From Bacteroidaceae bacterium (GTDB lineage Bacteria; Bacteroidota; Bacteroidia; Bacteroidales; Bacteroidaceae): a stretch of 64,000 nt of DNA. Location: assembly GCA_024401215.1 (NCBI GenBank), contig JAKSLL010000003.1, forward strand, positions 4,389 through 68,388. Reading direction: 5' to 3'. The translations under genes and the position numbers were made by a program. This document shows, piece by piece, positions 1 through 64,000 of the stretch; position 1 is the first letter of the stretch; every line of letters starts with the position of its first letter. The notes beneath the pieces are model-generated. The model saw nothing but the letters and a program-made list of their open reading frames with translations. It was not told where the DNA came from and made no database searches.

Positions 1-602
1 TTTATGGTGATGCTCTTCACGTTATACCTCTCCACCTCAATAGCCTTGTCGATGATAGTCTCAGCAGCGGCTGTGTCTTTCATCTGCAGCTTTATCTGTG
101 CTTTGATGTTATATCCGTCAGCATACTTGCTCCATTTCTTTATGATGATGTCAACAATGCTGTCGGCTCTCTGCAGACTGTCGAGTTCGATGTTGCAGTA
201 AACCAGATTGTTCCATATAGGCCTGCTCTCTGGCATCATGTCGGCGGCTTTGGTGTAGTCCTTTTCCGCACTGAGGAAGTCTTTCTGGTTGATATAGGCG
301 AGTCCGCGTAGTTCGTAGCTGTTTGGATAAAACGGGTTGCGGTTTATCGCCGCTGTGCAGTCAGACACTGTTCCGCTGAAGTCGTCGAGATAGAATTTCG
401 CCAGTCCTCTGTAGAAATATGGTTCATAGAGGTGTGGCTTGTAGTTGATGACGAGGTTGAAATAGCTTATAGACATCACGTAGTCCTCATAATACAATGA
501 GTTTCGCGCCACAGTCATCATTCTGTCTGTATTGATTTGTGCATTACTGACAGAGGCGATGAATGTTACGAAGATTGATAATATGAGGCGGCGTATAGAC
601 AT
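1..602 (-). CDS. TPR-repeat protein, N-terminal part (ORF open to the left window edge)
   Basis: Absent from the ORF track because there is no stop inside the window. The reverse-strand ATG at 600-602 reads MSIRRLILSIFVTFIASVSNAQ (signal peptide). TPR-like helical repeats follow (YFYRGLAKFYLDDFSGTVSDCTAAINRNP; SYELRGLAYINQKDFLSAEKDYTKAADMMP). The 4..201 + ORF is its antisense shadow. Confidence 0.6.
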   Translation of the reverse strand, partial: MSIRRLILSIFVTFIASVSNAQINTDRMMTVARNSLYYEDYVMSISYFNLVINYKPHLYEPYFYRGLAKFYLDDFSGTVSDCTAAINRNPFYPNSYELRGLAYINQKDFLSAEKDYTKAADMMPESRPIWNNLVYCNIELDSLQRADSIVDIIIKKWSKYADGYNIKAQIKLQMKDTAAAETIIDKAIEVERYNVKSITI

Positions 603-609
603 CACCTAC

Positions 610-1167
610 TTATCTATTTGGTTTGCACTTGTAAGAAGCAGAGAATTTGCCCTTTGTCATTGCCACAAGCTTTGACTTGATAATCTGCTTGCGGAATGGT
701 GACAGATGGTCGATGAACATTTTGCCGTCGAGGTGGTCATATTCGTGCTGGAACACGCGCGCTTCAAAATCCTCAAGCCAGAGCTCATGCTCTTCGAAGT
801 TCTCGTCAAGATAATTGACAAGCACCTTTGATGGACGCTTGACATTCTCGTTGATGCCAGGGATTGACAGGCAGCCTTCGCTCATTGAGCATGTCTCCTC
901 GCTCACCTCAACAATCTCTGGGTTGATGAAAGTCTTGAAGTAGCCTTTGTACTTTGGCTCATCGTCAGAGAGGACATCGAGGTCAACGATGAAAAGGCGG
1001 ATAGGCAGACCAATCTGTGGTGCTGCAAGTCCTACGCCTTCTGAACGTCTGAGTGTTTCAAACATGTTTTTTATAAGTTCCTGAAGATTTGGATAGTTCT
1101 CAGGATCTATGTCCTCGGCAACCTTTCTCAATACTGGCTGACCGAAAATGTACATTGGAAGTATCAT
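610..1167 (-). CDS. def: peptide deformylase
   Basis: All three deformylase motifs are present: GVGLAAPQIG, EGCLSIPG, HEYDHLDG. 185 aa. Confidence 0.95.
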   Translation of the reverse strand: MILPMYIFGQPVLRKVAEDIDPENYPNLQELIKNMFETLRRSEGVGLAAPQIGLPIRLFIVDLDVLSDDEPKYKGYFKTFINPEIVEVSEETCSMSEGCLSIPGINENVKRPSKVLVNYLDENFEEHELWLEDFEARVFQHEYDHLDGKMFIDHLSPFRKQIIKSKLVAMTKGKFSASYKCKPNR

Positions 1168-1286
1168 ATTTTGTAATGTTGTTTATTCTTTATTTTTTTG
1201 ATAAATCTCTAAATTGGCTGCGCCGGGCTCTATGTTTTTGATAAATAAAATAAATCTTATTACCTGCTTAATACTGAACGTGCAGG

Positions 1287-1700
1287 TTATATCCTGCTTT
1301 GCATGTAGTCTTCAAGAATAATTGTTGCGCTTATCTTGTCAACAAGTCCTTTGTTCTGTCTCGCTTTTTTACCTATGCCGCTTTGCAGCATTGCCTGGTG
1401 AGCAAGTACTGACGTGAATCTTTCGTCATAGTACACGATCTCTTTTGTTGGAAAGAGTTTCTTCAGTCGGTTGAAGAAGGGCTCTATTCTTTTCATGTTC
1501 TCGCTGTTCTCTCCGTTCATCTGTGTCGGTTTGCCGACGACGATTGTAGAGACATCCTCTTTGCTGACATAATCTGTGATGAATGTTTCCAGATCTTTAG
1601 TATCTACAGTTGTCAAGCCGTTGGCTATCATCTGCAGAGTGTCGGTGACGGCGATTCCTGTTCGCTTCAGTCCGTAGTCTATTGCAAGAATTCTTGACAT
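1287..1700 (-). CDS. ruvX: Holliday-junction resolvase-like nuclease RuvX/YqgF
   Basis: The N-terminus MSRILAIDYGLKRTGIAVTD is typical of the YqgF family. I moved the start to the internal ATG (cat at 1698-1700), directly after the stop of the upstream 948-aa gene (tta at 1702-1704). The longer track ORF to 1775 would overlap that gene. Confidence 0.85.
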   Translation of the reverse strand: MSRILAIDYGLKRTGIAVTDTLQMIANGLTTVDTKDLETFITDYVSKEDVSTIVVGKPTQMNGENSENMKRIEPFFNRLKKLFPTKEIVYYDERFTSVLAHQAMLQSGIGKKARQNKGLVDKISATIILEDYMQSRI

Positions 1701-1701
1701 A

Positions 1702-4548
1702 TTAATACCACTTGATAGAACTTGAATAACTTGATTTCTTGTCGTATTTAAGAGCGTCTGTGAGAGTTGACGCATTGGCGCGGAGTGATATGTGGTAGCT
1801 GGTGTAATTGCCGAATACCAGTCCGCATGAGATGTTGAAGCAATGCATGTCGCGAGATATGTTCACCATTGTCATGCTGATAGCGTGATTAGTGAAATCC
1901 CATCCTGATGAGAAGTTCGTGTTCCAGTTGGAAGCGAGCTTGATGTTACCCGAGAAGTTGAGGTTCTGCGTGAAGGCATAAGGGTATCTCATTGTCTTGA
2001 CATTTATCTTCGCCCTTCTGTCTTCTGCCATTGTTATACCGTAGGAGATGGAGAATGACCAAGGCATTTGCAGTCTCATATATCCGTCCTTGTCGATATC
2101 TTCCTTCGGGTTCTCGCCTTTCTGCTTTGTCGTATGCGCCTTGTCCTCGTTTGTTTCAAGGTCATCTTCAAATTCTTCTTCTTCGCTGGCGTTTGCTGCA
2201 GTTTCCTCCTCGTCGGTTTGTCCTCTGCCGAAGATTTTGGCTATGCTTTTGCCTATCTTCTTCAAACTTTGGTTGTTGAATGTGTATGAGAGGTTTTTAG
2301 ACATTCCCTGGAAGCGTCCGAAGCGTCCGTATGACCACTCCGTCCTGTTGCCGACAATGACATTTCCGTTCTTGTCAAACTCGTAAGCGTAGGTGTTGAA
2401 CACGGCATTCATGTTGAATGTGGTCTTGCCCCATTTAAGACGGATTCTTGTTGAGAGGTTTGACCAAGGCTGGTACTTTGAAGCCAGATTGTAGGATATT
2501 GAAGCGCCAAGTTCGTCGATGATGCTCACCTTCTTCAGACTGTCTGTCTTGGCAGAGTAAACTTTCGCCTCTACATTGTTGGAGATGTCAAGACTCACAG
2601 CGCCTGTCTTTCCTTTCGATGGCACTCCGTAGAGCGAACTTGCATAAGGTGAGTAGTCCACTGCGGTCACATTTCCTTCCTCGTCGGTTTTCATATAAGT
2701 TTTCCAGTAGCCCCACTTGCCATCGCCAAAGTCTGGCGCAAAGCTGTAGCTTACAGATGGTGTCAGCACGTGTCTGACAACACTCAGCTTCTTACCGAAC
2801 ACTTTTGGATTAGGCACATACATACCATAGAGTTTGGTGTTTGCGGAGAGGGAGAGGTTGTAGTCGAACACACGGTTGAATCCGTATATGGTGTCGCGCA
2901 CTACTTTCTGGCTCGCTTCATCCCATGATTGTGTCACTTTGTTTGTGTACCATCTTTCTGTGTAGTTGAGAGAAGGAGTGACATTGATGTATTTTAAGAT
3001 GTTGAATGATGCCGACACCGGTATGCTGTGCTTCATTCCGTTGCGCCAGTCCTTGATGATGTTTGACTTCATCAGCTGGTCTTCCTTGGTGGTGATAGAG
3101 TTGGAGAGTGTACCGGTATAGTTCATTGCAATCTTCTCATACCATCTTTCCTTGCCGGCAGCCTTCTTTCGCTTGAAAGGGTAGAAGCGCTGCAGCGATA
3201 ATGACAGCGACGGCATGGTGAGGGCGAGTGTGGAGTCGCGCATGTTCTGTGATATGTTGAACGAGCTTGACAACGACAGTCCTATCTTCTGGAAGTTGTG
3301 TGAATAGCTCACAGAAGATGTTCTTGTGCTTTGCGAGTAAGATGTTGGATTGTAGAGCGATGTGAGGTTGTTTCGCTCGTATGATTGAGTGGCGAAGTTC
3401 ACGCTGGCAGAGAAAGAGCTGTTTGGTGAAGCTTTGCTGTCTGTTCTATGGCTCCACTGCACTTTGAAGTTCTTTGTTTCTGAATAGTCAGGCATGTTCT
3501 TCTCGCCAGCCTTTGTCACCTGGTAGTTGAAATAGAAGTTGCCGTTATATTTGTATCTTTTCTTGTAAGTGGTCTGTGCGCCTACGCCCCATGAGCCTTT
3601 TGTGAAGATTTCTCCCGTGAGCTTGAGGTCCATGTTGTCGTTGATGGCGAAGTAGTAGCCGCCGTCTCGCAGATAGAAGCCTCGTGTTGACTCGTCGCCA
3701 TAGGTTGGCATGATGAAGCCGCTGGAGTATGTGCTTGTGAAAGGGAAGAATCCAAATGGGATGGCAAATGGGATAGGCACGTCCTCAACAACGAGCCATG
3801 CAGGTCCGAAGAAGACGCTTTTCCCTGTGTGAACCTTGGCTCTCGACAGAGCGATGTAGAAGTGCGGATGCTCCTCGTCGCATGTTGTGTATCTTCCATG
3901 GCGCATGAACATCTCGTCGCCCAAGCCCTTCTTTGACTCCTCGGCTCTGATGAATCCCTCCTGCTGGGCTGTATAGACGTTGTGTATGAATCCCTTCTTT
4001 GTGTCGAAGTTGTATGACATCTTCTCCATCTGGTATTCGTCGCCTCCATCCTTGAAGACTGGTGTGCCGAACTTTGCCCCGAGGGAGTCAACTCCGTATG
4101 TGGCATGAACAACAGAGCTGTCCATGTTCATCGTGATATTCTCAGATGTGAGGTCTATCTTCAGGTATTTCACGTTGGCGTCTCCGTACAGGTAGGCATT
4201 GTTTGTACCCATATAATACACCATTGAGTCTTTCGCTTCATAATGCACAGGTCCCTCAAGCGCACTTTTCTTCTTCGTCTTTTTGAGCGAGTCCTGTACT
4301 GCGGCTATTGAGTCGTTCCATTGCAGAGTCTCTTTCTTGTTGTCCAGACCATGCTCTCTGTCGAATATGGCTTTTAGTGAGTCTATGGATATGTTTGTTG
4401 AATCTGCTGTCTTGTTGTCTGTGCTGTCATTAAGGAATGGGTAAGGGTGGTGCATATATGGCACAGCAGCCATACTGCCATTAAAAGCAATTATGGATAG
4501 TACTGAAAGCAGTACAAAAAATGATGCTATATACCTTTGATTACTCAT
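1702..4548 (-). CDS. lptD: LptD/OstA-like outer-membrane LPS-assembly protein (Bacteroidetes type)
   Basis: 948 aa with a hydrophobic N-terminal signal and an OstA-like N-terminal region (VHYEAKDSMVYYMGTNNAYLYGDANVKYLKIDLTSENI). The long beta-rich body has alternating aromatics and ends ...SSIKWY. Family assignment is by recall of Bacteroidetes LptD homologues. Confidence 0.7.
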   Translation of the reverse strand: MSNQRYIASFFVLLSVLSIIAFNGSMAAVPYMHHPYPFLNDSTDNKTADSTNISIDSLKAIFDREHGLDNKKETLQWNDSIAAVQDSLKKTKKKSALEGPVHYEAKDSMVYYMGTNNAYLYGDANVKYLKIDLTSENITMNMDSSVVHATYGVDSLGAKFGTPVFKDGGDEYQMEKMSYNFDTKKGFIHNVYTAQQEGFIRAEESKKGLGDEMFMRHGRYTTCDEEHPHFYIALSRAKVHTGKSVFFGPAWLVVEDVPIPFAIPFGFFPFTSTYSSGFIMPTYGDESTRGFYLRDGGYYFAINDNMDLKLTGEIFTKGSWGVGAQTTYKKRYKYNGNFYFNYQVTKAGEKNMPDYSETKNFKVQWSHRTDSKASPNSSFSASVNFATQSYERNNLTSLYNPTSYSQSTRTSSVSYSHNFQKIGLSLSSSFNISQNMRDSTLALTMPSLSLSLQRFYPFKRKKAAGKERWYEKIAMNYTGTLSNSITTKEDQLMKSNIIKDWRNGMKHSIPVSASFNILKYINVTPSLNYTERWYTNKVTQSWDEASQKVVRDTIYGFNRVFDYNLSLSANTKLYGMYVPNPKVFGKKLSVVRHVLTPSVSYSFAPDFGDGKWGYWKTYMKTDEEGNVTAVDYSPYASSLYGVPSKGKTGAVSLDISNNVEAKVYSAKTDSLKKVSIIDELGASISYNLASKYQPWSNLSTRIRLKWGKTTFNMNAVFNTYAYEFDKNGNVIVGNRTEWSYGRFGRFQGMSKNLSYTFNNQSLKKIGKSIAKIFGRGQTDEEETAANASEEEEFEDDLETNEDKAHTTKQKGENPKEDIDKDGYMRLQMPWSFSISYGITMAEDRRAKINVKTMRYPYAFTQNLNFSGNIKLASNWNTNFSSGWDFTNHAISMTMVNISRDMHCFNISCGLVFGNYTSYHISLRANASTLTDALKYDKKSSYSSSIKWY

Positions 4549-4669
4549 AAAACGGGTGCAAAGGTACGCATTTTTCGGGAAATAATAGTGTTTTTAATTT
4601 ATAATTAACTCTAAAAAATGCAGAATAATCTTAATTAGTTCTGTTTATGATTGAACAGAGCGGCAAAAA

Positions 4670-4825
4670 GGGCTAACTTGTATTATTCACGGAGTTAACG
4701 TGAGTTATCAGGAGTTATCGCTATCGCTCAGGATGTTAACGGACAAATGTCTTGTTGTTGGCATGAACCAAGTTTAGCAAAAGTATCATCACTAAACTCC
4801 TGTTAACTCCTATGAATAATATAGA
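4670..4825 (-). repeat. GGAGTTAAAG-family intergenic repeat, copy A
   Basis: ggagttaacgtgagttatcaggagttatcgctatcgctcaggatgttaacggacaaatgtcttgttg... aligns by eye with copies B and E (same orientation). It is the reverse complement of copies C, D and F. Confidence 0.8.
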
Positions 4826-4869
4826 CTAAAGAAGGGGCTTAGCTTGCATGGGTTAAGGCTGTAGGATGG

Positions 4870-5406
4870 CTATTCAAACATCTCTACCCACTTCATGAAT
4901 TTTGCCACACCCTCTTCGCCGAATTTCTTCAGTGATTTCACAGCACCCTCCACACTTTTCTCCTTGTCTAACTTTGTCTTTGAGAAAAACTTGTCAGCAT
5001 AGCATACTATTATCTCTTCGATGCTTTCAGGCACCAAATCCTTGTGGGGGACAGGCAGTTCTTGCTCTTCTATCTGCTTGAGAGTGAGCCCTGTGCCTGT
5101 ATGTCTCTCGCATACTCTGGCATGAAGTGGGAATCCCTCTTCTCTTAAGATTTCTGCTCCTATTGTACCATGGCAGATGTATGGTGATGTGCCGAAACAT
5201 TGTATGCCGTCTGCGTCGCATCTGAAGATGCCAAGGTCATGCAGCATTGCCGCTTCCTCCACAAACTGTCTGTCAGCATTCAGTTCGGGGTGTCTGTCGC
5301 AAATGCTCAGAGCCTTGTCGGCAACTGCTCGGGAGTGTACCAGCAGAATGTTTTTCAGTTCGTTATCTTCTGTGTAATACTTGTCTATTATAGCTTTGTA
5401 GTCCAT
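4870..5406 (-). CDS. HD-domain metal-dependent phosphohydrolase
   Basis: 178 aa with an H..HD signature (LLVHSRAV ... AAMLHDLGIF) and a downstream HTG. Typical small HD/HDIG protein. Confidence 0.75.
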   Translation of the reverse strand: MDYKAIIDKYYTEDNELKNILLVHSRAVADKALSICDRHPELNADRQFVEEAAMLHDLGIFRCDADGIQCFGTSPYICHGTIGAEILREEGFPLHARVCERHTGTGLTLKQIEEQELPVPHKDLVPESIEEIIVCYADKFFSKTKLDKEKSVEGAVKSLKKFGEEGVAKFMKWVEMFE

Positions 5407-5457
5407 GTGTTTTTTTGTTTTTTTTTTCGTCTATTTGTCTTTCTGGAATATCTGATA

Positions 5458-5598
5458 AATTCAACTTTAGCTTTACAACTGCTCGTTTTTTGGGGGATAG
5501 TGGAGTTAACGAAGAGTTATCGCTTCGCTCGAAGCAAAAGTGACTACACCATGTACAGACATTCGTCCCTTTAACTCCCCTTTAACTCCACAACGAGT
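5458..5598 (-). repeat. GGAGTTAAAG-family intergenic repeat, copy B
   Basis: ...gctcgttttttgggggatagtggagttaacgaagagttatcgcttcgctcgaag...gacattcgtccctttaactcccctttaactccacaacgag. Same family and orientation as copies A and E. Confidence 0.8.
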
Positions 5599-6306
5599 TT
5601 AAAGGTAGAAATCCTCAGTAAGTCTGACATATTCCGTTGAGAGATTATTGTTTGAATCCCTCATGCAGAGTTCTGCTTTTTCTGTTTCGTGCATCCGCTT
5701 GCCAAACTCCAGCATGGTTCGTTTTGCAACCTTCCTTGGCGTGGTTTTTATGTCGAGACGCCTATGAAGGTACAGGTTGTTGAAGGCGCATTCAGCAACA
5801 AAATTATTGGCTGCCGCTGTAGGTATTATGACAGCAAAAACACCCTCGTCATCAAGCATTTTTGTGGCATTTGCTATTAGCGTTTGGAAGGGCAGTGAGC
5901 AGGTGTGTCGCGCGCTGTCTCTTCTTGCGTCTCCTCCGAGAGTCTCCTCTTTGTAAAATGGTGGATTACTGATAATTAGGCTGTATTTCACATCTAGATA
6001 TGTGACTTTCGAGAAATCTGATTCTTCGATGGTTATCCGATTGCCAAAAGGACTTCTTTCTGCATTCTCTCTTGCCTGTTCCACGGAGTCGCTGTCGATG
6101 TCAATGCCACGCACCGTAGCATGCTCAAATCTTTGTGCAAGCATGATGGCTATCAAGCCTGAGCCTGTGCCCACATCGAGAATCCTTGTTGGGGCTTTGT
6201 CGCTTGCCGCCCATGCACCAAGAAGCACGCCGTCTGTGCCGACTTTCATTGCGCATCTGTCATGGCAGATGGTGAACTGCTTGAACTGAAAATAACTGTT
6301 TGCCAT
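5599..6306 (-). CDS. trmN6: tRNA (adenine37-N6)-methyltransferase, YfiC/TrmN6-like
   Basis: SAM-binding motif ILDVGTGSGLIAIMLAQR and N6-adenine MTase motif NPPFY. N-terminus MANSYFQFKQFTICHDRCAMKVGTDGVLLGAW. Start placed at the ATG at 6306; the track ORF extends to 6369. Confidence 0.75.
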   Translation of the reverse strand: MANSYFQFKQFTICHDRCAMKVGTDGVLLGAWAASDKAPTRILDVGTGSGLIAIMLAQRFEHATVRGIDIDSDSVEQARENAERSPFGNRITIEESDFSKVTYLDVKYSLIISNPPFYKEETLGGDARRDSARHTCSLPFQTLIANATKMLDDEGVFAVIIPTAAANNFVAECAFNNLYLHRRLDIKTTPRKVAKRTMLEFGKRMHETEKAELCMRDSNNNLSTEYVRLTEDFYL

Positions 6307-6464
6307 TTTGATCACCTGCTTATCTTTGAATTTCCAGGTGTCAAAGTTACTGCTTTTTTCGTTTTTCACGCTTTAGCAAGCGTTAAAAAGTTGTTTTTGG
6401 CCATAATATCAAGCTAATTGGCGTTTTTTCATGTTATTCTTTTGCTCCCCAAAATATAAAATAG

Positions 6465-6472
6465 TAACTTTG
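6465..6472 (+). promoter_or_regulatory. Bacteroidetes -7 promoter box TAACTTTG (with TTTG at 6441-6444)
   Basis: Matches the TAnnTTTG consensus, with an upstream TTTG 21 nt away. Lies upstream of the 6581 gene and inside the spurious N-terminal extension of the track ORF. Confidence 0.5.
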
Positions 6473-6580
6473 TACCCCGAATTCAGATTTGTCATTGAAC
6501 AAGGTGAATGTCAAAATACAGACAGTTTGGTAGTTTTAGAATTTACACAAAATCTAATTAATCTATATAACATTTATTTC

Positions 6581-8722
6581 ATGAGAAAAATTTACTCTTT
6601 TTTCGCAACTGCTGCAATGTTCGTTGCTTCATTGACAGCGAGTGCTTATGATTTCACTTTGCCAAGTGAAAATGCTGTTCTCCAGAACGAGACTTACCAC
6701 ATGCGTCTTTTCAAGACATGGGACTTCATTGGATTGACAGTCAACGGCAATGCTATCACACCAGAGACTTTCACAACAGGAGCTGCCGACAACACAGGCA
6801 TGCCAGTTTGTGATAGCTATACTCCAGTAAAGGTGACTAACGAAGGTATGGAAGGCTGGTATATGGGTATTGCTGACATTCAGTTCCATGCTACAAACGG
6901 TCTTTACAATGCTAAGAATGGTATTCGTTATGTGATTCTTTCTGGACTCAAGGAAGGTCAGATTCTCTGTATTCAGGATGGTGCAGGTTCTGAGTTCGTT
7001 CAGGAGGTTAATGATGTAAAGATTCACAATTATGTTGTAAACTGTAACCGCATCCAGAAGGCAAGTCTTGATGGTGAGGTGCCAGCTTGGACAGCTTCTA
7101 CTCTCTCTCACAACAACAGCTATGATGTTGTAGAGGAGATTACTGATGATGTTCACGCAATCCAGAACGAAGGTGTTGACCTCGAAGCTGAAGGTGCTGA
7201 GAGCCTTGCTGACAGCTACCGCTATTTCAAGGTCATTGCTGACGGCCCACTCTACATCGCTATGGGTAAGCTTGCTTCTATCCAGGGTGTTCAGATTTGG
7301 ATTGATGCAAATGCACAGGAGTCTGTTTCTGCTCCAGAATATAAGATTGTCGGTGTAAACGGAAATACTCGTAACATTGAACTTACTACAGGTGAGTCAA
7401 CATTCGGCAGCGCATGCCAGACTATGTACGGCATTCTTGATGCAGGCGGCACATACGAGGACTATGAGTATAACAAGTCTGACGGCTACTTCACTATCTC
7501 TGCAAGCGATGATGAGGATGGCGACGGCATCGTAACAATCCAGACTGCTACTGTTTCTGAGACAGGCGGTGTTTCTGAGATAAAGGAGTTCCAGATTGAT
7601 ATCAACCCAATCCAGCTCAACGCTCCAACACTTTCACTCTCTGGTCTTGACGGCACAAAGCGTATCTACTCTATCGGCTGGTCAAACAACACTCTCTGCG
7701 GTGAGTCTTTCTCTTTCCTTACTGAAGGTGATGACGCTTCTTATTATGATGACGCTCTCACAGTTGGCTCTACATTCTCTGTTGAGAAGAACGCTAAGGT
7801 CATTGTTAAGGCTGACGGATATGTTGACGCAGAAGTAAGCATCGATGTTGACTACCCAGGTGTTGTGTTCCAGAGCACAGCAACTGAAGGCTCTCACAAC
7901 TGGGATTTCAGCCATCCATCACAGGATGTTGTTGACCTCCTCACAGGCAACAAGGTTTCAGGCTGCTACATCGAAAATGCAGAGACTGGCGATAAGACTT
8001 ATTACACATTGGATGAATACAACGAAGGTGTTGCTAATGATGGCACAGACCTCTCAAGCGCAGTTAAGGTTGTTGAAGAGAGTGGATGGTCATGGGATGG
8101 CACAAGCACTCGTATGCGTGCATCTCTTCTCGTTGAGGCTACAACTACTACTGACGAAGAGGGTAACGAGACAACAACTTACGCTTACGCAGAAGATAAG
8201 GCTAACCTTCTTGGCGAAGGACTCACAGTCACTTGCGGACCAAGTTCTGCTGGTGTTGGACAGATCATGGATTACCTTGGCAACTTCAACCTCGGTCTCA
8301 CATTTATGTCTGCTCCTACATTCACTTTCGACCGTTCAATCCTCAAGGCTGGTCAGGTTGTGATCTTCACTATCGGTGCAGGCGGTGGCTCTAACTATCT
8401 TACTTACGCTGATGCAGACAACACAATTCCTGTAACTCAGGAGGTTGTATTTGTTTGTCCAACAGATCAGCTCCTCACAGCTACACTCCCTCGTCCATCT
8501 TCTAACTTCTGCCATGTCCTCAATATCGACATCTACACTCAGGACAACCTTCCTGTAGATGAGTACGATCCTAATGCAGAGGAGACAGCAATCAAGTCAG
8601 TAGAGGCAGCTGGCGCAGCATCTTACTTCTCAGTATCTGGTGCTAAGCTTTCTGCTCCTCAGAAGGGCATCAACATTGTTAAGTATAGCAATGGCACAAC
8701 TAAGAAGGTGCTTGTTAAGTAA
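6581..8722 (+). CDS. secreted protein with T9SS C-terminal sorting domain
   Basis: Start set at MRKIYSFFATAAMFVASLTASA (signal peptide). The C-terminal end (...AIKSVEAAGAASYFSVSGAKLSAPQKGINIVKYSNGTTKKVLVK) has the pattern of Por/T9SS sorting tails. The body is Thr/Asp/Gly-rich and beta-like with no recognised catalytic motif. Confidence 0.65.
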   Translation: MRKIYSFFATAAMFVASLTASAYDFTLPSENAVLQNETYHMRLFKTWDFIGLTVNGNAITPETFTTGAADNTGMPVCDSYTPVKVTNEGMEGWYMGIADIQFHATNGLYNAKNGIRYVILSGLKEGQILCIQDGAGSEFVQEVNDVKIHNYVVNCNRIQKASLDGEVPAWTASTLSHNNSYDVVEEITDDVHAIQNEGVDLEAEGAESLADSYRYFKVIADGPLYIAMGKLASIQGVQIWIDANAQESVSAPEYKIVGVNGNTRNIELTTGESTFGSACQTMYGILDAGGTYEDYEYNKSDGYFTISASDDEDGDGIVTIQTATVSETGGVSEIKEFQIDINPIQLNAPTLSLSGLDGTKRIYSIGWSNNTLCGESFSFLTEGDDASYYDDALTVGSTFSVEKNAKVIVKADGYVDAEVSIDVDYPGVVFQSTATEGSHNWDFSHPSQDVVDLLTGNKVSGCYIENAETGDKTYYTLDEYNEGVANDGTDLSSAVKVVEESGWSWDGTSTRMRASLLVEATTTTDEEGNETTTYAYAEDKANLLGEGLTVTCGPSSAGVGQIMDYLGNFNLGLTFMSAPTFTFDRSILKAGQVVIFTIGAGGGSNYLTYADADNTIPVTQEVVFVCPTDQLLTATLPRPSSNFCHVLNIDIYTQDNLPVDEYDPNAEETAIKSVEAAGAASYFSVSGAKLSAPQKGINIVKYSNGTTKKVLVK

Positions 8723-8745
8723 TAAAAATCATCACATAACATTGA

Positions 8746-8776
8746 GAGGCGTGTCTTATGGCACGCCTCTTTTTTT
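8746..8776 (+). terminator. Rho-independent terminator
   Basis: gaggcgtg-tcttatgg-cacgcctc hairpin followed by tttttttg. Confidence 0.8.
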
Positions 8777-8814
8777 GTTATTCCATAATTTTTTCCTCAT
8801 CCTTTATGCTCCAA

Positions 8815-8875
8815 AGCCAAAGGCTCTAATTTGGTGGATCCTTGTTTATTAATAATTATCTCTGAGTAGTTACAT
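8815..8875 (+). repeat. GGCTCTAATTTGGTGGA-family short repeat, copy 1
   Basis: agccaaaggctctaatttggtgga...ccttgttt...gagtagttacatt. Shares both ends with the copies at 12996 and 45041. Confidence 0.7.
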
Positions 8876-8952
8876 TCTACTCGTACTTTTTTCTGAATGT
8901 CGTTTTTTGATTTTTTTATATAAGTCAGGATTGTTCTTTGTGAAATAATTCG

Positions 8953-8960
8953 TAACTTTG
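8953..8960 (+). promoter_or_regulatory. -7 promoter box TAACTTTG
   Basis: TAnnTTTG match 24 nt upstream of the ATG at 8984. Confidence 0.45.
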
Positions 8961-8983
8961 CATGAAATTTTGATATTAGGATA

Positions 8984-9628
8984 ATGACGGTTTATCTTTA
9001 TGCAACAAATCTGCCCAGCAATGTGAAATTCGCTGGTCTTATTACTCACACTTTCATTACAATCGAGAATGATAAGTGTGAGACTGTTAAGTATGCCGCA
9101 TACGGTCCTCAGCATAATGTGCCTTTCTTCGGCATGAATATGCTCTCCAGAAAATACTTTGAGCAGGATAGGAATGTCTATATGGGTGAGGACACTAAAA
9201 ATCTCAAGGCTAAGATTAAGATTCCTGTGCCTGACGGCAAGACAGAGGAGGAGTTTATCCGTGACCTCATAACGGTCATCGATTCATACGATTCAGCTGA
9301 ATCATCCGACCTTATTCACTATAATTTCATACCGATGTGCTGTGATGAGGGCAACTGCAATTCCAGCACCTCTACGGTGCTTTATAAGGCTGGTGTGTCG
9401 TTAGAGACAATCAAGGAGATCAACAGGCATATCTCTGGATTCTCTACTGGCTTTGGATTCTCTCCAATGCCATGGGTGCTCACAGAGCGACGCACAGCTG
9501 TGGCTCAGCAGAGCAGAGGTTCAGCATATAAGATAAAAGAGATGAACCGCCGTGCTCTCCGTTCTTGTCCGAGCATTGTCCATCTGCTCCATTTCCGCAT
9601 CCCGGAGATAGAGAAGGTGTGCGTGTGA
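8984..9628 (+). CDS. hypothetical protein, possible permuted papain-fold (PPPDE/LRAT-like His..Cys) hydrolase
   Basis: 214 aa, no signal peptide. THTFITIENDKCETVKYAAYG (His on a strand) is followed about 100 aa later by YNFIPMCCDEGNCNSSTSTVLYKAGV (NC motif). This resembles the H...NC(N/E)HF order of PPPDE/LRAT families. Weak, recall-based. Confidence 0.35.
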   Translation: MTVYLYATNLPSNVKFAGLITHTFITIENDKCETVKYAAYGPQHNVPFFGMNMLSRKYFEQDRNVYMGEDTKNLKAKIKIPVPDGKTEEEFIRDLITVIDSYDSAESSDLIHYNFIPMCCDEGNCNSSTSTVLYKAGVSLETIKEINRHISGFSTGFGFSPMPWVLTERRTAVAQQSRGSAYKIKEMNRRALRSCPSIVHLLHFRIPEIEKVCV

Positions 9629-9835
9629 TTTTTCTTCGTCACATAATGTATGTACGATAATTTATTGGAAATAAAGTACTTGCATCATGATAAGCGCTGC
9701 CTTTTGAGGTGGTGCTTTTTTGTTGATAAGTATGTGGTCAAAATAATTTCATACTGTTAACAAAAACGAAATGCACCCCTTAGTCTTGATGCAAATGTCT
9801 CTTACGAGCCATTGATGCTGTCGCAGTGCGCATCC

Positions 9836-10228
9836 TTATGGTTGTTTCCATGCAATGTCATCATCTTCGGCAACCATATTTGTTCCTTCATGCTCTACGT
9901 CAAAATTATAGGACTGCCTATAAGGACTTGACTGGATAATCTGCAGGTTGAGACATTTTTCAATCTTTGAAATAGTCTCAAGCGACAGGTTCTCTTGTCC
10001 TTTCAGCACCTTCGAAACATACTGCTGACTGCATCCCATGAATTCGGAAAGCTGTTTCTGCGACATATGCAGTTCTTCCATTTTGTCCAGCATCATCATG
10101 GAGATGTACTGGGAATGGCGCAACCATGCTTTGTTCTTCATGCGCCACTCTGCATTCTCGCGCCACTTCGATGGCGTTGGTGACTGATGCTCCTTCAGTT
10201 TGGAGATTATTTCCTCATTCGTTCTCAT
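9836..10228 (-). CDS. XRE-family helix-turn-helix protein (putative antitoxin)
   Basis: MSQKQLSEFMGCSQQYVSKVLKGQENLSLETISKIEKCL is a canonical HTH_XRE segment. The gene starts 15 nt downstream of the toxin-like ORF stop. Confidence 0.75.
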   Translation of the reverse strand: MRTNEEIISKLKEHQSPTPSKWRENAEWRMKNKAWLRHSQYISMMMLDKMEELHMSQKQLSEFMGCSQQYVSKVLKGQENLSLETISKIEKCLNLQIIQSSPYRQSYNFDVEHEGTNMVAEDDDIAWKQP

Positions 10229-10243
10229 TGAGACCTCCTTTCG

Positions 10244-10794
10244 TTAATATATTTCTTTCTGATAATCATCAAATGAATCCTTGTCCGTAATATCGTTGTC
10301 GAGCATAAATCGACGCACTTTCTCCATCCTTGCCAGTTCTGCGAGCGTATGTTCACGCTCTTGCATAGTGCGGGTGAGTTTAATAGCTCCACCTGTTATC
10401 ACATAGATTCCTGGTTCCAATTTGATGGCATAGATGCGCAACCATGATGCGTGTCTTGGTGTATTATGCAGGCGTGCCTTTTCTTTGCCCAACAGCATCT
10501 CAGAGTACGGTTGTTCTCAAGTGGCCTAAACACCTCGTCAAGGTTTGCTTCTGGCGAAAGGTCCATGATGAGGCATTGCAGCTTTTCGCTATCCTCAATC
10601 GTATCGTAGATGGCTTGATTTACATCTGTAATTTTGAAATAAGAAGCAAGATCGTCAAGGTTAGCCTTGAAGAAATCTCGGAGCCATATAAAATCGTTCC
10701 ATTGGTTCAGAATGGAGTCAATCACATTATCTGGGCATCCATCGTATCTTACCGCCCATAGTTTCTCATTTTCCGTTATTTGATTGAAAGTCAT
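10244..10794 (-). pseudogene. frameshifted toxin-like gene (N-terminal extension plus RelE/HigB-like C-terminus)
   Basis: Two overlapping reverse-strand ORFs (10399..10794 and 10244..10498) sit in different frames. The second frame is open upstream of its Met (..EQPYSEMLLGKEKARLHN..). The first degenerates after ...EVFRPLENNRTL into a Cys/His-rich tail. A 1-nt indel near 10495-10510 would join them into one protein of about 180 aa ending WLRIYAIKLEPGIYVITGGAIKLTRTMQE. Confidence 0.55.
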
Positions 10795-11126
10795 ATCTTA
10801 TTGATTTATTGCAAAGGTACACATAATACCTCCAATCGCACAACTTATAGGTTGATTATCCGTAATTTGGTTCTGATTTCTATCCTTATTTACGCAAATG
10901 CGTCTTTTATTTCTAAAGCATGGGTAAGCTTTAGTTCAAAATTCTTCTTGACGCCTATTCATAAGAATGCATGCATTCTGAAGGTTCCGTCAAGTTGTAC
11001 ATGTTCTAATGGATGGTTATTTCCTGTTTTTGTTAAGGCTCTTATCTCTTAATTTCTTCTCTTTTCTTGCTTGTCTCATCTGTTATTCATATCTTTGTAT
11101 GTAAAAAAACAGATATAACAGATATT

Positions 11127-11459
11127 ATGAAAAAATCATTCCTCTCGCTTGCCATGCTGCTCAGCGCCATGGCAGTATGCGCCCAGAGCTAAACCTACGT
11201 CGGCGACATGAACGACGACGGCAAGCTTGATGTCAGCGATGTCACCCAGCTTATCAATACCGTGATAGGCAAACAGGCTCCTCGCAAAGTCAGCCTCGGA
11301 GGAGGCAACCCTTACGCTGTTGACAACAGCGCAATAGCAGGTACATGGCGCACCACCTCAGGAGAAGTCCTCACCTTCAATGCCGACGGCACATGTACGA
11401 TTAGCAACACAGCATTTATGTTTTTGTTTTACACTTATATGACAAAAATGTCTTGCTAA
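11127..11459 (+). pseudogene. secreted dockerin-like-repeat protein interrupted by an in-frame TAA
   Basis: The ATG at 11127 encodes MKKSFLSLAMLLSAMAVCAQS, then TAA at 11190-11192. The same frame continues TYVGDMNDDGKLDVSDVTQLINTVIGKQ (D-x-N-x-D-G Ca-binding dockerin-like loop), which is the track ORF 11208..11459. The C-terminal end (..AFMFLFYTYMTKMSC) looks unnatural and truncated. Confidence 0.6.
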
Positions 11460-11551
11460 GTGAATGCTGTCATTCAGTTCAAGTGCATAATGTTATTCTT
11501 GCTGTGTGCATAATGTCAATCACGCCAGCTGCATGGCGGCATTCACGCTAA

Positions 11552-11721
11552 GTGAATAGAAAGCAAGTGTAGGGCATTGCATTTGGAGAGTAAAGAATAA
11601 AGAGTGAAGAGTTAAAGACTCCGAATTTCGGGGTCCTTAACTCTTCACTCTTAATGTATTGTCTGCCATCATCCCGGATGGCACTCCCTCCCTCACAGGG
11701 AGGGCGGGGAGGGTCTTTTTT
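11552..11721 (+). repeat. 170-bp direct repeat, copy 1
   Basis: By my base-by-base reading it is identical to 12122..12291 (offset 570 bp). It contains a near-perfect long hairpin (aagagtgaagagttaaagactccgaa/ttcggggtccttaactcttcactctt), a catcccggatg palindrome, and ccctccctcacagggagggcggggagggtcttttt. Confidence 0.9.
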
Positions 11722-12121
11722 CCTGTTTTCCGTATATGAGACACCCAATGCAAAAATTGCCTCTTTTTAGAGGTTTCCTGGTAGAAGCAAATGTCATATT
11801 GCAACTTTTTTCATGTGATATTGAATGTTTTCGTTGTAAATTATCAGTTTTATGTACATTGGACATTTCATGTTAATTCTTATGTGTCTTGACAGTGCCA
11901 GGAATGAGCTGGTTTAGGGTGGCATAATCACGCAATACTTTCTCTCAGCATGATGTTTATGCACGAATTACATCCATATATTCAGTAAATTCATGAGGTA
12001 TCTTGAGTATAAACATGGTAAAAAATTACTGCGAGACACCCAAATTTGCAAGTATCAAAATGTCAAACTGCTTATTTTTAATGGCTTATAAGTTTCTACT
12101 TTGGAAGAGTGTGGAAAACAG

Positions 12122-12291
12122 GTGAATAGAAAGCAAGTGTAGGGCATTGCATTTGGAGAGTAAAGAATAAAGAGTGAAGAGTTAAAGACTCCGAATTTCG
12201 GGGTCCTTAACTCTTCACTCTTAATGTATTGTCTGCCATCATCCCGGATGGCACTCCCTCCCTCACAGGGAGGGCGGGGAGGGTCTTTTTT
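12122..12291 (+). repeat. 170-bp direct repeat, copy 2
   Basis: Identical to 11552..11721. Its right end abuts or overlaps the stop codon (tta at 12291-12293) of the reverse-strand lipoprotein gene. Confidence 0.9.
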
Positions 12292-12878
12292 TACACCTCA
12301 GCGTCCTCGTCAGGGTCAACATTCATGCCCGGGTTGATAGGGCCTGTGTCGAGGTCGTTGGCTTTAGTGATAGTGTATGTGCCATTTGTGGCAATCTTGA
12401 GTTCGAAAGGCCATACCATGTCGGAAGCCTCGTCGGGGTCGCCAACAGAGATGATGAAGTAGAGCGCAGAGCGGTCTTCCTGCCTTTTCACATAATTGAA
12501 ATTGACGCCGACCATAGTGCTGAGGCTGAGCTCGTCCTTTGGCACATAGTCTCGGAAATCACGCTTATAGAATGTCTTGTTGAAGACGAGTTCGTCGCCA
12601 GTTGTCACTTTGACGCTTACTCGGCTTTCGTAATACTCTAGCCCCTGGGCGTTGATGACTGTGCGCATGGTGTCAATATGTTCGCGCGAATAAGTGAACT
12701 TGTATGTGCGTCCGTCAATCTTCATTGTGTCAGAGCGGTTGTAGTCGCGCAATGAAGCGATGCCGACAGAGTCAATCTCTTCGTCGGAAACATTAGTGAC
12801 TTCGGGCTCCTTCTTGTCGTTGCACGCAACGATGGCGGCAGCGAGGAGGGACAAAGATAATATTTTGAAAAGTTTCAT
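12291..12878 (-). CDS. putative lipoprotein (unknown function)
   Basis: MKLFKILSLSLLAAAIVAC-NDKK lipobox-like signal. 195 aa, beta-rich. Confidence 0.7.
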   Translation of the reverse strand: MKLFKILSLSLLAAAIVACNDKKEPEVTNVSDEEIDSVGIASLRDYNRSDTMKIDGRTYKFTYSREHIDTMRTVINAQGLEYYESRVSVKVTTGDELVFNKTFYKRDFRDYVPKDELSLSTMVGVNFNYVKRQEDRSALYFIISVGDPDEASDMVWPFELKIATNGTYTITKANDLDTGPINPGMNVDPDEDAEV

Positions 12879-12995
12879 AGATGTTGAAATGTCTTAGTAT
12901 TTGTAACTACTCAATTCTATTTTTTTATTAAACAGAGATTTGACCAAATTCAACCATAATTAAGCAATTTGTTGTTCTTGTAGGAGAATTCACAG

Positions 12996-13086
12996 AGCCA
13001 AGGCTCTAATTTGGTGGAATTTGGTGAAACCGAAGCTCGGCGTAAGCCAATCCTTGTTTGAAAACATCACTTGCAGAATAGTTACC
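12996..13086 (+). repeat. GGCTCTAATTTGGTGGA-family short repeat, copy 2
   Basis: agccaaggctctaatttggtggaatttggtgaaac...ccttgtttgaaaac...gcagaatagttacc. A longer variant of the 8815 copy. Confidence 0.7.
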
Positions 13087-13195
13087 TCTTTGGTAATTAG
13101 ATGCAAAATTAGTTAAAAGAATGTGATAATTGCAAAAAAGACTGAATAAATTTAAGAATATAATGCAATTAGTACATTGTATGAAAAAAAGGTGG

Positions 13196-13203
13196 TAACT
13201 TTG
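13196..13203 (+). promoter_or_regulatory. -7 promoter box TAACTTTG
   Basis: TAnnTTTG match 23 nt upstream of the map ATG (13226). Confidence 0.45.
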
Positions 13204-13225
13204 TAGGCAATTATAAATACGAATT

Positions 13226-14089
13226 ATGGGACTGTTTAATAAAAACCCACGAAATTGGAAGGTTAAGAGTGGCGTGCCGCTCACAGAGATGGACAAGCGT
13301 ATCCTCGCTGTCCAGAATAAGGGTCTCCTTGTACCGACCCGCGAATTGATAAAGACTCCAGAACAGATAGAAGGAATACGCAAGGCAGGTGTTCTCAATA
13401 CCGCTGTGCTTGACATGGTGGCTGAGAATATCAGAGAGGGAATGTCAACTCTCATGATAGACAACCTCGTGCATGAATTCACAATAAAGCATGGTGGCAT
13501 TCCTGCGCCGCTCAACTATGAGGGGTTCCCTAAGAGCTGCTGTACAAGCATCAACGAGGTGGTGTGCCATGGCATACCTTGTGAGGAGGACGTGCTTGAG
13601 GAGGGTGACATCATAAATGTTGACTGCACGACAATTGTTGATGGCTATTATGCCGATGCAAGCCGTATGTTCATCATCGGCAAGACGACTCCTGAGAGGG
13701 AGAATCTTGTGAGAGTGGCAAAGGAGTGCATGGAGATTGGTGCCGAGGCGTGCAAGCCTTATTCGTTTGTGGGTGACCAGGCGGCAGCCATCACCAAGCA
13801 TGCCCACAAGAACGGCTATAAGGTGGTGCGTGACCTTTGCGGACATGGCGTCGGCAATCAGTTCCATGAGGAGCCAGACATGGAGCATTGGGGCAAGAAA
13901 GGCAGCGGAATGCTGCTTGTGCCAGGCATGGTGTTCACCATTGAGCCAATGATCAATGCCGGTGGATGGGAAGTGTTTGTTGACAGCGACGACGAGTGGA
14001 CTGTCGTGACAGAAGACTATAGTGATTCTGCCCAGTGGGAGCACACCTATCTGATGACAGAGGAAGGACTGGAAATCCTGACATATTAG
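13226..14089 (+). CDS. map: type I methionine aminopeptidase
   Basis: CHGIP, the D..D metal ligands (INVDCTTIVDGYYADAS), HGVG and TIEP motifs. 287 aa with an N-terminal extension. Confidence 0.9.
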   Translation: MGLFNKNPRNWKVKSGVPLTEMDKRILAVQNKGLLVPTRELIKTPEQIEGIRKAGVLNTAVLDMVAENIREGMSTLMIDNLVHEFTIKHGGIPAPLNYEGFPKSCCTSINEVVCHGIPCEEDVLEEGDIINVDCTTIVDGYYADASRMFIIGKTTPERENLVRVAKECMEIGAEACKPYSFVGDQAAAITKHAHKNGYKVVRDLCGHGVGNQFHEEPDMEHWGKKGSGMLLVPGMVFTIEPMINAGGWEVFVDSDDEWTVVTEDYSDSAQWEHTYLMTEEGLEILTY

Positions 14090-14194
14090 GATTGTGCGGT
14101 TTTGACGATTATTCGGTTTGTCGATTTTTCGATTATTCGGAGTGACTCATCCGTAAAATCTTAGAACTGTAAAACATATTAAGAGAAAATCAAA

Positions 14195-15208
14195 ATGTAT
14201 ATACTTGCAATAGAAAGTTCGTGTGATGACACAAGTGCTGCGGTGCTCAAAGACGGCATCCTTCTCAGCAATGTGACAGCTTCGCAGGCTGTGCATGAGG
14301 AGTATGGAGGAGTGGTGCCAGAGCTGGCAAGCCGTGCTCATCAGCAGAATATCGTGCCTGTTGTCGATGCCGCCATCAAGCGTGCTGGAATCACAAAGGA
14401 GGACCTTAACGCTGTAGCATTCACGCGTGGCCCTGGACTAATGGGAAGCCTGCTTGTGGGTGTGAGCTTCGCAAAAGGTTTTGCGAGAAGTCTTGGCATA
14501 CCGATGATAGATGTTAATCACCTTCAGGGTCATGTGCTTGCACATTTCATCAAGGAGAGTGAGGACGACAACGACCAGCCGGAGTTTCCTTATCTCTGTC
14601 TGCTCGTGAGCGGCGGCAACTCGCAGATTGTGAAGGTGAACTCATATAAGGACATGGAAATCATCGGGCAGACGATAGATGACGCTGCAGGAGAGGCTAT
14701 AGATAAATGCTCGAAGGTCATGGGGCTTGGATACCCTGGCGGCCCTATCATTGACAAGCTGGCACGACAGGGCAACCCGGAAGCTTTTGAGTTCGCCAAG
14801 CCAAACATAGCAGGTTACGACTATTCGTTCTCAGGGCTGAAGACTTCATTCCTGTATAACTTGAGAGACTGGATAAAAGACGCCCCCGACTTCATCGAGC
14901 ATCACAAGGAGGACCTTGCTGCGTCGCTCGAAAAGACAATAGTCGATATCCTCATGAAGAAGTTGCGAAAGGCGGTGAAGGACACCGGTATCAAGCAGGT
15001 GGCTGTGGCTGGCGGAGTCAGCGCCAACAACGGACTTCGTAATGCCTACCGTGACCATGCCAAGAGATATGGGTGGAAGATTTTCATACCAAAATTCTCG
15101 TTCACTACCGACAATGCCGCAATGATAGGCATCACAGGCTATTTCAAATATCTTGACGGCGACTTCGCCTCAATCGACCTGCCTGCTTATGCAAGAATGG
15201 AGAAGTAG
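14195..15208 (+). CDS. tsaD: tRNA N6-adenosine threonylcarbamoyltransferase
   Basis: MYILAIESSCDDTSAAVL N-terminus, H..H (HLQGH) metal motif, and the GGVSAN segment typical of Kae1/TsaD. Confidence 0.92.
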   Translation: MYILAIESSCDDTSAAVLKDGILLSNVTASQAVHEEYGGVVPELASRAHQQNIVPVVDAAIKRAGITKEDLNAVAFTRGPGLMGSLLVGVSFAKGFARSLGIPMIDVNHLQGHVLAHFIKESEDDNDQPEFPYLCLLVSGGNSQIVKVNSYKDMEIIGQTIDDAAGEAIDKCSKVMGLGYPGGPIIDKLARQGNPEAFEFAKPNIAGYDYSFSGLKTSFLYNLRDWIKDAPDFIEHHKEDLAASLEKTIVDILMKKLRKAVKDTGIKQVAVAGGVSANNGLRNAYRDHAKRYGWKIFIPKFSFTTDNAAMIGITGYFKYLDGDFASIDLPAYARMEK

Positions 15209-15650
15209 GCTCGTCGGCAAGACGGTATGCACGGCAGAATCTTGCACTGGAGGCAGGATAGCATCTGCCATAACCGCTGTGTCGGGCGCTTCCGACTACT
15301 TCGTTGGAGCTCTTGTGGCTTATCAGAACGAGGTGAAGGAGAGGATGCTTGGCGTACCCCCAGAGATGATAGCCGAGCATGATGTGGTGTCGCGCGAGGT
15401 TGTTGAACAGATGGTGAGAGGTGCATGTAAATATTTCGGCACCGATTATGCCATGGCATCAACAGGATATGCCGAAGCGTGGGAAGGGCATGAGGTGAGG
15501 ATATGGATAGGCTGGGGAAGTGCTGACGATGTGCATTCGCTCTGCTTGCGTGAAGACCACGGTCGTGTGAGGAATGTGGAGATAGCTACAGAAAAGGTCA
15601 TGGAGGAGTTCTCCAGATTTTTGGATGCTCTTCCAGAGTCAGAGTTTTAA
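15189..15650 (+). CDS. CinA C-terminal-domain protein (nicotinamide-nucleotide amidohydrolase PncC-like)
   Basis: The CTAESCTGGRIASAIT motif is the CinA/PncC hallmark. Start set at the ATG at 15189, which overlaps the tsaD end by 20 nt. The track ORF begins at a TTG at 15153. Confidence 0.8.
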   Translation: MQEWRSRLVGKTVCTAESCTGGRIASAITAVSGASDYFVGALVAYQNEVKERMLGVPPEMIAEHDVVSREVVEQMVRGACKYFGTDYAMASTGYAEAWEGHEVRIWIGWGSADDVHSLCLREDHGRVRNVEIATEKVMEEFSRFLDALPESEF

Positions 15651-15664
15651 CAAAGAAACAGCAA

Positions 15665-16417
15665 ATGAAAGAAGTTAGATTCTTCTATGTGCCCGATGCT
15701 GCAACTGCGGCTGAACTTCCAGAAGAAGAGGCTCAGCATGCGTGCAGGGTGCTCAGAATGGAGCCGGGTGATGATATGATGCTCATGGACGGCGAAGGAG
15801 TGTTCTACCGTGCTGTGGTCAGCGAAGCCACAAAGAAGCGCTGCCTTTACCGCATTGAGGAGGCATTGCCGCAGCAGAGGCAGTGGACGCCTCGTCTGCA
15901 CCTCGCCATGGCGCCAACAAAGAATATGGACCGTACAGAGTGGTTCGCCGAGAAAGCGACAGAGATAGGCTTTGACGAGCTGACATTTCTCAAATGCAAA
16001 TTCTCAGAGCGTACTGTGATAAAGAATGAGCGCATAGAGAAAATCCTTGTCTCGGCGATGAAGCAGAGTCATAAGGCATGGAAGCCGGTGCTCAACGAGA
16101 TGACAGACTTCAAGGCTTTTGTGGCAGAGATGGCAAAGGAGGAGTCGGAGATGTTTCCGCATCCAGCTAAGATGAAGAAATTTATCTGTCATTGCTATGA
16201 GGAGGAGACGCTTGGCGAGAAGATACCGCTGAAAGATGCCCTGAAAGCTGGCGAGGACGCCCTTGTGCTCGTGGGACCCGAAGGCGACTTCTCCGTGGAG
16301 GAGGTGAGGCTCGCTGAAAGCCTCGGTTTCCAAAGCGTAAGTCTCGGAGAAAGCCGACTGCGAACAGAAACTGCAGCTCTTGTGGCTGTGCATATCATGA
16401 ACCTTATAAATCAATGA
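15665..16417 (+). CDS. rsmE: 16S rRNA (uracil1498-N3)-methyltransferase
   Basis: RFFYVPD N-terminus, LVGPEGDFSVEEV and LGESRLRTETAAL motifs of the RsmE/SPOUT family. Confidence 0.88.
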   Translation: MKEVRFFYVPDAATAAELPEEEAQHACRVLRMEPGDDMMLMDGEGVFYRAVVSEATKKRCLYRIEEALPQQRQWTPRLHLAMAPTKNMDRTEWFAEKATEIGFDELTFLKCKFSERTVIKNERIEKILVSAMKQSHKAWKPVLNEMTDFKAFVAEMAKEESEMFPHPAKMKKFICHCYEEETLGEKIPLKDALKAGEDALVLVGPEGDFSVEEVRLAESLGFQSVSLGESRLRTETAALVAVHIMNLINQ

Positions 16418-16435
16418 GATAAGTAAGGAGGAGAA

Positions 16436-16585
16436 TCTTAACTCTACTTGTTACGGAGTTAAAGGGTAGTTAAAGAGGAGTTAAAGCGACGAATGTCTGT
16501 ATAGGGCAAGCGTCTCTTTAACAACGAGCGAAACGAAAACTTCACGATAATTCCCCAAAAACGAGCAAATTGCAAACTTGAATAT
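16436..16585 (+). repeat. GGAGTTAAAG-family intergenic repeat, copy C
   Basis: cttgttacggagttaaagggtagttaaagaggagttaaagcgacgaatgtctgtatagggcaagcgtctctttaac...cgagcgaaacg...ccccaaaaacgagcaaattgcaaacttgaat. Confidence 0.85.
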
Positions 16586-16613
16586 ATTGAAAATACCTAA
16601 TGACAAAACATTT

Positions 16614-18197
16614 ATGAAGAAAAAGAAGAATAAAAGCAAAGGCAAAGGCATAATAATCTCTATTGTCTTGATAGTGCTGCTTGCAGTAATTGCTGTCGTT
16701 GCATACCTGTTCCTTAACAAGAAGGCAGAGGATTACCTCAATGTGATACCTGCAAACGCCACTTTCGTGGCTGCGGTAGATGTGAAGACGATAGCAGAGG
16801 AAGGCAGGCTTGAGAAATCCTCTGTGATGAAGTCGCTCGACTCCTATGTGGGTGCTGTGGCTCTCGGCAAAGACAAGAAAGTGTTGAAGGACTACATGAA
16901 AGAGCCATCTAAGATGGGTATCGACTTCCGCTCTCCTGTGTATGTGTTCAAGACAGCTGGCGAGGCTCTCGGCGTAACGATGAAGGTTGCTGACAAAGGC
17001 ACGATGGAGGAATTCATCTCATGTCTTGTGAAGCAGAATCTCGCAACAAAGGCTACAGAGAAAGATGGTGTGATGTGCGGCACTCTGCTGGAGGACATCG
17101 CCTATACATATAATAATAGCACTCTTCTGCTTTTTGCGTCGCTTGAGAAGATGAGCGCATCCAAGAACAAGCAGATGAGCGTGGAGCTTATGAAGCTTGA
17201 GGCTGGCGACTCCTTCTGTTCGACTAAGGCATTCGACACAATGAATGAGCAGAGCGGCAAAGATGTTGTCATCTACTCAAACCTCAGCGCTCTGCCTCAG
17301 TCGTTCGCAAAGCAGGCGACGACATTCATCCCTAATGACGTGAATAACAGCGATATTGAAGTTGTGGCAAGCGTTGACTTCGACAAAGGAAGAGCCGTGC
17401 TTACTTCCAGCGTATGGGGTAAGACAGACAAAGCGCAGGATATCATCGATGATGCTGACAGAAACATGAAGAAGATTGGGGGACGCTACATTGACATGCC
17501 AACAGAGAACACCCTCGTGTGGATTGGCATGGGTGCAAAGGGCGAATGGCTCCTTAAGAAGATGAAAGAGAGCAAGAAGACAAAGGAGATACTCTTTGTT
17601 GTGGAGCGAGCAATAGATATCGAGCAGATGATTTCTGCTGTTGATGGTGATGTTGCTGTGGCTGTCCCTGCGTCAGCAATACAGAACAGCGTCATATCAT
17701 CTGTGGCAAACAAGTTCAAGAAGGACGATACGATAGGCTTTGACTTCTATGCACAGGCAGAACTTGACAATGATAACTTCCTGAGTGACGTCAAGGACTG
17801 GCAGAAGAGCATGAAAGACTATGGCATGAAGATGAAAGAGACAGGTGACAACGAATACCGCCTTGAACTCGACGGCAAGGATGTGAACTGGGGCGTGACA
17901 GACGGAGAGAATCTGTATATCGCCACTTCACGCGCCTTCAAGAAGAACGGCAAGGCAGAGAAGAGCGGCCTGCTCAAGGAATATGAGCGAGACATCAAAG
18001 ACAGCAAGATGTTTGCTATCGTGAATCTGAAGTCAATACCTGTGAAGACCATCACATTCTTCTCTGGCATTCCAGAGATAGGAAAGAAGCTGAGCATCTT
18101 CAAGGCTGTCATCTTCAAGGCTCCTTCAGCAGATAAGATGGAGATAGTCATCGAACTTGATGACAAGGATGAGAACTTCCTGAAGCAGGTTCTGTAA
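16614..18197 (+). CDS. membrane-anchored DUF4836-like protein
   Basis: MKKKKNKSKGKG followed by a TM helix (IIISIVLIVLLAVIAVVAYLF), then YLNVIPANATFVAAVDVKTI. Recalled as typical of the Bacteroidetes DUF4836 family. Start set at the ATG at 16614 because the TTG at 16578 lies inside repeat copy C. Confidence 0.6.
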   Translation: MKKKKNKSKGKGIIISIVLIVLLAVIAVVAYLFLNKKAEDYLNVIPANATFVAAVDVKTIAEEGRLEKSSVMKSLDSYVGAVALGKDKKVLKDYMKEPSKMGIDFRSPVYVFKTAGEALGVTMKVADKGTMEEFISCLVKQNLATKATEKDGVMCGTLLEDIAYTYNNSTLLLFASLEKMSASKNKQMSVELMKLEAGDSFCSTKAFDTMNEQSGKDVVIYSNLSALPQSFAKQATTFIPNDVNNSDIEVVASVDFDKGRAVLTSSVWGKTDKAQDIIDDADRNMKKIGGRYIDMPTENTLVWIGMGAKGEWLLKKMKESKKTKEILFVVERAIDIEQMISAVDGDVAVAVPASAIQNSVISSVANKFKKDDTIGFDFYAQAELDNDNFLSDVKDWQKSMKDYGMKMKETGDNEYRLELDGKDVNWGVTDGENLYIATSRAFKKNGKAEKSGLLKEYERDIKDSKMFAIVNLKSIPVKTITFFSGIPEIGKKLSIFKAVIFKAPSADKMEIVIELDDKDENFLKQVL

Positions 18198-18202
18198 TTT
18201 TA

Positions 18203-18352
18203 CATGTTGTGGAGTTAAAGGGAAGTTAAAGAGAAGTTAAAGGGACGAATGTCTGTATATGGTAAACGTCCCTTGAACTCCGAGCGAAGCGGTAACTCCT
18301 CTTTAACTTCACTTTAACTCTACAGCTGAGCAAGTTGCTTGCTAAAGTTGAA
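18203..18352 (+). repeat. GGAGTTAAAG-family intergenic repeat, copy D
   Basis: gttgtggagttaaagggaagttaaagagaagttaaagggacgaatgtctgtatatggtaaacgtcccttgaactccgagcgaagcggtaactcctctttaacttcactttaactctac. The 5' and 3' arms are inverted copies of each other. Confidence 0.85.
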
Positions 18353-18367
18353 TAATTTTACTTATTT

Positions 18368-19021
18368 ATGGATAAGATACAATTGATAGGCACTCTGCCA
18401 TGCGTGTTTGAAGGCCGTAGCGATATTGCGAGCGATGTGTGGAACAAGACTGTGGAGTTTGACCGCGACAAGCTGTATCTTGTGGAGGCAAACTCAGGTA
18501 CAGGCAAGTCATCTCTTTGCAGCTTCATCTATGGCTACCGCAACGACTACAAAGGACAGATACTCTTTGATGGCGAGGATGTGAGAAAATACTCCGTCAA
18601 GCAATGGACAAACATACGCATGAAGCATTTCGCACTCCTATGGCAGGAGCTGAGGCTCTTCCCCGAACTCACAGCTATGGAGAATGTGGAGATAAAGAAT
18701 AAGCTCTCAGGCATTACTGGCTATCAGAAAGAGGCGCAGATTAAGGAGTGGTTTGAGATGCTCGGAGTGGCAGATAAGATGGATGCGAAGATTGGCAGGA
18801 TGTCGTTCGGACAGCAGCAGCGCGTGGCGCTCATCCGTGCATTATGCCAGCCTTTCGATTTCATCTTCGTTGATGAGCCGATAAGCCATCTTGATGACAC
18901 CAATTCGGAGATTATGGGGCGAATCCTCACAGCAGAGGCAAAACGCCAGGGGGCGGGAGTCATCGCCACATCTATTGGAAAGCATATTGAGTTGAACTAC
19001 GACAAGGTGTTTAGACTATGA
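18368..19021 (+). CDS. ABC transporter ATP-binding protein
   Basis: Walker A (NSGTGKSS), signature-like segment (MSFGQQQRVALIRAL), Walker B (FIFVDEPISHLD). Confidence 0.85.
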   Translation: MDKIQLIGTLPCVFEGRSDIASDVWNKTVEFDRDKLYLVEANSGTGKSSLCSFIYGYRNDYKGQILFDGEDVRKYSVKQWTNIRMKHFALLWQELRLFPELTAMENVEIKNKLSGITGYQKEAQIKEWFEMLGVADKMDAKIGRMSFGQQQRVALIRALCQPFDFIFVDEPISHLDDTNSEIMGRILTAEAKRQGAGVIATSIGKHIELNYDKVFRL

Positions 19022-20217
19022 ATTTAGTATGGAAGCTGCTCAGGCAGCATGTTAGCATACCTCAGTTTATGGGGTTCTTCTTCGCTAATCTTGTTGGAGT
19101 TGTGATCATCCTTCTGGGTGTGCAGTTTTACTTCGACTATCAGCAGCTCGACAGCGAGGACAGTTTTATGAAGGCAGACTATCTCATTATCAACAAGAAG
19201 ATAGGTGCTATGAGTTCTTTGGCAGGTGTGTCAAACGCCTTTACGGAGAGTGAGATAGAAGAGCTTGAAGATGAGGATTTCGTGGAGAAGATAGGCGCTT
19301 TCACGTCATCAGCATTCAGCGTAAGGGCGAAATTTGATGTTGACGGATTTGCAAACTTCTCTACCGACATGTTCTTTGAGAGTGTGCCTGATGAGTTTGT
19401 GGATGTGAAGTCAGACGAATGGGGGTATGAAGAGGGAAGTGAAGACATACCAATCATACTGCCTAAAAACTACCTCGACCTCTACAACTTCGGCTATGCA
19501 CAGGGCAAAGGGCTGCCAAAACTCAGCGAAGGCATATTGGGAGCGATGAAGCTGAAGATACATATTGACGGCAGTGGCAAAAGCGGCGACTTCGACGGAC
19601 GCATTGTGGGCTTCTCCTCTCGACTCAACACGATACTCGTGCCGGAGCAGTTCATGAACTGGGCTAACAGCCAGTATGCGTCGGCAAACGCGCCAAAGCA
19701 GTACACACGACTTATTGTCGAAGTGAAGAACCCTGCAGACGAGAAGATAACGACATATCTGCAAGACCGCAACTATGAGACCGACGAGGATAAGCTTGAC
19801 GCGTCCAAGACAAATTATGTGCTGAGAATCATCGTGAGCATAGTGATGGGAATAGGTCTTGTGATAAGCATTCTCTCTTTCTATATACTGATGCTCAGCG
19901 TCTTTCTCCTCGTGCAGAAGAACAGCACGAAACTTGAGAATCTCCTTCTCATAGGTTATTCGCCAGTGAAAGTTGCTGCTCCTTATCAGCTGCTGACAAT
20001 AGGTCTGAACCTGTGTGTGCTTGTGATAGCCTTTGTTGTGCTTGTTGTTGTCAGAGGCATGTATTCCCTGATGTTTGAACAGATGTTCCCTGACTATACG
20101 CCAGCAAGTCTTATGCCATCGGCTGTTGTGGGTCTGACGCTGTTCGTTATCGTGTCTATGTTCAATGTGTATGCTGTTTACACTAAAGTAATGTCAATAT
20201 GGAAAAGGAAAGGCTGA
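19018..20217 (+). CDS. ABC transporter permease (FtsX-like)
   Basis: ATGA start/stop overlap with the ATPase gene. N-terminal TM helix, large extracytoplasmic domain, and a C-terminal cluster of three TM helices as in FtsX/MacB-type permeases. Confidence 0.65.
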   Translation: MNLVWKLLRQHVSIPQFMGFFFANLVGVVIILLGVQFYFDYQQLDSEDSFMKADYLIINKKIGAMSSLAGVSNAFTESEIEELEDEDFVEKIGAFTSSAFSVRAKFDVDGFANFSTDMFFESVPDEFVDVKSDEWGYEEGSEDIPIILPKNYLDLYNFGYAQGKGLPKLSEGILGAMKLKIHIDGSGKSGDFDGRIVGFSSRLNTILVPEQFMNWANSQYASANAPKQYTRLIVEVKNPADEKITTYLQDRNYETDEDKLDASKTNYVLRIIVSIVMGIGLVISILSFYILMLSVFLLVQKNSTKLENLLLIGYSPVKVAAPYQLLTIGLNLCVLVIAFVVLVVVRGMYSLMFEQMFPDYTPASLMPSAVVGLTLFVIVSMFNVYAVYTKVMSIWKRKG

Positions 20218-21662
20218 TTGACCTCTTTGTGAAATATAGTGGCGAAGTGCCAGCGTCGATAGACAAATTGCCAGGCGCAGGAAGCAACAGGCAGTATTAT
20301 CGACTTACAGGTGCTGATGGTGTGTCTGTGATAGGCGTTGTGGGTACAAGCGAGGAGGAGAATAGGGCGTTCGTCGAATTAAGCAAGTGCTTTGAAAGCC
20401 GAGACTTCTCTACACCGAAATTATATGCTCACAGCGATGATTATATGGTGTATCTGCAGGAGGACCTTGGCAGCACATCATTGTTTGACTTCCTGAAAGA
20501 AGGCCGTGAGAAAGGTGGTGACTACAATGGGAGAGAGGTGAACATGCTTGCTCTTGTCATGTCGGAACTTCCAAAGATTCAGTTTGAGGGAGGCGGAGAA
20601 TATGTTTTTTCAAAATGCTATCCGCAGCCGGAGATGGACAAGATGAACATAATGTTCGACCTCAATTATTTCAAGTATAACTTCGTGAAGCTCACAGGAG
20701 TGGAGTTCAACGAGATTCGCTTGCAGGAAGACTTCGACAAGATGGCGGCAGAACTTCTGCAGGAAGATGGGAATACATTCCTGTATCGTGATTTTCAGGC
20801 ACGCAACGTGATGTTGAAGGACGGTCAGCCGTATTTCATCGACTATCAAGGCGGCAGAAAAGGACCAATATATTATGATGTGGCGTCATTCCTCTGGCAG
20901 GCATCAGCAAAATACTCTGATGAGCTTCGCAGAAAACTTATAAAAGAGTATTATCACTCGCTTCAGTATTATATCGACTCAAGAGAATGCCCAGACTGCT
21001 ACAAAGGGATGACATTCGCCGTGTTTGAGAAGAGGCTTCATCAGTTTGTACTTTTCCGTCTGCTGCAGGTGCTTGGCGCATACGGATTCCGTGGATTGTG
21101 GGAGAAGAAGAAGCATTTCATTGACAGCATACCTCCTGCGCTCGCCAACCTGAAAGAGGAGCTTGCGCTTGGCACATGTGACGATTATCCGTATCTGAAG
21201 CAGGTGTGCGAGTCGCTCATAGAGTGGGCACCAAAGCCTTTTGTGCATGACGAACTCATTGTGCGCGTATTCTCTTTCTCATACAAGAAAGGCATACCAG
21301 AGGATGTGAGCGGTAATGGTGGAGGATATGTGTTTGACTGCCGCTCGTCAAACAACCCTGGCCGTTATGCCGAATACAAAAAGATAACCGGGCTGGACAA
21401 GCCTGTGATAGACTTCTTGGAGAAAGACGGAGAGATACTTGACTTTCTTGACCATATCTATCCGCTTGTGGATTTCCACACACAGCGATGGCTTGACCGT
21501 GGCTTTAAGGATTTGCAGATAAGCTGTGGATGCACGGGCGGGCAGCACCGTTCGGTGTACAGCGCACAGCATATCGCAGAACATCTGTCGGAGAAGTTTG
21601 GCGTGGAGGTGCATCTCTGTCACCGTGAACAGGGTATAACACAAATTTTCAATAAGAAATGA
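20199..21662 (+). CDS. amgK: AmgK-like sugar kinase (APH/choline-kinase fold) fused to a RapZ-C-terminal-like domain
   Basis: N-terminal half: NRQYYRL, DFQARNVM (catalytic loop), FIDYQGG (DxD-like Mg site), as in N-acetylmuramate/GlcNAc anomeric kinases. C-terminal roughly 140 aa: VFDCRSSNNPGRY...ISCGCTGGQHRSV resembles the RapZ C-terminal domain (..GCTGG.HRSV..). Overlaps both neighbouring genes. Confidence 0.7.
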   Translation: MEKERLIDLFVKYSGEVPASIDKLPGAGSNRQYYRLTGADGVSVIGVVGTSEEENRAFVELSKCFESRDFSTPKLYAHSDDYMVYLQEDLGSTSLFDFLKEGREKGGDYNGREVNMLALVMSELPKIQFEGGGEYVFSKCYPQPEMDKMNIMFDLNYFKYNFVKLTGVEFNEIRLQEDFDKMAAELLQEDGNTFLYRDFQARNVMLKDGQPYFIDYQGGRKGPIYYDVASFLWQASAKYSDELRRKLIKEYYHSLQYYIDSRECPDCYKGMTFAVFEKRLHQFVLFRLLQVLGAYGFRGLWEKKKHFIDSIPPALANLKEELALGTCDDYPYLKQVCESLIEWAPKPFVHDELIVRVFSFSYKKGIPEDVSGNGGGYVFDCRSSNNPGRYAEYKKITGLDKPVIDFLEKDGEILDFLDHIYPLVDFHTQRWLDRGFKDLQISCGCTGGQHRSVYSAQHIAEHLSEKFGVEVHLCHREQGITQIFNKK

Positions 21663-22414
21663 ATGCTTTGATATTCGCAGCAGGCTTGGGCACCCGTCTG
21701 AAGCCGCTTACAGATACAATGCCTAAGGCTATGGTGCCTATTGATGGCAAGCCGCTCGTGCAGATTCTGATTGAGAAACTCAAGGGGATTGGCGTGAGCG
21801 AGATTGTTATAAATGTACATCATTTTGCTGACCAGATTATTGATTTCGTGAAGCAGAATGACAGTTTTGGCATTGACATAAAATTCAGCGATGAGACAGA
21901 TATGCTCCTTGAGACGGGTGGCGGACTGAAGAAAGCCGCTTCGCTGTTTTCAAATGACGAGCCAATACTTGTGCATAATGTTGACATCCTCAGCAATGCC
22001 GACTTGAAGTCGCTTTATGATGACGCTGATGCCACCACGCTTCTTGTGTCGTGCAGAAACACACAGCGATATCTACTCTTCGACGATGATGACCGCCTCG
22101 TGGGATGGACGAATATAGCCACAGGGCAGGTCAAGTCGCCATACGCAGAGATTATGGCTCATGAGGGCGACACCTCGTATTTTAGCAGCAATGAACATCT
22201 GCACAAATATGCCTTCTCCGGCATTCAGGTTTTCTTCCCTTCTCTTTTGAAATACATGGAGCAGTGGGATGGAAAATTCTCAATAATAGATTTCTATCTC
22301 AGCATCTGTGACAAGGTGGAGATAAAATGCCGACAGGGAGAGAATCTCCAACTTCTTGATGTCGGAAAGCTTGATACAATAGCAAAAGCAGAGGAGTTTT
22401 TGAGAGATAAGTGA
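21659..22414 (+). CDS. murU: MurU-like sugar-1-phosphate nucleotidyltransferase
   Basis: MNALIFAAGLGTRLKPLTDTMPKAMVPI (G-x-G-T-R nucleotidyltransferase loop). ATGA overlap with the kinase gene, the classical amgK-murU pairing. Confidence 0.75.
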   Translation: MNALIFAAGLGTRLKPLTDTMPKAMVPIDGKPLVQILIEKLKGIGVSEIVINVHHFADQIIDFVKQNDSFGIDIKFSDETDMLLETGGGLKKAASLFSNDEPILVHNVDILSNADLKSLYDDADATTLLVSCRNTQRYLLFDDDDRLVGWTNIATGQVKSPYAEIMAHEGDTSYFSSNEHLHKYAFSGIQVFFPSLLKYMEQWDGKFSIIDFYLSICDKVEIKCRQGENLQLLDVGKLDTIAKAEEFLRDK

Positions 22415-22475
22415 TTTTTTGGGAAAAGTGAGTTAGTTTTTCTTATTTTCCTTTTATTTTTATCTTCTAAATCAT

Positions 22476-22483
22476 TAACTTTG
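22476..22483 (+). promoter_or_regulatory. -7 promoter box TAACTTTG
   Basis: TAnnTTTG match 81 nt upstream of the guaA ATG. Confidence 0.45.
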
Positions 22484-22563
22484 CACTTTCAAGGGATATA
22501 CTGAATATATGTTTTGCAGTGTATTGCCTGTTTTGTTCTGAATAGCTACTTACATATAATTAT

Positions 22564-24174
22564 ATGCAACAGAAAATTATAATCTTAGACTTTGGATCAC
22601 AGACAACACAGCTCATCGGACGCCGTGTCCGCGAGTTGAATATGTTCTGTGAGATAATGCCTTACAACAAATTTCCTAAGGATGATCCAAGTGTTATTGG
22701 AGTTATCCTTTCTGGATCTCCTTACAGCGTGTACGAAGACCGCGCCTTCAAGCTCGACTTCGACCAGATACGCGGTAAGTATCCAATCTTGGGAATCTGT
22801 TATGGAGCGCAGCTTATGGCTTACACCTTTGGCGGCAATGTAGAGCCAGAGGGAACACGCGAGTATGGTCGCGCTAATCTCGAGTATATGGAGAAAGACA
22901 ATCCGATACTCAAGGGATTTGCAGAAAACAGCCAGGTGTGGATGTCACATGGTGACACTATCACCAAACTTCCTGAGGGATTCCGCTGTATCGCTTCAAC
23001 TTCTACAGTGAAGTATGCCGCTTACGCTGCCGACAATGAGCAGATATGGGGTGTTCAGTATCACCCAGAGGTGTTCCACTCTATCGATGGCACTCAGCTT
23101 TTGAAGAACTTTGTTGTTGACATCTGCGGTGGTCGCCAGGACTGGTCGCCAGCGTCTTTTGTCGAGCAGACAGTGAAGGAGATTCGCGAGCAGGTAGGAG
23201 ACGACAAGGTGATTCTCGGACTCTCTGGCGGTGTTGACTCTTCAGTTGCTGCCGTACTTCTCAATAAGGCAATAGGAAAGAACCTCACATGTATCTTCGT
23301 AAATAACGGACTTCTCCGTAAGAACGAGTTTGAGGATGTGCTCAAGGATTATGAGTGTCTCGGACTTAATGTTCGCGGTGTTGATGCTTCACAGAAGTTC
23401 TATTCTGAACTTGCAGGTGTGTGCGAGCCAGAGAAGAAGCGCAAGATTATCGGCGCGGGCTTCATCGATGTGTTTGAAGCTGAGGCTAAGAAGATTGAAG
23501 GAGCAAAATGGCTTGCTCAGGGCACTATATATCCAGACCGCATTGAATCTCTTAATATCACAGGCAAGGTGATAAAGTCACATCACAATGTTGGCGGTCT
23601 TCCTGAAAAGATGGGCTTGTCATTATGCGAACCTCTGAAGTGGCTCTTCAAGGATGAGGTTCGTCGTGTAGGACGCAGCATGGGAATGCCAGAGCATCTC
23701 ATCACTCGTCATCCTTTCCCAGGTCCAGGACTTGCTGTCCGCATCCTTGGCGACATCACTCCTGAGAAGGTTCGAGTTCTTCAGGATGCAGACGACATCT
23801 TCATCCGTGGTCTCCGTGAATGGAAGGTTAAGCTTAGCGGCGAAGAGGCACGCAAGGTGCTTGCTGCGGGTGTGCCTGCCGACATGAAAGACGGAGAGAT
23901 AGAAGTGTCTCTTTATGACCAGATTTGGCAGGCAGGAGCAATCCTCCTTTCTGATGTGAAGTCAGTTGGTGTGATGGGCGATGAGCGCACTTACGAAAAC
24001 CCTGTTGCTCTTCGTGCTGTGACATCTTCAGATGCAATGACTGCCGACTGGGCTAAGCTTCCATACGAGTTCCTTGCAGAGGTGAGCAATAAGATCATTC
24101 GCAACGTTCGCGGTATCAACCGTGTATGCTATGATGTCTCTTCAAAGCCACCTGCAACTATTGAGTGGGAGTAA
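22564..24174 (+). CDS. guaA: GMP synthase (glutamine-hydrolysing)
   Basis: GATase Cys motif (GICYGAQ), ATP-pyrophosphatase P-loop (SGGVDSS), C-terminal KPPATIEWE. Confidence 0.95.
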
Positions 24175-24353
24175 TAATCTGACAATCATAGTCTCAACAT
24201 AAAGAAAATTCTATCCTGAGACATTCTCGGGATAGATATTTTCTTGTGTTATAGATTGGTGTTAAAGAAATAAACTTTAAGAGATTTTTGTTATTTGCAA
24301 CTGATTAATAAATAGCACCCAATAAATAATCGAATATATCTCAAGACTACTTT

Positions 24354-25160
24354 ATGAAGAAATATCTAACTCTTGTACTTCTTGCAGTTGTGCTTGTTTT
24401 TGCAAGTTGTACTTCATATAAGAATGTTCCTTACATTCAGAACAGCAGCGAAGTTGATCTCTCAGCTGCTACCAGTCTTTATGATTCAAAAATCATGCCA
24501 AAGGATATCCTCTCTATCAATGTGAATTATCCTCTTGACCCAGATGCTGTTAAGATGTTCAACCTCACAATGCAGTCAGGCAATACTGTCAACAGCACAG
24601 CAGATGCTGCCCGTTTCTCTACTCAGGTGCAGCTTCAGTCATACCTCGTGAGCAATGAGGGTACTATCAACTATCCAATACTCGGCGAGATGAAGGTTGT
24701 TGGCATGACAAAGACTCAGCTCGAAGAGTATATCGCATCACGCATTCAGGGCAACTACACTCGTGAGAAGCCAATCGTTAACGTGCTTGTGTCAAACTAT
24801 AAGGTGACAGTCCTTGGTGAAGTTGCTCGTGGCGGTCAGTACACAGTGACAACAGGAAAGGTGAACATCTTTGAGGCTTTGGCTCTTGCAGGCGATATGA
24901 CAATCTGGGGCCGTCGTGACTGCGTGAAGCTTATCCGTGAGAATGAAATTGGTGAGAAGTCAATTGTCGAACTCAATCTTAATGACGCTAACATCATCAA
25001 TTCTCCATATTACCAGCTTCAGCAGAATGATGTGTTGTATGTGACTCCTAACAAGGCTAAGTCAAAGAACTCAGGTGTAGGTTCTGAAACAAGCTTGTGG
25101 TTCACATCAACAAGTATTCTTGTGTCACTCACAAGTTTGCTCTACAATATCCTCAAATAA
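24354..25160 (+). CDS. polysaccharide export outer-membrane lipoprotein (Wza/BexD-like)
   Basis: Lipobox (LVFASC), Poly_export-like segment (IMPKDILSINV), SLBB-like segment (VTVLGEVARGGQYTV...IFEALALAGDMTIWG). Confidence 0.75.
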   Translation: MKKYLTLVLLAVVLVFASCTSYKNVPYIQNSSEVDLSAATSLYDSKIMPKDILSINVNYPLDPDAVKMFNLTMQSGNTVNSTADAARFSTQVQLQSYLVSNEGTINYPILGEMKVVGMTKTQLEEYIASRIQGNYTREKPIVNVLVSNYKVTVLGEVARGGQYTVTTGKVNIFEALALAGDMTIWGRRDCVKLIRENEIGEKSIVELNLNDANIINSPYYQLQQNDVLYVTPNKAKSKNSGVGSETSLWFTSTSILVSLTSLLYNILK

Positions 25161-25264
25161 TGTTTAAGCTGTGTTAACAAGTGGCGCTGAATTGTTAAAC
25201 AAATTCAAAGCGCAGCATTTTTATAAGCATTTTCTTTGTATTGCAAATGAAATGTAGTTATTTT

Positions 25265-25310
25265 GCTCTCGAAATCGAAATGATAATCGGTTTCGAGAGC
25301 AATTTTTTTT
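25265..25310 (+). terminator. Rho-independent terminator
   Basis: gctctcgaaa (25265-25274) pairs with tttcgagagc (25291-25300), followed by a T8 run. Confidence 0.8.
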
Positions 25311-25374
25311 GTTAAAGCATAATGTGAAATTAAGAAAATAATCATTTATAATTAGCAATTAAACAACTACAAAT

Positions 25375-26907
25375 ATGAAACAGGTAACTAAAAGATTTTA
25401 TGGCACACTTGCATGTGTTGCATTTTTCTCTGGTTTGACAGGTGCATTCGCATACTCGGTTACTCAGAAAGGCTCAAGCAGCATTTCACCATCTTCTGCT
25501 GCTGGTGAGACTGCCTCAAGCAACTTCATGACGACTTCTACAGCTATGGCTCCAGCAGCACAGCCTGTGGACCTTACTGAAGCGGCAGAAAAGGCTTGCA
25601 ATGCTGTAGTATATATAAAATGTGTACAGACAAGCAAGACACAGACAATAGAATATCAGGATCCATTCCAGGATTTCTTCGGTGACTTCTTTGGCAGAGG
25701 TCAGGGTGGTGGAACTCAGCGTCGTCAGGTGCAGACTCCAAAGCGTGAATCTGCAGGTTCCGGCGTGATAATATCTGCTGACGGATATATTGTGACAAAC
25801 AATCACGTTGTGGAAAATGCTGATGAGATAACAATCACTCTCAATGATAATCGTGAGTTTACAGCGCGTGTCATTGGATTGGATGCAGACACCGACCTCG
25901 CCCTTCTGAAAATCGACGGCAGCAATCTTCCACAGATTGTTGTGGGAAACTCTGACGACCTCAAAGTGGGAGAGTGGGTGCTTGCTGTTGGCAACCCTTT
26001 CAACCTCACATCAACAGTAACAGCAGGCATTGTTTCTGCCAAAGCTCGTAACCTCGGGGCAACAAAGAACGGCATAGAGTCGTTTATCCAGACAGATGCA
26101 GCGATTAATGCTGGCAACTCTGGTGGTGCGCTTGTCAACACACGCGGCGAACTTGTTGGTATCAATGCCATGCTTTACTCGCAGACAGGTTCATTCACAG
26201 GTTACGGATTTGCAATTCCGACAACAATAATGAAGAAGATTGTTGGCGACCTCAAAGAGTACGGAACCGTACAGCGCGCTCTTCTTGGAGTGAGCGGAAT
26301 GACTCTCCACGACTATGTTGACGCCCAGAAGCATAAGGATAGCAAGTTCTCTGCAGATTTCGGCACAGTAGATGGCGTTTATGTGGCAGAGGTTTCTGAG
26401 GATGGTGCTGCAGAAGAGGCAGGCATCAAGAGCGGCGACATCATCGTGTCTGTTGATGGCAAGAAGATAACAAAGATGTCAGAACTTCAGGAGGCGACAA
26501 CAAAATATCATCCTGGAGACAAGGCTGAGGTTGGATATATCCGCGACAAGAAGGAGAAGACTACAACCATAACATTCCGCAATGCAAAGGGCAACACCAA
26601 TGTGATAAAGACTCAGAAGCTCGATGCTCTTGGAGCAGAGTTCAAGGAGCTTACAGAATCACAGAAGAAGACACTCAGCCTCACTTATGGTGTTCAAGTT
26701 ACAAATATCAAGGCAGGATATCTCAAGAATGCTGGCGTCCCAGAAGGATTCATCATCCTCAAAGCAAACAACCAGAACATCAAATCTGCTAATGATATTG
26801 AGTCTGTATTCAAGTCAGCACAGTCAAGCGATGAACAGACACTTTGGATCTGGGGTAAGACTCCAGCGGGCAAATCTATGTCTTTTGCTGTGCAACTTGA
26901 CGAATAA
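25375..26907 (+). CDS. htrA: Do/HtrA-family periplasmic serine endopeptidase with two PDZ domains
   Basis: Catalytic triad context NNHVV, DTDLALLK, GNSGGALVN. Two PDZ-like segments downstream. Signal peptide present. Confidence 0.9.
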   Translation: MKQVTKRFYGTLACVAFFSGLTGAFAYSVTQKGSSSISPSSAAGETASSNFMTTSTAMAPAAQPVDLTEAAEKACNAVVYIKCVQTSKTQTIEYQDPFQDFFGDFFGRGQGGGTQRRQVQTPKRESAGSGVIISADGYIVTNNHVVENADEITITLNDNREFTARVIGLDADTDLALLKIDGSNLPQIVVGNSDDLKVGEWVLAVGNPFNLTSTVTAGIVSAKARNLGATKNGIESFIQTDAAINAGNSGGALVNTRGELVGINAMLYSQTGSFTGYGFAIPTTIMKKIVGDLKEYGTVQRALLGVSGMTLHDYVDAQKHKDSKFSADFGTVDGVYVAEVSEDGAAEEAGIKSGDIIVSVDGKKITKMSELQEATTKYHPGDKAEVGYIRDKKEKTTTITFRNAKGNTNVIKTQKLDALGAEFKELTESQKKTLSLTYGVQVTNIKAGYLKNAGVPEGFIILKANNQNIKSANDIESVFKSAQSSDEQTLWIWGKTPAGKSMSFAVQLDE

Positions 26908-26930
26908 AATCCATCGAAACGGAAAAAAAC

Positions 26931-26968
26931 AAGGGATTTGAGATTTTTTCTCTCAAATCCTTTGTTGT
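26931..26968 (+). terminator. hairpin plus T-rich tract after htrA
   Basis: aagggatttgaga-ttttttc-tctcaaatccttt followed by gttg. Imperfect, with one bulge. Confidence 0.55.
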
Positions 26969-26984
26969 GAAATGATAGAAACAT

Positions 26985-26992
26985 TAACTTTG
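26985..26992 (+). promoter_or_regulatory. -7 promoter box TAACTTTG preceding the candidate ncRNA
   Basis: Exact TAnnTTTG match. No credible ORF follows before the terminator at 27257-27292. Confidence 0.45.
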
Positions 26993-26999
26993 CTATTAG

Positions 27000-27292
27000 A
27001 AAAGACGATGATGACGCATCAGATGTCGTCACAGCATAAGCCGGGGTTAGGATCGATCGGGATACTCATCAATTTTTATACTGAAACCGAGATAATTCTA
27101 CTACCTAATGGCGGGCCACAACCCACAAATCGCCATGTTTCGAGCATGGGGCTTCGGTTTGCTGGAAACCTTTGAGTCGGTGGATTACAAAGGGTAGTAG
27201 GGACTCAAATCTTTTCATATCGGAGTTTCATCACATCTCCTCCCGGCTTCCTTACAAAGGGCGAATGCAGAATCATGCTTCGCCCTTTTTTG
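27000..27292 (+). ncRNA. candidate structured small RNA (unclassified)
   Basis: About 290 nt with no convincing coding potential, bounded by a -7 box and a strong terminator (aagggcgaa-tgcagaatcatgc-ttcgccctt-tttttg, 27257-27292). Long-range pairings seen by eye: aagccggg (27038-45) with cccggctt (27242-49), and ctactacc (27100-07) with ggtagtag (27194-201). Internal hairpins: atggcg/cgccat, ccatg/catgg, ggttt/aaacc, gagtc/gactc. Confidence 0.35.
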
Positions 27293-27438
27293 TTTCCTTC
27301 TGCCCTTAACAGCACAGAGTGACGGGCCAATTAGGGATTTTCCCCATGAAATAGGGAATTATACTTTTCAGTAATAATCTTATTTGTTATTTTTGCATCA
27401 TCAAAAAATATTCATTTCAAAAAAGAAAGGAAAGAAAT

Positions 27439-28635
27439 ATGAAACGACTATTAACTTTGGCTTTGGCCATCATCCCTTTGTTCAGCATGGCACAGGATGA
27501 TGATGATATGTATTTTACTCCTTCTAAGAAGACGAAGCAGGAGGTGATAAGACAGACTGCCGACATGAGGGCGAAAACCGAAGTGGTTGTTCCTCCTGTG
27601 GTTGTTGACTACAAGAGCAGCCGTCGCAGCACTGATGAGTACAACCGCCGCTACTCATATTCTGGAAAATATCAGAATGCTGGTGGCGCATACGCAGATG
27701 AGGCAGATTCATTGACTGCCCGCATAGATTCTGCTAATGGATTCTATGCTGACAGTGAATATGATCTTGACGATCCAGAGATAGACTACAGATATTCTCG
27801 CCGTATCGTGAGATTCCACTCTCCACGTTATTATGACCTTGCAAGTCCATACTACTGGGATTTGTATTATCACTATGGCGGATGGGATTATCTCTACTAT
27901 TCGTATGACCCATGGTACTACCATTATGGATGGTGCTACGGATGGACATGGGGCCCTTGGGATTGCTGGTATGGAGGCATCTGGGGTTATCATCACCCAT
28001 ACCACTGGTCATACTGGGGATGGGGCCCGGGTTGGGGTCATGGAGGTGTGAGCTATGGTCACATCGGTTCTCGTTACCATCAGAGAGGACATTATGCAAC
28101 AACAGGTTCTCGTCCTGGTTCAGTAGGTAGCCGAGTGCGCCCAAGTGCTGCAAATTCAAGCCGTTCGGTTTATTCACGAGGCGCTTCTGCATCAATGGGA
28201 CGCGGTGATGCCTCTCGCTCATCAAGAAGTTCTTACTCAGGTTATGCCAACCAGCGTATGGCTACAGAGGGAAGAGGCAGCATGGCTTCTCGTCCTAATG
28301 GTGGAAGATCTGTGTCTCGTTCTAATACAAGTGGCAGACCGGGAGTTGCTTCTGCTCGCCCTAATCCATCAAGGAGTGCTACGGGCAGTGAAAGCCGCAG
28401 CTCATACAGCAGTCGTCCAAACGCAACAGCGTCTTCTCCAGCAAGGAGTAGCAGCCAGTCACAGGCACGCAGTTCTGCTTCAACTCCTCAGCGTTCTACA
28501 TCTTCATACACTCCAAGCTCTTCAAGTCGTTCATCAGGTAGCTTTGGTGGCGGTGGCAGCTTCGGTGGCGGTTCACGTGGCGGCGGCAGCTTTGGCGGCG
28601 GCGGTGGTGTCTCTCGTGGTGGTGGCAGACGTTAG
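27439..28635 (+). CDS. exported low-complexity protein (Tyr/Trp/Gly-rich core, Ser/Arg-rich tail, GGGS/RGG C-terminus)
   Basis: Signal peptide MKRLLTLALAIIPLFSMAQ. Core YYWDLYYHYGGWDYLYYSYDPWYYHYGWCYGWTWGPWDCWYGGIWGYHHPYHWSYWGWGPGWGHGG. Then about 170 aa of S/R/P/A-rich sequence ending GSFGGGGSFGGGSRGGGSFGGGGGVSRGGGRR. Confidence 0.7.
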   Translation: MKRLLTLALAIIPLFSMAQDDDDMYFTPSKKTKQEVIRQTADMRAKTEVVVPPVVVDYKSSRRSTDEYNRRYSYSGKYQNAGGAYADEADSLTARIDSANGFYADSEYDLDDPEIDYRYSRRIVRFHSPRYYDLASPYYWDLYYHYGGWDYLYYSYDPWYYHYGWCYGWTWGPWDCWYGGIWGYHHPYHWSYWGWGPGWGHGGVSYGHIGSRYHQRGHYATTGSRPGSVGSRVRPSAANSSRSVYSRGASASMGRGDASRSSRSSYSGYANQRMATEGRGSMASRPNGGRSVSRSNTSGRPGVASARPNPSRSATGSESRSSYSSRPNATASSPARSSSQSQARSSASTPQRSTSSYTPSSSSRSSGSFGGGGSFGGGSRGGGSFGGGGGVSRGGGRR

Positions 28636-28691
28636 AACGCCCATTGGATATTGACCTATAGATAAATCAAAAAATTGTGAAACATAATAAA

Positions 28692-30290
28692 ATGAAGAAT
28701 ATGAGACATTTGTTTTTGTTCTCTGCAATCATACTTGCTGCTTCTGCTCAAGCTCAAGATACTTACGATGCATATAATTTCAGCACAAGCGACCTCAACG
28801 GAACTGCCCGCTATGTGGGTATGGGAGGTGCGTTGGGTGCCTTGGGAGGCGACCTCACAGTGATGGGCACCAATCCGGCAGCTACTGCTATGTACCGCAA
28901 GAATGACGCAGCGTTTACTCTCAGCGAAGTGGTGGGCGGCAATAAAGGAGCGTTCAATCATGACCGTTCGCGATTCTCTTTTGATCAGGCAGGTGTTGTT
29001 GTGCCTTTCAATATGGAAAACCCTGATACAGAAGGCATTCAGTATATCAATTTCGGTGTGAACTACAGGAAGAACAAGAATTTCCTTTTCAACCAGAACA
29101 CTAATGTTGACAATCTGAATCTTGTGTATGATTATCCTGACGGAAATGGCTATTTCACAGAACTGTCCCAGACTTATCAGATAGCAGGATTGGCAAATAG
29201 CTGCGTAAATTATAACAGCTGGGGCTCTCTTGCAGATCTTTCTGCTCCTATGTATGATGATGATGGCAATCTCACACAGAACGGATGCATCATTGACATG
29301 TATGATAAAAATGGCGATGTTTTTTATCACGGAGTCTCTGCTCAGGATGCTTATTACCAGAAAGCCACTTATGGTTCAAATGTTCAGGCAGACATCAACC
29401 TTTCTTTCAACAGTTCGGACAGGTTCTTCTTCGGTCTCTCTCTTGGTGTGTATGACATAAGCTATGACCGTGAGTCCTATTACTGGGAGTTTGGCGTTGA
29501 TAACAGGGCGTATGATATAAAGAGCACATACCGAACAACAGCCGAGGGTTATGACTTCAAGGCAGGATTCATCTTCCGCCCAATCGAGGATTCACCTTTC
29601 CGCGTAGGTGTCACAGTGCATACGCCGATTTGGTATCGAATGACAGATTCAAACTATGCTGATGGAATGTATTATTACGACTATAATGAGGCAACAGGCA
29701 ACTTTGATTCTCGTTCAGCAATGGGACAGATTTCAAATTCAGAATACGACTATAACTTCCGCACACCTTGGAAGTTTGGTGTGAGCCTCGGACATACTAT
29801 CGGCAAGAAGATTGCTATTGGCGCTGAGTATGAATACACAGATTTGAGTACAGCGAAGTATAGTTCAATAGATGGTGATGATGATTATTTCTTCACTCAG
29901 ACAAATAGCTTCACTCAGGATATGCTCAAAGGACAGCACACTGTTAAGGCTGGTCTTGAGGTTAAGCCATTAGACTGGCTGTCAGTACGATGTGGATATA
30001 ACTATGTGTCATCTGGATTCAAGGACACAGCCTATCGCTCATTACCTTATGATGGTGCTTACACAGAGACAGATTTCACTAATTGGAAAGGCATAAACCG
30101 CTTCACAGGTGGTGTGGGATTCCGTTTCAAAGGTGGCTATTTCGACCTCGCTTATCAGTATCAGTCACAAAAGGGTGATTTCTATGCCTTCGACAACTAT
30201 GACGAGAAAGATCCAATCTTTACTCTGAAACCAACTTCTATCAGCAATAATAGAAGCCAGTTTATCGCAACTCTTGGTTTCCGATTTTAG
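28692..30290 (+). CDS. outer-membrane beta-barrel protein (FadL/PorV-like by N-terminal motif)
   Basis: MKNMRHLFLFSAIILAASAQA signal. GTARYVGMGGALGALGGDLTVMGTNPAA N-terminal motif. Alternating-hydrophobic strands throughout and a terminal ...ATLGFRF (C-terminal Phe). Start set at the ATG at 28692; the track uses a GTG at 28677. Confidence 0.65.
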   Translation: MKNMRHLFLFSAIILAASAQAQDTYDAYNFSTSDLNGTARYVGMGGALGALGGDLTVMGTNPAATAMYRKNDAAFTLSEVVGGNKGAFNHDRSRFSFDQAGVVVPFNMENPDTEGIQYINFGVNYRKNKNFLFNQNTNVDNLNLVYDYPDGNGYFTELSQTYQIAGLANSCVNYNSWGSLADLSAPMYDDDGNLTQNGCIIDMYDKNGDVFYHGVSAQDAYYQKATYGSNVQADINLSFNSSDRFFFGLSLGVYDISYDRESYYWEFGVDNRAYDIKSTYRTTAEGYDFKAGFIFRPIEDSPFRVGVTVHTPIWYRMTDSNYADGMYYYDYNEATGNFDSRSAMGQISNSEYDYNFRTPWKFGVSLGHTIGKKIAIGAEYEYTDLSTAKYSSIDGDDDYFFTQTNSFTQDMLKGQHTVKAGLEVKPLDWLSVRCGYNYVSSGFKDTAYRSLPYDGAYTETDFTNWKGINRFTGGVGFRFKGGYFDLAYQYQSQKGDFYAFDNYDEKDPIFTLKPTSISNNRSQFIATLGFRF

Positions 30291-30320
30291 TGATGATAAA
30301 AAAATAAGTTGTTATAAAAA

Positions 30321-30357
30321 ACTCGCTGGCAAGAATTTTGTCAGCGAGTTTTTTTTG
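30321..30357 (+). terminator. Rho-independent terminator
   Basis: actcgctg-gcaagaattttgt-cagcgagt followed by T8. Confidence 0.8.
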
Positions 30358-30586
30358 TTGCAAGTAATGTATTACTGCTTATCTGTTTCGTCAATGCTTT
30401 GTCTTATTTTTGGAGTTTTAAGTAATGGTGAAATAATAACTTCGGAAGATTTGGCTTGTATTTTTAGGCTATTTTGTCCTAATGAAGAGGGAGTGATGCG
30501 GGCATCATGACCGATGAATTGGGGCAAAAGAGCCAAAAAGACAAGTCAAAGCTGTTGGTATTGATTGATTATGGAACTTTAGGAAG

Positions 30587-31324
30587 TTATTTTTTTTCCA
30601 TTACTAAGTGAAGATTGTTGTCGTTAGGATTCTTCACCTTATAGTTGGTGGCTCTTCCGTTGATTGTAATCGTTGGCTTGCCATCGTTAATAACAGTGAG
30701 GTTTTGTGCGTCAATATTAGCATTGATGGTTGCATTACTGCGTGTGTAGAGTGTTATGTCGTCGGCTTTGACGGAAGAAAATATAGCGGAGCCTTTGTCG
30801 GTAGTTTGGAGACTCAGGCTGTTGCATTCTATGCTGTCAAACGTCATTGTGCCTTTGCCGAGAAGTCCTAATTGTATGTTATCTCCTTTCCATGTTCCCT
30901 CTGTGACAAAGTTTCCTGTGCCGCAGATGCTTACGCATTGCAGTTCGGGTGCCGAGATATACATTGTGATTTTCGTGCCATTGCTGAACTTGTTGATGTC
31001 TGTGTTGTCTTCCGATAAAAGCCCGATTGTGAGTAGATTGCTGTCGAAGTCAGTGGACAGGTATTTCAGAGTTGCACTGTCGCCTTCTACATCGATGCTG
31101 TAATCGCCGAAACTGAAATTTATGTCAACACTGCCAATGTTTGTGATGTAGCTGAATGTAGAAGGAATGCTGATGGGTCTGCGTATGATATTTGTTGAGC
31201 GTTTTTGGGGAGATTCTGCTGTTTGGCTTGAGCTGTCAGAAGAGGTGTCTTTTGTGCTGTTGCCGTTATTGCAAGAAGCCATGACAGTCATAGCAGCAAT
31301 TGTTAAGATGGTGCGATAGTTCAT
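30587..31324 (-). CDS. lipoprotein with GIN/DUF2807-like beta-helical repeats
   Basis: Start set at MNYRTILTIAAMTVMASC-NNGNS (lipobox). The body has repeated strand motifs (GSVDINFSFGDYSIDVEGD, GTGNFVTEG, GKGTMTFDSIECNSLSLQTTDKGSAIF, ADDITLYTRSNATINANIDAQNLTVIN) like putative auto-transporter adhesin head GIN domains. Confidence 0.55.
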   Translation of the reverse strand: MNYRTILTIAAMTVMASCNNGNSTKDTSSDSSSQTAESPQKRSTNIIRRPISIPSTFSYITNIGSVDINFSFGDYSIDVEGDSATLKYLSTDFDSNLLTIGLLSEDNTDINKFSNGTKITMYISAPELQCVSICGTGNFVTEGTWKGDNIQLGLLGKGTMTFDSIECNSLSLQTTDKGSAIFSSVKADDITLYTRSNATINANIDAQNLTVINDGKPTITINGRATNYKVKNPNDNNLHLVMEKK

Positions 31325-31415
31325 GAAGTTGCGTTTTTTTATTGTAAACTGTGACAAAGTTAGACAAAAAAAATGGAAAGTAGATGTTAAATTTGTGATT
31401 GTTTGTAATTTTGAA

Positions 31416-31423
31416 TATCTTTG
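31416..31423 (+). promoter_or_regulatory. -7 promoter box TATCTTTG
   Basis: TAnnTTTG match 78 nt upstream of the slyD-like ATG. Confidence 0.4.
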
Positions 31424-31500
31424 CATTTAATAAAAGTGCAATTATAATAGTGATTCGCATTTTTTCGGACTTGATTTTTTTATTAATATAACATATTTTT

Positions 31501-32085
31501 ATGGCACTTGACAACAAGTATATTACTGTGGCATATAGCCTTTTCGTGAAAGACGATGAAGATGTAGAAGAGACAATGGTAGAGCAGTGTTCTGAAGACC
31601 ATCCATTTGTGTTTATCAGCAAATTGGGCTTGGTGCTGCCAAAGTTTGAAGAGAATGTAGAGAATGTAGAAAAGGGAAGCGCTTTCGACTTTGTCATTCC
31701 ATGCCAGGATGCGTACGGCGAGTTTGAGGATGAACTTATGTTTGACATAGACAAGAATGTTTTCTGTATTGATGGCAAGTTTGATGATACTCGTATCTTT
31801 GAAGGTGCTGTTGTGCCTATGCAAGGAGAGGATGGAAGCAGATTCAATGCTACTATTATAGAAATCAAGGATAAAGAGGTGACAATAGACCTCAACCATC
31901 CGCGTGCTGGTCAGAATCTGCATTTTGTCGGAACTGTCGTTGAGAATCGTACTGCTACAAACGAAGAAGTGACAGAGATGCTCGACTCAATGAGTGGCTG
32001 CGGTGGCTGTGGTGGTAACTGCGGAGGCGGCTGTGGCGGTGACTGCGGAGGTGGTTGTGAAGGCGGCTGCGGTGGTTGTCACTAA
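31501..32085 (+). CDS. slyD: FKBP-type peptidyl-prolyl isomerase, SlyD-like, with Cys/Gly-rich tail
   Basis: FKBP core with an IF-insert pattern (VAYSLFVKDD...PFVFISKLGLVLPKFEENV...IDLNHPRAGQNLHFVGTVVE). Tail SGCGGCGGNCGGGCGGDCGGGCEGGCGGCH. Confidence 0.75.
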   Translation: MALDNKYITVAYSLFVKDDEDVEETMVEQCSEDHPFVFISKLGLVLPKFEENVENVEKGSAFDFVIPCQDAYGEFEDELMFDIDKNVFCIDGKFDDTRIFEGAVVPMQGEDGSRFNATIIEIKDKEVTIDLNHPRAGQNLHFVGTVVENRTATNEEVTEMLDSMSGCGGCGGNCGGGCGGDCGGGCEGGCGGCH

Positions 32086-32125
32086 GAAGAGATTTTGAAT
32101 TCTTAAAAATCAATACATCTCAAAG

Positions 32126-33205
32126 ATGAGAAATACATTTGGGAATATATTTACGCTGACAACATTCGGCGAGAGTCATGGAGCAGGTGTTGGCGGTGTT
32201 GTTGACGGTATGCCGGCAGGCGTTGACATTGACTTGGATTTTATCCAGGCAGAGCTTGACCGCCGCAAGCCAGGACAGAGCAAGATTACCACAGGCAGAC
32301 AGGAAGGTGATGTGGTGGAAATCCTCTCAGGAGTGTTTGAGGGGAAGAGCACAGGATGCCCGATTGGCTTCCTTGTTCGTAATACAAATCAGCATTCAAA
32401 AGATTATGAGAATGTGCGCAATGTGTACCGCCCGTCACATGCAGACTATACATACACTCAGAAATATGGTCTTCGCGACCATCGTGGTGGAGGACGCTCA
32501 TCAGCGCGCGAGACAATATCACGATGTGTAGGTGGCGCTTTTGCCAAGCTTGCTCTCAAGTCGCTTGGCATTGACGTGACAGCCTACACTTCGCAAGTGG
32601 GAGCCATAGCTCTTGACAGGGATTATAAGAAATATGACCTCACAAAGATAGAAAGCAATCCTGTGAGATGTCCTGACCAGGATGTTGCAAAGCAGATGGA
32701 GCAGCTCATACTTGATGTCAAGCAGGATGGCGACACGATAGGCGGTGTGATAACCTGTGTGGTGACAGGATGTCCAGTCGGACTTGGCGAACCTGCTTTT
32801 TCAAAGCTTCATGCAGAACTTGGTGCTGCAATGCTTGGCATCAATGCTGTAAAAGGCTTCGAATATGGTGAGGGCTTTGATGGCGTGGCTCAGAGAGGTT
32901 CAGAACAGAATGACATCTTCTACAACGATAATGGAAAAATCAGTACACGTTCAAACCACTCTGGTGGAATTCAAGGTGGTATAAGCAACGGACAAGACAT
33001 CTATTTCCGTGTGCTTTTCAAACCTGTTGCCACTCAACTGCGTCCACAGGCTACCGTCGATAAGAATGGTGAAGAGACTGTGCTTGAGGTGAAAGGTCGC
33101 CACGACCCATGTGTGCTGCCTCGTGCGGTGCCAGTAGTTGAAGCTATGGCTGCAATGACAATCCTTGATCATTATCTGCTTAACAAGACAATATCAATCA
33201 ATTAG
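32126..33205 (+). CDS. aroC: chorismate synthase
   Basis: FGESHG N-terminal motif, [13 protein letters not shown]. 359 aa. Confidence 0.95.
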
Positions 33206-33219
33206 CAAAATCTGATGTT

Positions 33220-33639
33220 ATGAATAAAGTAATGCTTATTGGCAATGTGGGTAAGGACCCGCAGGTGAAATATCTTGATACTGGTGTGTGTGTGGCTCAA
33301 CTGAATCTCGCCACTACAGAGAGAGGTTATACTCTTCAGAATGGCGTGCAGGTGCCAGAACATACAGATTGGCATACTTGCATTTTCTGGCGCAAGCAGG
33401 CAGAATACGTTGAGAAGTATGTGCATAAAGGCGATAAGCTCTATGTTGAGGGCAAACTGCAAGGGCGCGATTGGGTGGACAAGCAGGGCGTCACTCGTCA
33501 TGTAGTGGAGATTATGGTGGACAATCTTGAACGCCTGACTCCTAAATCTTCGCAGACTTCATCTCAGACAGCCACTGCCGATTCTGCATCAACACCTGCA
33601 GCACAGGTGCCATCAGAAAATAACGGATACCCATTTTAG
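33220..33639 (+). CDS. ssb: single-stranded DNA-binding protein
   Basis: MNKVMLIGNVGKDPQV OB-fold start, a disordered S/T/Q/A tail and an acidic/aromatic tip (..ENNGYPF). Confidence 0.9.
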   Translation: MNKVMLIGNVGKDPQVKYLDTGVCVAQLNLATTERGYTLQNGVQVPEHTDWHTCIFWRKQAEYVEKYVHKGDKLYVEGKLQGRDWVDKQGVTRHVVEIMVDNLERLTPKSSQTSSQTATADSASTPAAQVPSENNGYPF

Positions 33640-33660
33640 TAAGCATTTGTTATTCTATAA

Positions 33661-33712
33661 TTGATTCAACTTTCGCTTTAACTTTCCAAAACGAGCAAGT
33701 GAAACTTGTATA
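33661..33712. repeat. GGAGTTAAAG-family repeat, short terminal-module-only copy G
   Basis: ttgattcaactttcgctttaactttccaaaacgagcaagtgaaacttgta shares the attcaacttt..., ccaaaacgagcaa and aaacttgta end modules of the full copies. Confidence 0.55.
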
Positions 33713-33735
33713 AATAATTTTGATTACCTACTTAT

Positions 33736-34488
33736 ATGATGCCAACAATAATCGCAGGTCCATGTGTCATTGAGTCGATGGAATGCCTTGAGCAGGTTGC
33801 CCAGGAACTCGTTAGACTCAATGAGAAATATGGAACAGATATAATTTTCAAATCATCATTTGATAAGGCTAACCGCACAAGCATCCATTCTTTCAGAGGT
33901 CCAGGACTGGAGAAAGGAATGCAGATGCTTGGCGATATAAAGGATAAATATAAATTGCGCATCCTGACAGATATTCATGAGAGCTGTCAGGCATCAGCAG
34001 CAGGAGAGGTGGCTGATGTGCTGCAGATTCCTGCTTTCCTCTGCCGTCAGACAGACCTGCTCGTTGCTGCAGCTAAGACCGGCAGGGTGGTGAACATAAA
34101 GAAGGCTCAGTTCCTGTCGGGTGTAGATATGGAATACCCTGTACAGAAAGTCAGAGAGAGTGGCAATGACAATGTATGGCTTACAGAGCGTGGCAATATG
34201 TATGGATATAACAATCTTGCTGTTGACTTCCGCAACATTGCCGATATGCATAAATACACTGACACGGTAATCATGGACTGCACACATTCTGTTCAGCGAC
34301 CAGGTGCGGCAGGTGGCAAGACTGGCGGCAATCGTGAGTTTGTGCCAGCAATGGCTCTTGCAGCAAAGGCATTTGGGGCAAATGGATATTTCTTTGAGGT
34401 GCATCCTGATCCTGATAACGCAAAGTCTGATGGACCAAACATGCTTTGTCTCTCTGATCTTGAAAAGGTCATCACTTCGCTGATTTAG
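33736..34488 (+). CDS. kdsA: 3-deoxy-8-phosphooctulonate (Kdo8P) synthase
   Basis: IAGPCVIES start, KSSFDKANRTS, QIPAFLCRQTDL, and DCTHSVQ motifs. Confidence 0.92.
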   Translation: MMPTIIAGPCVIESMECLEQVAQELVRLNEKYGTDIIFKSSFDKANRTSIHSFRGPGLEKGMQMLGDIKDKYKLRILTDIHESCQASAAGEVADVLQIPAFLCRQTDLLVAAAKTGRVVNIKKAQFLSGVDMEYPVQKVRESGNDNVWLTERGNMYGYNNLAVDFRNIADMHKYTDTVIMDCTHSVQRPGAAGGKTGGNREFVPAMALAAKAFGANGYFFEVHPDPDNAKSDGPNMLCLSDLEKVITSLI

Positions 34489-34557
34489 CGTACTTTTAAG
34501 TTCTCCTTTTAAGGTCTATCAATTCCTGCAAGAACATGCAGGCTATACTCATTCTTC

Positions 34558-35502
34558 ATGGAATCAAGAATTTTTGCAGAGAAATGTTTACGAGAGGAAG
34601 CGCAGGCATTGCTTGACGTTATCCCCAAACTTGACAATAGTTTTGAACAGGTTATTGACCTCATACTCCATTGCAAAGGGCATGTGGTAGTGACTGGCGT
34701 AGGTAAGTCGGGCCATGTGGCAGCAAAGATTGCTGCTACACTTGCTTCGACAGGCACACCGGCGATATTCCTCAATGCTCTTGACGCTTTGCATGGCGAC
34801 CTCGGTATGGTGATGTCAGACGATGTGATTCTGATGATAAGCAACTCCGGCAATACCGACGAGCTGCTCCGTGTCATAGCTTCGCTGGAGGAGAGGCATA
34901 TCCCTATTGTTGCTATGACGGGAAATGCAGAGTCGCTCATTGCGCAGCATTCCAATTACCATATTCTTGTGAGCGTGGAGAGAGAGGCTTGTCCGCTCAA
35001 CCTCGCTCCTACGTCAAGCACAACAGTGGCTATGGCAATGGGCGATGCTATAGCATGCGCTCTGATGGAGATGCGTAAGTTCAAGGCTAAGGATTTTGCT
35101 CAGTTCCATCCAGGCGGCACTCTTGGCCGCAAACTCCTTGTAAAGGTCAAAGATGTGATGTACACAGAGAATTTCCCGATAGTGCCTTCTGCAATGCGTC
35201 TTTCTGAAGCGCTCATGACTATCAGCGGTGGCAAACTCGGACTTGGCGTTGTGATGGAGGGAGATGAGATACTTGGAATAATAACAGATGGAGATATACG
35301 TCGTGCTGTAGAGGGCGCAAGAGAGAACTTCATCAATCTTACTGTCTCTGAGGCTATGACACGTACTCCAAAGACCATCTCCCCTGAGGCTAAACTCACT
35401 ACGGTGCAGACTTTGTTCAGAAAGCATAAAATCCACTCGCTTCTTGTTGTTGACAGAGGCAGACTTGTCGGTATCGTGGATTACTTCGCTATAATGAATT
35501 GA
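34558..35502 (+). CDS. kdsD: arabinose-5-phosphate isomerase (KpsF/GutQ family; SIS plus 2 CBS)
   Basis: SIS motif VVVTGVGKSGHVAAKIAATLASTGTPA, followed by tandem CBS segments. Adjacent to kdsA. Confidence 0.88.
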   Translation: MESRIFAEKCLREEAQALLDVIPKLDNSFEQVIDLILHCKGHVVVTGVGKSGHVAAKIAATLASTGTPAIFLNALDALHGDLGMVMSDDVILMISNSGNTDELLRVIASLEERHIPIVAMTGNAESLIAQHSNYHILVSVEREACPLNLAPTSSTTVAMAMGDAIACALMEMRKFKAKDFAQFHPGGTLGRKLLVKVKDVMYTENFPIVPSAMRLSEALMTISGGKLGLGVVMEGDEILGIITDGDIRRAVEGARENFINLTVSEAMTRTPKTISPEAKLTTVQTLFRKHKIHSLLVVDRGRLVGIVDYFAIMN

Positions 35503-35518
35503 TAGACAGCGATATTTT

Positions 35519-35564
35519 CCCGAATGCTCGGATTTTTTTGTTCGAGCATTCGGGAATTTTTTTT
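35519..35564 (+). terminator. Rho-independent terminator
   Basis: cccgaatgctcg-gatttttttgt-tcgagcattcggg followed by aatttttttt. Confidence 0.85.
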
Positions 35565-35621
35565 CCTTCACTTAGCATGATTGCTAGTTAAAAGACTTTC
35601 ACTATTACTAAACTTGATTTT

Positions 35622-37022
35622 ATGAAAAATATAACCGTTATATTGTTTTTGATGCTTTTCTCTGTAATGGCATCTGCAAAGAAAAATGAAGAAATGAAGC
35701 CAAGGCTCGTTGTCATGACAGATATAGGCGACTGCAATGTCGAACCAGACGATATGGAATCGGCTGTAAGGTTGCTTGCCTTTGCTGATATGTTTGAGAT
35801 AGAGGCGATAATGACAACTGTGGGATGGAATTGCGACCCTTATCCTGCAGAATGGAGCGAGTATCTTACCAAGGTTATAGATGCCTATGAGTGTGATGTG
35901 AGAAACCTCATGAAGCGTTCCAGTCAGTCTGCTTTTCTCTCTGCAGATGAGGAGAACGGTAAACAGAAGATTGGTTATTGGCCAAGTGCTGATTATGTGA
36001 GGAGCAGAGCGATGGCGGGCAGTCAGCGTGCTGGCATCAAGGTTATAGGTGAAGGCAATGACTCGCCTGGCAGCGATTTTCTTATTAAACTTGCTGATGA
36101 GGATGACAGCCGTCCTATATGGGTTGCAGCGTGGGGTGGGGCAAATACCCTCGCACAGGCTATATGGAGAGTGAAGCAGACACGCTCGGCGAGTGAGTTG
36201 AAATCGTTTGTGAATAAATTCCGAGTTTTCACAATCACAGATCAAGATATGAAATATGATATGCGCATGAACAGGGCATACAGCTCACACATGTGGATGC
36301 GCAGAGAATTTAAGGATGACCTGAAATTTATCTGGGATGAAGGTACATGGCAGCTTTTCTGCGATTTGGGCAAGGAGAACTGGGAAAAGTATAAGAGTGG
36401 CATTCAAGGCAAGGGTGCAATGGGCAAGATTTACCCTGATTACAAGTGGGGTGTGGAGGGCGACACGCCATCATTCCTCTATGTTATTCCAAACGGACTC
36501 TCCAATCCAGAGGATCCTGCTCAAGCTGGATGGAGCGGGTGTCATGCTTACGGCATTAGTCCTGACTCCCTCACTTTTGCTTGGAACAGCTGGCAGGAGC
36601 CATATAGGAGCATAACAACAGATTACCTTCGTCGTTTCTATCCTGATGAGCTCAGCGACTTTATGGCGCGAATGCAATGGGCAGACTGTGGTGAGGGCAA
36701 TCACAATCCTGTAGCTGTGGTGAATAAGAAGAAAGGTCTTGATGCTGTGTGTGTTAAGGCAAAGGCAGGTAAGACTTTAAGACTTGATGCTTCTATGTCT
36801 TTCGATCCAGACGGTGATGCTCTGTCTTACTCGTGGTGGCATCAGCCAGAGGCAGGCACATACCATACATCCCTTCTTATTGCTGATGCTTCAAAGGATG
36901 CTATAGAGATAGCCATTCCGCAGGATGCGGCAGGTAAGACCATACACATTGTTTGTGAGATTCATGACAAAGGTCCGTTCAGCCTGGCTGCTTATCGAAG
37001 GATAATAATAGATGTGAAATAA
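35622..37022 (+). CDS. DUF1593-like (nucleoside-hydrolase-like) secreted protein
   Basis: Signal peptide, then PRLVVMTDIGDCNVEPDDMESAVRLLAFADMFEIEAIMTTVGWN and IWVAAWGGANTLAQAIW, as recalled for the DUF1593 family. Ig-like C-terminal domain. Confidence 0.6.
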   Translation: MKNITVILFLMLFSVMASAKKNEEMKPRLVVMTDIGDCNVEPDDMESAVRLLAFADMFEIEAIMTTVGWNCDPYPAEWSEYLTKVIDAYECDVRNLMKRSSQSAFLSADEENGKQKIGYWPSADYVRSRAMAGSQRAGIKVIGEGNDSPGSDFLIKLADEDDSRPIWVAAWGGANTLAQAIWRVKQTRSASELKSFVNKFRVFTITDQDMKYDMRMNRAYSSHMWMRREFKDDLKFIWDEGTWQLFCDLGKENWEKYKSGIQGKGAMGKIYPDYKWGVEGDTPSFLYVIPNGLSNPEDPAQAGWSGCHAYGISPDSLTFAWNSWQEPYRSITTDYLRRFYPDELSDFMARMQWADCGEGNHNPVAVVNKKKGLDAVCVKAKAGKTLRLDASMSFDPDGDALSYSWWHQPEAGTYHTSLLIADASKDAIEIAIPQDAAGKTIHIVCEIHDKGPFSLAAYRRIIIDVK

Positions 37023-37043
37023 TATGAAAGCACCTTACTTAAG

Positions 37044-38111
37044 ATGAAGAAGTACCTATTGGCAAGGCGTATTGTTCTGTCTCTGATGCTGATATTGGTT
37101 ATCTGCATTATGTGTGTGCCTGGGGCAGGCGAGTTTTATGCTGCTCGACTCTATCCTTGGATTTCACTCGTCATGTCATGGTGTTTCAGCATCATCCCTT
37201 TTTCTCTTGATGAATGGGTGGTGATATGTGGTGTCGCCTTTCTTCTTTTATATCCTGTGATTGCTCTCTGCCGAAGAAAGGGGGTGTTGGCAGTCATTAT
37301 GAATGTTGCTGAGTTTGCTGTTGGTATTTTTGTGTGGTTCTATCTCGGTTGGGGCTGCAATTACTACCGAAGCAGTTTCTATGAACGTGCACAAATAAAG
37401 ATGGCAGAAGTCGATAAGCAGATGTTTCTTGAATATATGCAGATGTTTACTGACAGTCTCAATGCTAATTATGTGTCAAACGATGAGTTTGTGGATTTTG
37501 ACAAGTGTGCTGTGATGAATGAAGTAAAGGACATCTATTGTAATGTGCCAAGACACTTTGGACTGCAGCGTCCTCAATCATTTCAGAAACCTAAATATGT
37601 GGTATTCAACCGACTCTACAGTGCCGTCGGAGTGACAGGCTTTATGGGGCCTTTTGCTGCTGAGAGCCAGTTGAATGATGATTTGTTTCCCACTCAGTAT
37701 TCTTTTGTCTATGCACACGAGACAGCTCATCTGCTGGGGGTGAGCAGCGAGGCAGAAGCAAATTATTGGGCTTATGTAGTTTGTAGGAAGTCGGACAGCA
37801 GACTTGTTCGCTATTCAGCATATCAGCAGATGCTTCCTTACATGTTGAGGAGTGCGTATTCTGTGCTGTCCGAGGATGAATATAAAAGATGTTATGAGAG
37901 GATTGACAAGAGAGTGCTTGGACAGTTGAAAGATATGTCGGAGTATTGGAGCAGCCAAGAGGTTAAGCTTGTAGCTGATGTTCAGGATTTGATGTACGAC
38001 GCATATCTTAGATGTAATAAGATACAAAGTGGGAGGAAAAACTACAATCAGGTTGTGGAGATGGTGATGTCTGAATATAGCTCACAAAAGCAGCAGGGGG
38101 GTAGAAGTTGA
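37044..38111 (+). CDS. DUF3810-like membrane protein with HExxH-like motif
   Basis: Several N-terminal TM helices. YAHETAHLLGVSSEAEANYWAY (H-E-x-x-H metalloprotease-like). Confidence 0.6.
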   Translation: MKKYLLARRIVLSLMLILVICIMCVPGAGEFYAARLYPWISLVMSWCFSIIPFSLDEWVVICGVAFLLLYPVIALCRRKGVLAVIMNVAEFAVGIFVWFYLGWGCNYYRSSFYERAQIKMAEVDKQMFLEYMQMFTDSLNANYVSNDEFVDFDKCAVMNEVKDIYCNVPRHFGLQRPQSFQKPKYVVFNRLYSAVGVTGFMGPFAAESQLNDDLFPTQYSFVYAHETAHLLGVSSEAEANYWAYVVCRKSDSRLVRYSAYQQMLPYMLRSAYSVLSEDEYKRCYERIDKRVLGQLKDMSEYWSSQEVKLVADVQDLMYDAYLRCNKIQSGRKNYNQVVEMVMSEYSSQKQQGGRS

Positions 38112-38247
38112 GTAATGGTGAAAAGAACCTAAGAGACAAGTTAAAGTAGTTGGTATTGCCTTGTGTTTTTTGCAAAGGTCTTCACTAACCTCGGAAAGAA
38201 AATTCTCATATCAGAGAGTTTTCTTAGATCTAATTCAAAAGTTAAAT

Positions 38248-39804
38248 TTACACTATCGCCTCTATCAACGTGCGACCATTAAGCTCTACTGGCGGCAGCA
38301 AACCTGACTGCTTTTCCTTATTGAAGCAGAAGCTTACCATGTAGCCGGTTTGCAGATTGTACCGTTCGAGATATTCTGCAAGCTGTTTCTCTCCACGTTC
38401 ATTATATGACTGTCCTCGCCAAATCTTCAGCTCCACAATATACTGCTGACCGAGATAATCTATGATGATATCGGTACGGGTGAGGTCGCGTGTCTGGGCT
38501 TCGCAATAGTAATTGCCTATGCCATTGATGATTGGGCGCAGGTAAGTGAGGAAAATCTTTCTGCCGTTGTCCTCGACAAACTGATCATCATGTCCGGGGC
38601 GATAGATTTCGTTGAAGTGAACACAGAAACGCTCCATGAGAAGACGCATGTCGATAAAGCCATCATGCACGAACTGGTTCTTCTCGTATTCTCCCAGCTG
38701 ATAGATGTGGGATGGTTTGTCGAGAGAAATGTAATAGTTGTAAAGCCATGTCTCGAATATGCGGCAAGCAATCTTTGTCGCACCTCCTTCTTCTTTCACG
38801 AAGTTGAACATAACGGCAATGTTGATGTCCTGATCGTAATAGTTGAAGGACACTCGCTTACCGCCAAAGATTATGGATTTCAACATGTCGGAAAGCCCTG
38901 GAAACTGAGTCAGTTTCTTCTGCATGTCATCAAAGAGCGTATTACCCTCTTTGAGCAGGGCATTGACCGCTTTCAGCACACCATCCTTGTCCCATGTGTA
39001 TTGTTCTGCATCGATAATCTGGCAGATACGACTCACGAGGAATGGATAGCCAGCAGTATAGTCGCGTATCATCTGACCTACGAATACTTCGTCAAAAGTC
39101 AGGTTGTGGTCTGCCTTATATTCAGCAAGCATGTCAGCAATTCCCTTTGCAGAAAGGCTCATATCGGTATCGAAAGGAACGGCAATGTTCCATGGCGAGT
39201 TATATTGATGCTCATCTTCCTTGCGAATCTTCAGCTTGAGATTCTTAATGTCATAGACACCTGCAAGGATGACGGATTGGAAAGTTTTGAACATTTCGCG
39301 TGACAGAAACATATTGCGAAGTACGCCCAAAAATTTGATGAATCCATCATTGTTGCTGGCTTGATCCACCTCATCAATAAATACGACTACAGGCTTTTCG
39401 GATAGAGTACATAATTCGTCAATAACTTCTGTAAAGTCTGTGCTTGCAATTTCCTTGCATCCCATTGGTACGACAGCTTTGAGAAGCGACTGCATTGCCT
39501 CTGTCGATCCATTGACTCTTGCGTGTCTTTTCAGGATTTTAAGAAATTCTGCACATGCATTCTCTACTCCAGCAAAAGAATTGTCACCAAGCCCTTCAAA
39601 ACTGATGCTAAAAACGCAATAATCGTTTTTTAAGTAATTAGCCAAAGCGGCAAGCGTGGTAGTCTTGCCATACTGCCTGCCACGGTTGATACAGAAATAG
39701 TCACCCTTGGCAACCATCTTACGGATGATTTCCAAGCGGTCGGTGATGTCCACCATATAGTGTTCATTCGGGCGACAAGTACCCGCTGTATTGAATGTTT
39801 TCAT
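38248..39804 (-). CDS. P-loop ATPase (AAA-like/ORC-like N-terminus) fused to a PD-(D/E)XK nuclease-like C-terminus
   Basis: Walker A (GRQYGKTTT), Walker B (VVVFIDEVDQ). C-terminal E...D...E-x-K pattern (CEAQTRDLTRTDIIIDYLGQQYIVELKIW). Confidence 0.7.
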   Translation of the reverse strand: MKTFNTAGTCRPNEHYMVDITDRLEIIRKMVAKGDYFCINRGRQYGKTTTLAALANYLKNDYCVFSISFEGLGDNSFAGVENACAEFLKILKRHARVNGSTEAMQSLLKAVVPMGCKEIASTDFTEVIDELCTLSEKPVVVFIDEVDQASNNDGFIKFLGVLRNMFLSREMFKTFQSVILAGVYDIKNLKLKIRKEDEHQYNSPWNIAVPFDTDMSLSAKGIADMLAEYKADHNLTFDEVFVGQMIRDYTAGYPFLVSRICQIIDAEQYTWDKDGVLKAVNALLKEGNTLFDDMQKKLTQFPGLSDMLKSIIFGGKRVSFNYYDQDINIAVMFNFVKEEGGATKIACRIFETWLYNYYISLDKPSHIYQLGEYEKNQFVHDGFIDMRLLMERFCVHFNEIYRPGHDDQFVEDNGRKIFLTYLRPIINGIGNYYCEAQTRDLTRTDIIIDYLGQQYIVELKIWRGQSYNERGEKQLAEYLERYNLQTGYMVSFCFNKEKQSGLLPPVELNGRTLIEAIV

Positions 39805-39839
39805 ACTTGAAATGGCGAAAGTGCATAACTTCTACTTTG

Positions 39840-39847
39840 CAAATTTA
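39840..39847 (-). promoter_or_regulatory. -7 promoter box (TAAATTTG on the reverse strand)
   Basis: caaattta on the + strand, 36 nt upstream of the reverse-strand ATG at 39804. Confidence 0.4.
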
Positions 39848-40052
39848 TGAAAATAATCTCAAAAATAGTCGCAGACGCCCTCAAAAAAGACCTTTTTATA
39901 AAACTGTATAACCTATGTTATACCAAATTAACATTTCTGTGTGTATTTCCGCAATTTATAGCAATCACTTGTTGTTATTCTGTTCGTGCTTATTCAAAGA
40001 ATTCTGGTAGTTGATTTACTGCTAAAGGTTCTTGATAAATATGTTGGTAATC

Positions 40053-41135
40053 TCAATTCTTGAAATCTATCTCCATTTGTCTCCATACTTTTTTCTCGTT
40101 TTCGTCGTGTGCGTTGCCTACGGAGAGTCCGAGGAGACGGATAGATTGTTCTTCGGAGAAAGGCACATCATTGAGGAGTTTCTTTGCGGCAGGCAGTATG
40201 TGGTCCATGTTCGTGAAAGCATGGGTGTCGGTATATGAACGAGTAATCTGCTTGAAATCATGAAACTTGACTTTTAGTGTAAGCGTATATCCTTGAAAGT
40301 CATTCTTCTTGAGTCTGCGTATCAGTTCCTGCGTGACATGATACAGTTCGATGATGACTGCCGACTTCTTATATATGTCGCTCTCGAATGTTGTCTCGCA
40401 GCCTATAGACTTGCGGATGGAGTTTGCCTCTACTGGTCGGTCGTCAATGCCTCGTGCGAAGTTGTAGAAGATGATGCCCATTTTGCCAAATTCATGCGTC
40501 AGCCCCCATAGTGAATGTTCTCTTAATGTGGATCCATTGAAGATGCCTAACTTGTGCATCTTTTGTGCTGTCACAGGTCCCACACCCCAGAATTGTTCGA
40601 TGCGTAGCTTGGAGATGAAGCTGAGGGCTCTGTCAGGGTGAACGACATACAAGCCGTCAGGCTTGTTGTAGTCGGAGGCTATCTTTGCGAGAAACTTATT
40701 GTATGACACGCCTGCCGATGCAGTAAGGTTGAGGCGTTCTTTGATTTTGTTCTTTATCTCTATGGCGATGTCAATGGCTAATTCAATGTTAGGCTTGTTT
40801 TCTGTCACGTCAAGGAAGGCTTCATCAAGCGAGATGGGTTCTATGATGTCGGTGTATTCATGAAAGATGTCGTGTATCTGCATTGACACGCGTTTGTATT
40901 TCGCATGGTCGCCAGGCACGACAACAAGCTGAGGACACAGTTCTAATGCCTTCTTTGTGCTCATTGCCGAATGTATGCCGTATTTTCTCGCTTCATAGCT
41001 TGCAGTGGCTAACACGCCTCTGTCCGACACACCCCCAACTGCCATGGGGATGCCACGCAATTGGGGGGTGTCACGCTGTTCTACGGAGGCATAAAAGGCG
41101 TCCATATCAATATGTATTATCTTACGATACGTCAT
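40053..41135 (-). CDS. dinB: DNA polymerase IV
   Basis: IIHIDMDAFYASVEQRD, SIDEAFLDVT, and the little-finger region. 360 aa. Confidence 0.93.
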   Translation of the reverse strand: MTYRKIIHIDMDAFYASVEQRDTPQLRGIPMAVGGVSDRGVLATASYEARKYGIHSAMSTKKALELCPQLVVVPGDHAKYKRVSMQIHDIFHEYTDIIEPISLDEAFLDVTENKPNIELAIDIAIEIKNKIKERLNLTASAGVSYNKFLAKIASDYNKPDGLYVVHPDRALSFISKLRIEQFWGVGPVTAQKMHKLGIFNGSTLREHSLWGLTHEFGKMGIIFYNFARGIDDRPVEANSIRKSIGCETTFESDIYKKSAVIIELYHVTQELIRRLKKNDFQGYTLTLKVKFHDFKQITRSYTDTHAFTNMDHILPAAKKLLNDVPFSEEQSIRLLGLSVGNAHDENEKKVWRQMEIDFKN

Positions 41136-41156
41136 CTCACCATCTGCCGTCTTTTT

Positions 41157-41702
41157 TCACTTTTTCTCTTCTTCCTTTGGCTTTCGGTCGAAGAAAGGAT
41201 TCTTGCTTTTGCAGCTAAGAGGTATGGCGAGCACATTGTTGAGGCCCTCGCACATCATGCCTGGTCGCATTGCGGCAATGCCTGCAGAGTGCATCACTCG
41301 TGTGTCGATTCGTAGGTCGCTGGCTGTAGCGCATGCCGATCCAACAGCGATGCCTACGTCAATGGTGTTTAAGGCGCATGGCACTCCTTCTGGTCTGTCT
41401 GAACAGAGTGAGAAACCGCATCGCTTGCAGTTTAGTCCTTGGCACAGTTCTTTAGTGCCTATCAGCATCACAGCCTCTGCCTGCAGGATGTTGTCGGCAT
41501 CACGGAGGAAGAACATAAAACCATTCTCTTCCGACACACGGCGCATTTCATCCGACAGCTTTTTTATGTCATCGCCAGTGATGGTCATGATTTCGATAAT
41601 ATCCACTCCTTTGGCTTTTGGTGCTGTGCGTGCCGCAATCATTATCTTGTGTGCCGAATCAAGCACAGAATCATTTCGTACTTCTCTTTCGTTGTATATC
41701 AT
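41157..41702 (-). CDS. DUF2148-like ferredoxin-domain protein
   Basis: 181 aa. AARTAPKAKGVD... and a CxxC-containing segment (CQGLNCKRCGFSLC), recalled as the DUF2148 family. Confidence 0.55.
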   Translation of the reverse strand: MIYNEREVRNDSVLDSAHKIMIAARTAPKAKGVDIIEIMTITGDDIKKLSDEMRRVSEENGFMFFLRDADNILQAEAVMLIGTKELCQGLNCKRCGFSLCSDRPEGVPCALNTIDVGIAVGSACATASDLRIDTRVMHSAGIAAMRPGMMCEGLNNVLAIPLSCKSKNPFFDRKPKEEEKK

Positions 41703-42192
41703 ATTGTTATAATTTGTGATTGACTGCTTACGTTTAATCTTTTATGCAAAAGTATAAAAAAGTATGCTATTACCCAAGTCGTTGTCTTGTTTTTTTACAG
41801 CATACAATATCTTCACGGTTCGTTAGTGCCTAATAATCAGTGCGAAAACAAGACGAGCTAAACATTAGATGCTTCGCCTCGTCAAGAAATGATGCTTTGC
41901 CCCGTAAAGTAAAGATGCTTTGCCCCGTAAAGCATCTTTACTTGAAAAGGCAATGTCTCTATATGTTACCTCGTGTAGTAAAATGAGGGAAAAGCCTGGG
42001 TTATGTGAGTCGTTGCGAGTAGTGTATAAAAGTGAATAGGCGTATATGAAAAATACCGCCTCTGGTGGTGAGACGGTATTTAGTAATGGTAAAAAAATAA
42101 CTTCCTAAAGTTTCTTGATGCAGATTACTATCTTCAGCAATCTGTGTGGGCATAGTGCCTGAAGATGAACATATAAAAAATTATAATTACGT

Positions 42193-42355
42193 TATTCAAC
42201 TTTCGTAAGTTTGCAACTTGCTCGTTTTGTGGAGTTAAAGTTGAGTTAAAGTGGAGTTATCGCTTTGCTCGGAGTTAAAGAGACGTTTGTCTTGTCGGAC
42301 ATTTGTCACTTTAACTACCCTTTAACTACACAACAAGTGGAGCGAAACTTGTATT
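42193..42355 (-). repeat. GGAGTTAAAG-family intergenic repeat, copy E
   Basis: Core 42254..42353 is the reverse complement of 45097..45196 (copy F), with about 6 mismatches in 100 nt by eye. Confidence 0.9.
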
Positions 42356-42565
42356 ATGTTAAGTAAGTAATCAAAATTATTTTTATATTTATCAAGAATT
42401 TAGAGAAAATAGAGATTTCATCTTTCAGTTTGTAGCAAACTGTTCTTTTTGATTCAGAATTAAATCGTTACGATTGGAATTAAGAGAAGCCATCCGGATG
42501 GCATTTCTCTCATTCTCTTCATTCTTGATTATAAAAAATAATTTTGATCAGACACTTATTACAAT

Positions 42566-44962
42566 TTACAATGCAATACCTTTCAATACAATCTGCTTCT
42601 TAATACCTTTGCCGCTTACTGTAAGAGTGACAATGCCGCTCTTTCCATTTGAACGAACGACGCCCATTGCCATGCCCTTGAAGGTCTTGCGAGTGCTGTT
42701 GGTGTAAGACACGGTGTCTTTCAAGTCGCCAGAGCCAGTGGCAATGAGTGTGCCATTGCCCTTCACCTCGAAACGAAGTTCCTGCTCCGCATCCTGCACG
42801 CGGTTGCCATCCTTGTCGATGAGCTCTGCTGTGATGAAGCACACATCCTGATCGCTTGAGTTGAGCTTGCCGTCGGTAGTGAGACGAATGTCAACAGCTT
42901 CGCCTGATGTGCTAAGTGTGCGTGACTCTGTCTCATTGCCTTGAGCATCAACGCCTGCAGCCTTCAATGTGCCAGCTTTGTATGGAATGCTGAAGGTTGC
43001 CTTGAATTCCTCTGCACGAGTTGTTGAGCGTTCACCAATGAGCTTATCGTTGAGGTAAAGACGCACCTTAGGGTAGCTTGAATACACTTCCACATCTATG
43101 TTCTTGCCTTCGTGCCCTTTCCAGTTCCAGCATTCCCATGTTGGCCATACCGACCACATAGTCTCCTTCACCTTGCCGAAGTAGCCATCTGGCTCTTTCA
43201 CAGCCATGTAGAGTTTGTTGCGGTTAGGACAGTAAAGCATCTCGCGGTAGTGAGAGATTGGTTTTCTCCAGCCGATGATGTCGATGTCGCCGCAGTAAGC
43301 GCCATGCCAAGGGAACTGAAGCTTCATCCATGGCTCACCGTCTGTCTCACCCTCGTAAAAGTAGCGACCGATGCCCGACTCGCCAAGGTAGTCGATAGCT
43401 GTCCACACTATGTCGCCAATCACGTATGGGTAGTCATTCACCATTGTCCAGTTGCTGAAAGCATCGCGAGGGTAGCTCTCTGTCTGCCACATCACACGCT
43501 CAGGCACACGCTCGTGGTCGCTCTTTGCTTTGTGCATCATGTAGTTGAAGCCCGTGATGTCGAGCACAGCAGCATGTGGGTCATAGATTTCCCAGTCAGG
43601 ATCCCAAGCACAGAGAGCCTCTGTGACAGGACGGGTCTTGTCGTGCTTGAGAATAGCGTTCTTCAGTCGCTGAGCGGTTGTCACAGAAGCAATCTGCTTG
43701 CGCTCAATAATCTCATTACCAATGCTCCAGCTGATGATGCTTGGGTGGTTGCGGTCGCGAAGCACCATTGCTGCCGCGTCATCGCTGCTCTCCTGCTTGA
43801 AGCGGAGGTGGTAGTCGTATGGGTTCTTCTGGTCAACCCATCCGTCGAATGCTTCGTCAATGACCATAAGACCGAGTTCATCGCATGCACGGAGGAAGTC
43901 CGCAGAAGGAGGGTTGTGGCTTGTGCGCACGAGGTTGAAGCCAGCATCCTTCATCAGTTTCACCTTGCGGTATTCAGCGTTGCGGTATGTGGCTGCTCCG
44001 AGAATGCCATTGTCGTGGTGAGCATCACCGCCATAGATGAGCGTTTTCTCGCCATTGATGCGAAGGCCGTTTGCTGAGTCGTATTCAATAGTGCGTATGC
44101 CGAATGTCTCTGTCTTGGAGTCAATGACAGAACCATTCTCAAGAATCTCAATCTTTGCCTCGTAGAGGTTAGGTGTTTCGCAACTCCAAAGCTTAGGATT
44201 GCTGATTGTGAGTTGCTGAGTCACCTTGTTGGCGACATCTTTTGGAGCAACAGTCATCTCAGGGCTTTCAGCAGAAGAATTTAACGAAGGAATTGAAACC
44301 CTCACCTTGACGTTCTTTGGTGCGTTTCCTTCATTCTTCAAATCTGTCTGCACAATCACAACAGCCTCGCTCTTGCTCACCTTCGGAGTTGTGACTGCTA
44401 CGCCCCAAGGTTCAATGTGGACAGGTTCGCACACAATGAGCTGCACCTTGCGGTAGATGCCCGAACCCGAGTACCAGCGGCAGTTCTTCTGCATGGAGTT
44501 ATCGACACGAACAGCAACTACATTGTTGCCCACTTTCAACTGCTCTGTAATATCTACCACGAAAGGTGTGTAGCCATAAAAATGACTGCCTACGGAGTCG
44601 CCATTCACATACACCTTTGAATCCTGATATACGCCATCGAACATGAGTTTCACGCGCTTGCCAACCCATGTTTTTGGCATGTTCAGCACCTTGCGATACC
44701 ATCCTGTGCCAGCAGGCAGATAGCCGCCCTCGTTGCCCATAGCAGCATCCTTCTTAAAGTCGCTGTCTATGCTCCAGTCGTGCGGAACTGTGACGTTGCG
44801 CCATGACTTGTCGTCGAAGTTCGTGTTCTTAGCCTCAGCGTTGTCCTGAAGGCAGAATCGCCAATTTGTGTTCCAGTTCTGCTCTATACGAGCCGACTGC
44901 GCCATCGCCATTGTTGTTGCAAACAGCGCAAAGAGAAATGCTTTATAGAATTTAGCTTTCAT
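42566..44962 (-). CDS. glycoside hydrolase family 2 (beta-galactosidase-like)
   Basis: Signal peptide. WNTNWRF...WRNVTVPHDW sugar-binding start. Acid/base motif NHPSIISWSIGNE. 798 aa with Ig-like C-terminal domains. Confidence 0.85.
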   Translation of the reverse strand: MKAKFYKAFLFALFATTMAMAQSARIEQNWNTNWRFCLQDNAEAKNTNFDDKSWRNVTVPHDWSIDSDFKKDAAMGNEGGYLPAGTGWYRKVLNMPKTWVGKRVKLMFDGVYQDSKVYVNGDSVGSHFYGYTPFVVDITEQLKVGNNVVAVRVDNSMQKNCRWYSGSGIYRKVQLIVCEPVHIEPWGVAVTTPKVSKSEAVVIVQTDLKNEGNAPKNVKVRVSIPSLNSSAESPEMTVAPKDVANKVTQQLTISNPKLWSCETPNLYEAKIEILENGSVIDSKTETFGIRTIEYDSANGLRINGEKTLIYGGDAHHDNGILGAATYRNAEYRKVKLMKDAGFNLVRTSHNPPSADFLRACDELGLMVIDEAFDGWVDQKNPYDYHLRFKQESSDDAAAMVLRDRNHPSIISWSIGNEIIERKQIASVTTAQRLKNAILKHDKTRPVTEALCAWDPDWEIYDPHAAVLDITGFNYMMHKAKSDHERVPERVMWQTESYPRDAFSNWTMVNDYPYVIGDIVWTAIDYLGESGIGRYFYEGETDGEPWMKLQFPWHGAYCGDIDIIGWRKPISHYREMLYCPNRNKLYMAVKEPDGYFGKVKETMWSVWPTWECWNWKGHEGKNIDVEVYSSYPKVRLYLNDKLIGERSTTRAEEFKATFSIPYKAGTLKAAGVDAQGNETESRTLSTSGEAVDIRLTTDGKLNSSDQDVCFITAELIDKDGNRVQDAEQELRFEVKGNGTLIATGSGDLKDTVSYTNSTRKTFKGMAMGVVRSNGKSGIVTLTVSGKGIKKQIVLKGIAL

Positions 44963-45040
44963 GTAAAAGTTTTTTGTATATTGTTTATGATGAATATATC
45001 CTATAATAAAGTTTTCAAGTTCAACTTGCTCAGTTTTAGG

Positions 45041-45095
45041 AGGCTCTAATTTGGTTGAATTTTGGTTGAAAAAATATTCGCAGAATAGTTACATT
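45041..45095 (+). repeat. GGCTCTAATTTGGTGGA-family short repeat, copy 3
   Basis: aggctctaatttggttgaattttggttgaaaaaatattcgcagaatagttacatt. Directly abuts copy F of the other family. Confidence 0.7.
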
Positions 45096-45096
45096 A

Positions 45097-45200
45097 TACA
45101 AGTTTCGCTCCACTTGTTGTGGAGTTAAAGGGTAGTTAAAGTGACAAATGTCCGACAAGGCAAACGTCCCTTTAACTCCGAACGAAGCGATAACTGAATT
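45097..45200 (+). repeat. GGAGTTAAAG-family intergenic repeat, copy F
   Basis: tacaagtttcgctccacttgttgtggagttaaagggtagttaaagtgacaaatgtccgacaaggcaaacgtccctttaactccgaacgaagcgataactg. Confidence 0.9.
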
Positions 45201-45312
45201 ACATTTTATAAATGTGATACAAAAATACGAATAAAAACTTGAAACGGGTGCGTAGCGTAACGAATATTTGATTTTACTCGTATTAATGCTTCTAAAGAAT
45301 TGTTATTGTTGC

Positions 45313-45320
45313 TATCTTTG
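45313..45320 (+). promoter_or_regulatory. -7 promoter box TATCTTTG
   Basis: TAnnTTTG match 23 nt upstream of the ATG at 45343. Confidence 0.45.
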
Positions 45321-45342
45321 CATTCAAAAGTAAGTAAAGTGT

Positions 45343-45876
45343 ATGAAGGAGATAAATATAGGAGATAGAGTGCGTCCGATAAATGATACCGGTGAAGGTG
45401 TTGTCGTCGGAATACGAAACGGTATTTTTGATGTTGAAGATGAGAATGGATTCTGCATACCTATGACTGCGGATGAGCTTGTTGTTGTGCCCAGCGGTGA
45501 GAAGGCAGAACAGCAAAGAGCAGCCTTGACAGCAAAAAAGGGTGGGGGGAATAAGAACACTAAGAAGGCAGTCGTAAAACGAGATGCAGGCAATGCCATT
45601 AGAGACGCTAAGGTTGTTGATCTTCATTCGGATTTAAGCCGTTCTCCTTCATCAAATATCATTGAAAGTCAGCTTGCTAAATTCAAATACGAACTGAATA
45701 GGCACGTCGGTCAGCATGGTGTGAAGATAATCTTTATTCATGGTCAAGGTCTTGAAGATGTGTTGCGTAATGAACTAATAAAAGAACTTGACAGGCGCAA
45801 AGATAAGTTCTCCTATTGTGATGCTCCATCCCCTCAATATAAATATCATACAGCAATAAAGGTCACTGTGAAGTGA
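45343..45876 (+). CDS. Smr-domain protein (DUF2027-like N-terminus)
   Basis: VVDLHS...IIFIHGQGLEDVLRNELIKEL fits the Smr pattern (DLHG...IIHGKG.G.LR). Confidence 0.65.
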   Translation: MKEINIGDRVRPINDTGEGVVVGIRNGIFDVEDENGFCIPMTADELVVVPSGEKAEQQRAALTAKKGGGNKNTKKAVVKRDAGNAIRDAKVVDLHSDLSRSPSSNIIESQLAKFKYELNRHVGQHGVKIIFIHGQGLEDVLRNELIKELDRRKDKFSYCDAPSPQYKYHTAIKVTVK

Positions 45877-46169
45877 ACATGCTGTCGTTGAGGTCTATTC
45901 ACTTAGTCTTTGTTTAAACAAACTTAGTCCTGTAAACTTTACAATTACCATAATACAATTATAGAAGAAAGCAAATCTGACAATTTCGACCAAAAGAAAA
46001 CCTTAATCTTTGCTCGCTATATTTAATTTGTTGGGCTACCAATGGATCTGTTTTCTTATGTTTTCTGAAAAATGCAGCTTCAAATGTGGTTTTTGGAGAT
46101 TTGTTTGCCAAAATTGGCGGTCGTAGTGCATATTTTAAGTAGTTGTGACTCTGATATGATGAAAATATG

Positions 46170-46177
46170 TACATTTG
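46170..46177 (+). promoter_or_regulatory. -7 promoter box TACATTTG, about 410 nt upstream of the first island gene
   Basis: Exact TAnnTTTG match. No convincing gene lies between it and the ATG at 46589. Confidence 0.4.
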
Positions 46178-46588
46178 CAACGTCGTGCCTACGCCGTGCC
46201 ATCTAATAGGATGTGCGGCTGGGTGGGACACTACATAATGTAAAAGCGTCATCGATGCTTTGTTCTATGGCTGTTTGAAACGTGAGAAATTTCAATGTGA
46301 TAGTCAGGAACAATGTCAGAAGTGGCTGCTACGGGTATGCTATAACTGTATCCCGGGGTGTGCTGTGAAGGTATATTATATATCTTCATGCACACTTTTC
46401 CTGGATACGTGCATTTATACCAGGCGTAGGCAGACACTCTACAAGTTCACTATCACGGGTATTCTCACGACCTCAAACAGCGGACAAGTAGAGGTGGAAG
46501 CCTACGTTTTGCGTTTATGTGGTCTATAAAACAGAAGACTATAACTCGCCTGAACTTGGGTCTCATAGGGTGGAAAACATTTAATATT

Positions 46589-47263
46589 ATGAAAGCATTA
46601 AAGGTTATGCTTTTTGTGGTTTTGGCAACGTTTAGCATGGGGGCATACGCCCAAAACTCAAAGGAAATCACTAAGGAGCGTAGAGAAATTCGCAAGTTAT
46701 CTAAGGCAGAATTTAATGAAAAGGCATCAAAGGATGCTCGTAAAGAAGCTAAACGTCTCACGAAAGAAGGTTGGCAAGCAGCTCCAGGCGCTCTTCCAAT
46801 GGAAAAGCAACTTGATAAATCTTATCTTATGCAGCAAGAGTATGATGAAGACTTGTTCCCTAAGTATCTCATGGGCGAAGCTATGAGCATCGGAGAGAAT
46901 TATGATGCAGCAAAAATGCAAGCTCTTGAACTTGCAAAGCAAAATCTTGCTGGTCAAATTCAGACAGAGGTTACTGCTCTTATTGAGAACACGGTTGCAA
47001 ACAAACAATTACAACCAGAGGAGGCTGCAAGCGTAGTGCAGAGTGTAAGTGCTGGTAAGAACTTGATTTCTCAAAGTATTGGTCGAGTCCTTACTGTGGT
47101 AGAAGTGTATCGCACAGTCAGCAACAAGAACAAGGAAGTTCTTGTGCGTATAGCTTACAATGCAGAAATGGCAAAGGCTGCTGCTAAACAAGCAGTACGA
47201 GAAGATCTTGAAAAGAAGGGTGAAGATTTACATAACAAATTGGACAAACTTCTTGATTGGTAA
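46589..47263 (+). CDS. exported helical protein, LPP20-like
   Basis: Start set at MKALKVMLFVVLATFSMGAYAQ. K/E-rich helices. AAKMQALELAKQNLAGQIQTEVTALIENTV resembles the LPP20-family core (recall-based, weak). Confidence 0.55.
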   Translation: MKALKVMLFVVLATFSMGAYAQNSKEITKERREIRKLSKAEFNEKASKDARKEAKRLTKEGWQAAPGALPMEKQLDKSYLMQQEYDEDLFPKYLMGEAMSIGENYDAAKMQALELAKQNLAGQIQTEVTALIENTVANKQLQPEEAASVVQSVSAGKNLISQSIGRVLTVVEVYRTVSNKNKEVLVRIAYNAEMAKAAAKQAVREDLEKKGEDLHNKLDKLLDW

Positions 47264-47335
47264 AATCCTAGTAAAATATTGAGATTTAAGAAGTTCTACA
47301 AAGTATGAATTTCTTAAATCTCTGTGTTCTATTCA

Positions 47336-47343
47336 TATGTTTG
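47336..47343 (+). promoter_or_regulatory. -7 promoter box TATGTTTG
   Basis: TAnnTTTG match 36 nt upstream of the ATG at 47379. It overlaps the track ORF's upstream ATG at 47337, which supports the shorter start. Confidence 0.4.
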
Positions 47344-47378
47344 ATGCGTTAGTTAAATTAATAATACACTCGGAACAG

Positions 47379-48131
47379 ATGAAAATAATTATAACGGTCT
47401 TGTTGGTATTTGTATCTGTTGTGCAATGTTATGCACAGCAAGCGGTTGACGTCTACACTGCAGCAAGAGCAGGAAATGTTGAGGCACAAAAGGATCTTGG
47501 CCTCTTGAAAATTCAGGAAGGTAACTATCCTGAAGCTATGTCGTGGTTAAGAAAAGCAGCGGAAAAGGGAAATGCGGATGCACAATTTAACTTGGCTGTC
47601 ATGTATAGGGATGGAGAAGGCTGTCATGTAGATTATTCGCAAGCTTTGATTTGGTTTGAAAAAGCCGCAAATAATATACATCCTCGAGCCGATGCATATG
47701 GTGCAATTGGACAAATGTATCAGAATGGATTTGGTGTGGCACGAGATCTTTCTAAAGCAAAAATCTGTTATGAAAAAGGAGCGAATATGGGAAGCTCGTT
47801 TTCGATGCTTTGCTTGTTTAGGATATATAGAGATGTTGGGGATTTGGATAATGCTTTTGTGTGGGCAAAGAAAGCTGCAGATGCAGGAGATGAGGAAGCT
47901 GCCTTTAAGGTATATGTGTTTTTGAAAGACAAAGATTTGAAGACTGCTATGAAATATCTTAAGAAATCAGCAGATGGAGGAAATGCTATTGCAATGTTTT
48001 GGTATGGATACAGACAAATGTTTGGCGAAGGTGTAACAAGAAATGAAGATGCTGGATACGAATTAATTAGAAAAGCTGCCGTAATGGGCAGTGAAGATGC
48101 ATTGGATTTTTTGTCAAAGTATAAAAAATAG
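47379..48131 (+). CDS. exported Sel1-repeat protein
   Basis: Signal MKIIITVLLVFVSVVQCYAQ. Repeated A.KGNA.AQ..L..MY..G.GV..D...A..W..KAA units. Confidence 0.8.
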   Translation: MKIIITVLLVFVSVVQCYAQQAVDVYTAARAGNVEAQKDLGLLKIQEGNYPEAMSWLRKAAEKGNADAQFNLAVMYRDGEGCHVDYSQALIWFEKAANNIHPRADAYGAIGQMYQNGFGVARDLSKAKICYEKGANMGSSFSMLCLFRIYRDVGDLDNAFVWAKKAADAGDEEAAFKVYVFLKDKDLKTAMKYLKKSADGGNAIAMFWYGYRQMFGEGVTRNEDAGYELIRKAAVMGSEDALDFLSKYKK

Positions 48132-48139
48132 ACTTTTTA

Positions 48140-49810
48140 ATGAAACAATATATCGTAACATTTATAGTCCTTTTATCTCATTTGCTCTGTTTTGGGCAGT
48201 CATCAGATCCTATTATTAAAGGAATGGAGAGATCTGCATTAGAAGGAAATGTTTCTGCGCAACGTACTCTTGGAAACTGCTATTATTATGGAACAATGGG
48301 GTGCAGTAAAAACATGGATAAAGCAAAGCATTATTATCAGCTTGCTGCGAATCAAGGTGACACAGAAGCAGAATACATGCTCGCCAGAATATTAAGAACA
48401 ATAGGATTGAAGACACAAGATGAAGCCAAAATATATTTTGGACATCTTCAATCTGCTGCTGATAAAGGTTATGTTCCTGCGCAATATGGTGTAGGAATGG
48501 AATTATTGAATGCGAATATGCCTGAGGCATATAAATACCTTAAGCTTGCTGTTGATAATGGAAATAAAGATGCATTTTACCCTTTAGGGATATGTTACAT
48601 GGAGGGATTAGGATGTTCTGTAGATTACACAACTGCCATATTATACTTCAAGAAAGGTCAAGAGACTGTACCTGAAAATGTCTTTGTCATGGATATGGCT
48701 CAATGCTATGTGAAACTTAATGACGTTATAAACGCAAAACCTTATCTTGAAAAAGGAATCGCATTTGGAATACCTACTGCATATCAAGTTCTTGCAATAA
48801 TGTTAACAAATGGAGAAGGGGTAAATAAAGATTCGAAAGAGGCTCTTCGTCTCATAAATATTGCCATAAGCAAAGACCCAACAAATCCCGAATATAAAGA
48901 TACGAAGGGAAGTATACTGATGGATTTAAGTAGATTTGATGAAGCCCAAGAACTTTGGAACGAGCTTGTGCGTGAACATAAAGAATATGCTTATTCAAAA
49001 GAATGGGGATTTTGCTCTTATATGCGTAAGATTGCTGATGGAAACGTGGATATGGATATATTTCAAACAGAAGAGGAAAACGCAAATACCTACGTCATTA
49101 TAATAGCAAACGAAAACTATCGGCGTGAAGAAACCGTTCCATATGCACTGAATGACGGAAATATATTTAAACTGTATTGCCAAAAGACATTAGGCATTCC
49201 AGAAAAAAATATCAATTATCTACCTGATGCAACTTTCAACGATATAAGATACAGTATTAATTGGTTGGAGAAAATAACATCTGCAAGCAGTGATTCTAAA
49301 ATAATATTCTATTACGCAGGTCATGGAGTTCCCAACGATGATCTGTCAACGTCGTATCTATTACCAACAGATGGATATGGATCCGATGTGCAAACAGGTT
49401 ATGATTTAAAGGAACTATACAAAAAGCTTGAGAATGTAAGGGCCGATCAAATCATCGTTATTTTAGATGCATGTTTTAGTGGCGCAAAACGAGATGGTGG
49501 AATGTTGGTAAGTTCTCGTGGTGTGGCAATAAAAGCAAAGCAAAGTGAACCATTGCACAATATGGTGGTATTGTCTGCTGCTCAGAATAATGAAACAGCC
49601 TATCCGTATAAGAATCAGAAACATGGAATGTTTACATACTATATCTTAAAAAAATTACAAGAGAGTAAGGGTAATACCACGATTGGCGATTTGTTTAGTT
49701 ATGTTAACTCTCAGGTTTCCAAACAGTCCGTTCTCGAAAACGGAAAGTCACAAACTCCGACTTTAATGTCTGGGGCAGGTCTTGACTGGCATAAGTTAAA
49801 ATTAAAATAA
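48140..49810 (+). CDS. exported Sel1/TPR-repeat - caspase-like (C14-type) cysteine peptidase, paralogue 1
   Basis: Signal MKQYIVTFIVLLSHLLCFGQ. Sel1 repeats. C-terminal domain YVIIIANENYRREETVPYALNDG...IIFYYAGHGVPND...LLPTDGYG...IVILDACFSGAKRDG...VLSAAQNNETA (His and Cys dyad intact). Ends DWHKLKLK. Confidence 0.8.
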   Translation: MKQYIVTFIVLLSHLLCFGQSSDPIIKGMERSALEGNVSAQRTLGNCYYYGTMGCSKNMDKAKHYYQLAANQGDTEAEYMLARILRTIGLKTQDEAKIYFGHLQSAADKGYVPAQYGVGMELLNANMPEAYKYLKLAVDNGNKDAFYPLGICYMEGLGCSVDYTTAILYFKKGQETVPENVFVMDMAQCYVKLNDVINAKPYLEKGIAFGIPTAYQVLAIMLTNGEGVNKDSKEALRLINIAISKDPTNPEYKDTKGSILMDLSRFDEAQELWNELVREHKEYAYSKEWGFCSYMRKIADGNVDMDIFQTEEENANTYVIIIANENYRREETVPYALNDGNIFKLYCQKTLGIPEKNINYLPDATFNDIRYSINWLEKITSASSDSKIIFYYAGHGVPNDDLSTSYLLPTDGYGSDVQTGYDLKELYKKLENVRADQIIVILDACFSGAKRDGGMLVSSRGVAIKAKQSEPLHNMVVLSAAQNNETAYPYKNQKHGMFTYYILKKLQESKGNTTIGDLFSYVNSQVSKQSVLENGKSQTPTLMSGAGLDWHKLKLK

Positions 49811-49827
49811 GATTTTTAATAGTAACT

Positions 49828-50697
49828 ATGAGATTTTATATATTAATAATATGCCTGTTTGTATGGTGTACGATAGTTAAAGCTCAGCAAACAAAGAGGG
49901 TAGAGAATACGTATGTTTATAGAGCGTCGGAAGACATATCGATAGAGCATGCAAAAAGAATTGCTTTAGAAAGAGCTCAAGTGGAAATAATAGCAAATAC
50001 CTTTGGCACGAACATTTTGCAGCAGAACTCAACTCGTGTCAGCAATAGTAATGGCAAAAGCAATGTTGATTTCCTCAGCATCTCGTCAAGTGATGTCAAA
50101 GGAGAATGGATAGAAACCATTGGTGAACCGCAATACATAATAAACTATGAACAGGGGATGCTTATTGTCACTTGCAAAGTGAAAGGTACTATTCGTGAGA
50201 TTACCACTGCTGCTATTGACCTAAAAGCAAAGGTGTTGCGCAATGGAACAGAGGACCGTTTTGAATCTTCTGAGTTCCGTTCTGGTGATGATCTGTACCT
50301 ATCCTTCCAAAGTCCTGTTGATGGCTATCTTGCAGTCTATTTGCTTGACGAAGAAGGCAATGCTTTCTGTCTGTTGCCTTATCGAAATCAGTCAGATGGT
50401 ATTTATAAGATACATGCGAATACCCCTTATATCTTTTTCTCCGTGAAGGATGCACCTCTGCAAGAGCGTAGCCTTATAGATGAGTATGTGATGACTTGCG
50501 AAAAAGCACAGGAAGTAAATTATGTATATACAATCTTCTCTCCAAATCCCTTTATCAAATCTATTGACAAAGATAATGGTGAAGCTTTACCAAGAGAAAC
50601 AGATGGCGAGTCATTTCAGAAATGGCTGGCTAAGGTTAGGAGAAAGGATAATAGTGTGAATTTCAGTTCTAAACAAATAACAATAACAAAAGAATAA
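49828..50697 (+). CDS. exported DUF4384-like protein
   Basis: Signal MRFYILIICLFVWCTIVKAQ. The C-terminal half FRSGDDLYLSFQSPVDGYLAVYLLDEEGNAFCLLPY fits the DUF4384 pattern as recalled. Confidence 0.6.
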   Translation: MRFYILIICLFVWCTIVKAQQTKRVENTYVYRASEDISIEHAKRIALERAQVEIIANTFGTNILQQNSTRVSNSNGKSNVDFLSISSSDVKGEWIETIGEPQYIINYEQGMLIVTCKVKGTIREITTAAIDLKAKVLRNGTEDRFESSEFRSGDDLYLSFQSPVDGYLAVYLLDEEGNAFCLLPYRNQSDGIYKIHANTPYIFFSVKDAPLQERSLIDEYVMTCEKAQEVNYVYTIFSPNPFIKSIDKDNGEALPRETDGESFQKWLAKVRRKDNSVNFSSKQITITKE

Positions 50698-50701
50698 CAT
50701 T

Positions 50702-51613
50702 ATGAAATTAAACAAAATACTTATAGTCATTTTTTCATTGCTTACTTCGTTTGTATCGTATGCCCAGATGATGGAACTCACTCCTGCACAGCAGCCTGGA
50801 CAAGCAGAAATAAACAAAGCAATGGAATACTATGAGAAGCATGATATGAAACAGGCTATATACTGGTTTGAGCAAGCTGCACAAAAAGGTAACAAGGATG
50901 CCCAAACAATGGTAGCTGGAGCTTATCTTGATGGTATGCCTGGTGTTGAAGTGAATCCTCAAAAAGCTGCCTATTGGTGTGAGAAGTCAGCAAACAATGG
51001 AGATCCAATAGGACAATTGTTGTATGGTTATTGCTTTGCTAGAGGAGAAGGAAAGCCACACGATATGCAACAGGCAATTTCTTGGTGGAAGAAATCTGCA
51101 GCACAGAATTATGTTCATGCTCAATGGAATTTATGTATATGTTATACTTCAGGGGATGGAGTGTCTGCAGATGCTACGCAAGCAGCAATTTGGGCTCGAA
51201 AAGCAGCTGAAAACGGACATGCACAAGCTCAATATCAGTTAGCTTACTATTACGCCCATGGAGAAGGTGTTGCAAGAAACTATTCCCTCGCAGTTCAATG
51301 GTATCAAAGATCAGCGAATCAGGGATATGATTGGGCATACAATAATTTAGCATATTTGTATGCTGACGGACAGGGCGTTGCAAAGGATTTTAGAAAAGCA
51401 CATGAAATGGTAGATATGGCAATTTCAATAAGTCCAAACGAGCCAAGTTTTCTTGATTCAAAAGGCGAATTGTACCTAAAGGAGGGTAATATGAATAAAG
51501 CAACTGAGATTTGGAACCTTCTAAAAAGTCGTTTCCCAGAGAAAGTGCGCCAGTCTGTAAACGATCCAAATGATATATTTTGTGCAACAATGTTAAAACG
51601 TGAAAAAAGGTAA
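50702..51613 (+). CDS. exported Sel1/TPR-repeat protein (caspase-less sensor-arm paralogue)
   Basis: Signal MKLNKILIVIFSLLTSFVSYAQ. Six or so Sel1 units plus a TPR-like tail colinear with the N-terminal arms of the Sel1-caspase proteins. The stop falls where the protease domain would begin. Confidence 0.8.
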   Translation: MKLNKILIVIFSLLTSFVSYAQMMELTPAQQPGQAEINKAMEYYEKHDMKQAIYWFEQAAQKGNKDAQTMVAGAYLDGMPGVEVNPQKAAYWCEKSANNGDPIGQLLYGYCFARGEGKPHDMQQAISWWKKSAAQNYVHAQWNLCICYTSGDGVSADATQAAIWARKAAENGHAQAQYQLAYYYAHGEGVARNYSLAVQWYQRSANQGYDWAYNNLAYLYADGQGVAKDFRKAHEMVDMAISISPNEPSFLDSKGELYLKEGNMNKATEIWNLLKSRFPEKVRQSVNDPNDIFCATMLKREKR

Positions 51614-51616
51614 GTT

Positions 51617-52363
51617 ATGAGAAAGATATTATTTTTATTATTGGTATTAGCCAATAGTTTAGTTTCATTTGCACAAACTGGAGAACAGTTTGGAAGAATG
51701 GCAAGAGAAGCTGAGAAAAAGGGTAATATATCACAAGCTATAACTTACTACGAAAAGGCAATAAATGCAGGAGAACGCAAGATTGCTCCAAACAACCTTG
51801 CTTGTATATATATAGAAGGGAAAGGTGTGACTACGGATTATAAGAAAGCAGCATATTACTATAAGATGGCTGCAGAAAATGGTCACGATGATGCACAGTG
51901 CATGTTAGCTACTCTATATCATAATGGACTTGGAGTACAGCCAAACGACACCGAGGCTTTAAAGTGGTACACAAAATCTGCGCAACAAGGTAATAGCGAA
52001 GGACAATATTGTTTAGGTATGGCTTATTACAATGGGGAGGGAACTGCTTCAAATCATTCTCAATCCGTACAGTGGTGGTTGAAAGCAGCGAAACAGGGGC
52101 ATCCAAATGCTCAAAACAATCTAGCTCAGTGTTATCTTAATGGAGATGGCGTCTCTCAAAATGTATCAGAAGGATTAAAGTGGACGCGTGAAGCAGCAAA
52201 CAATGGAAATAAAGATGCACAATGCGCTTTAGGAAGTTATTATGAGTATGGGGTGCCAGGAATACAGAAAGATGTTAATCAGGCTATCTTTTGGTATAAG
52301 AAAGCTGCTGCACAAGGAGTTACATATGCCCAAATCCATCTTGCACAATTAGGCATCGAATAG
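51617..52363 (+). CDS. exported Sel1-repeat protein
   Basis: Signal MRKILFLLLVLANSLVSFAQ. Regular Sel1 units (AAENGHDDAQCMLATLYHNGLGVQPNDTEALKWYTKSAQQGNSEGQ...). Confidence 0.8.
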   Translation: MRKILFLLLVLANSLVSFAQTGEQFGRMAREAEKKGNISQAITYYEKAINAGERKIAPNNLACIYIEGKGVTTDYKKAAYYYKMAAENGHDDAQCMLATLYHNGLGVQPNDTEALKWYTKSAQQGNSEGQYCLGMAYYNGEGTASNHSQSVQWWLKAAKQGHPNAQNNLAQCYLNGDGVSQNVSEGLKWTREAANNGNKDAQCALGSYYEYGVPGIQKDVNQAIFWYKKAAAQGVTYAQIHLAQLGIE

Positions 52364-52369
52364 CATTAT

Positions 52370-53923
52370 ATGAAAAGAATATTAAGTACAATCGTTATTG
52401 CATTATTTACCTTATGCGCAAATGCCCAATTATCTCAGGTTATTTTAAGCGCAGAAAAGGGAGATATTGATGCACAGAAATTCCTAGCGCGTAGTTATTC
52501 CCAAGGAATAAATGGTGTTAGGAAAAATGACGTACAAGCTTTTATTTGGACAAAAGCTGTTGCTGAACAAGGAGATGGAGAATATGAATATATTCTTTCA
52601 CAACTGTATTGGAATGGTATAGGTACGTCAAAAGACAGTAACGCCATGATGGAATGGATGGAAAGATCTGCAAATCATGGATATGCTCCCGCAATGGAGA
52701 ATCTTGGATATCTAAACTTTATGGGTGGTCATTATGAAAAGGCTATTCCTTTATTGAAGGGTGCTTTAGAGAAAGGTGACGTAGCTGCTAATTATATGTT
52801 AGGTAAAGCCTATTTAAATGGGAATGGTGTCGAACAAAATTACACTAAAGCTTTTCAGCACTTAAATGCAGCTGTACAAGCTGAAATTGTTCCTGCCTAT
52901 AAGGAATTAGCTTATTGCTACGCTTATGGTCATGGGGTAAGACAGAACTTCAAGGAAGCTCATAGACTAATAGATTCTGCGCATGATAAACAGCCAAACA
53001 ATCTAGAGTTCTATGATGATAAGGGAACATTTTACCTCATGGAGGGTAAGTTTGATATGGCAAAAAAAATATGGGAAAAACTATTAAATAAAGATAGCCT
53101 TTACCCGGAAATGTATCATACAATGTTTACTGCTGCTATGACAAATAGCATTGACTATAATATCCCAGTTGCATCAAAATCAAATGACAAGACTGTTGTA
53201 CTTATCATAGCCAATGAACACTATAGAAGGGTTTCTCCTGTTGTCTATGCAAATAGTGACGGACAGACCATGTACAAATATTGCACTTCTGCATTGGGTA
53301 TACCTGAACGAAATATCATCTATGTCGAAGATGCGACATTGGCTGACATGAAGTATAATGTTGAGTCTATTAAGCAAAGAATCGGCGGGTTTAATGGAGA
53401 TTGCAATGTTATATGCTATTATGCTGGACATGGAATCCCTGATCAAAACGCAAAAACTGCGTTTCTGCTTCCAGTAGACAGCTATGGCACAGATACCTCT
53501 ACTGGATATCCTTTAGAAGACTTTTACAAGTCACTGAGTGAATTACCAGCAAAGTCCGTCACCGTATTACTTGATGCTTGTTTTAGTGGTGCGAAAAGAG
53601 AAGGCGATATGTTGGTAGCTGCTCGTGGAGTTGCTATAAAAGTGAAAGATACAACACCTAAAGGAAATTTGATTGTATTATCAGCAGCACAAGGAGATGA
53701 AACCGCATATCCTTTTGAAAATCAAAAACACGGTTTGTTTACATACTATCTTCTCCGCAAACTGCAAGAGACAAAAGGAGAAGCTACTATAGGCGAGATA
53801 GCAGAGTATGTGAAATCTGAAGTGTCCACAAAATCATTAGAGTTGAAAGGAAAACCCCAAACTCCAAACATAGCAGTTTCACCTGCTATGGAATATATGT
53901 GGAAGAATATGAAGTTGAAATAA
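52370..53923 (+). CDS. exported Sel1/TPR-repeat - caspase-like cysteine peptidase, paralogue 2
   Basis: Signal MKRILSTIVIALFTLCANAQ. VVLIIANEHYRR...NSDG...VICYYAGHGIPDQ...LLPVDSYG...VLLDACFSGAKREG...LSAAQGDETA. Ends YMWKNMKLK. Confidence 0.8.
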   Translation: MKRILSTIVIALFTLCANAQLSQVILSAEKGDIDAQKFLARSYSQGINGVRKNDVQAFIWTKAVAEQGDGEYEYILSQLYWNGIGTSKDSNAMMEWMERSANHGYAPAMENLGYLNFMGGHYEKAIPLLKGALEKGDVAANYMLGKAYLNGNGVEQNYTKAFQHLNAAVQAEIVPAYKELAYCYAYGHGVRQNFKEAHRLIDSAHDKQPNNLEFYDDKGTFYLMEGKFDMAKKIWEKLLNKDSLYPEMYHTMFTAAMTNSIDYNIPVASKSNDKTVVLIIANEHYRRVSPVVYANSDGQTMYKYCTSALGIPERNIIYVEDATLADMKYNVESIKQRIGGFNGDCNVICYYAGHGIPDQNAKTAFLLPVDSYGTDTSTGYPLEDFYKSLSELPAKSVTVLLDACFSGAKREGDMLVAARGVAIKVKDTTPKGNLIVLSAAQGDETAYPFENQKHGLFTYYLLRKLQETKGEATIGEIAEYVKSEVSTKSLELKGKPQTPNIAVSPAMEYMWKNMKLK

Positions 53924-53955
53924 AGATATGCAATCGTATAGAATAAGAAAGTTTC

Positions 53956-54100
53956 TTTCATCAAATCAAATGACAAAGACAATGGTGATGCTTTGCCAAG
54001 AGAAACCGATGGCGAGTCATTTCTAAAATGGCTGGCAAAGGTTAGGAGAAAAGATAATAGTGTGAATGTCAGTTCTAAACAAATAATAATAAACAAATAA
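53956..54100 (+). pseudogene. 3'-terminal remnant of a second DUF4384-like gene
   Basis: Aligns by eye with 50550..50697, with most positions identical. It reads FIKSNDKDNGDALPRETDGESFLKWLAKVRRKDNSVNVSSKQIIINK* versus FIKSIDKDNGEALPRETDGESFQKWLAKVRRKDNSVNFSSKQITITKE*. An in-frame TAG lies just upstream and there is no start. Confidence 0.8.
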
Positions 54101-54110
54101 CAAAAAGGTA

Positions 54111-54755
54111 GTGGTAAATTATCAGATCGCAACAAGGTCAATAGTAGGAAAGACTTATTTGAAAGTATTTCTTGCAAATACCGCAAACATCAAGTTGATA
54201 CAGTCGATATTGAAGAGATTGGATTCTGTCAGTGTCGTCAATGTCACGGATTCAAAGAATGGCAAGAACCTGACGGTGTACAAGGAACATGGGCATGCTA
54301 TCGCCAATGTAAGATCAGAAGTCAAAGAGGCATTGGATGATTTCTTCAAGGGAATATCGAAAGGTAATTATTCTGTGTACAACAAAACGCTCTTCAGCAG
54401 ATTGAATGCAGACCATCCTGATGTTGGAGCATTGGTTATGTCGGGTTTTAAGCATGCTAATAATGAAGCAGAATACAGACATGCCTTGGATGATTTCCGT
54501 CTTGCTATAGAACTTCTACTGAAAAAGATTCTTGGTAATGAAAAATCTTTAGAGAATCAGAGGGAGTTTTTGCTTCCATATATGGCAGAGAAAGGAATTT
54601 CTGTTGAAATTAGGAACGTTTTTTTCAAACTTCTGGATACATTCTGTAAATATCAGAATACTAATGTAAAGCACGGAAATAGTGTAAATAACATGGACTT
54701 AGGCATAATGATAGATTACTCGGTGTTCTTTATCAAAACATTGTTGTCGTTTTGA
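54111..54755 (+). CDS. hypothetical cytoplasmic protein, C-terminal HEPN/DUF4145-like helical domain (tentative)
   Basis: No signal peptide. GTG start in the track, and the first in-frame ATG is far downstream. The C-terminal half ALDDFRLAIELLLKKILGNEKSLENQREFLLPYMAEKGISVEIRNVFFKLLDTFCKYQNTNVKHGNSV... has the helix layout of DUF4145/HEPN domains, with a degenerate R-x4-6-H (QNTNVKH). Confidence 0.4.
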   Translation: MVNYQIATRSIVGKTYLKVFLANTANIKLIQSILKRLDSVSVVNVTDSKNGKNLTVYKEHGHAIANVRSEVKEALDDFFKGISKGNYSVYNKTLFSRLNADHPDVGALVMSGFKHANNEAEYRHALDDFRLAIELLLKKILGNEKSLENQREFLLPYMAEKGISVEIRNVFFKLLDTFCKYQNTNVKHGNSVNNMDLGIMIDYSVFFIKTLLSF

Positions 54756-54797
54756 AATTACATAAACACTATTGCTAATAATTAATATGCATACAAT

Positions 54798-56555
54798 ATG
54801 AAACGTTATATTCTTCTCTTCTTAATTACTTTCATGGCTCTTAATTCATTTGGACAATCGTCAACAGATGCTTTTTACAGGAAAGGTATGGCTTATTACA
54901 ATTGTCAAGAATACGATAAAGCGTTTACGTTTTTTGAAAAAGCAGCAAGCATGGGTCATGCAGATGGGATGATGATGTTAGGCTATTGTTATCGTGAAGG
55001 AATTGGTACCCCACAAGACAACTCACAAGCATTTCTGTGGATAAGAAAGGCAGCAGAAAAAGATAACGCTCCTGCTTGTGCTTTATTAGGTGACTGTTAT
55101 ACTTTTGGTGATGGTGTTCAGGTAAATCCTACTCAAGCTTACATTTGGTATAAAAAAGCAGCAGAGAAAGGACATGCTAATGCTTGCTTCCAATTGGCAC
55201 AATGTTACCATGAAGGGTATGGGGTCTCAAAAGATTATAGCCAAGCGTTTCTATGGATAAAAAAAGCGGCTGAAAAAGACGTAATCCCAGCATATTCTAT
55301 GTTAGCCACATGCTATGGTAAAGGAGAAGGTGTCGCTAGAAATTATTCGCAAGCTTTTTATTGGTACCAAAAGGGAACAGAACAAGGAGATGTCTTGTCT
55401 TATGTTATGGTGGCAAAACTTTATTTTTTAGGATTAGGCGTGGAGCAAAATTATTCAAAGGCTATATTTTGGTTGAATAAGGCTGCAGAACAGGATAATG
55501 TCACGGCTTTAAATGAGTTAGCCTTAATGTATGCTAAAGGTCAAGGTGTCTCGCGTGATTATACAAAAGCATATAGTTTGATAGACCGAGCCATCGCAAA
55601 GGCCACAAAAGATGGAAAGTTTTTTTATTTAGATACAAAAGGAGAAATAGCATTGATGGCTGGTGATCAAAAACTTGCGCAAGATATTTGGAAAGAATTT
55701 AAAAGTGAGTATCCTGATAAGGTAAACGAATTCTCTAGCAGAGATGAAAATGTTTTTGTAAAAACAATGCTTAAGGGACTCGACGATATTGACAATATGA
55801 TTCCAATTACGAACATAGAGTCACCCAACACTTTTGCATTTATCATCGCTAATGAAGCGTATAAGCGCATTTCTCAAGTTCCATACGCAAAGAACGATGG
55901 CGAGATCTTTGCAGAGTACTGCAAGAAGACCTTAGGGCTGCCAGATAATAATGTTAAAATCTGGACTGACGCAACACTGGGTGATATGCAATATGCTATT
56001 TCCAAAATTAAACAGATTGCTGATGCGTATGAGAAAGATGCTAACATAATCTTATATTATGCAGGTCATGGCATACCATCTGATGACCAACAGAATTCTT
56101 ACTTGCTCCCTGTAGATGGATATGGTGCGGCAGAATCAAGTATATCTTTGCATAATCTCTATAAGACATTAGGGGAATTGGATGTGAAATCTGTGTTCGT
56201 TATCCTTGATGCTTGTTTCAGTGGCGCTCAACGTAACGGTGAAATGTTTGCTTCGACACGAGGGGTTGCAATCAAACCAAAACAAGAATCCACAGAGGGC
56301 AAGTTGATTGTATTGTCTGCAGCACAAGGTGATGAAACAGCAATGCCATACAACGATAAGGAGCATGGATTGTTCTCATATTTCCTTTTGAAGAAGCTAC
56401 AGGAAAGCAAAGGTGACTGCACTATTGGTGAATTGGCAGACTACGTCACAACGAATGTTAAAAGAACATCTATAACTATTGGTGACAAGATGCAAACCCC
56501 AAAGGTTTCTGCATCTTCCACGATGGGAGATTGGAGAAATATAAAACTGAAATAG
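54798..56555 (+). CDS. exported Sel1/TPR-repeat - caspase-like cysteine peptidase, paralogue 3
   Basis: Signal MKRYILLFLITFMALNSFGQ. About 7 Sel1 units. FAFIIANEAYKR...KNDG...IILYYAGHGIPSDD...LLPVDGYG...VILDACFSGAQRNG...LSAAQGDETA. Ends GDWRNIKLK. Confidence 0.8.
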   Translation: MKRYILLFLITFMALNSFGQSSTDAFYRKGMAYYNCQEYDKAFTFFEKAASMGHADGMMMLGYCYREGIGTPQDNSQAFLWIRKAAEKDNAPACALLGDCYTFGDGVQVNPTQAYIWYKKAAEKGHANACFQLAQCYHEGYGVSKDYSQAFLWIKKAAEKDVIPAYSMLATCYGKGEGVARNYSQAFYWYQKGTEQGDVLSYVMVAKLYFLGLGVEQNYSKAIFWLNKAAEQDNVTALNELALMYAKGQGVSRDYTKAYSLIDRAIAKATKDGKFFYLDTKGEIALMAGDQKLAQDIWKEFKSEYPDKVNEFSSRDENVFVKTMLKGLDDIDNMIPITNIESPNTFAFIIANEAYKRISQVPYAKNDGEIFAEYCKKTLGLPDNNVKIWTDATLGDMQYAISKIKQIADAYEKDANIILYYAGHGIPSDDQQNSYLLPVDGYGAAESSISLHNLYKTLGELDVKSVFVILDACFSGAQRNGEMFASTRGVAIKPKQESTEGKLIVLSAAQGDETAMPYNDKEHGLFSYFLLKKLQESKGDCTIGELADYVTTNVKRTSITIGDKMQTPKVSASSTMGDWRNIKLK

Positions 56556-56565
56556 TAATATTACA

Positions 56566-57582
56566 ATGAATACAAGGTTTTTCATTCTTTTAATTTTTAT
56601 AATAACAGGATTTTTAACTATCTCAGCGCAGAATATCACAAATGTGGAGTTCGAGCAAAATGGCAAGAATGTAAAGATAAGCTATGAGCTTGATAAGCAG
56701 GCAGATGTTCAAGTCGCTGTAAGCACCGATGGGGGCAAGACCTACTCAGTACCTTTGACTCATGTCACTGGTGGCGTAGGCAAGGGTGTCGCTCCTGGCA
56801 AGAACACCATTATTTGGGATGTGCTATCTGAACGTGAAAAACTTGTGGGCGAGAAAATATGTTTCCGTGTGTCAGCAGAGAGCGGTAAGCAAAGCTTCAC
56901 CGTAAAAGGTGTGACGTTCGATATGATTAGAGTAGATGGTGGCAAATTCACAATGGGTGCGACATCAGAGCAAGGGAATGATGCCCAGAGTGATGAAAAG
57001 CCTGCTCACAATGTGACTCTCAACAGTTACTACATAGGCAAGACCGAAGTGACTCAGGAACTGTGGCAGGCAGTGATGGGCAGTAATCCTTCACATTTCA
57101 AAGGCAGCAAAAAGCCTGTGGAGAATGTCAGCTGGGATGACTGCCAGAAGTTCATATCAAAGCTTAACTCACTCACAGGCAAGCGCTTCCGCCTGCCTAC
57201 AGAGGCAGAGTGGGAGTTTGCTGCCCGAGGCGGCACAAAGAGCCGAGGCTATAAGTACAGCGGAAGTGATAACATTTTTTCTGTCGCGTGGTACACAGAC
57301 AATTCTGGCGGAACCACCCATGAAGTCGCTCAGAAGGTATCCAACGAGCTTGGCATCTACGACATGAGCGGCAATGTGTATGAGTGGTGTCAAGACTGGT
57401 ATGGCAGTTACAGCAGCAGTTCACAGACGAATCCTACTGGTCCAGCCAGTGGGTCTTACCGCGTGTACCGTGGTGGTAGCTGGAGCAGCAACGCGTGGAA
57501 TTGTCGCTCGGCGAATCGTTTCAAGGACTCGCCTGGCTACGGGGGCTACATCCTTGGGCTCCGCTTGTCCCTCTCCGAGTAA
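56566..57582 (+). CDS. exported Ig-like - FGE-sulfatase (SUMF1/EgtB/PvdO-type) domain protein
   Basis: Signal MNTRFFILLIFIITGFLTISAQ. FGE-like core GGKFTMGAT...DEKPAHNVTLNSYYIGKTEVTQELWQAVMG...NVSWDDCQKFISKLN...FRLPTEAEWEFAARGG...YDMSGNVYEWCQDWY...YRVYRGGSW. Confidence 0.8.
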   Translation: MNTRFFILLIFIITGFLTISAQNITNVEFEQNGKNVKISYELDKQADVQVAVSTDGGKTYSVPLTHVTGGVGKGVAPGKNTIIWDVLSEREKLVGEKICFRVSAESGKQSFTVKGVTFDMIRVDGGKFTMGATSEQGNDAQSDEKPAHNVTLNSYYIGKTEVTQELWQAVMGSNPSHFKGSKKPVENVSWDDCQKFISKLNSLTGKRFRLPTEAEWEFAARGGTKSRGYKYSGSDNIFSVAWYTDNSGGTTHEVAQKVSNELGIYDMSGNVYEWCQDWYGSYSSSSQTNPTGPASGSYRVYRGGSWSSNAWNCRSANRFKDSPGYGGYILGLRLSLSE

Positions 57583-57635
57583 CAACCCGATATTTGATCG
57601 TCCACTTCTATCATGAAGTTCTAAGAAAGACATGA

Positions 57636-57705
57636 GATATAGTTGTTAATGGTCAAAAAGAGAGGTGAGGGACGAACCTCGGGAAAGACCATTAACAACT
57701 ATATC
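57636..57705. repeat. 19-bp perfect inverted repeat with a 32-nt loop
   Basis: gatatagttgttaatggtc (57636-57654) and gaccattaacaactatatc (57687-57705). The loop contains a smaller hairpin, gaggt..acctc. No T-run follows. Confidence 0.85.
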
Positions 57706-57759
57706 GAATAAGAAAAACCGGCGAAGTAGGTTTCGATATTTTAGATGTTAGATTGTAAT

Positions 57760-57930
57760 ATGCAAATAAAGATATATAATATCCCAATTGGGGCAGACGA
57801 GAGTCAGTTGGAAGAGATGAATCATTTTCTACGTTCCAATAAGATTATAGATATAAAGAAAGATTTAGCTCTGACTGATGGTAACAGCTGTTGGACATTC
57901 TGCAGCATTGTAACAGATAATAAAAAGTAA
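57760..57930 (+). CDS. small hypothetical protein (56 aa, no signal peptide)
   Basis: MQIKIYNIPIGADESQLEEMNHFLRSNKIIDIKKDLALTDGNSCWTFCSIVTDNKK. Its coding status is uncertain. Confidence 0.35.
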   Translation: MQIKIYNIPIGADESQLEEMNHFLRSNKIIDIKKDLALTDGNSCWTFCSIVTDNKK

Positions 57931-57944
57931 ATAAATATACGGAT

Positions 57945-59603
57945 ATGAAGAAACAATTCTTTACTCTTTGTACAGCATCGCTCAGCATGATAGCGATGGC
58001 GCAGTCTTCAGGTGTTTCAAAAATAGGATCCTTGAATATACAAAAAGAAGTTAAGCCGGCCGTCATCAATCTTGTGGAGGGTTCAGTTCGCTTTGAAGAC
58101 GCTACGGCTAATAATGCCATTGATGCCAACGAGACGTGCTATATCTTCATGAAAGTGAGGAACGATGGAAAAGGCGAAGGATTAGGATGTAAGGTACGCC
58201 TCCGCATGACAGGCCGTACTACCGGTATCACATATAGCGACATTTCGCTTCCATCCATTTCTGTAGGCGCAGAAAAGGATGTTAGAATTCCTGTTACGGC
58301 AGGCATGAATACACAGGATGGACAGGTGAATGCTATCTTTTATGTTGAAGAGCCTAATGGATTCGGAACTGACGAAATACAGATGACCATCAATACGAAG
58401 GCTTTCGTTTCACCGATGCTGAAGATTGTGGACTATGCCGTAACAGGGTCAAATGGTTCTACATTAGAGAAGAAGAAGCCTTTTGACTTGCAGTTAGTTC
58501 TCCAGAACACACAGCATGGTGTGGCGGAGGATGTGATAGTAAATGTAAAATTCCCAGACAATGTCTTTGCTATTGAAGGCGATGATTCAAAGTCGTATCA
58601 TACGATGAAGGGAGGAGAAGCTCATTCGCTTGATTATCAACTTATAGTAAATAATAACTACACGGCAAGCACTATTCCTGTAGAGGTGAGCATACGTGAG
58701 AAACACGGGAAATATGCGGAAAATCGTACCATCAATCTCCAGCTTAACCAAGCACTTGCCTCAACAAAAATTGCTGTTGATGAAATTGCCGTGCAGCGTG
58801 ATGAAATACAGATAGCCCAAATAGGAAGTGATGTGGACAGGAACATTCCACAAGTGACAATAAAGAACGAACATTCCTTCGCGGTGATTATCGCCAACGA
58901 AAACTATCAGACAGTGGAGTCCGTGCCTTATGCTCGTAACGATGGAAACGTGTTTGCGCAGTATTGTCGACAAACTCTTGGATTGCCAGAGTCAAACATT
59001 CATCTTGTGACAGATGCCACACTCAACAATATGCGCTCTCAATTGGATTGGATTAAAGAAGTGTCAAAGGCATACAACGGAAATGCAAAGATAATATTGT
59101 ACTATGCAGGCCATGGCATTCCTGATGAACAGACTAAGTCTTCATACTTGTTACCTGTTGATGGCATTGGAAACAACACTTCCTCAGCCTATAAACTTGA
59201 TGAACTCTATGCTTCATTGGGTAATATACAGGCAAAGTGTGTTACAGTCTTTTTGGATGCATGTTTTAGTGGCAGTAAGCGTGAGAGCGGCATGCTTGCT
59301 TCAGCGCGTGGTGTGGCGATTAAAGCAAAGGCTGGTTCAGTAAGTGGTAATATGGTAGTTTTCTCCGCAGCCCAAGGAGATGAGACAGCCTATCCCAACA
59401 AGGGTGAAGGGCACGGCATGTTTACCTACTATCTGCTGAAGAAACTGCAGGAGACAAATGGTGACTGCACCCTCGGTGAACTGTCGGAATACATTACTAC
59501 AAATGTTTCGCAGAAATCTATTGTACTCAATAGCAAATCGCAGACTCCTACTGTGAGTGCAGCAAGTGGTCTGAGCGATTGGAGAAATATAAAACTGAAG
59601 TAA
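57945..59603 (+). CDS. exported Ig/CARDB-like - caspase-like cysteine peptidase, paralogue 4
   Basis: Signal MKKQFFTLCTASLSMIAMAQ. Two beta-rich modules of about 100 aa replace the Sel1 repeats. FAVIIANENYQT...RNDG...IILYYAGHGIPDEQ...LLPVDGIG...VFLDACFSGSKRES...FSAAQGDETA. Ends SDWRNIKLK. Confidence 0.8.
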   Translation: MKKQFFTLCTASLSMIAMAQSSGVSKIGSLNIQKEVKPAVINLVEGSVRFEDATANNAIDANETCYIFMKVRNDGKGEGLGCKVRLRMTGRTTGITYSDISLPSISVGAEKDVRIPVTAGMNTQDGQVNAIFYVEEPNGFGTDEIQMTINTKAFVSPMLKIVDYAVTGSNGSTLEKKKPFDLQLVLQNTQHGVAEDVIVNVKFPDNVFAIEGDDSKSYHTMKGGEAHSLDYQLIVNNNYTASTIPVEVSIREKHGKYAENRTINLQLNQALASTKIAVDEIAVQRDEIQIAQIGSDVDRNIPQVTIKNEHSFAVIIANENYQTVESVPYARNDGNVFAQYCRQTLGLPESNIHLVTDATLNNMRSQLDWIKEVSKAYNGNAKIILYYAGHGIPDEQTKSSYLLPVDGIGNNTSSAYKLDELYASLGNIQAKCVTVFLDACFSGSKRESGMLASARGVAIKAKAGSVSGNMVVFSAAQGDETAYPNKGEGHGMFTYYLLKKLQETNGDCTLGELSEYITTNVSQKSIVLNSKSQTPTVSAASGLSDWRNIKLK

Positions 59604-59664
59604 GCAAAAGGTTGTATTCTTCAAACTATCACTATTTATGGTTTTTCTTTAATTTGAAAATGAT

Positions 59665-61161
59665 ATGACAAGAAATTTCCTTACATTAGCATTTCTATTG
59701 CTATCAGTATCTATGTCCGCTCAGAACTCTGCAATAGCTCAATATAATCAGTTTAAGCAGCAAGCACTTCAAGATTATGCCGACTTTAGAAAGAAATGTA
59801 ATGCTGAATATGCAGAGTTTCTCAGGCAGTCGTGGGTTTCTTATGAGGCTGGACCGATAGTTTCTGTACCTAAGGAGGATGAAAAACCGCCTGTCGTAAT
59901 AAAGGATGAGGATAAGAAACGTCCAATAGAAGACACTCCTGTCATCATTGATGAAGAGATAGACATTCCAGCTCCAACACCTCAGCCAAAACCGATTTCG
60001 CCTATCAAGGAGAAAGAAGGAGAAGTAGATAGGCATTCTTTTGCATTGTATGGAACGGATATGTCGGTACGTCTTGTTCCTTCTCAAAAAATCATACTTC
60101 CGAAACTTGACGTCAATGAAATTGCAAAAACATGGGAGGTGTTATCCTCTGACAATTACAATAATGTCATCAGGGATTGTCTTGAACTTAGAATAAAGCA
60201 TCAGCTTTGTGATTGGGCATATTTGAGACTGCTCGACAAGTTGTCTTCTTCATTCCTTGGTGAAGGTACAAATGAAGCAGAGTTGTTTAAGGCATTTCTG
60301 TATTGTCAATCTGGTTATCAAATGAGGCTGGCGATTGCAAATGGTCGTTTATATATGCTTTATGCAAGTCAACATTTTATATTTGACAAACCTTGTTGGA
60401 AGATTGATAACACATTTTATTATGCAGACAACTGTGATGCAGAGCAGATTAAAATATGTGAGGCATCCTTCCCCCATGAACAAGCAATGTCATTATATAT
60501 TCCGAATGAACAAAAACTTGATCCAGTAAAAAGCGACATTAGAACCTTGCAGTCAGAGGATGTTAACTGGTTAAGAATTGATGTGTCTGAAGATGAGAAT
60601 ATAATAAAATTCTGTAATGATTACCCAACTTCTTGCATTGGAGATAATTTCATGACTCGTTGGGCAATGTATGCCAATATGCCATTGAACAACAGTACAA
60701 AAGAGCAGCTTTATCCTCAGTTTAAGGCATTCTTTGATGCGCTAAAACGGAGTTTTGAAGAAGATGGTACGGATATGCGGAATTACACTCCTGCTTGTGT
60801 TGATTTGATTTGCCATTGGATTCAGACCGCATTTGTGTATGAGTATGATGACAAAGTCTGGGGAGGTGACAGAGCCTTCTTCGCAGATGAAACATTGTAT
60901 TATCCTTATTGCGATTGCGAAGACCGCAGCATTCTGCTCACTCGAATGGTAAGAGACCTGCTTGGTCTTAAATGTGCTCTGGTCTATTACCCAGGACATC
61001 TTGCTACTGCTGTCGCATTGGGAGAAGATATAAAGGGTGATTTCATTAGAATCAATGGCACAAAATATTTGGTATGTGACCCTACATATATTGGCGCTCC
61101 TATTGGCAAGACAATGCCTGATATGGATAATCAGAGTGCAAAAGTTATAGTCCTGAATTGA
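59665..61161 (+). CDS. exported protein with a transglutaminase-like Cys-His-Asp core
   Basis: Signal MTRNFLTLAFLLLSVSMSAQ. C-terminal YYPYCDCEDRSILLTRMVRDLLGLKCALVYYPGHLATAV...TKYLVCDPTY fits the C...H...D order of the transglutaminase-like cysteine peptidase superfamily. Confidence 0.6.
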   Translation: MTRNFLTLAFLLLSVSMSAQNSAIAQYNQFKQQALQDYADFRKKCNAEYAEFLRQSWVSYEAGPIVSVPKEDEKPPVVIKDEDKKRPIEDTPVIIDEEIDIPAPTPQPKPISPIKEKEGEVDRHSFALYGTDMSVRLVPSQKIILPKLDVNEIAKTWEVLSSDNYNNVIRDCLELRIKHQLCDWAYLRLLDKLSSSFLGEGTNEAELFKAFLYCQSGYQMRLAIANGRLYMLYASQHFIFDKPCWKIDNTFYYADNCDAEQIKICEASFPHEQAMSLYIPNEQKLDPVKSDIRTLQSEDVNWLRIDVSEDENIIKFCNDYPTSCIGDNFMTRWAMYANMPLNNSTKEQLYPQFKAFFDALKRSFEEDGTDMRNYTPACVDLICHWIQTAFVYEYDDKVWGGDRAFFADETLYYPYCDCEDRSILLTRMVRDLLGLKCALVYYPGHLATAVALGEDIKGDFIRINGTKYLVCDPTYIGAPIGKTMPDMDNQSAKVIVLN

Positions 61162-61533
61162 TTATTACAAAATATTGTATAAGTAACCTTGGTGACCTTT
61201 TTACCTTGGTGGCATGGGCGCTATATACATTGTATTCTTGAATAAGTCTGTATCGTTTTCGTTAGTTTTGTGCTTTTTGTACCGGGCTATGAATAATGTA
61301 GGCTTAATATAAAAATGATATAGATAGGTTTGATGTTCGTCCTAACAAGATTGACATCAGGACAAACAAATCCGCTGACTTTCATTAGTGTTGCCGATTA
61401 TCAGGGGAGTTTTCTACCATGAAATTTCCTATCTATCTTCATTTTTATTGGCTTTTATTTTGTCAATACATTTTTTCTATATATTTTTGTATTGTAATTG
61501 AGGGCGTGTTGATAAATCACCTTTTTGAAAAAT

Positions 61534-62538
61534 ATGACTGCATTGACAACAAAATATATAGATTTGCTAACCGATTACGGTTTCAAACGTGTCTTCGGCA
61601 ACAAGGAATTGCTCATTCCGTTTCTGAATGCCTTGTTTGAGGAGGAAGGCAAGGTGATAAAGTCCGTCACCTATATCAACAAGGAGATGACACCAGTGAA
61701 TAGAGATGACAGGACTATCTTCTATGATGTTCTTTGCAAGGTTGATGGTCAAGAGGACATTATCATCGAGATGCAGCACAAGCCTCAGGACACATTCCGT
61801 GAAAGGTCTCTTTATTATATGTCCAGGGCAATTGACGAGCAAGGAGCGGGCAAGAAGAAGTGGAAGTACAAGCTTCATCCGGTCTATGGCATCTTCATTA
61901 CCAACTTCCACCTGAAGGATGTTCAACTGCCGGAAGAACCAGTTTCGCAATATGTCATCAAGAATGCCAAGACAAACGAGGTGTTCACGGATAAGTTTAA
62001 GATGTTTTTCATCGACCTCCTTACGTTCAAGAAGACGGACGAAGATGAACTGAATACTGATTTGGAAAAATGGATATACAGCATTAAGAATATGGGAAAT
62101 ATGACAACAGCACCAAGGATGGCAAGCACAGGTGTGTTCCATCATTTATACAGTGAGGCAGAACTTGCTGCGCTCTCTAAGCGCGAACGCAATATATATG
62201 AGCGTTCACTTCGCAACTATCGTGATATGCTGGCAGACAAGGAGACCACGAAAAATATGCTGGCACGTGAAAAAAAGGTTGCTCGTGAAGAGGGACTTGC
62301 AGAGGGTCGTGCAGAGGGTCGTGCGGAAGGACGTGCAGAAGGACGTGCAGAAGGACGTGCAGAAGGACGTGCGGAAGGACGTGCAGAAGGTCGTGCAGAA
62401 GGACGTGCGGAAGGTCGTGCAGAAGGTCGTGCAGAAGGAGTGATGAACGTGGCTCGCAACTTGAAATCTGCAGGTATGGACTTGTTGTTCATAAGCCAAA
62501 ATACAGGTCTGACCATTGAGGAAATTGAAAAGTTGTAG
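61534..62538 (+). CDS. Rpn-family (YhgA-like, PD-(D/E)XK) recombination-promoting nuclease/putative transposase with an expanded AEGR repeat
   Basis: YIDLLTDYGFKRVFG start and a D..E.Q core (FYDVLCKVDGQEDIIIEMQHK) typical of the family. C-terminal (AEGR)x11. Start set at the ATG at 61534; the track uses a TTG at 61525. Confidence 0.75.
   Translation: MTALTTKYIDLLTDYGFKRVFGNKELLIPFLNALFEEEGKVIKSVTYINKEMTPVNRDDRTIFYDVLCKVDGQEDIIIEMQHKPQDTFRERSLYYMSRAIDEQGAGKKKWKYKLHPVYGIFITNFHLKDVQLPEEPVSQYVIKNAKTNEVFTDKFKMFFIDLLTFKKTDEDELNTDLEKWIYSIKNMGNMTTAPRMASTGVFHHLYSEAELAALSKRERNIYERSLRNYRDMLADKETTKNMLAREKKVAREEGLAEGRAEGRAEGRAEGRAEGRAEGRAEGRAEGRAEGRAEGRAEGRAEGVMNVARNLKSAGMDLLFISQNTGLTIEEIEKL
62299..62439 (+). 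repeat. 12-bp tandem repeat, 11 full units plus a partial unit (codes AEGR)
   Basis: Units gcagagggtcgt / gcggaaggacgt / gcagaaggacgt / gcagaaggtcgt, with synonymous-site variation only. In frame within the Rpn-family gene. Confidence 0.9.
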
Positions 62539-62662
62539 TAATAATCAAATCCCCCTCCTCAATGCTTCAAATTGTCCGACTGCTTCTTTTTTGATAAAGA
62601 AAAATCCAAACGGCAATTTGTAAAATGGGCTGTGAGGTTCGTTTATGGATTAATCACAATTG

Positions 62663-62704
62663 ACGCCTCCTCTGTCCGACATGGCGCAGAGGAGGCGTTT
62701 GTTT
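62663..62704. terminator. bidirectional hairpin terminator between convergent genes
   Basis: acgcctcctctg-tccgacatggcg-cagaggaggcgt followed by ttgttt. Confidence 0.7.
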
Positions 62705-64000
62705 AATCATAGAAGTTCCAGCTGATGCCGAACCTAATCATTGATGGGTTCATAGGGTAGTATGGTGCCCAGAAATATCTTCCTGTGTCTTGGTTAGCAT
62801 GATAATACTGCACGTAGAAGCGAGTGCGTTTGAGGTCAAAGTTGGCGTAAGCAGAGATGATAGGGTAATTGCCAATCTTAACTGTTTGAGTCTTATCTTG
62901 ATTCATGAACATGCCCAGCGATGGTGAATAGTCTGGGGCATTATATCTTGTGAAATATCGCATGTCTGCTCCAACCTCTGTGTTAAGCACCTTGGCAATC
63001 CTGAATTTGAGATAGAGATTTGTGTAAAGTGAAATTTTTGGGAGAGGCAGGATGTCTTGTTCTGTACAATTTTGGAATGTTACATCATTCTCCCAGTTGA
63101 GTATTCCTAATCGGAAATTCTGCTGCAAATTCACACTTATGACTTGCAGTTGATCCTTATGCTGTTTAGGGGTAATATTGTTGATTCTTGTTGGCTTTGC
63201 CTCTTCTGTTTCTGTTGCAGACGTAGCTTGTTTTGTGTTGCCAGCATTCTCGAAATAGCAGAAATTCTTTATGTTTTCAACACCAGCTGACAGTATAGTC
63301 TTTGTGTGCGGGATTGTGATGGTGCCGTATATTCGCTGTCGGCTTTCTTTGTTTGGCTTGTCTTCGTCCCACCATGAATATTTACCATGGTAATGGCGAA
63401 AATAGTAAACAGGGTTAGTTTTTTTGATGTATGCGTTCAAAGCTATTTTGGCTGTGTCGCCAAGCAACGGTATTCTTACTTCTGCCTTTCCGTTAACATC
63501 GAACTGGCCATTGTTTTCTCCCTGGACAACGTATTCTGCATTGAGAGTGTAATGAACTGCTGTACCTTGTGTGCGGATAATCTGACCTCCAACAAATACA
63601 TTGCTTTCTGATTGTGAAGACTTGCCAATGATGGAGTCTTTAGCGCTTATCAGTTCTGGCATGCGGTATCTGTTGTAGTCGTGACCAATATAGGCGTTAA
63701 GTCCAAAGACTGCCCATTTGTTGAATCCCTCGCAGATGGAGAGCCCAACAATGTTCTTGATTGCCAAGTTCTTGGTTATGTCTTGTGTGGTGTCGCAAGG
63801 CAGATAAGAAGTCTGATAGAAATTGTCGGCATTTGCGTACGAACGGTAGTTGCGTTGCAAGTTTGACATCTTGAGTGTGTGGAATATCTTGCTTACGGGC
63901 ACAAATACCTCACGGGTCGTTGCAGAGTCAACTTCCTCCTCACGGTAAAAACCTATGTTGTAGTGATGGTTGAAGAAGAATACGTCATGCTCCTGACGAT
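62703..64000 (-). CDS. outer-membrane beta-barrel (putative porin family), C-terminal part; ORF open to the right window edge
   Basis: The reverse frame stays open upstream of the track's GTG start through 64000 (..RQEHDVFFFNHHYNIGFYREEEVDSATTREVFVPVSK..). Strand-like alternating pattern. Ends ...RFGISWNFYD with an aromatic C-terminus. Confidence 0.6.
   Translation of the reverse strand, partial: RQEHDVFFFNHHYNIGFYREEEVDSATTREVFVPVSKIFHTLKMSNLQRNYRSYANADNFYQTSYLPCDTTQDITKNLAIKNIVGLSICEGFNKWAVFGLNAYIGHDYNRYRMPELISAKDSIIGKSSQSESNVFVGGQIIRTQGTAVHYTLNAEYVVQGENNGQFDVNGKAEVRIPLLGDTAKIALNAYIKKTNPVYYFRHYHGKYSWWDEDKPNKESRQRIYGTITIPHTKTILSAGVENIKNFCYFENAGNTKQATSATETEEAKPTRINNITPKQHKDQLQVISVNLQQNFRLGILNWENDVTFQNCTEQDILPLPKISLYTNLYLKFRIAKVLNTEVGADMRYFTRYNAPDYSPSLGMFMNQDKTQTVKIGNYPIISAYANFDLKRTRFYVQYYHANQDTGRYFWAPYYPMNPSMIRFGISWNFYD

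Follow-up and report, generated by a model that had tools for sequence, protein, structure and literature searches.

A widespread Bacteroidales operon of exported caspase-type peptidases, expanded in one Bacteroidaceae genome and preceded by a structured leader RNA

The locus described here is a lineage-specific expansion of a widespread, unstudied Bacteroidales operon for exported caspase-like proteins. It is preceded by a large, conserved and previously uncatalogued structured RNA that an earlier note on this DNA had missed. The locus lies in a window of 64,000 nt (the whole stretch of DNA that was analysed) from contig JAKSLL010000003.1 of a Bacteroidaceae bacterium. On balance, we lean slightly towards reading it as a lineage-expanded copy of a conserved operon for an attenuator-controlled proteolysis module that acts outside the cytoplasm, most likely in the periplasm.

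Organization of the Locus

Thirteen co-directional ORFs (A to M; Table 1) occupy positions 46589-61161 of the + strand, with inter-ORF gaps of 8, 17, 4, 3, 6, 10 and 14 nt. When re-checked, these coordinates and gaps were the same as in the earlier note, which had also placed -7 boxes at both positions where TAnnTTTG boxes are found here. In most of 19 aligned loci, a box like the first recurs at the equivalent site 5' of the leader homologue, and the second precedes the likely true start of B by 36 nt. From the leader terminator to the start codon of A, a pattern search found no such box, and no terminator-like site was found on the + strand within 46.5-61.2 kb except the leader's own. The layout looks like that of one transcription unit for exported proteins, centred on caspase-type peptidases that carry binding modules. 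As previously observed, no NTPase, TIR or gasdermin partner is present inside the cluster. A PDDEXK_2 gene adjoins it.

Table 1. Features of the leader and gene cluster, in positions of the window.
Feature	Position	Strand	Evidence
Bacteroidetes-type -7 promoter box, TACATTTG	46170..46177	+	Pattern match
Structured leader RNA, ~340 nt; candidate attenuator/riboswitch-like element	46178..46521	+	
Leader 5' segment complementary to terminator 5' arm	46187-46195	+	
Leader hairpin	46245-46259	+	
Leader long-range helix, 16 bp	46270-46287 with 46463-46481	+	
Leader terminator stems	46423-46431/46500-46508; 46437-46442/46488-46493	+	
Leader U tract	46507-46517	+	
A: exported 224-aa protein, usual first gene of module, highly conserved	46589..47263	+	
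Second TAnnTTTG box	47336..47343	+	Pattern match
B: exported Sel1-repeat protein	47379..48131 (ORF opens 47337)	+	Pfam Sel1, 107 bits
C: exported Sel1 + Peptidase_C14	48140..49810	+	Pfam, signal peptide read
D: exported DUF4384 protein, core module member	49828..50697	+	Pfam, 28.6 bits
E: exported Sel1 protein	50702..51613	+	Pfam Sel1, 152 bits
F: exported Sel1 protein	51617..52363	+	Pfam Sel1, 181 bits
G: exported Sel1 + Peptidase_C14	52370..53923	+	Pfam, signal peptide read
H: phage-defence candidate (PDC-S32-like), cytoplasmic passenger	54111..54755	+	PADLOC PDC-S32, E = 6.5e-26
I: exported Sel1 (6 repeats) + Peptidase_C14	54798..56555	+	Pfam, signal peptide read
J: exported beta-sandwich + FGE-sulfatase (C-type-lectin fold)	56566..57582	+	Pfam, 162 bits
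K: 61-aa ORF, probable HRDC-domain gene remnant	57745..57930	+	
L: exported two-Ig-like (CARDB) + Peptidase_C14, conserved core caspase of module	57945..59603	+	Pfam
M: exported; N-terminal helix, Pro-rich spacer, C-terminal transglutaminase-like Cys-His-Asp domain	59665..61161	+	

Eleven of the 13 products (all but H and K) begin with a hydrophobic leader ending in A/G-Q, read directly from the sequence by eye and with a crude rule, in line with the Sec signal peptides claimed earlier. Such endings follow the Bacteroidetes Q-rule (PMC5837995, PMC10653852). The hydrophobic N-terminus is also found in homologues (57 of 58 caspases, 55 of 55 J, 12 of 12 A and 14 of 16 M). Neither a T9SS C-terminal domain nor a lipobox Cys was found in the cluster's products, which by their sequences are neither lipoproteins nor T9SS cargo. 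The absence of a T9SS C-terminal domain makes retention in the periplasm probable, and the periplasm is the most likely location of the module. Export is also in keeping with the fusions to TonB_C among relatives of J and to PEGA among those of A.

The two remaining ORFs are unrelated cytoplasmic passengers outside the exported set. H has no signal peptide and a GC3 of 0.41, against 0.29-0.32 in its neighbours. K shows 35-44% identity to the N-terminal part of HRDC proteins of 156-160 aa encoded upstream of L homologues (loci L058 and L051), a similarity that probably marks it as a gene remnant.

The Leader RNA

Homologues of the leader were found with nhmmer at 18 other distinct loci, giving 19 in all, and in at least 15 of 18 loci the leader stands 5' of the module's first gene. 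Covariation is strong: 90.9% of cells are paired as compared to 75.6% in shuffles, and there are 110 double-change cells as compared to 33.6, with none of 500 shuffles reaching either value. RNAfold gives -136.3 kcal/mol (z = -7.7). Like attenuation leaders and riboswitches, the element is a promoter-proximal structured RNA that ends in a hairpin and U tract and has an upstream segment complementary to the terminator 5' arm. It differs from them in matching none of the Rfam 15 families, in its unusually large size (300-345 nt) and in the 16-bp helix that reaches across the terminator stems.

Because the leader can form alternative long-range pairings, attenuation is proposed as the mode of expression control, and the leader probably switches the operon on and off. 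For the antiterminator helix itself, covariation is modest only. The long-range helix and the terminator stems cross each other, so the structure may instead be a static pseudoknot. Alternatively, the leader could function as a separate small RNA that carries its own terminator.

Caspase-Like Proteins and Their Partners

The earlier note had described four C14-type paralogues, three fused to Sel1 repeats and one to CARDB/Ig-like modules, with intact His and Cys. All of this holds. C, G, I and L match Pfam Peptidase_C14 at 75-87 bits (cut-off 21.4), pairwise identity over their C-terminal ~250 aa is 50-56%, and none of the four has lost YAGHG or DACFSG. Pfam places Sel1 in C, G and I as well as in B, E and F, while the CARDB match of L is borderline (24.3 vs. 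22.7 bits). E carries a C-terminal linker motif common to the Sel1-caspases, as read from the sequences, and B is specific to this genome. For L, the count of homologues (sequence clusters) exceeds 7,900, and the family is present in at least 547 GTDB species genomes. Among homologues, the N-terminal modules interchange among CARDB, Sel1 and LRR.

In profile matches to yeast metacaspase and MALT1, the invariant D33 (of NDG) falls on MALT1 D365 and the metacaspase NDA motif, and the invariant D138 (of DACFSG) on MALT1 D462; these positions we take to form the S1 pocket. From these two aligned acidic residues, cleavage after Arg or Lys is predicted.

The caspases are accompanied by four partner proteins. 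J, previously described as FGE-sulfatase-like, is a strong match in Pfam, and DUF4384 is confirmed in D at a marginal score (28.6 vs. 27 bits). For A, the label LPP20-like finds no support: the protein has no Pfam or PDB-profile match, and its AF2 model reaches a pLDDT of only 44. None of the 5,838 homologues of A (870 clusters at 50% identity) carries a Pfam domain, and PEGA fusions among its relatives are rare. The transglutaminase-like assignment of M stands at the level of fold. Its AF2 model (pLDDT 78) has as top Foldseek matches the transglutaminase-like Cys proteases 3isr and 3kd4, together with LapG and PNGase (E~1e-3, probability 0.8-1.0), and C418, H445 and D472 are invariant across 20 homologues.

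Some features of A, J and M would suit a non-catalytic periplasmic scaffold with caspase domains as binding modules, comparable to the FGE-sulfatase-fold ring protein PorK/GldK. Hits of J to the models for GldK, GldJ and PvdO all fall below the cut-offs, and FGE-sulfatase folds are structural in Bacteroidota. The Pro-rich spacer of M is TonB-like, a relative of J is fused to TonB_C, and there are the PEGA fusions. This is nevertheless very improbable, as pseudo-enzymes usually lose their catalytic residues, whereas no change of His, Cys or either pocket Asp is seen in 12 diverse caspase domains, and the M triad is likewise unchanged.

Conservation and History of the Module

The skeleton A-DUF4384-FGE-sulfatase-caspase-M (A-D-J-caspase-M) is a gene cluster found across Bacteroidales, and close relatives carry it as a compact 7-kb module (for example at L006, L079, L086 and L087). 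Among 80 loci, at least one of J, D, A and M lies near the caspase in 59. J is the most frequent partner, often in several copies; it is on the same strand within 6 kb in 45 loci, D in 29 (with a divergent form in 12 more), A in 19 and M in 15. The local insertions in the present locus are the three standalone Sel1 proteins, three low-GC3 Sel1-caspases, the PDC-S32 gene and the remnant ORF.

The earlier note had proposed low G+C and a foreign origin for most of the island. The first part stood: G+C is 39.1% against 44.7% outside, and most genes are atypical, with GC3 of 0.28-0.35 in the low-GC3 island genes as compared to 0.50 +/- 0.06 for 25 outside genes. However, the pattern is a mosaic because J (0.54) and L (0.42) are not low. 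A unitary foreign island was rejected, given the recurrence of the skeleton across Bacteroidales.

The distribution is patchy, the position varies and GC3 is low in some genomes, all of which is as compatible with an accessory or conflict function as with housekeeping. The earlier note had named defence, an abortive response and antagonism among candidate roles. Envelope-level immunity is a tentative and rather unlikely alternative, in which lectin-fold, Sel1 and Ig-like modules would capture foreign proteins in the periplasm (T6SS effectors, bacteriocins, ejection or tail proteins of phages) for destruction by the caspases and the transglutaminase-like hydrolase, and paralogue expansion would broaden the range. 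Predicted conflict systems combine caspase with FGE-sulfatase (FGS) domains, and FGS has been proposed as an invader-binding lectin (PMC8195603). Copy numbers of J and caspases vary strongly (seven J at L007, five caspases at L039), N-terminal modules are exchanged, and relatives differ in where the module sits. GC3 is low here and at L079, L016 and L002, and the cluster has a defence candidate nested within it and the PDDEXK_2 gene beside it. Yet PADLOC recognised no system and returned a generic caspase model only, the module sits among housekeeping genes at L002-L005, many genomes encode protein A at 76-94% identity, and no homologues were found in phage genomes. Within the core caspase, conservation of the Ig-like domains comes close to that of the catalytic domain (mean pairwise identity 0.55 vs. 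0.65), which argues against arms-race diversification of this enzyme. The known caspase/FGS conflict systems resemble the cluster in combining a caspase effector with FGS and in having several paralogues per genome; they are intracellular, regulated by STAND NTPases with effector-associated domains, and often DGR-linked (Kaur et al., PMC8195603, PMC7159879). The cluster here has no NTPase, effector-associated domain or local DGR template repeat at J, and its core components are exported.

Proposed Mechanism

In the favored proteolysis module, transcription would start at the conserved -7 box (46170), and would then have to pass the leader and its intrinsic terminator, where attenuation in response to a signal may set operon expression. 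The products would be exported by Sec and signal peptidase I, and the metacaspase-type Cys peptidases would cleave after Arg or Lys in the envelope. Their Ig-like or Sel1 modules may pick the targets, with J, D, A and M as obligate-looking partners that might serve as adaptors, substrates, regulators or a second hydrolase. The three added Sel1-caspases and three Sel1 proteins would widen the recognition repertoire. Most likely, the module would process or remove cell-envelope proteins without triggering cytoplasmic suicide; its targets may be envelope proteins of the cell itself or foreign proteins that enter.

Relation to Known Peptidases

Gingipains and PorU are exported clan CD peptidases; gingipains are Arg/Lys-specific and mature type V pili. 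They share with the present caspases the clan, the phylum Bacteroidota and action outside the cytoplasm, but belong to family C25 rather than C14, and the caspases lack the T9SS C-terminal domain. The exported caspases might do the job of Arg-gingipain of Porphyromonas in non-gingipain Bacteroidales, such as the cleavage of pilin or adhesin precursors, with the other genes as chaperones or adaptors. The gingipain precedent, the predicted basic P1 specificity and the breadth of this exported family suit such a maturation protease, as does LapG, which cleaves adhesins in the periplasm and is one of the structural matches of M. It is improbable all the same: pilin, adhesin and T9SS genes do not recur beside the module in the 80 loci, and it is a sub-case of the proteolysis module rather than a distinct mechanism.

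The LapG match also counts for the proteolysis module itself. LapG-type proteases share with M the transglutaminase-like fold, Cys-His-Asp triad and export; the structural similarity is weak (E 3e-3 to 8e-2, TM 0.4-0.5 on target), LapD and LapA are absent here, and M has a long N-terminal helix, the Pro-rich spacer and an extra domain. Type III-E CRISPR Craspase (Csx29 with its substrate Csx30) likewise pairs a caspase-like protease with a partner protein. However, Csx29 is a cytoplasmic, RNA-guided CHAT-type protease, and here there are no Cas genes and D is a separate exported protein.

Orthocaspases and other metacaspase-like proteins (PF00656, e.g., Microcystis MaOC1) share the single-chain p20-type domain, the His-Cys dyad and the acidic pocket residues predicting Arg/Lys specificity. 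Surveys of prokaryotic caspase homologues list Sel1/TPR and FGE-sulfatase among the commonest co-occurring domains and only mention possible extracellular forms; Q-rule export, the conserved operon and the leader RNA are not described in them (PMC3501461, PMC5756287). In contrast to orthocaspases, all copies here have Q-rule signal peptides and belong to a conserved operon with DUF4384, A, a transglutaminase-like protein and a dedicated structured leader RNA.

Organization of the operon and its conserved core

Thirteen co-directional open reading frames (A to M) make up the cluster, with spacings of 3-17 nt exactly as the earlier note had stated. The domain assignments made in that note from the sequence alone were largely borne out by Pfam. 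The Sel1 family (PF08238) was found in B, C, E, F, G, and I as multiple repeats scoring 68-201 bits against a cut-off of 30.7. Membership of Peptidase C14 (PF00656) was found for C, G, I, and L, the four proteins scoring 75.4-86.6 bits against 21.4. The FGE-sulfatase/SUMF1 fold (PF03781) was confirmed for J, and DUF4384 (PF14326) was marginally confirmed for D, whose orthologue at the homologous locus L002 has a precomputed DUF4384 match.

Coordinates of the features in the window and at homologous loci (handles beginning with L)
Feature	Sequence	Coordinates	Strand	Description
Leader RNA	window	46178-46521	+	conserved ~300-345-nt structured RNA with terminator
A	window	46589-47263	+	no Pfam family
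B	window	47379-48131	+	Sel1
C	window	48140-49810	+	Sel1 + Peptidase_C14
D	window	49828-50697	+	DUF4384 (28.6 vs 27 bits)
E	window	50702-51613	+	Sel1
F	window	51617-52363	+	Sel1
G	window	52370-53923	+	Sel1 + Peptidase_C14
H	window	54111-54755	+	214 aa, no Pfam family
I	window	54798-56555	+	Sel1 + Peptidase_C14
J	window	56566-57582	+	FGE-sulfatase (162.3 vs 23.3 bits)
K	window	57745-57930	+	61 aa, no Pfam family
L	window	57945-59603	+	CARDB (24.3 vs 22.7 bits) + Peptidase_C14
M	window	59665-61161	+	no Pfam family
PDDEXK_2 gene	window	61525-62538	+	Rpn/transposase-like nuclease
Bacteroidales-1 RNA	window	27039-27254	+	Rfam, 119 bits
Leader copies (list non-exhaustive)	L079	6326-6665		
	L087	9598-9931		
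	L006	3662-3997		
	L027	6242-6591		
	L028	1819-2122		
	L064	4637-4980		
	L021	1592-1926		
	L002	8147-8427		
	L016	6270-6564		
	L066	1629-1866		
TPP riboswitch-like match	L002	2537-2631	+	sub-threshold (47.2 vs 54.3 bits)
FGE-sulfatase-TonB_C fusion; TonB_C protein	L087	14289-15950; 16028-16705		
FN3-like lipoprotein	L083	8018-8467		~149 aa
Caspase-LPP20 gene pair	L134	4730-9733		Sulfurimonas aquatica plasmid pSULFM1
HRDC-domain protein	L058	5873-6343		upstream of L-type caspase gene
HRDC-domain protein	L051	265-747		upstream of L-type caspase gene

A core of five genes (A, D, J, a caspase, and M) recurs across Bacteroidales. Relatives of the L-type caspase fall into more than 7,900 clusters at 90% identity and are encoded by the genomes of at least 547 GTDB species, almost all of them Bacteroidales (Paludibacteraceae, Prevotella/Segatella, Alistipes, Cryptobacteroides, and others). 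When 80 loci were fetched around this caspase, at least one of J, D, A, and M was found on the same strand within 6 kb in 59. J was a neighbor in 45 loci, D in 29 (with a divergent D-like family in 12 more), A in 19, and M in 15. Close relatives carry compact versions of the module, arranged as A-D-J-L-J-M (L006), A-D-(Sel1-caspase)-M (L079), A-D-J-L-(J+TonB_C)-TonB_C-M (L087), and A-D-caspase-DUF4468-M (L086). The window thus has the conserved skeleton, to which genes have been added locally: B and C lie between A and D, and E, F, G, H, and I between D and J. In none of the other loci was a standalone Sel1 gene found.

Other loci have been expanded differently. L007 encodes seven FGE-sulfatase (J) paralogues and two caspases, and L039 encodes five caspase paralogues with other N-terminal domains; expansion is therefore recurrent but lineage-specific. 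In L087, the second FGE-sulfatase gene is fused to TonB_C and followed by a separate TonB_C protein, which may indicate a connection with TonB-dependent processes or with peptidoglycan or outer-membrane contact. The lipoprotein with an FN3-like domain at L083 has homologues in 29 of the 80 loci; it adjoins more distant L-type caspase genes and has no counterpart in the window.

Caspase-type peptidases

The four caspase domains share 50-56% pairwise identity. The YAGHG and DACFSG motifs, with the catalytic His and Cys, are intact in all four paralogues, as the earlier note had read them, and are invariant in 12 diverse homologues. Placement in the caspase fold was upheld by a PDB search with a 12-sequence profile of the domain, which matched yeast metacaspase-1 (E = 5e-5) and MALT1 (E = 1e-4). 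The invariant D33 of the NDG/NDA motif aligns with MALT1 D365 (APLVD) and the Asp of the metacaspase CINDA motif. The invariant D138, two residues before the catalytic Cys, aligns with MALT1 D462 (LLDMC) and the Asp of metacaspase FDSC(HSG). These MALT1 and metacaspase residues we take to be the acidic residues of the S1 pocket. Because both are present and invariant, the peptidases are predicted to be of the metacaspase/paracaspase type and to cleave after Arg or Lys, not Asp. The proteins end with a short conserved W-x-N-x-K-L-K tail. A metagenome scan with the Sel1-caspase I yielded hardly anything but generic Sel1 proteins.

Partner proteins

At least 5,877 homologues of M were found, none of them annotated; one is encoded by Bacteroides sp. 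AN502. The AlphaFold2 model of M, built on 20 homologues (pLDDT 78), was matched by Foldseek to PDB structures of which the best are all transglutaminase-like (E ~1e-3, probability 0.8-1.0): the putative Cys proteases 3isr and 3kd4, PNGase, and LapG, a periplasmic protease. Residues C418, H445, and D472 are invariant. The window protein had no match to Pfam Transglut_core (PF01841), and four of 12 homologues matched it weakly (best E 0.0024). The modeled fold and the Cys-His-Asp residues speak for the suggested transglutaminase-like protein, and M is a probable transglutaminase-like hydrolase.

A has 5,838 homologues in 870 clusters at 50% identity. It had been called LPP20-like, a label that is unsupported given that A has no Pfam family, no PDB relative at E <= 10 even with a 38-sequence profile, and an unusable AF2 model (pLDDT 44). 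None of 15 family members matched LPP20 (PF02169) at E <= 0.1, the predicted cleavage leaves Gln and not the Cys of a lipoprotein, and when A was aligned by hhalign with an authentic LPP20 lipoprotein, encoded on a Sulfurimonas plasmid, the probability was 0.3%; Pfam on the 15 members, two PDB profile searches, hhalign, and AF2 all failed to support the assignment. A and this lipoprotein have in common only a short A-x-x-A-x-x-x-L-A-x-Q-I motif. On plasmid pSULFM1 (L134), a caspase gene overlaps by 4 nt with the gene that follows it, which encodes an LPP20-family lipoprotein (Pfam LPP20 E = 4.9e-8), and toxin-antitoxin and Fic genes abound around the pair. The pairing of a caspase with LPP20 is therefore found outside Bacteroidota. 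Homology of A to the N-terminus of D was also rejected, as hhalign aligned nothing but the signal peptides.

J has the FGE-sulfatase fold only and lies outside the functional FGE, GldK/PorK, PvdO, and EgtB families. Its scores against the equivalog models were all below cut-off (GldK 83 vs 350 bits, PvdO 81 vs 500, EgtB 64 vs 360). DGR targeting of J was rejected, since the window holds no second copy of its 3' 350 nt. One group of Csx30 proteins, which are substrates of the caspase-like protease in type III-E systems, has DUF4384 at its C-terminus as well, and by analogy D may be a docking partner or substrate.

Predicted export to the envelope

Read by eye, eleven of the 13 products begin with a hydrophobic leader ending in A/G-Q. 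The earlier note had called these Sec signal peptides, and the ending agrees with the signal-peptidase-I "Q-rule" of Bacteroidetes, with Gln at +1 (PMC5837995, PMC10653852). The lipobox Cys is absent from all 11. The exported products do not appear to be T9SS cargo, as the Pfam matches of all products include neither Por_Secre_tail nor a CTD family. Products with Q-rule leaders but with neither a lipobox Cys nor a C-terminal domain of the T9SS type would be expected in the periplasm or in the lumen of OMVs. Relatives of J are fused to TonB_C and relatives of A to PEGA, and Sel1 and PEGA have been viewed as peptidoglycan-associating domains (PMC7159879); together these point to the envelope.

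A structured leader RNA upstream of the module

In relatives, DNA-level conservation covers the 420 nt that separate the -7 box (46170) from the ATG of A. With a profile made from six leader copies, the element was detected at 18 more distinct loci. At 15 or more of these 18, the caspase module's first gene starts 27-500 nt downstream of the leader, and this gene can be A, D, J, the caspase, or a different exported protein. At three loci (L028, L020, and L005/L008) it precedes other exported proteins instead.

RNAalifold, applied to 19 sequences, predicted a 16-bp long-range helix that pairs 46270-46287 with 46463-46481. Pairing was counted over this helix, a 5' hairpin, and two terminator stems, and compared with 500 shuffles. 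The observed values were 90.9% of cells paired (shuffled 75.6%), 110 compensatory cells (shuffled 33.6), and a covariation score of 0.547 (shuffled 0.256), none of which was reached by any shuffle. Sliding the 3' partners by 1-3 columns lowered the covariation score to 0.17 or less. A 7-bp segment forms in every one of the 19 sequences, with compensatory change at six of its seven positions. The window copy folds at -136.3 kcal/mol (z = -7.7). A long hairpin and then a U tract form its 3' end (46423-46517), and a 5' segment at 46187-46195 (GCCUACGCC) is complementary to the 5' arm of the terminator (GGCGUAGGC). The helix of GCCUACGCC with GGCGUAGGC shows 79.6% pairing, which drops to 32-51% on sliding, and its covariation is modest.

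We read the leader as a putative transcription-attenuation element gating the operon. Because it crosses the terminator stems, the long-range helix would be either a pseudoknot or an alternative, read-through conformation. No TAnnTTTG box was found between the terminator and A, and no terminator-like site on the + strand inside the cluster beyond the leader's own. A sigma-70 promoter scan is uninformative in Bacteroidota. Rfam 15 gave no match at E <= 1 in 46100-46620, nor any to the leader copies of L027, L002, and L066.

Composition and mobility

The earlier note had proposed a foreign origin for most of the island. G+C is indeed low, at 39.1% against 44.7% for the remainder of the window. 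GC3 is 0.28-0.35 in A-G, I, and M, 0.41 in H, 0.42 in L, and 0.54 in J, compared with 0.50 +/- 0.06 in 25 genes outside. Much of the window copy looks atypical, but a single foreign island is contradicted by the synteny of the skeleton genes in many genomes, by the host-like GC3 of J and L, and by the agreement of module and flank GC3 in several other genomes (L006, L012, L027, L021, and L050). "A foreign island" is therefore too simple. In L079, L016, L002, and L013, GC3 of the module is below that of the flanks, and the flanks of L006 and L079 have nothing in common with the window. Given these differing flanks and the varying GC3, the module looks mobile over evolutionary time. Carriage by phages or plasmids was rejected, with no matches in phage genomes and only distant caspases (<= 31% identity) on plasmids.

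Possible roles of the module

The individual domains of these proteins are already known. Surveys of caspase homologues list Sel1 and FGE-sulfatase among partner domains and note possible extracellular forms (PMC3501461, PMC5756287). A literature search returned no specific description of the cluster's function or of periplasmic orthocaspases. The exported five-gene Bacteroidales module, the four-caspase expansion, and the covariation-supported leader RNA were likewise undescribed, and all three are new in the sense that the searchable literature does not describe them.

To our knowledge, the bacterial caspase-like proteases characterized so far are cytoplasmic enzymes, such as those that activate gasdermins or belong to type III-E CRISPR. 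The proteases of this module, in contrast, are predicted to be exported. As judged from sequence, the conserved operon encodes exported proteins, among them active-looking hydrolases of the metacaspase type and the transglutaminase-like type, together with lectin-fold, Ig-like, and Sel1 binding modules, under a dedicated structured leader. Read-through of the leader would depend on a signal, the products would then be exported, and targeted cleavage of envelope proteins after Arg or Lys would follow.

The targets of such cleavage could be self proteins, in a conserved endogenous role. This would fit the 76-94% identity of A across many genomes, the Ig-like domains of L, which are nearly as conserved as its catalytic domain, and the position of the module amid housekeeping genes in L002-L005. 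They could also be foreign, in a conflict role, with which the varying paralogue numbers, swapped recognition modules, mobile position, and atypical composition are consistent; the pairing of FGS with caspases is present in predicted conflict systems (PMC8195603). Against PADLOC-DB 2.0, only the generic "caspase" model was matched (1e-11 to 1e-12), and A, D, J, and M had no match; the module thus corresponds to no known anti-phage system among these models. The most far-reaching reading is a widespread Bacteroidales-specific extracytoplasmic caspase system for envelope surveillance or immunity. Its periplasmic, Arg/Lys-specific caspase-like proteases would carry interchangeable recognition modules, work with partners of the lectin-fold, DUF4384, and transglutaminase-like types, and be induced by an envelope signal via a large, uncatalogued riboswitch-like leader. 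We hold this reading to be speculative and, as a whole, rather unlikely. If it is true, no caspase-based pathway known before it would act outside the cytoplasm or have an RNA sensor of its own.

Exported caspase-like proteases in a conserved operon are encoded by thousands of gut and rumen Bacteroidales genomes. The main interest lies in the linkage of RNA and protease and in the size of this uncharacterized family. Several handles are available: a defined five-gene core with clear, mutable catalytic residues, a natural expanded allele with four caspases and differing recognition modules, and a ~340-nt leader that matches no Rfam family, is closely tied to the operon, and could directly report the inducing signal. 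If the leader is a riboswitch or factor-dependent attenuator, its trigger would probably reveal the purpose of the proteases.

Passengers and neighboring features

H and K are passengers. H is a cytoplasmic protein encoded between the Sel1-caspase genes G and I, with a GC3 unlike that of its neighbors, and its C-terminal half only matches the PADLOC phage-defence candidate PDC-S32 (E = 6.5e-26). K resembles nothing but the N-terminal 48 aa of ~156-160-aa HRDC-domain proteins at two distant loci (L058 and L051) and is probably a gene remnant. The TPP-like match in L002 lies upstream of a TonB-dependent receptor gene and is unrelated to the caspase module. The window's sole gathering-level Rfam match is Bacteroidales-1, a suggested 6S RNA. 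Directly downstream of the cluster, the PDDEXK_2 gene carries ~12 tandem EGRA tetrapeptide repeats near the C-terminus of its product.
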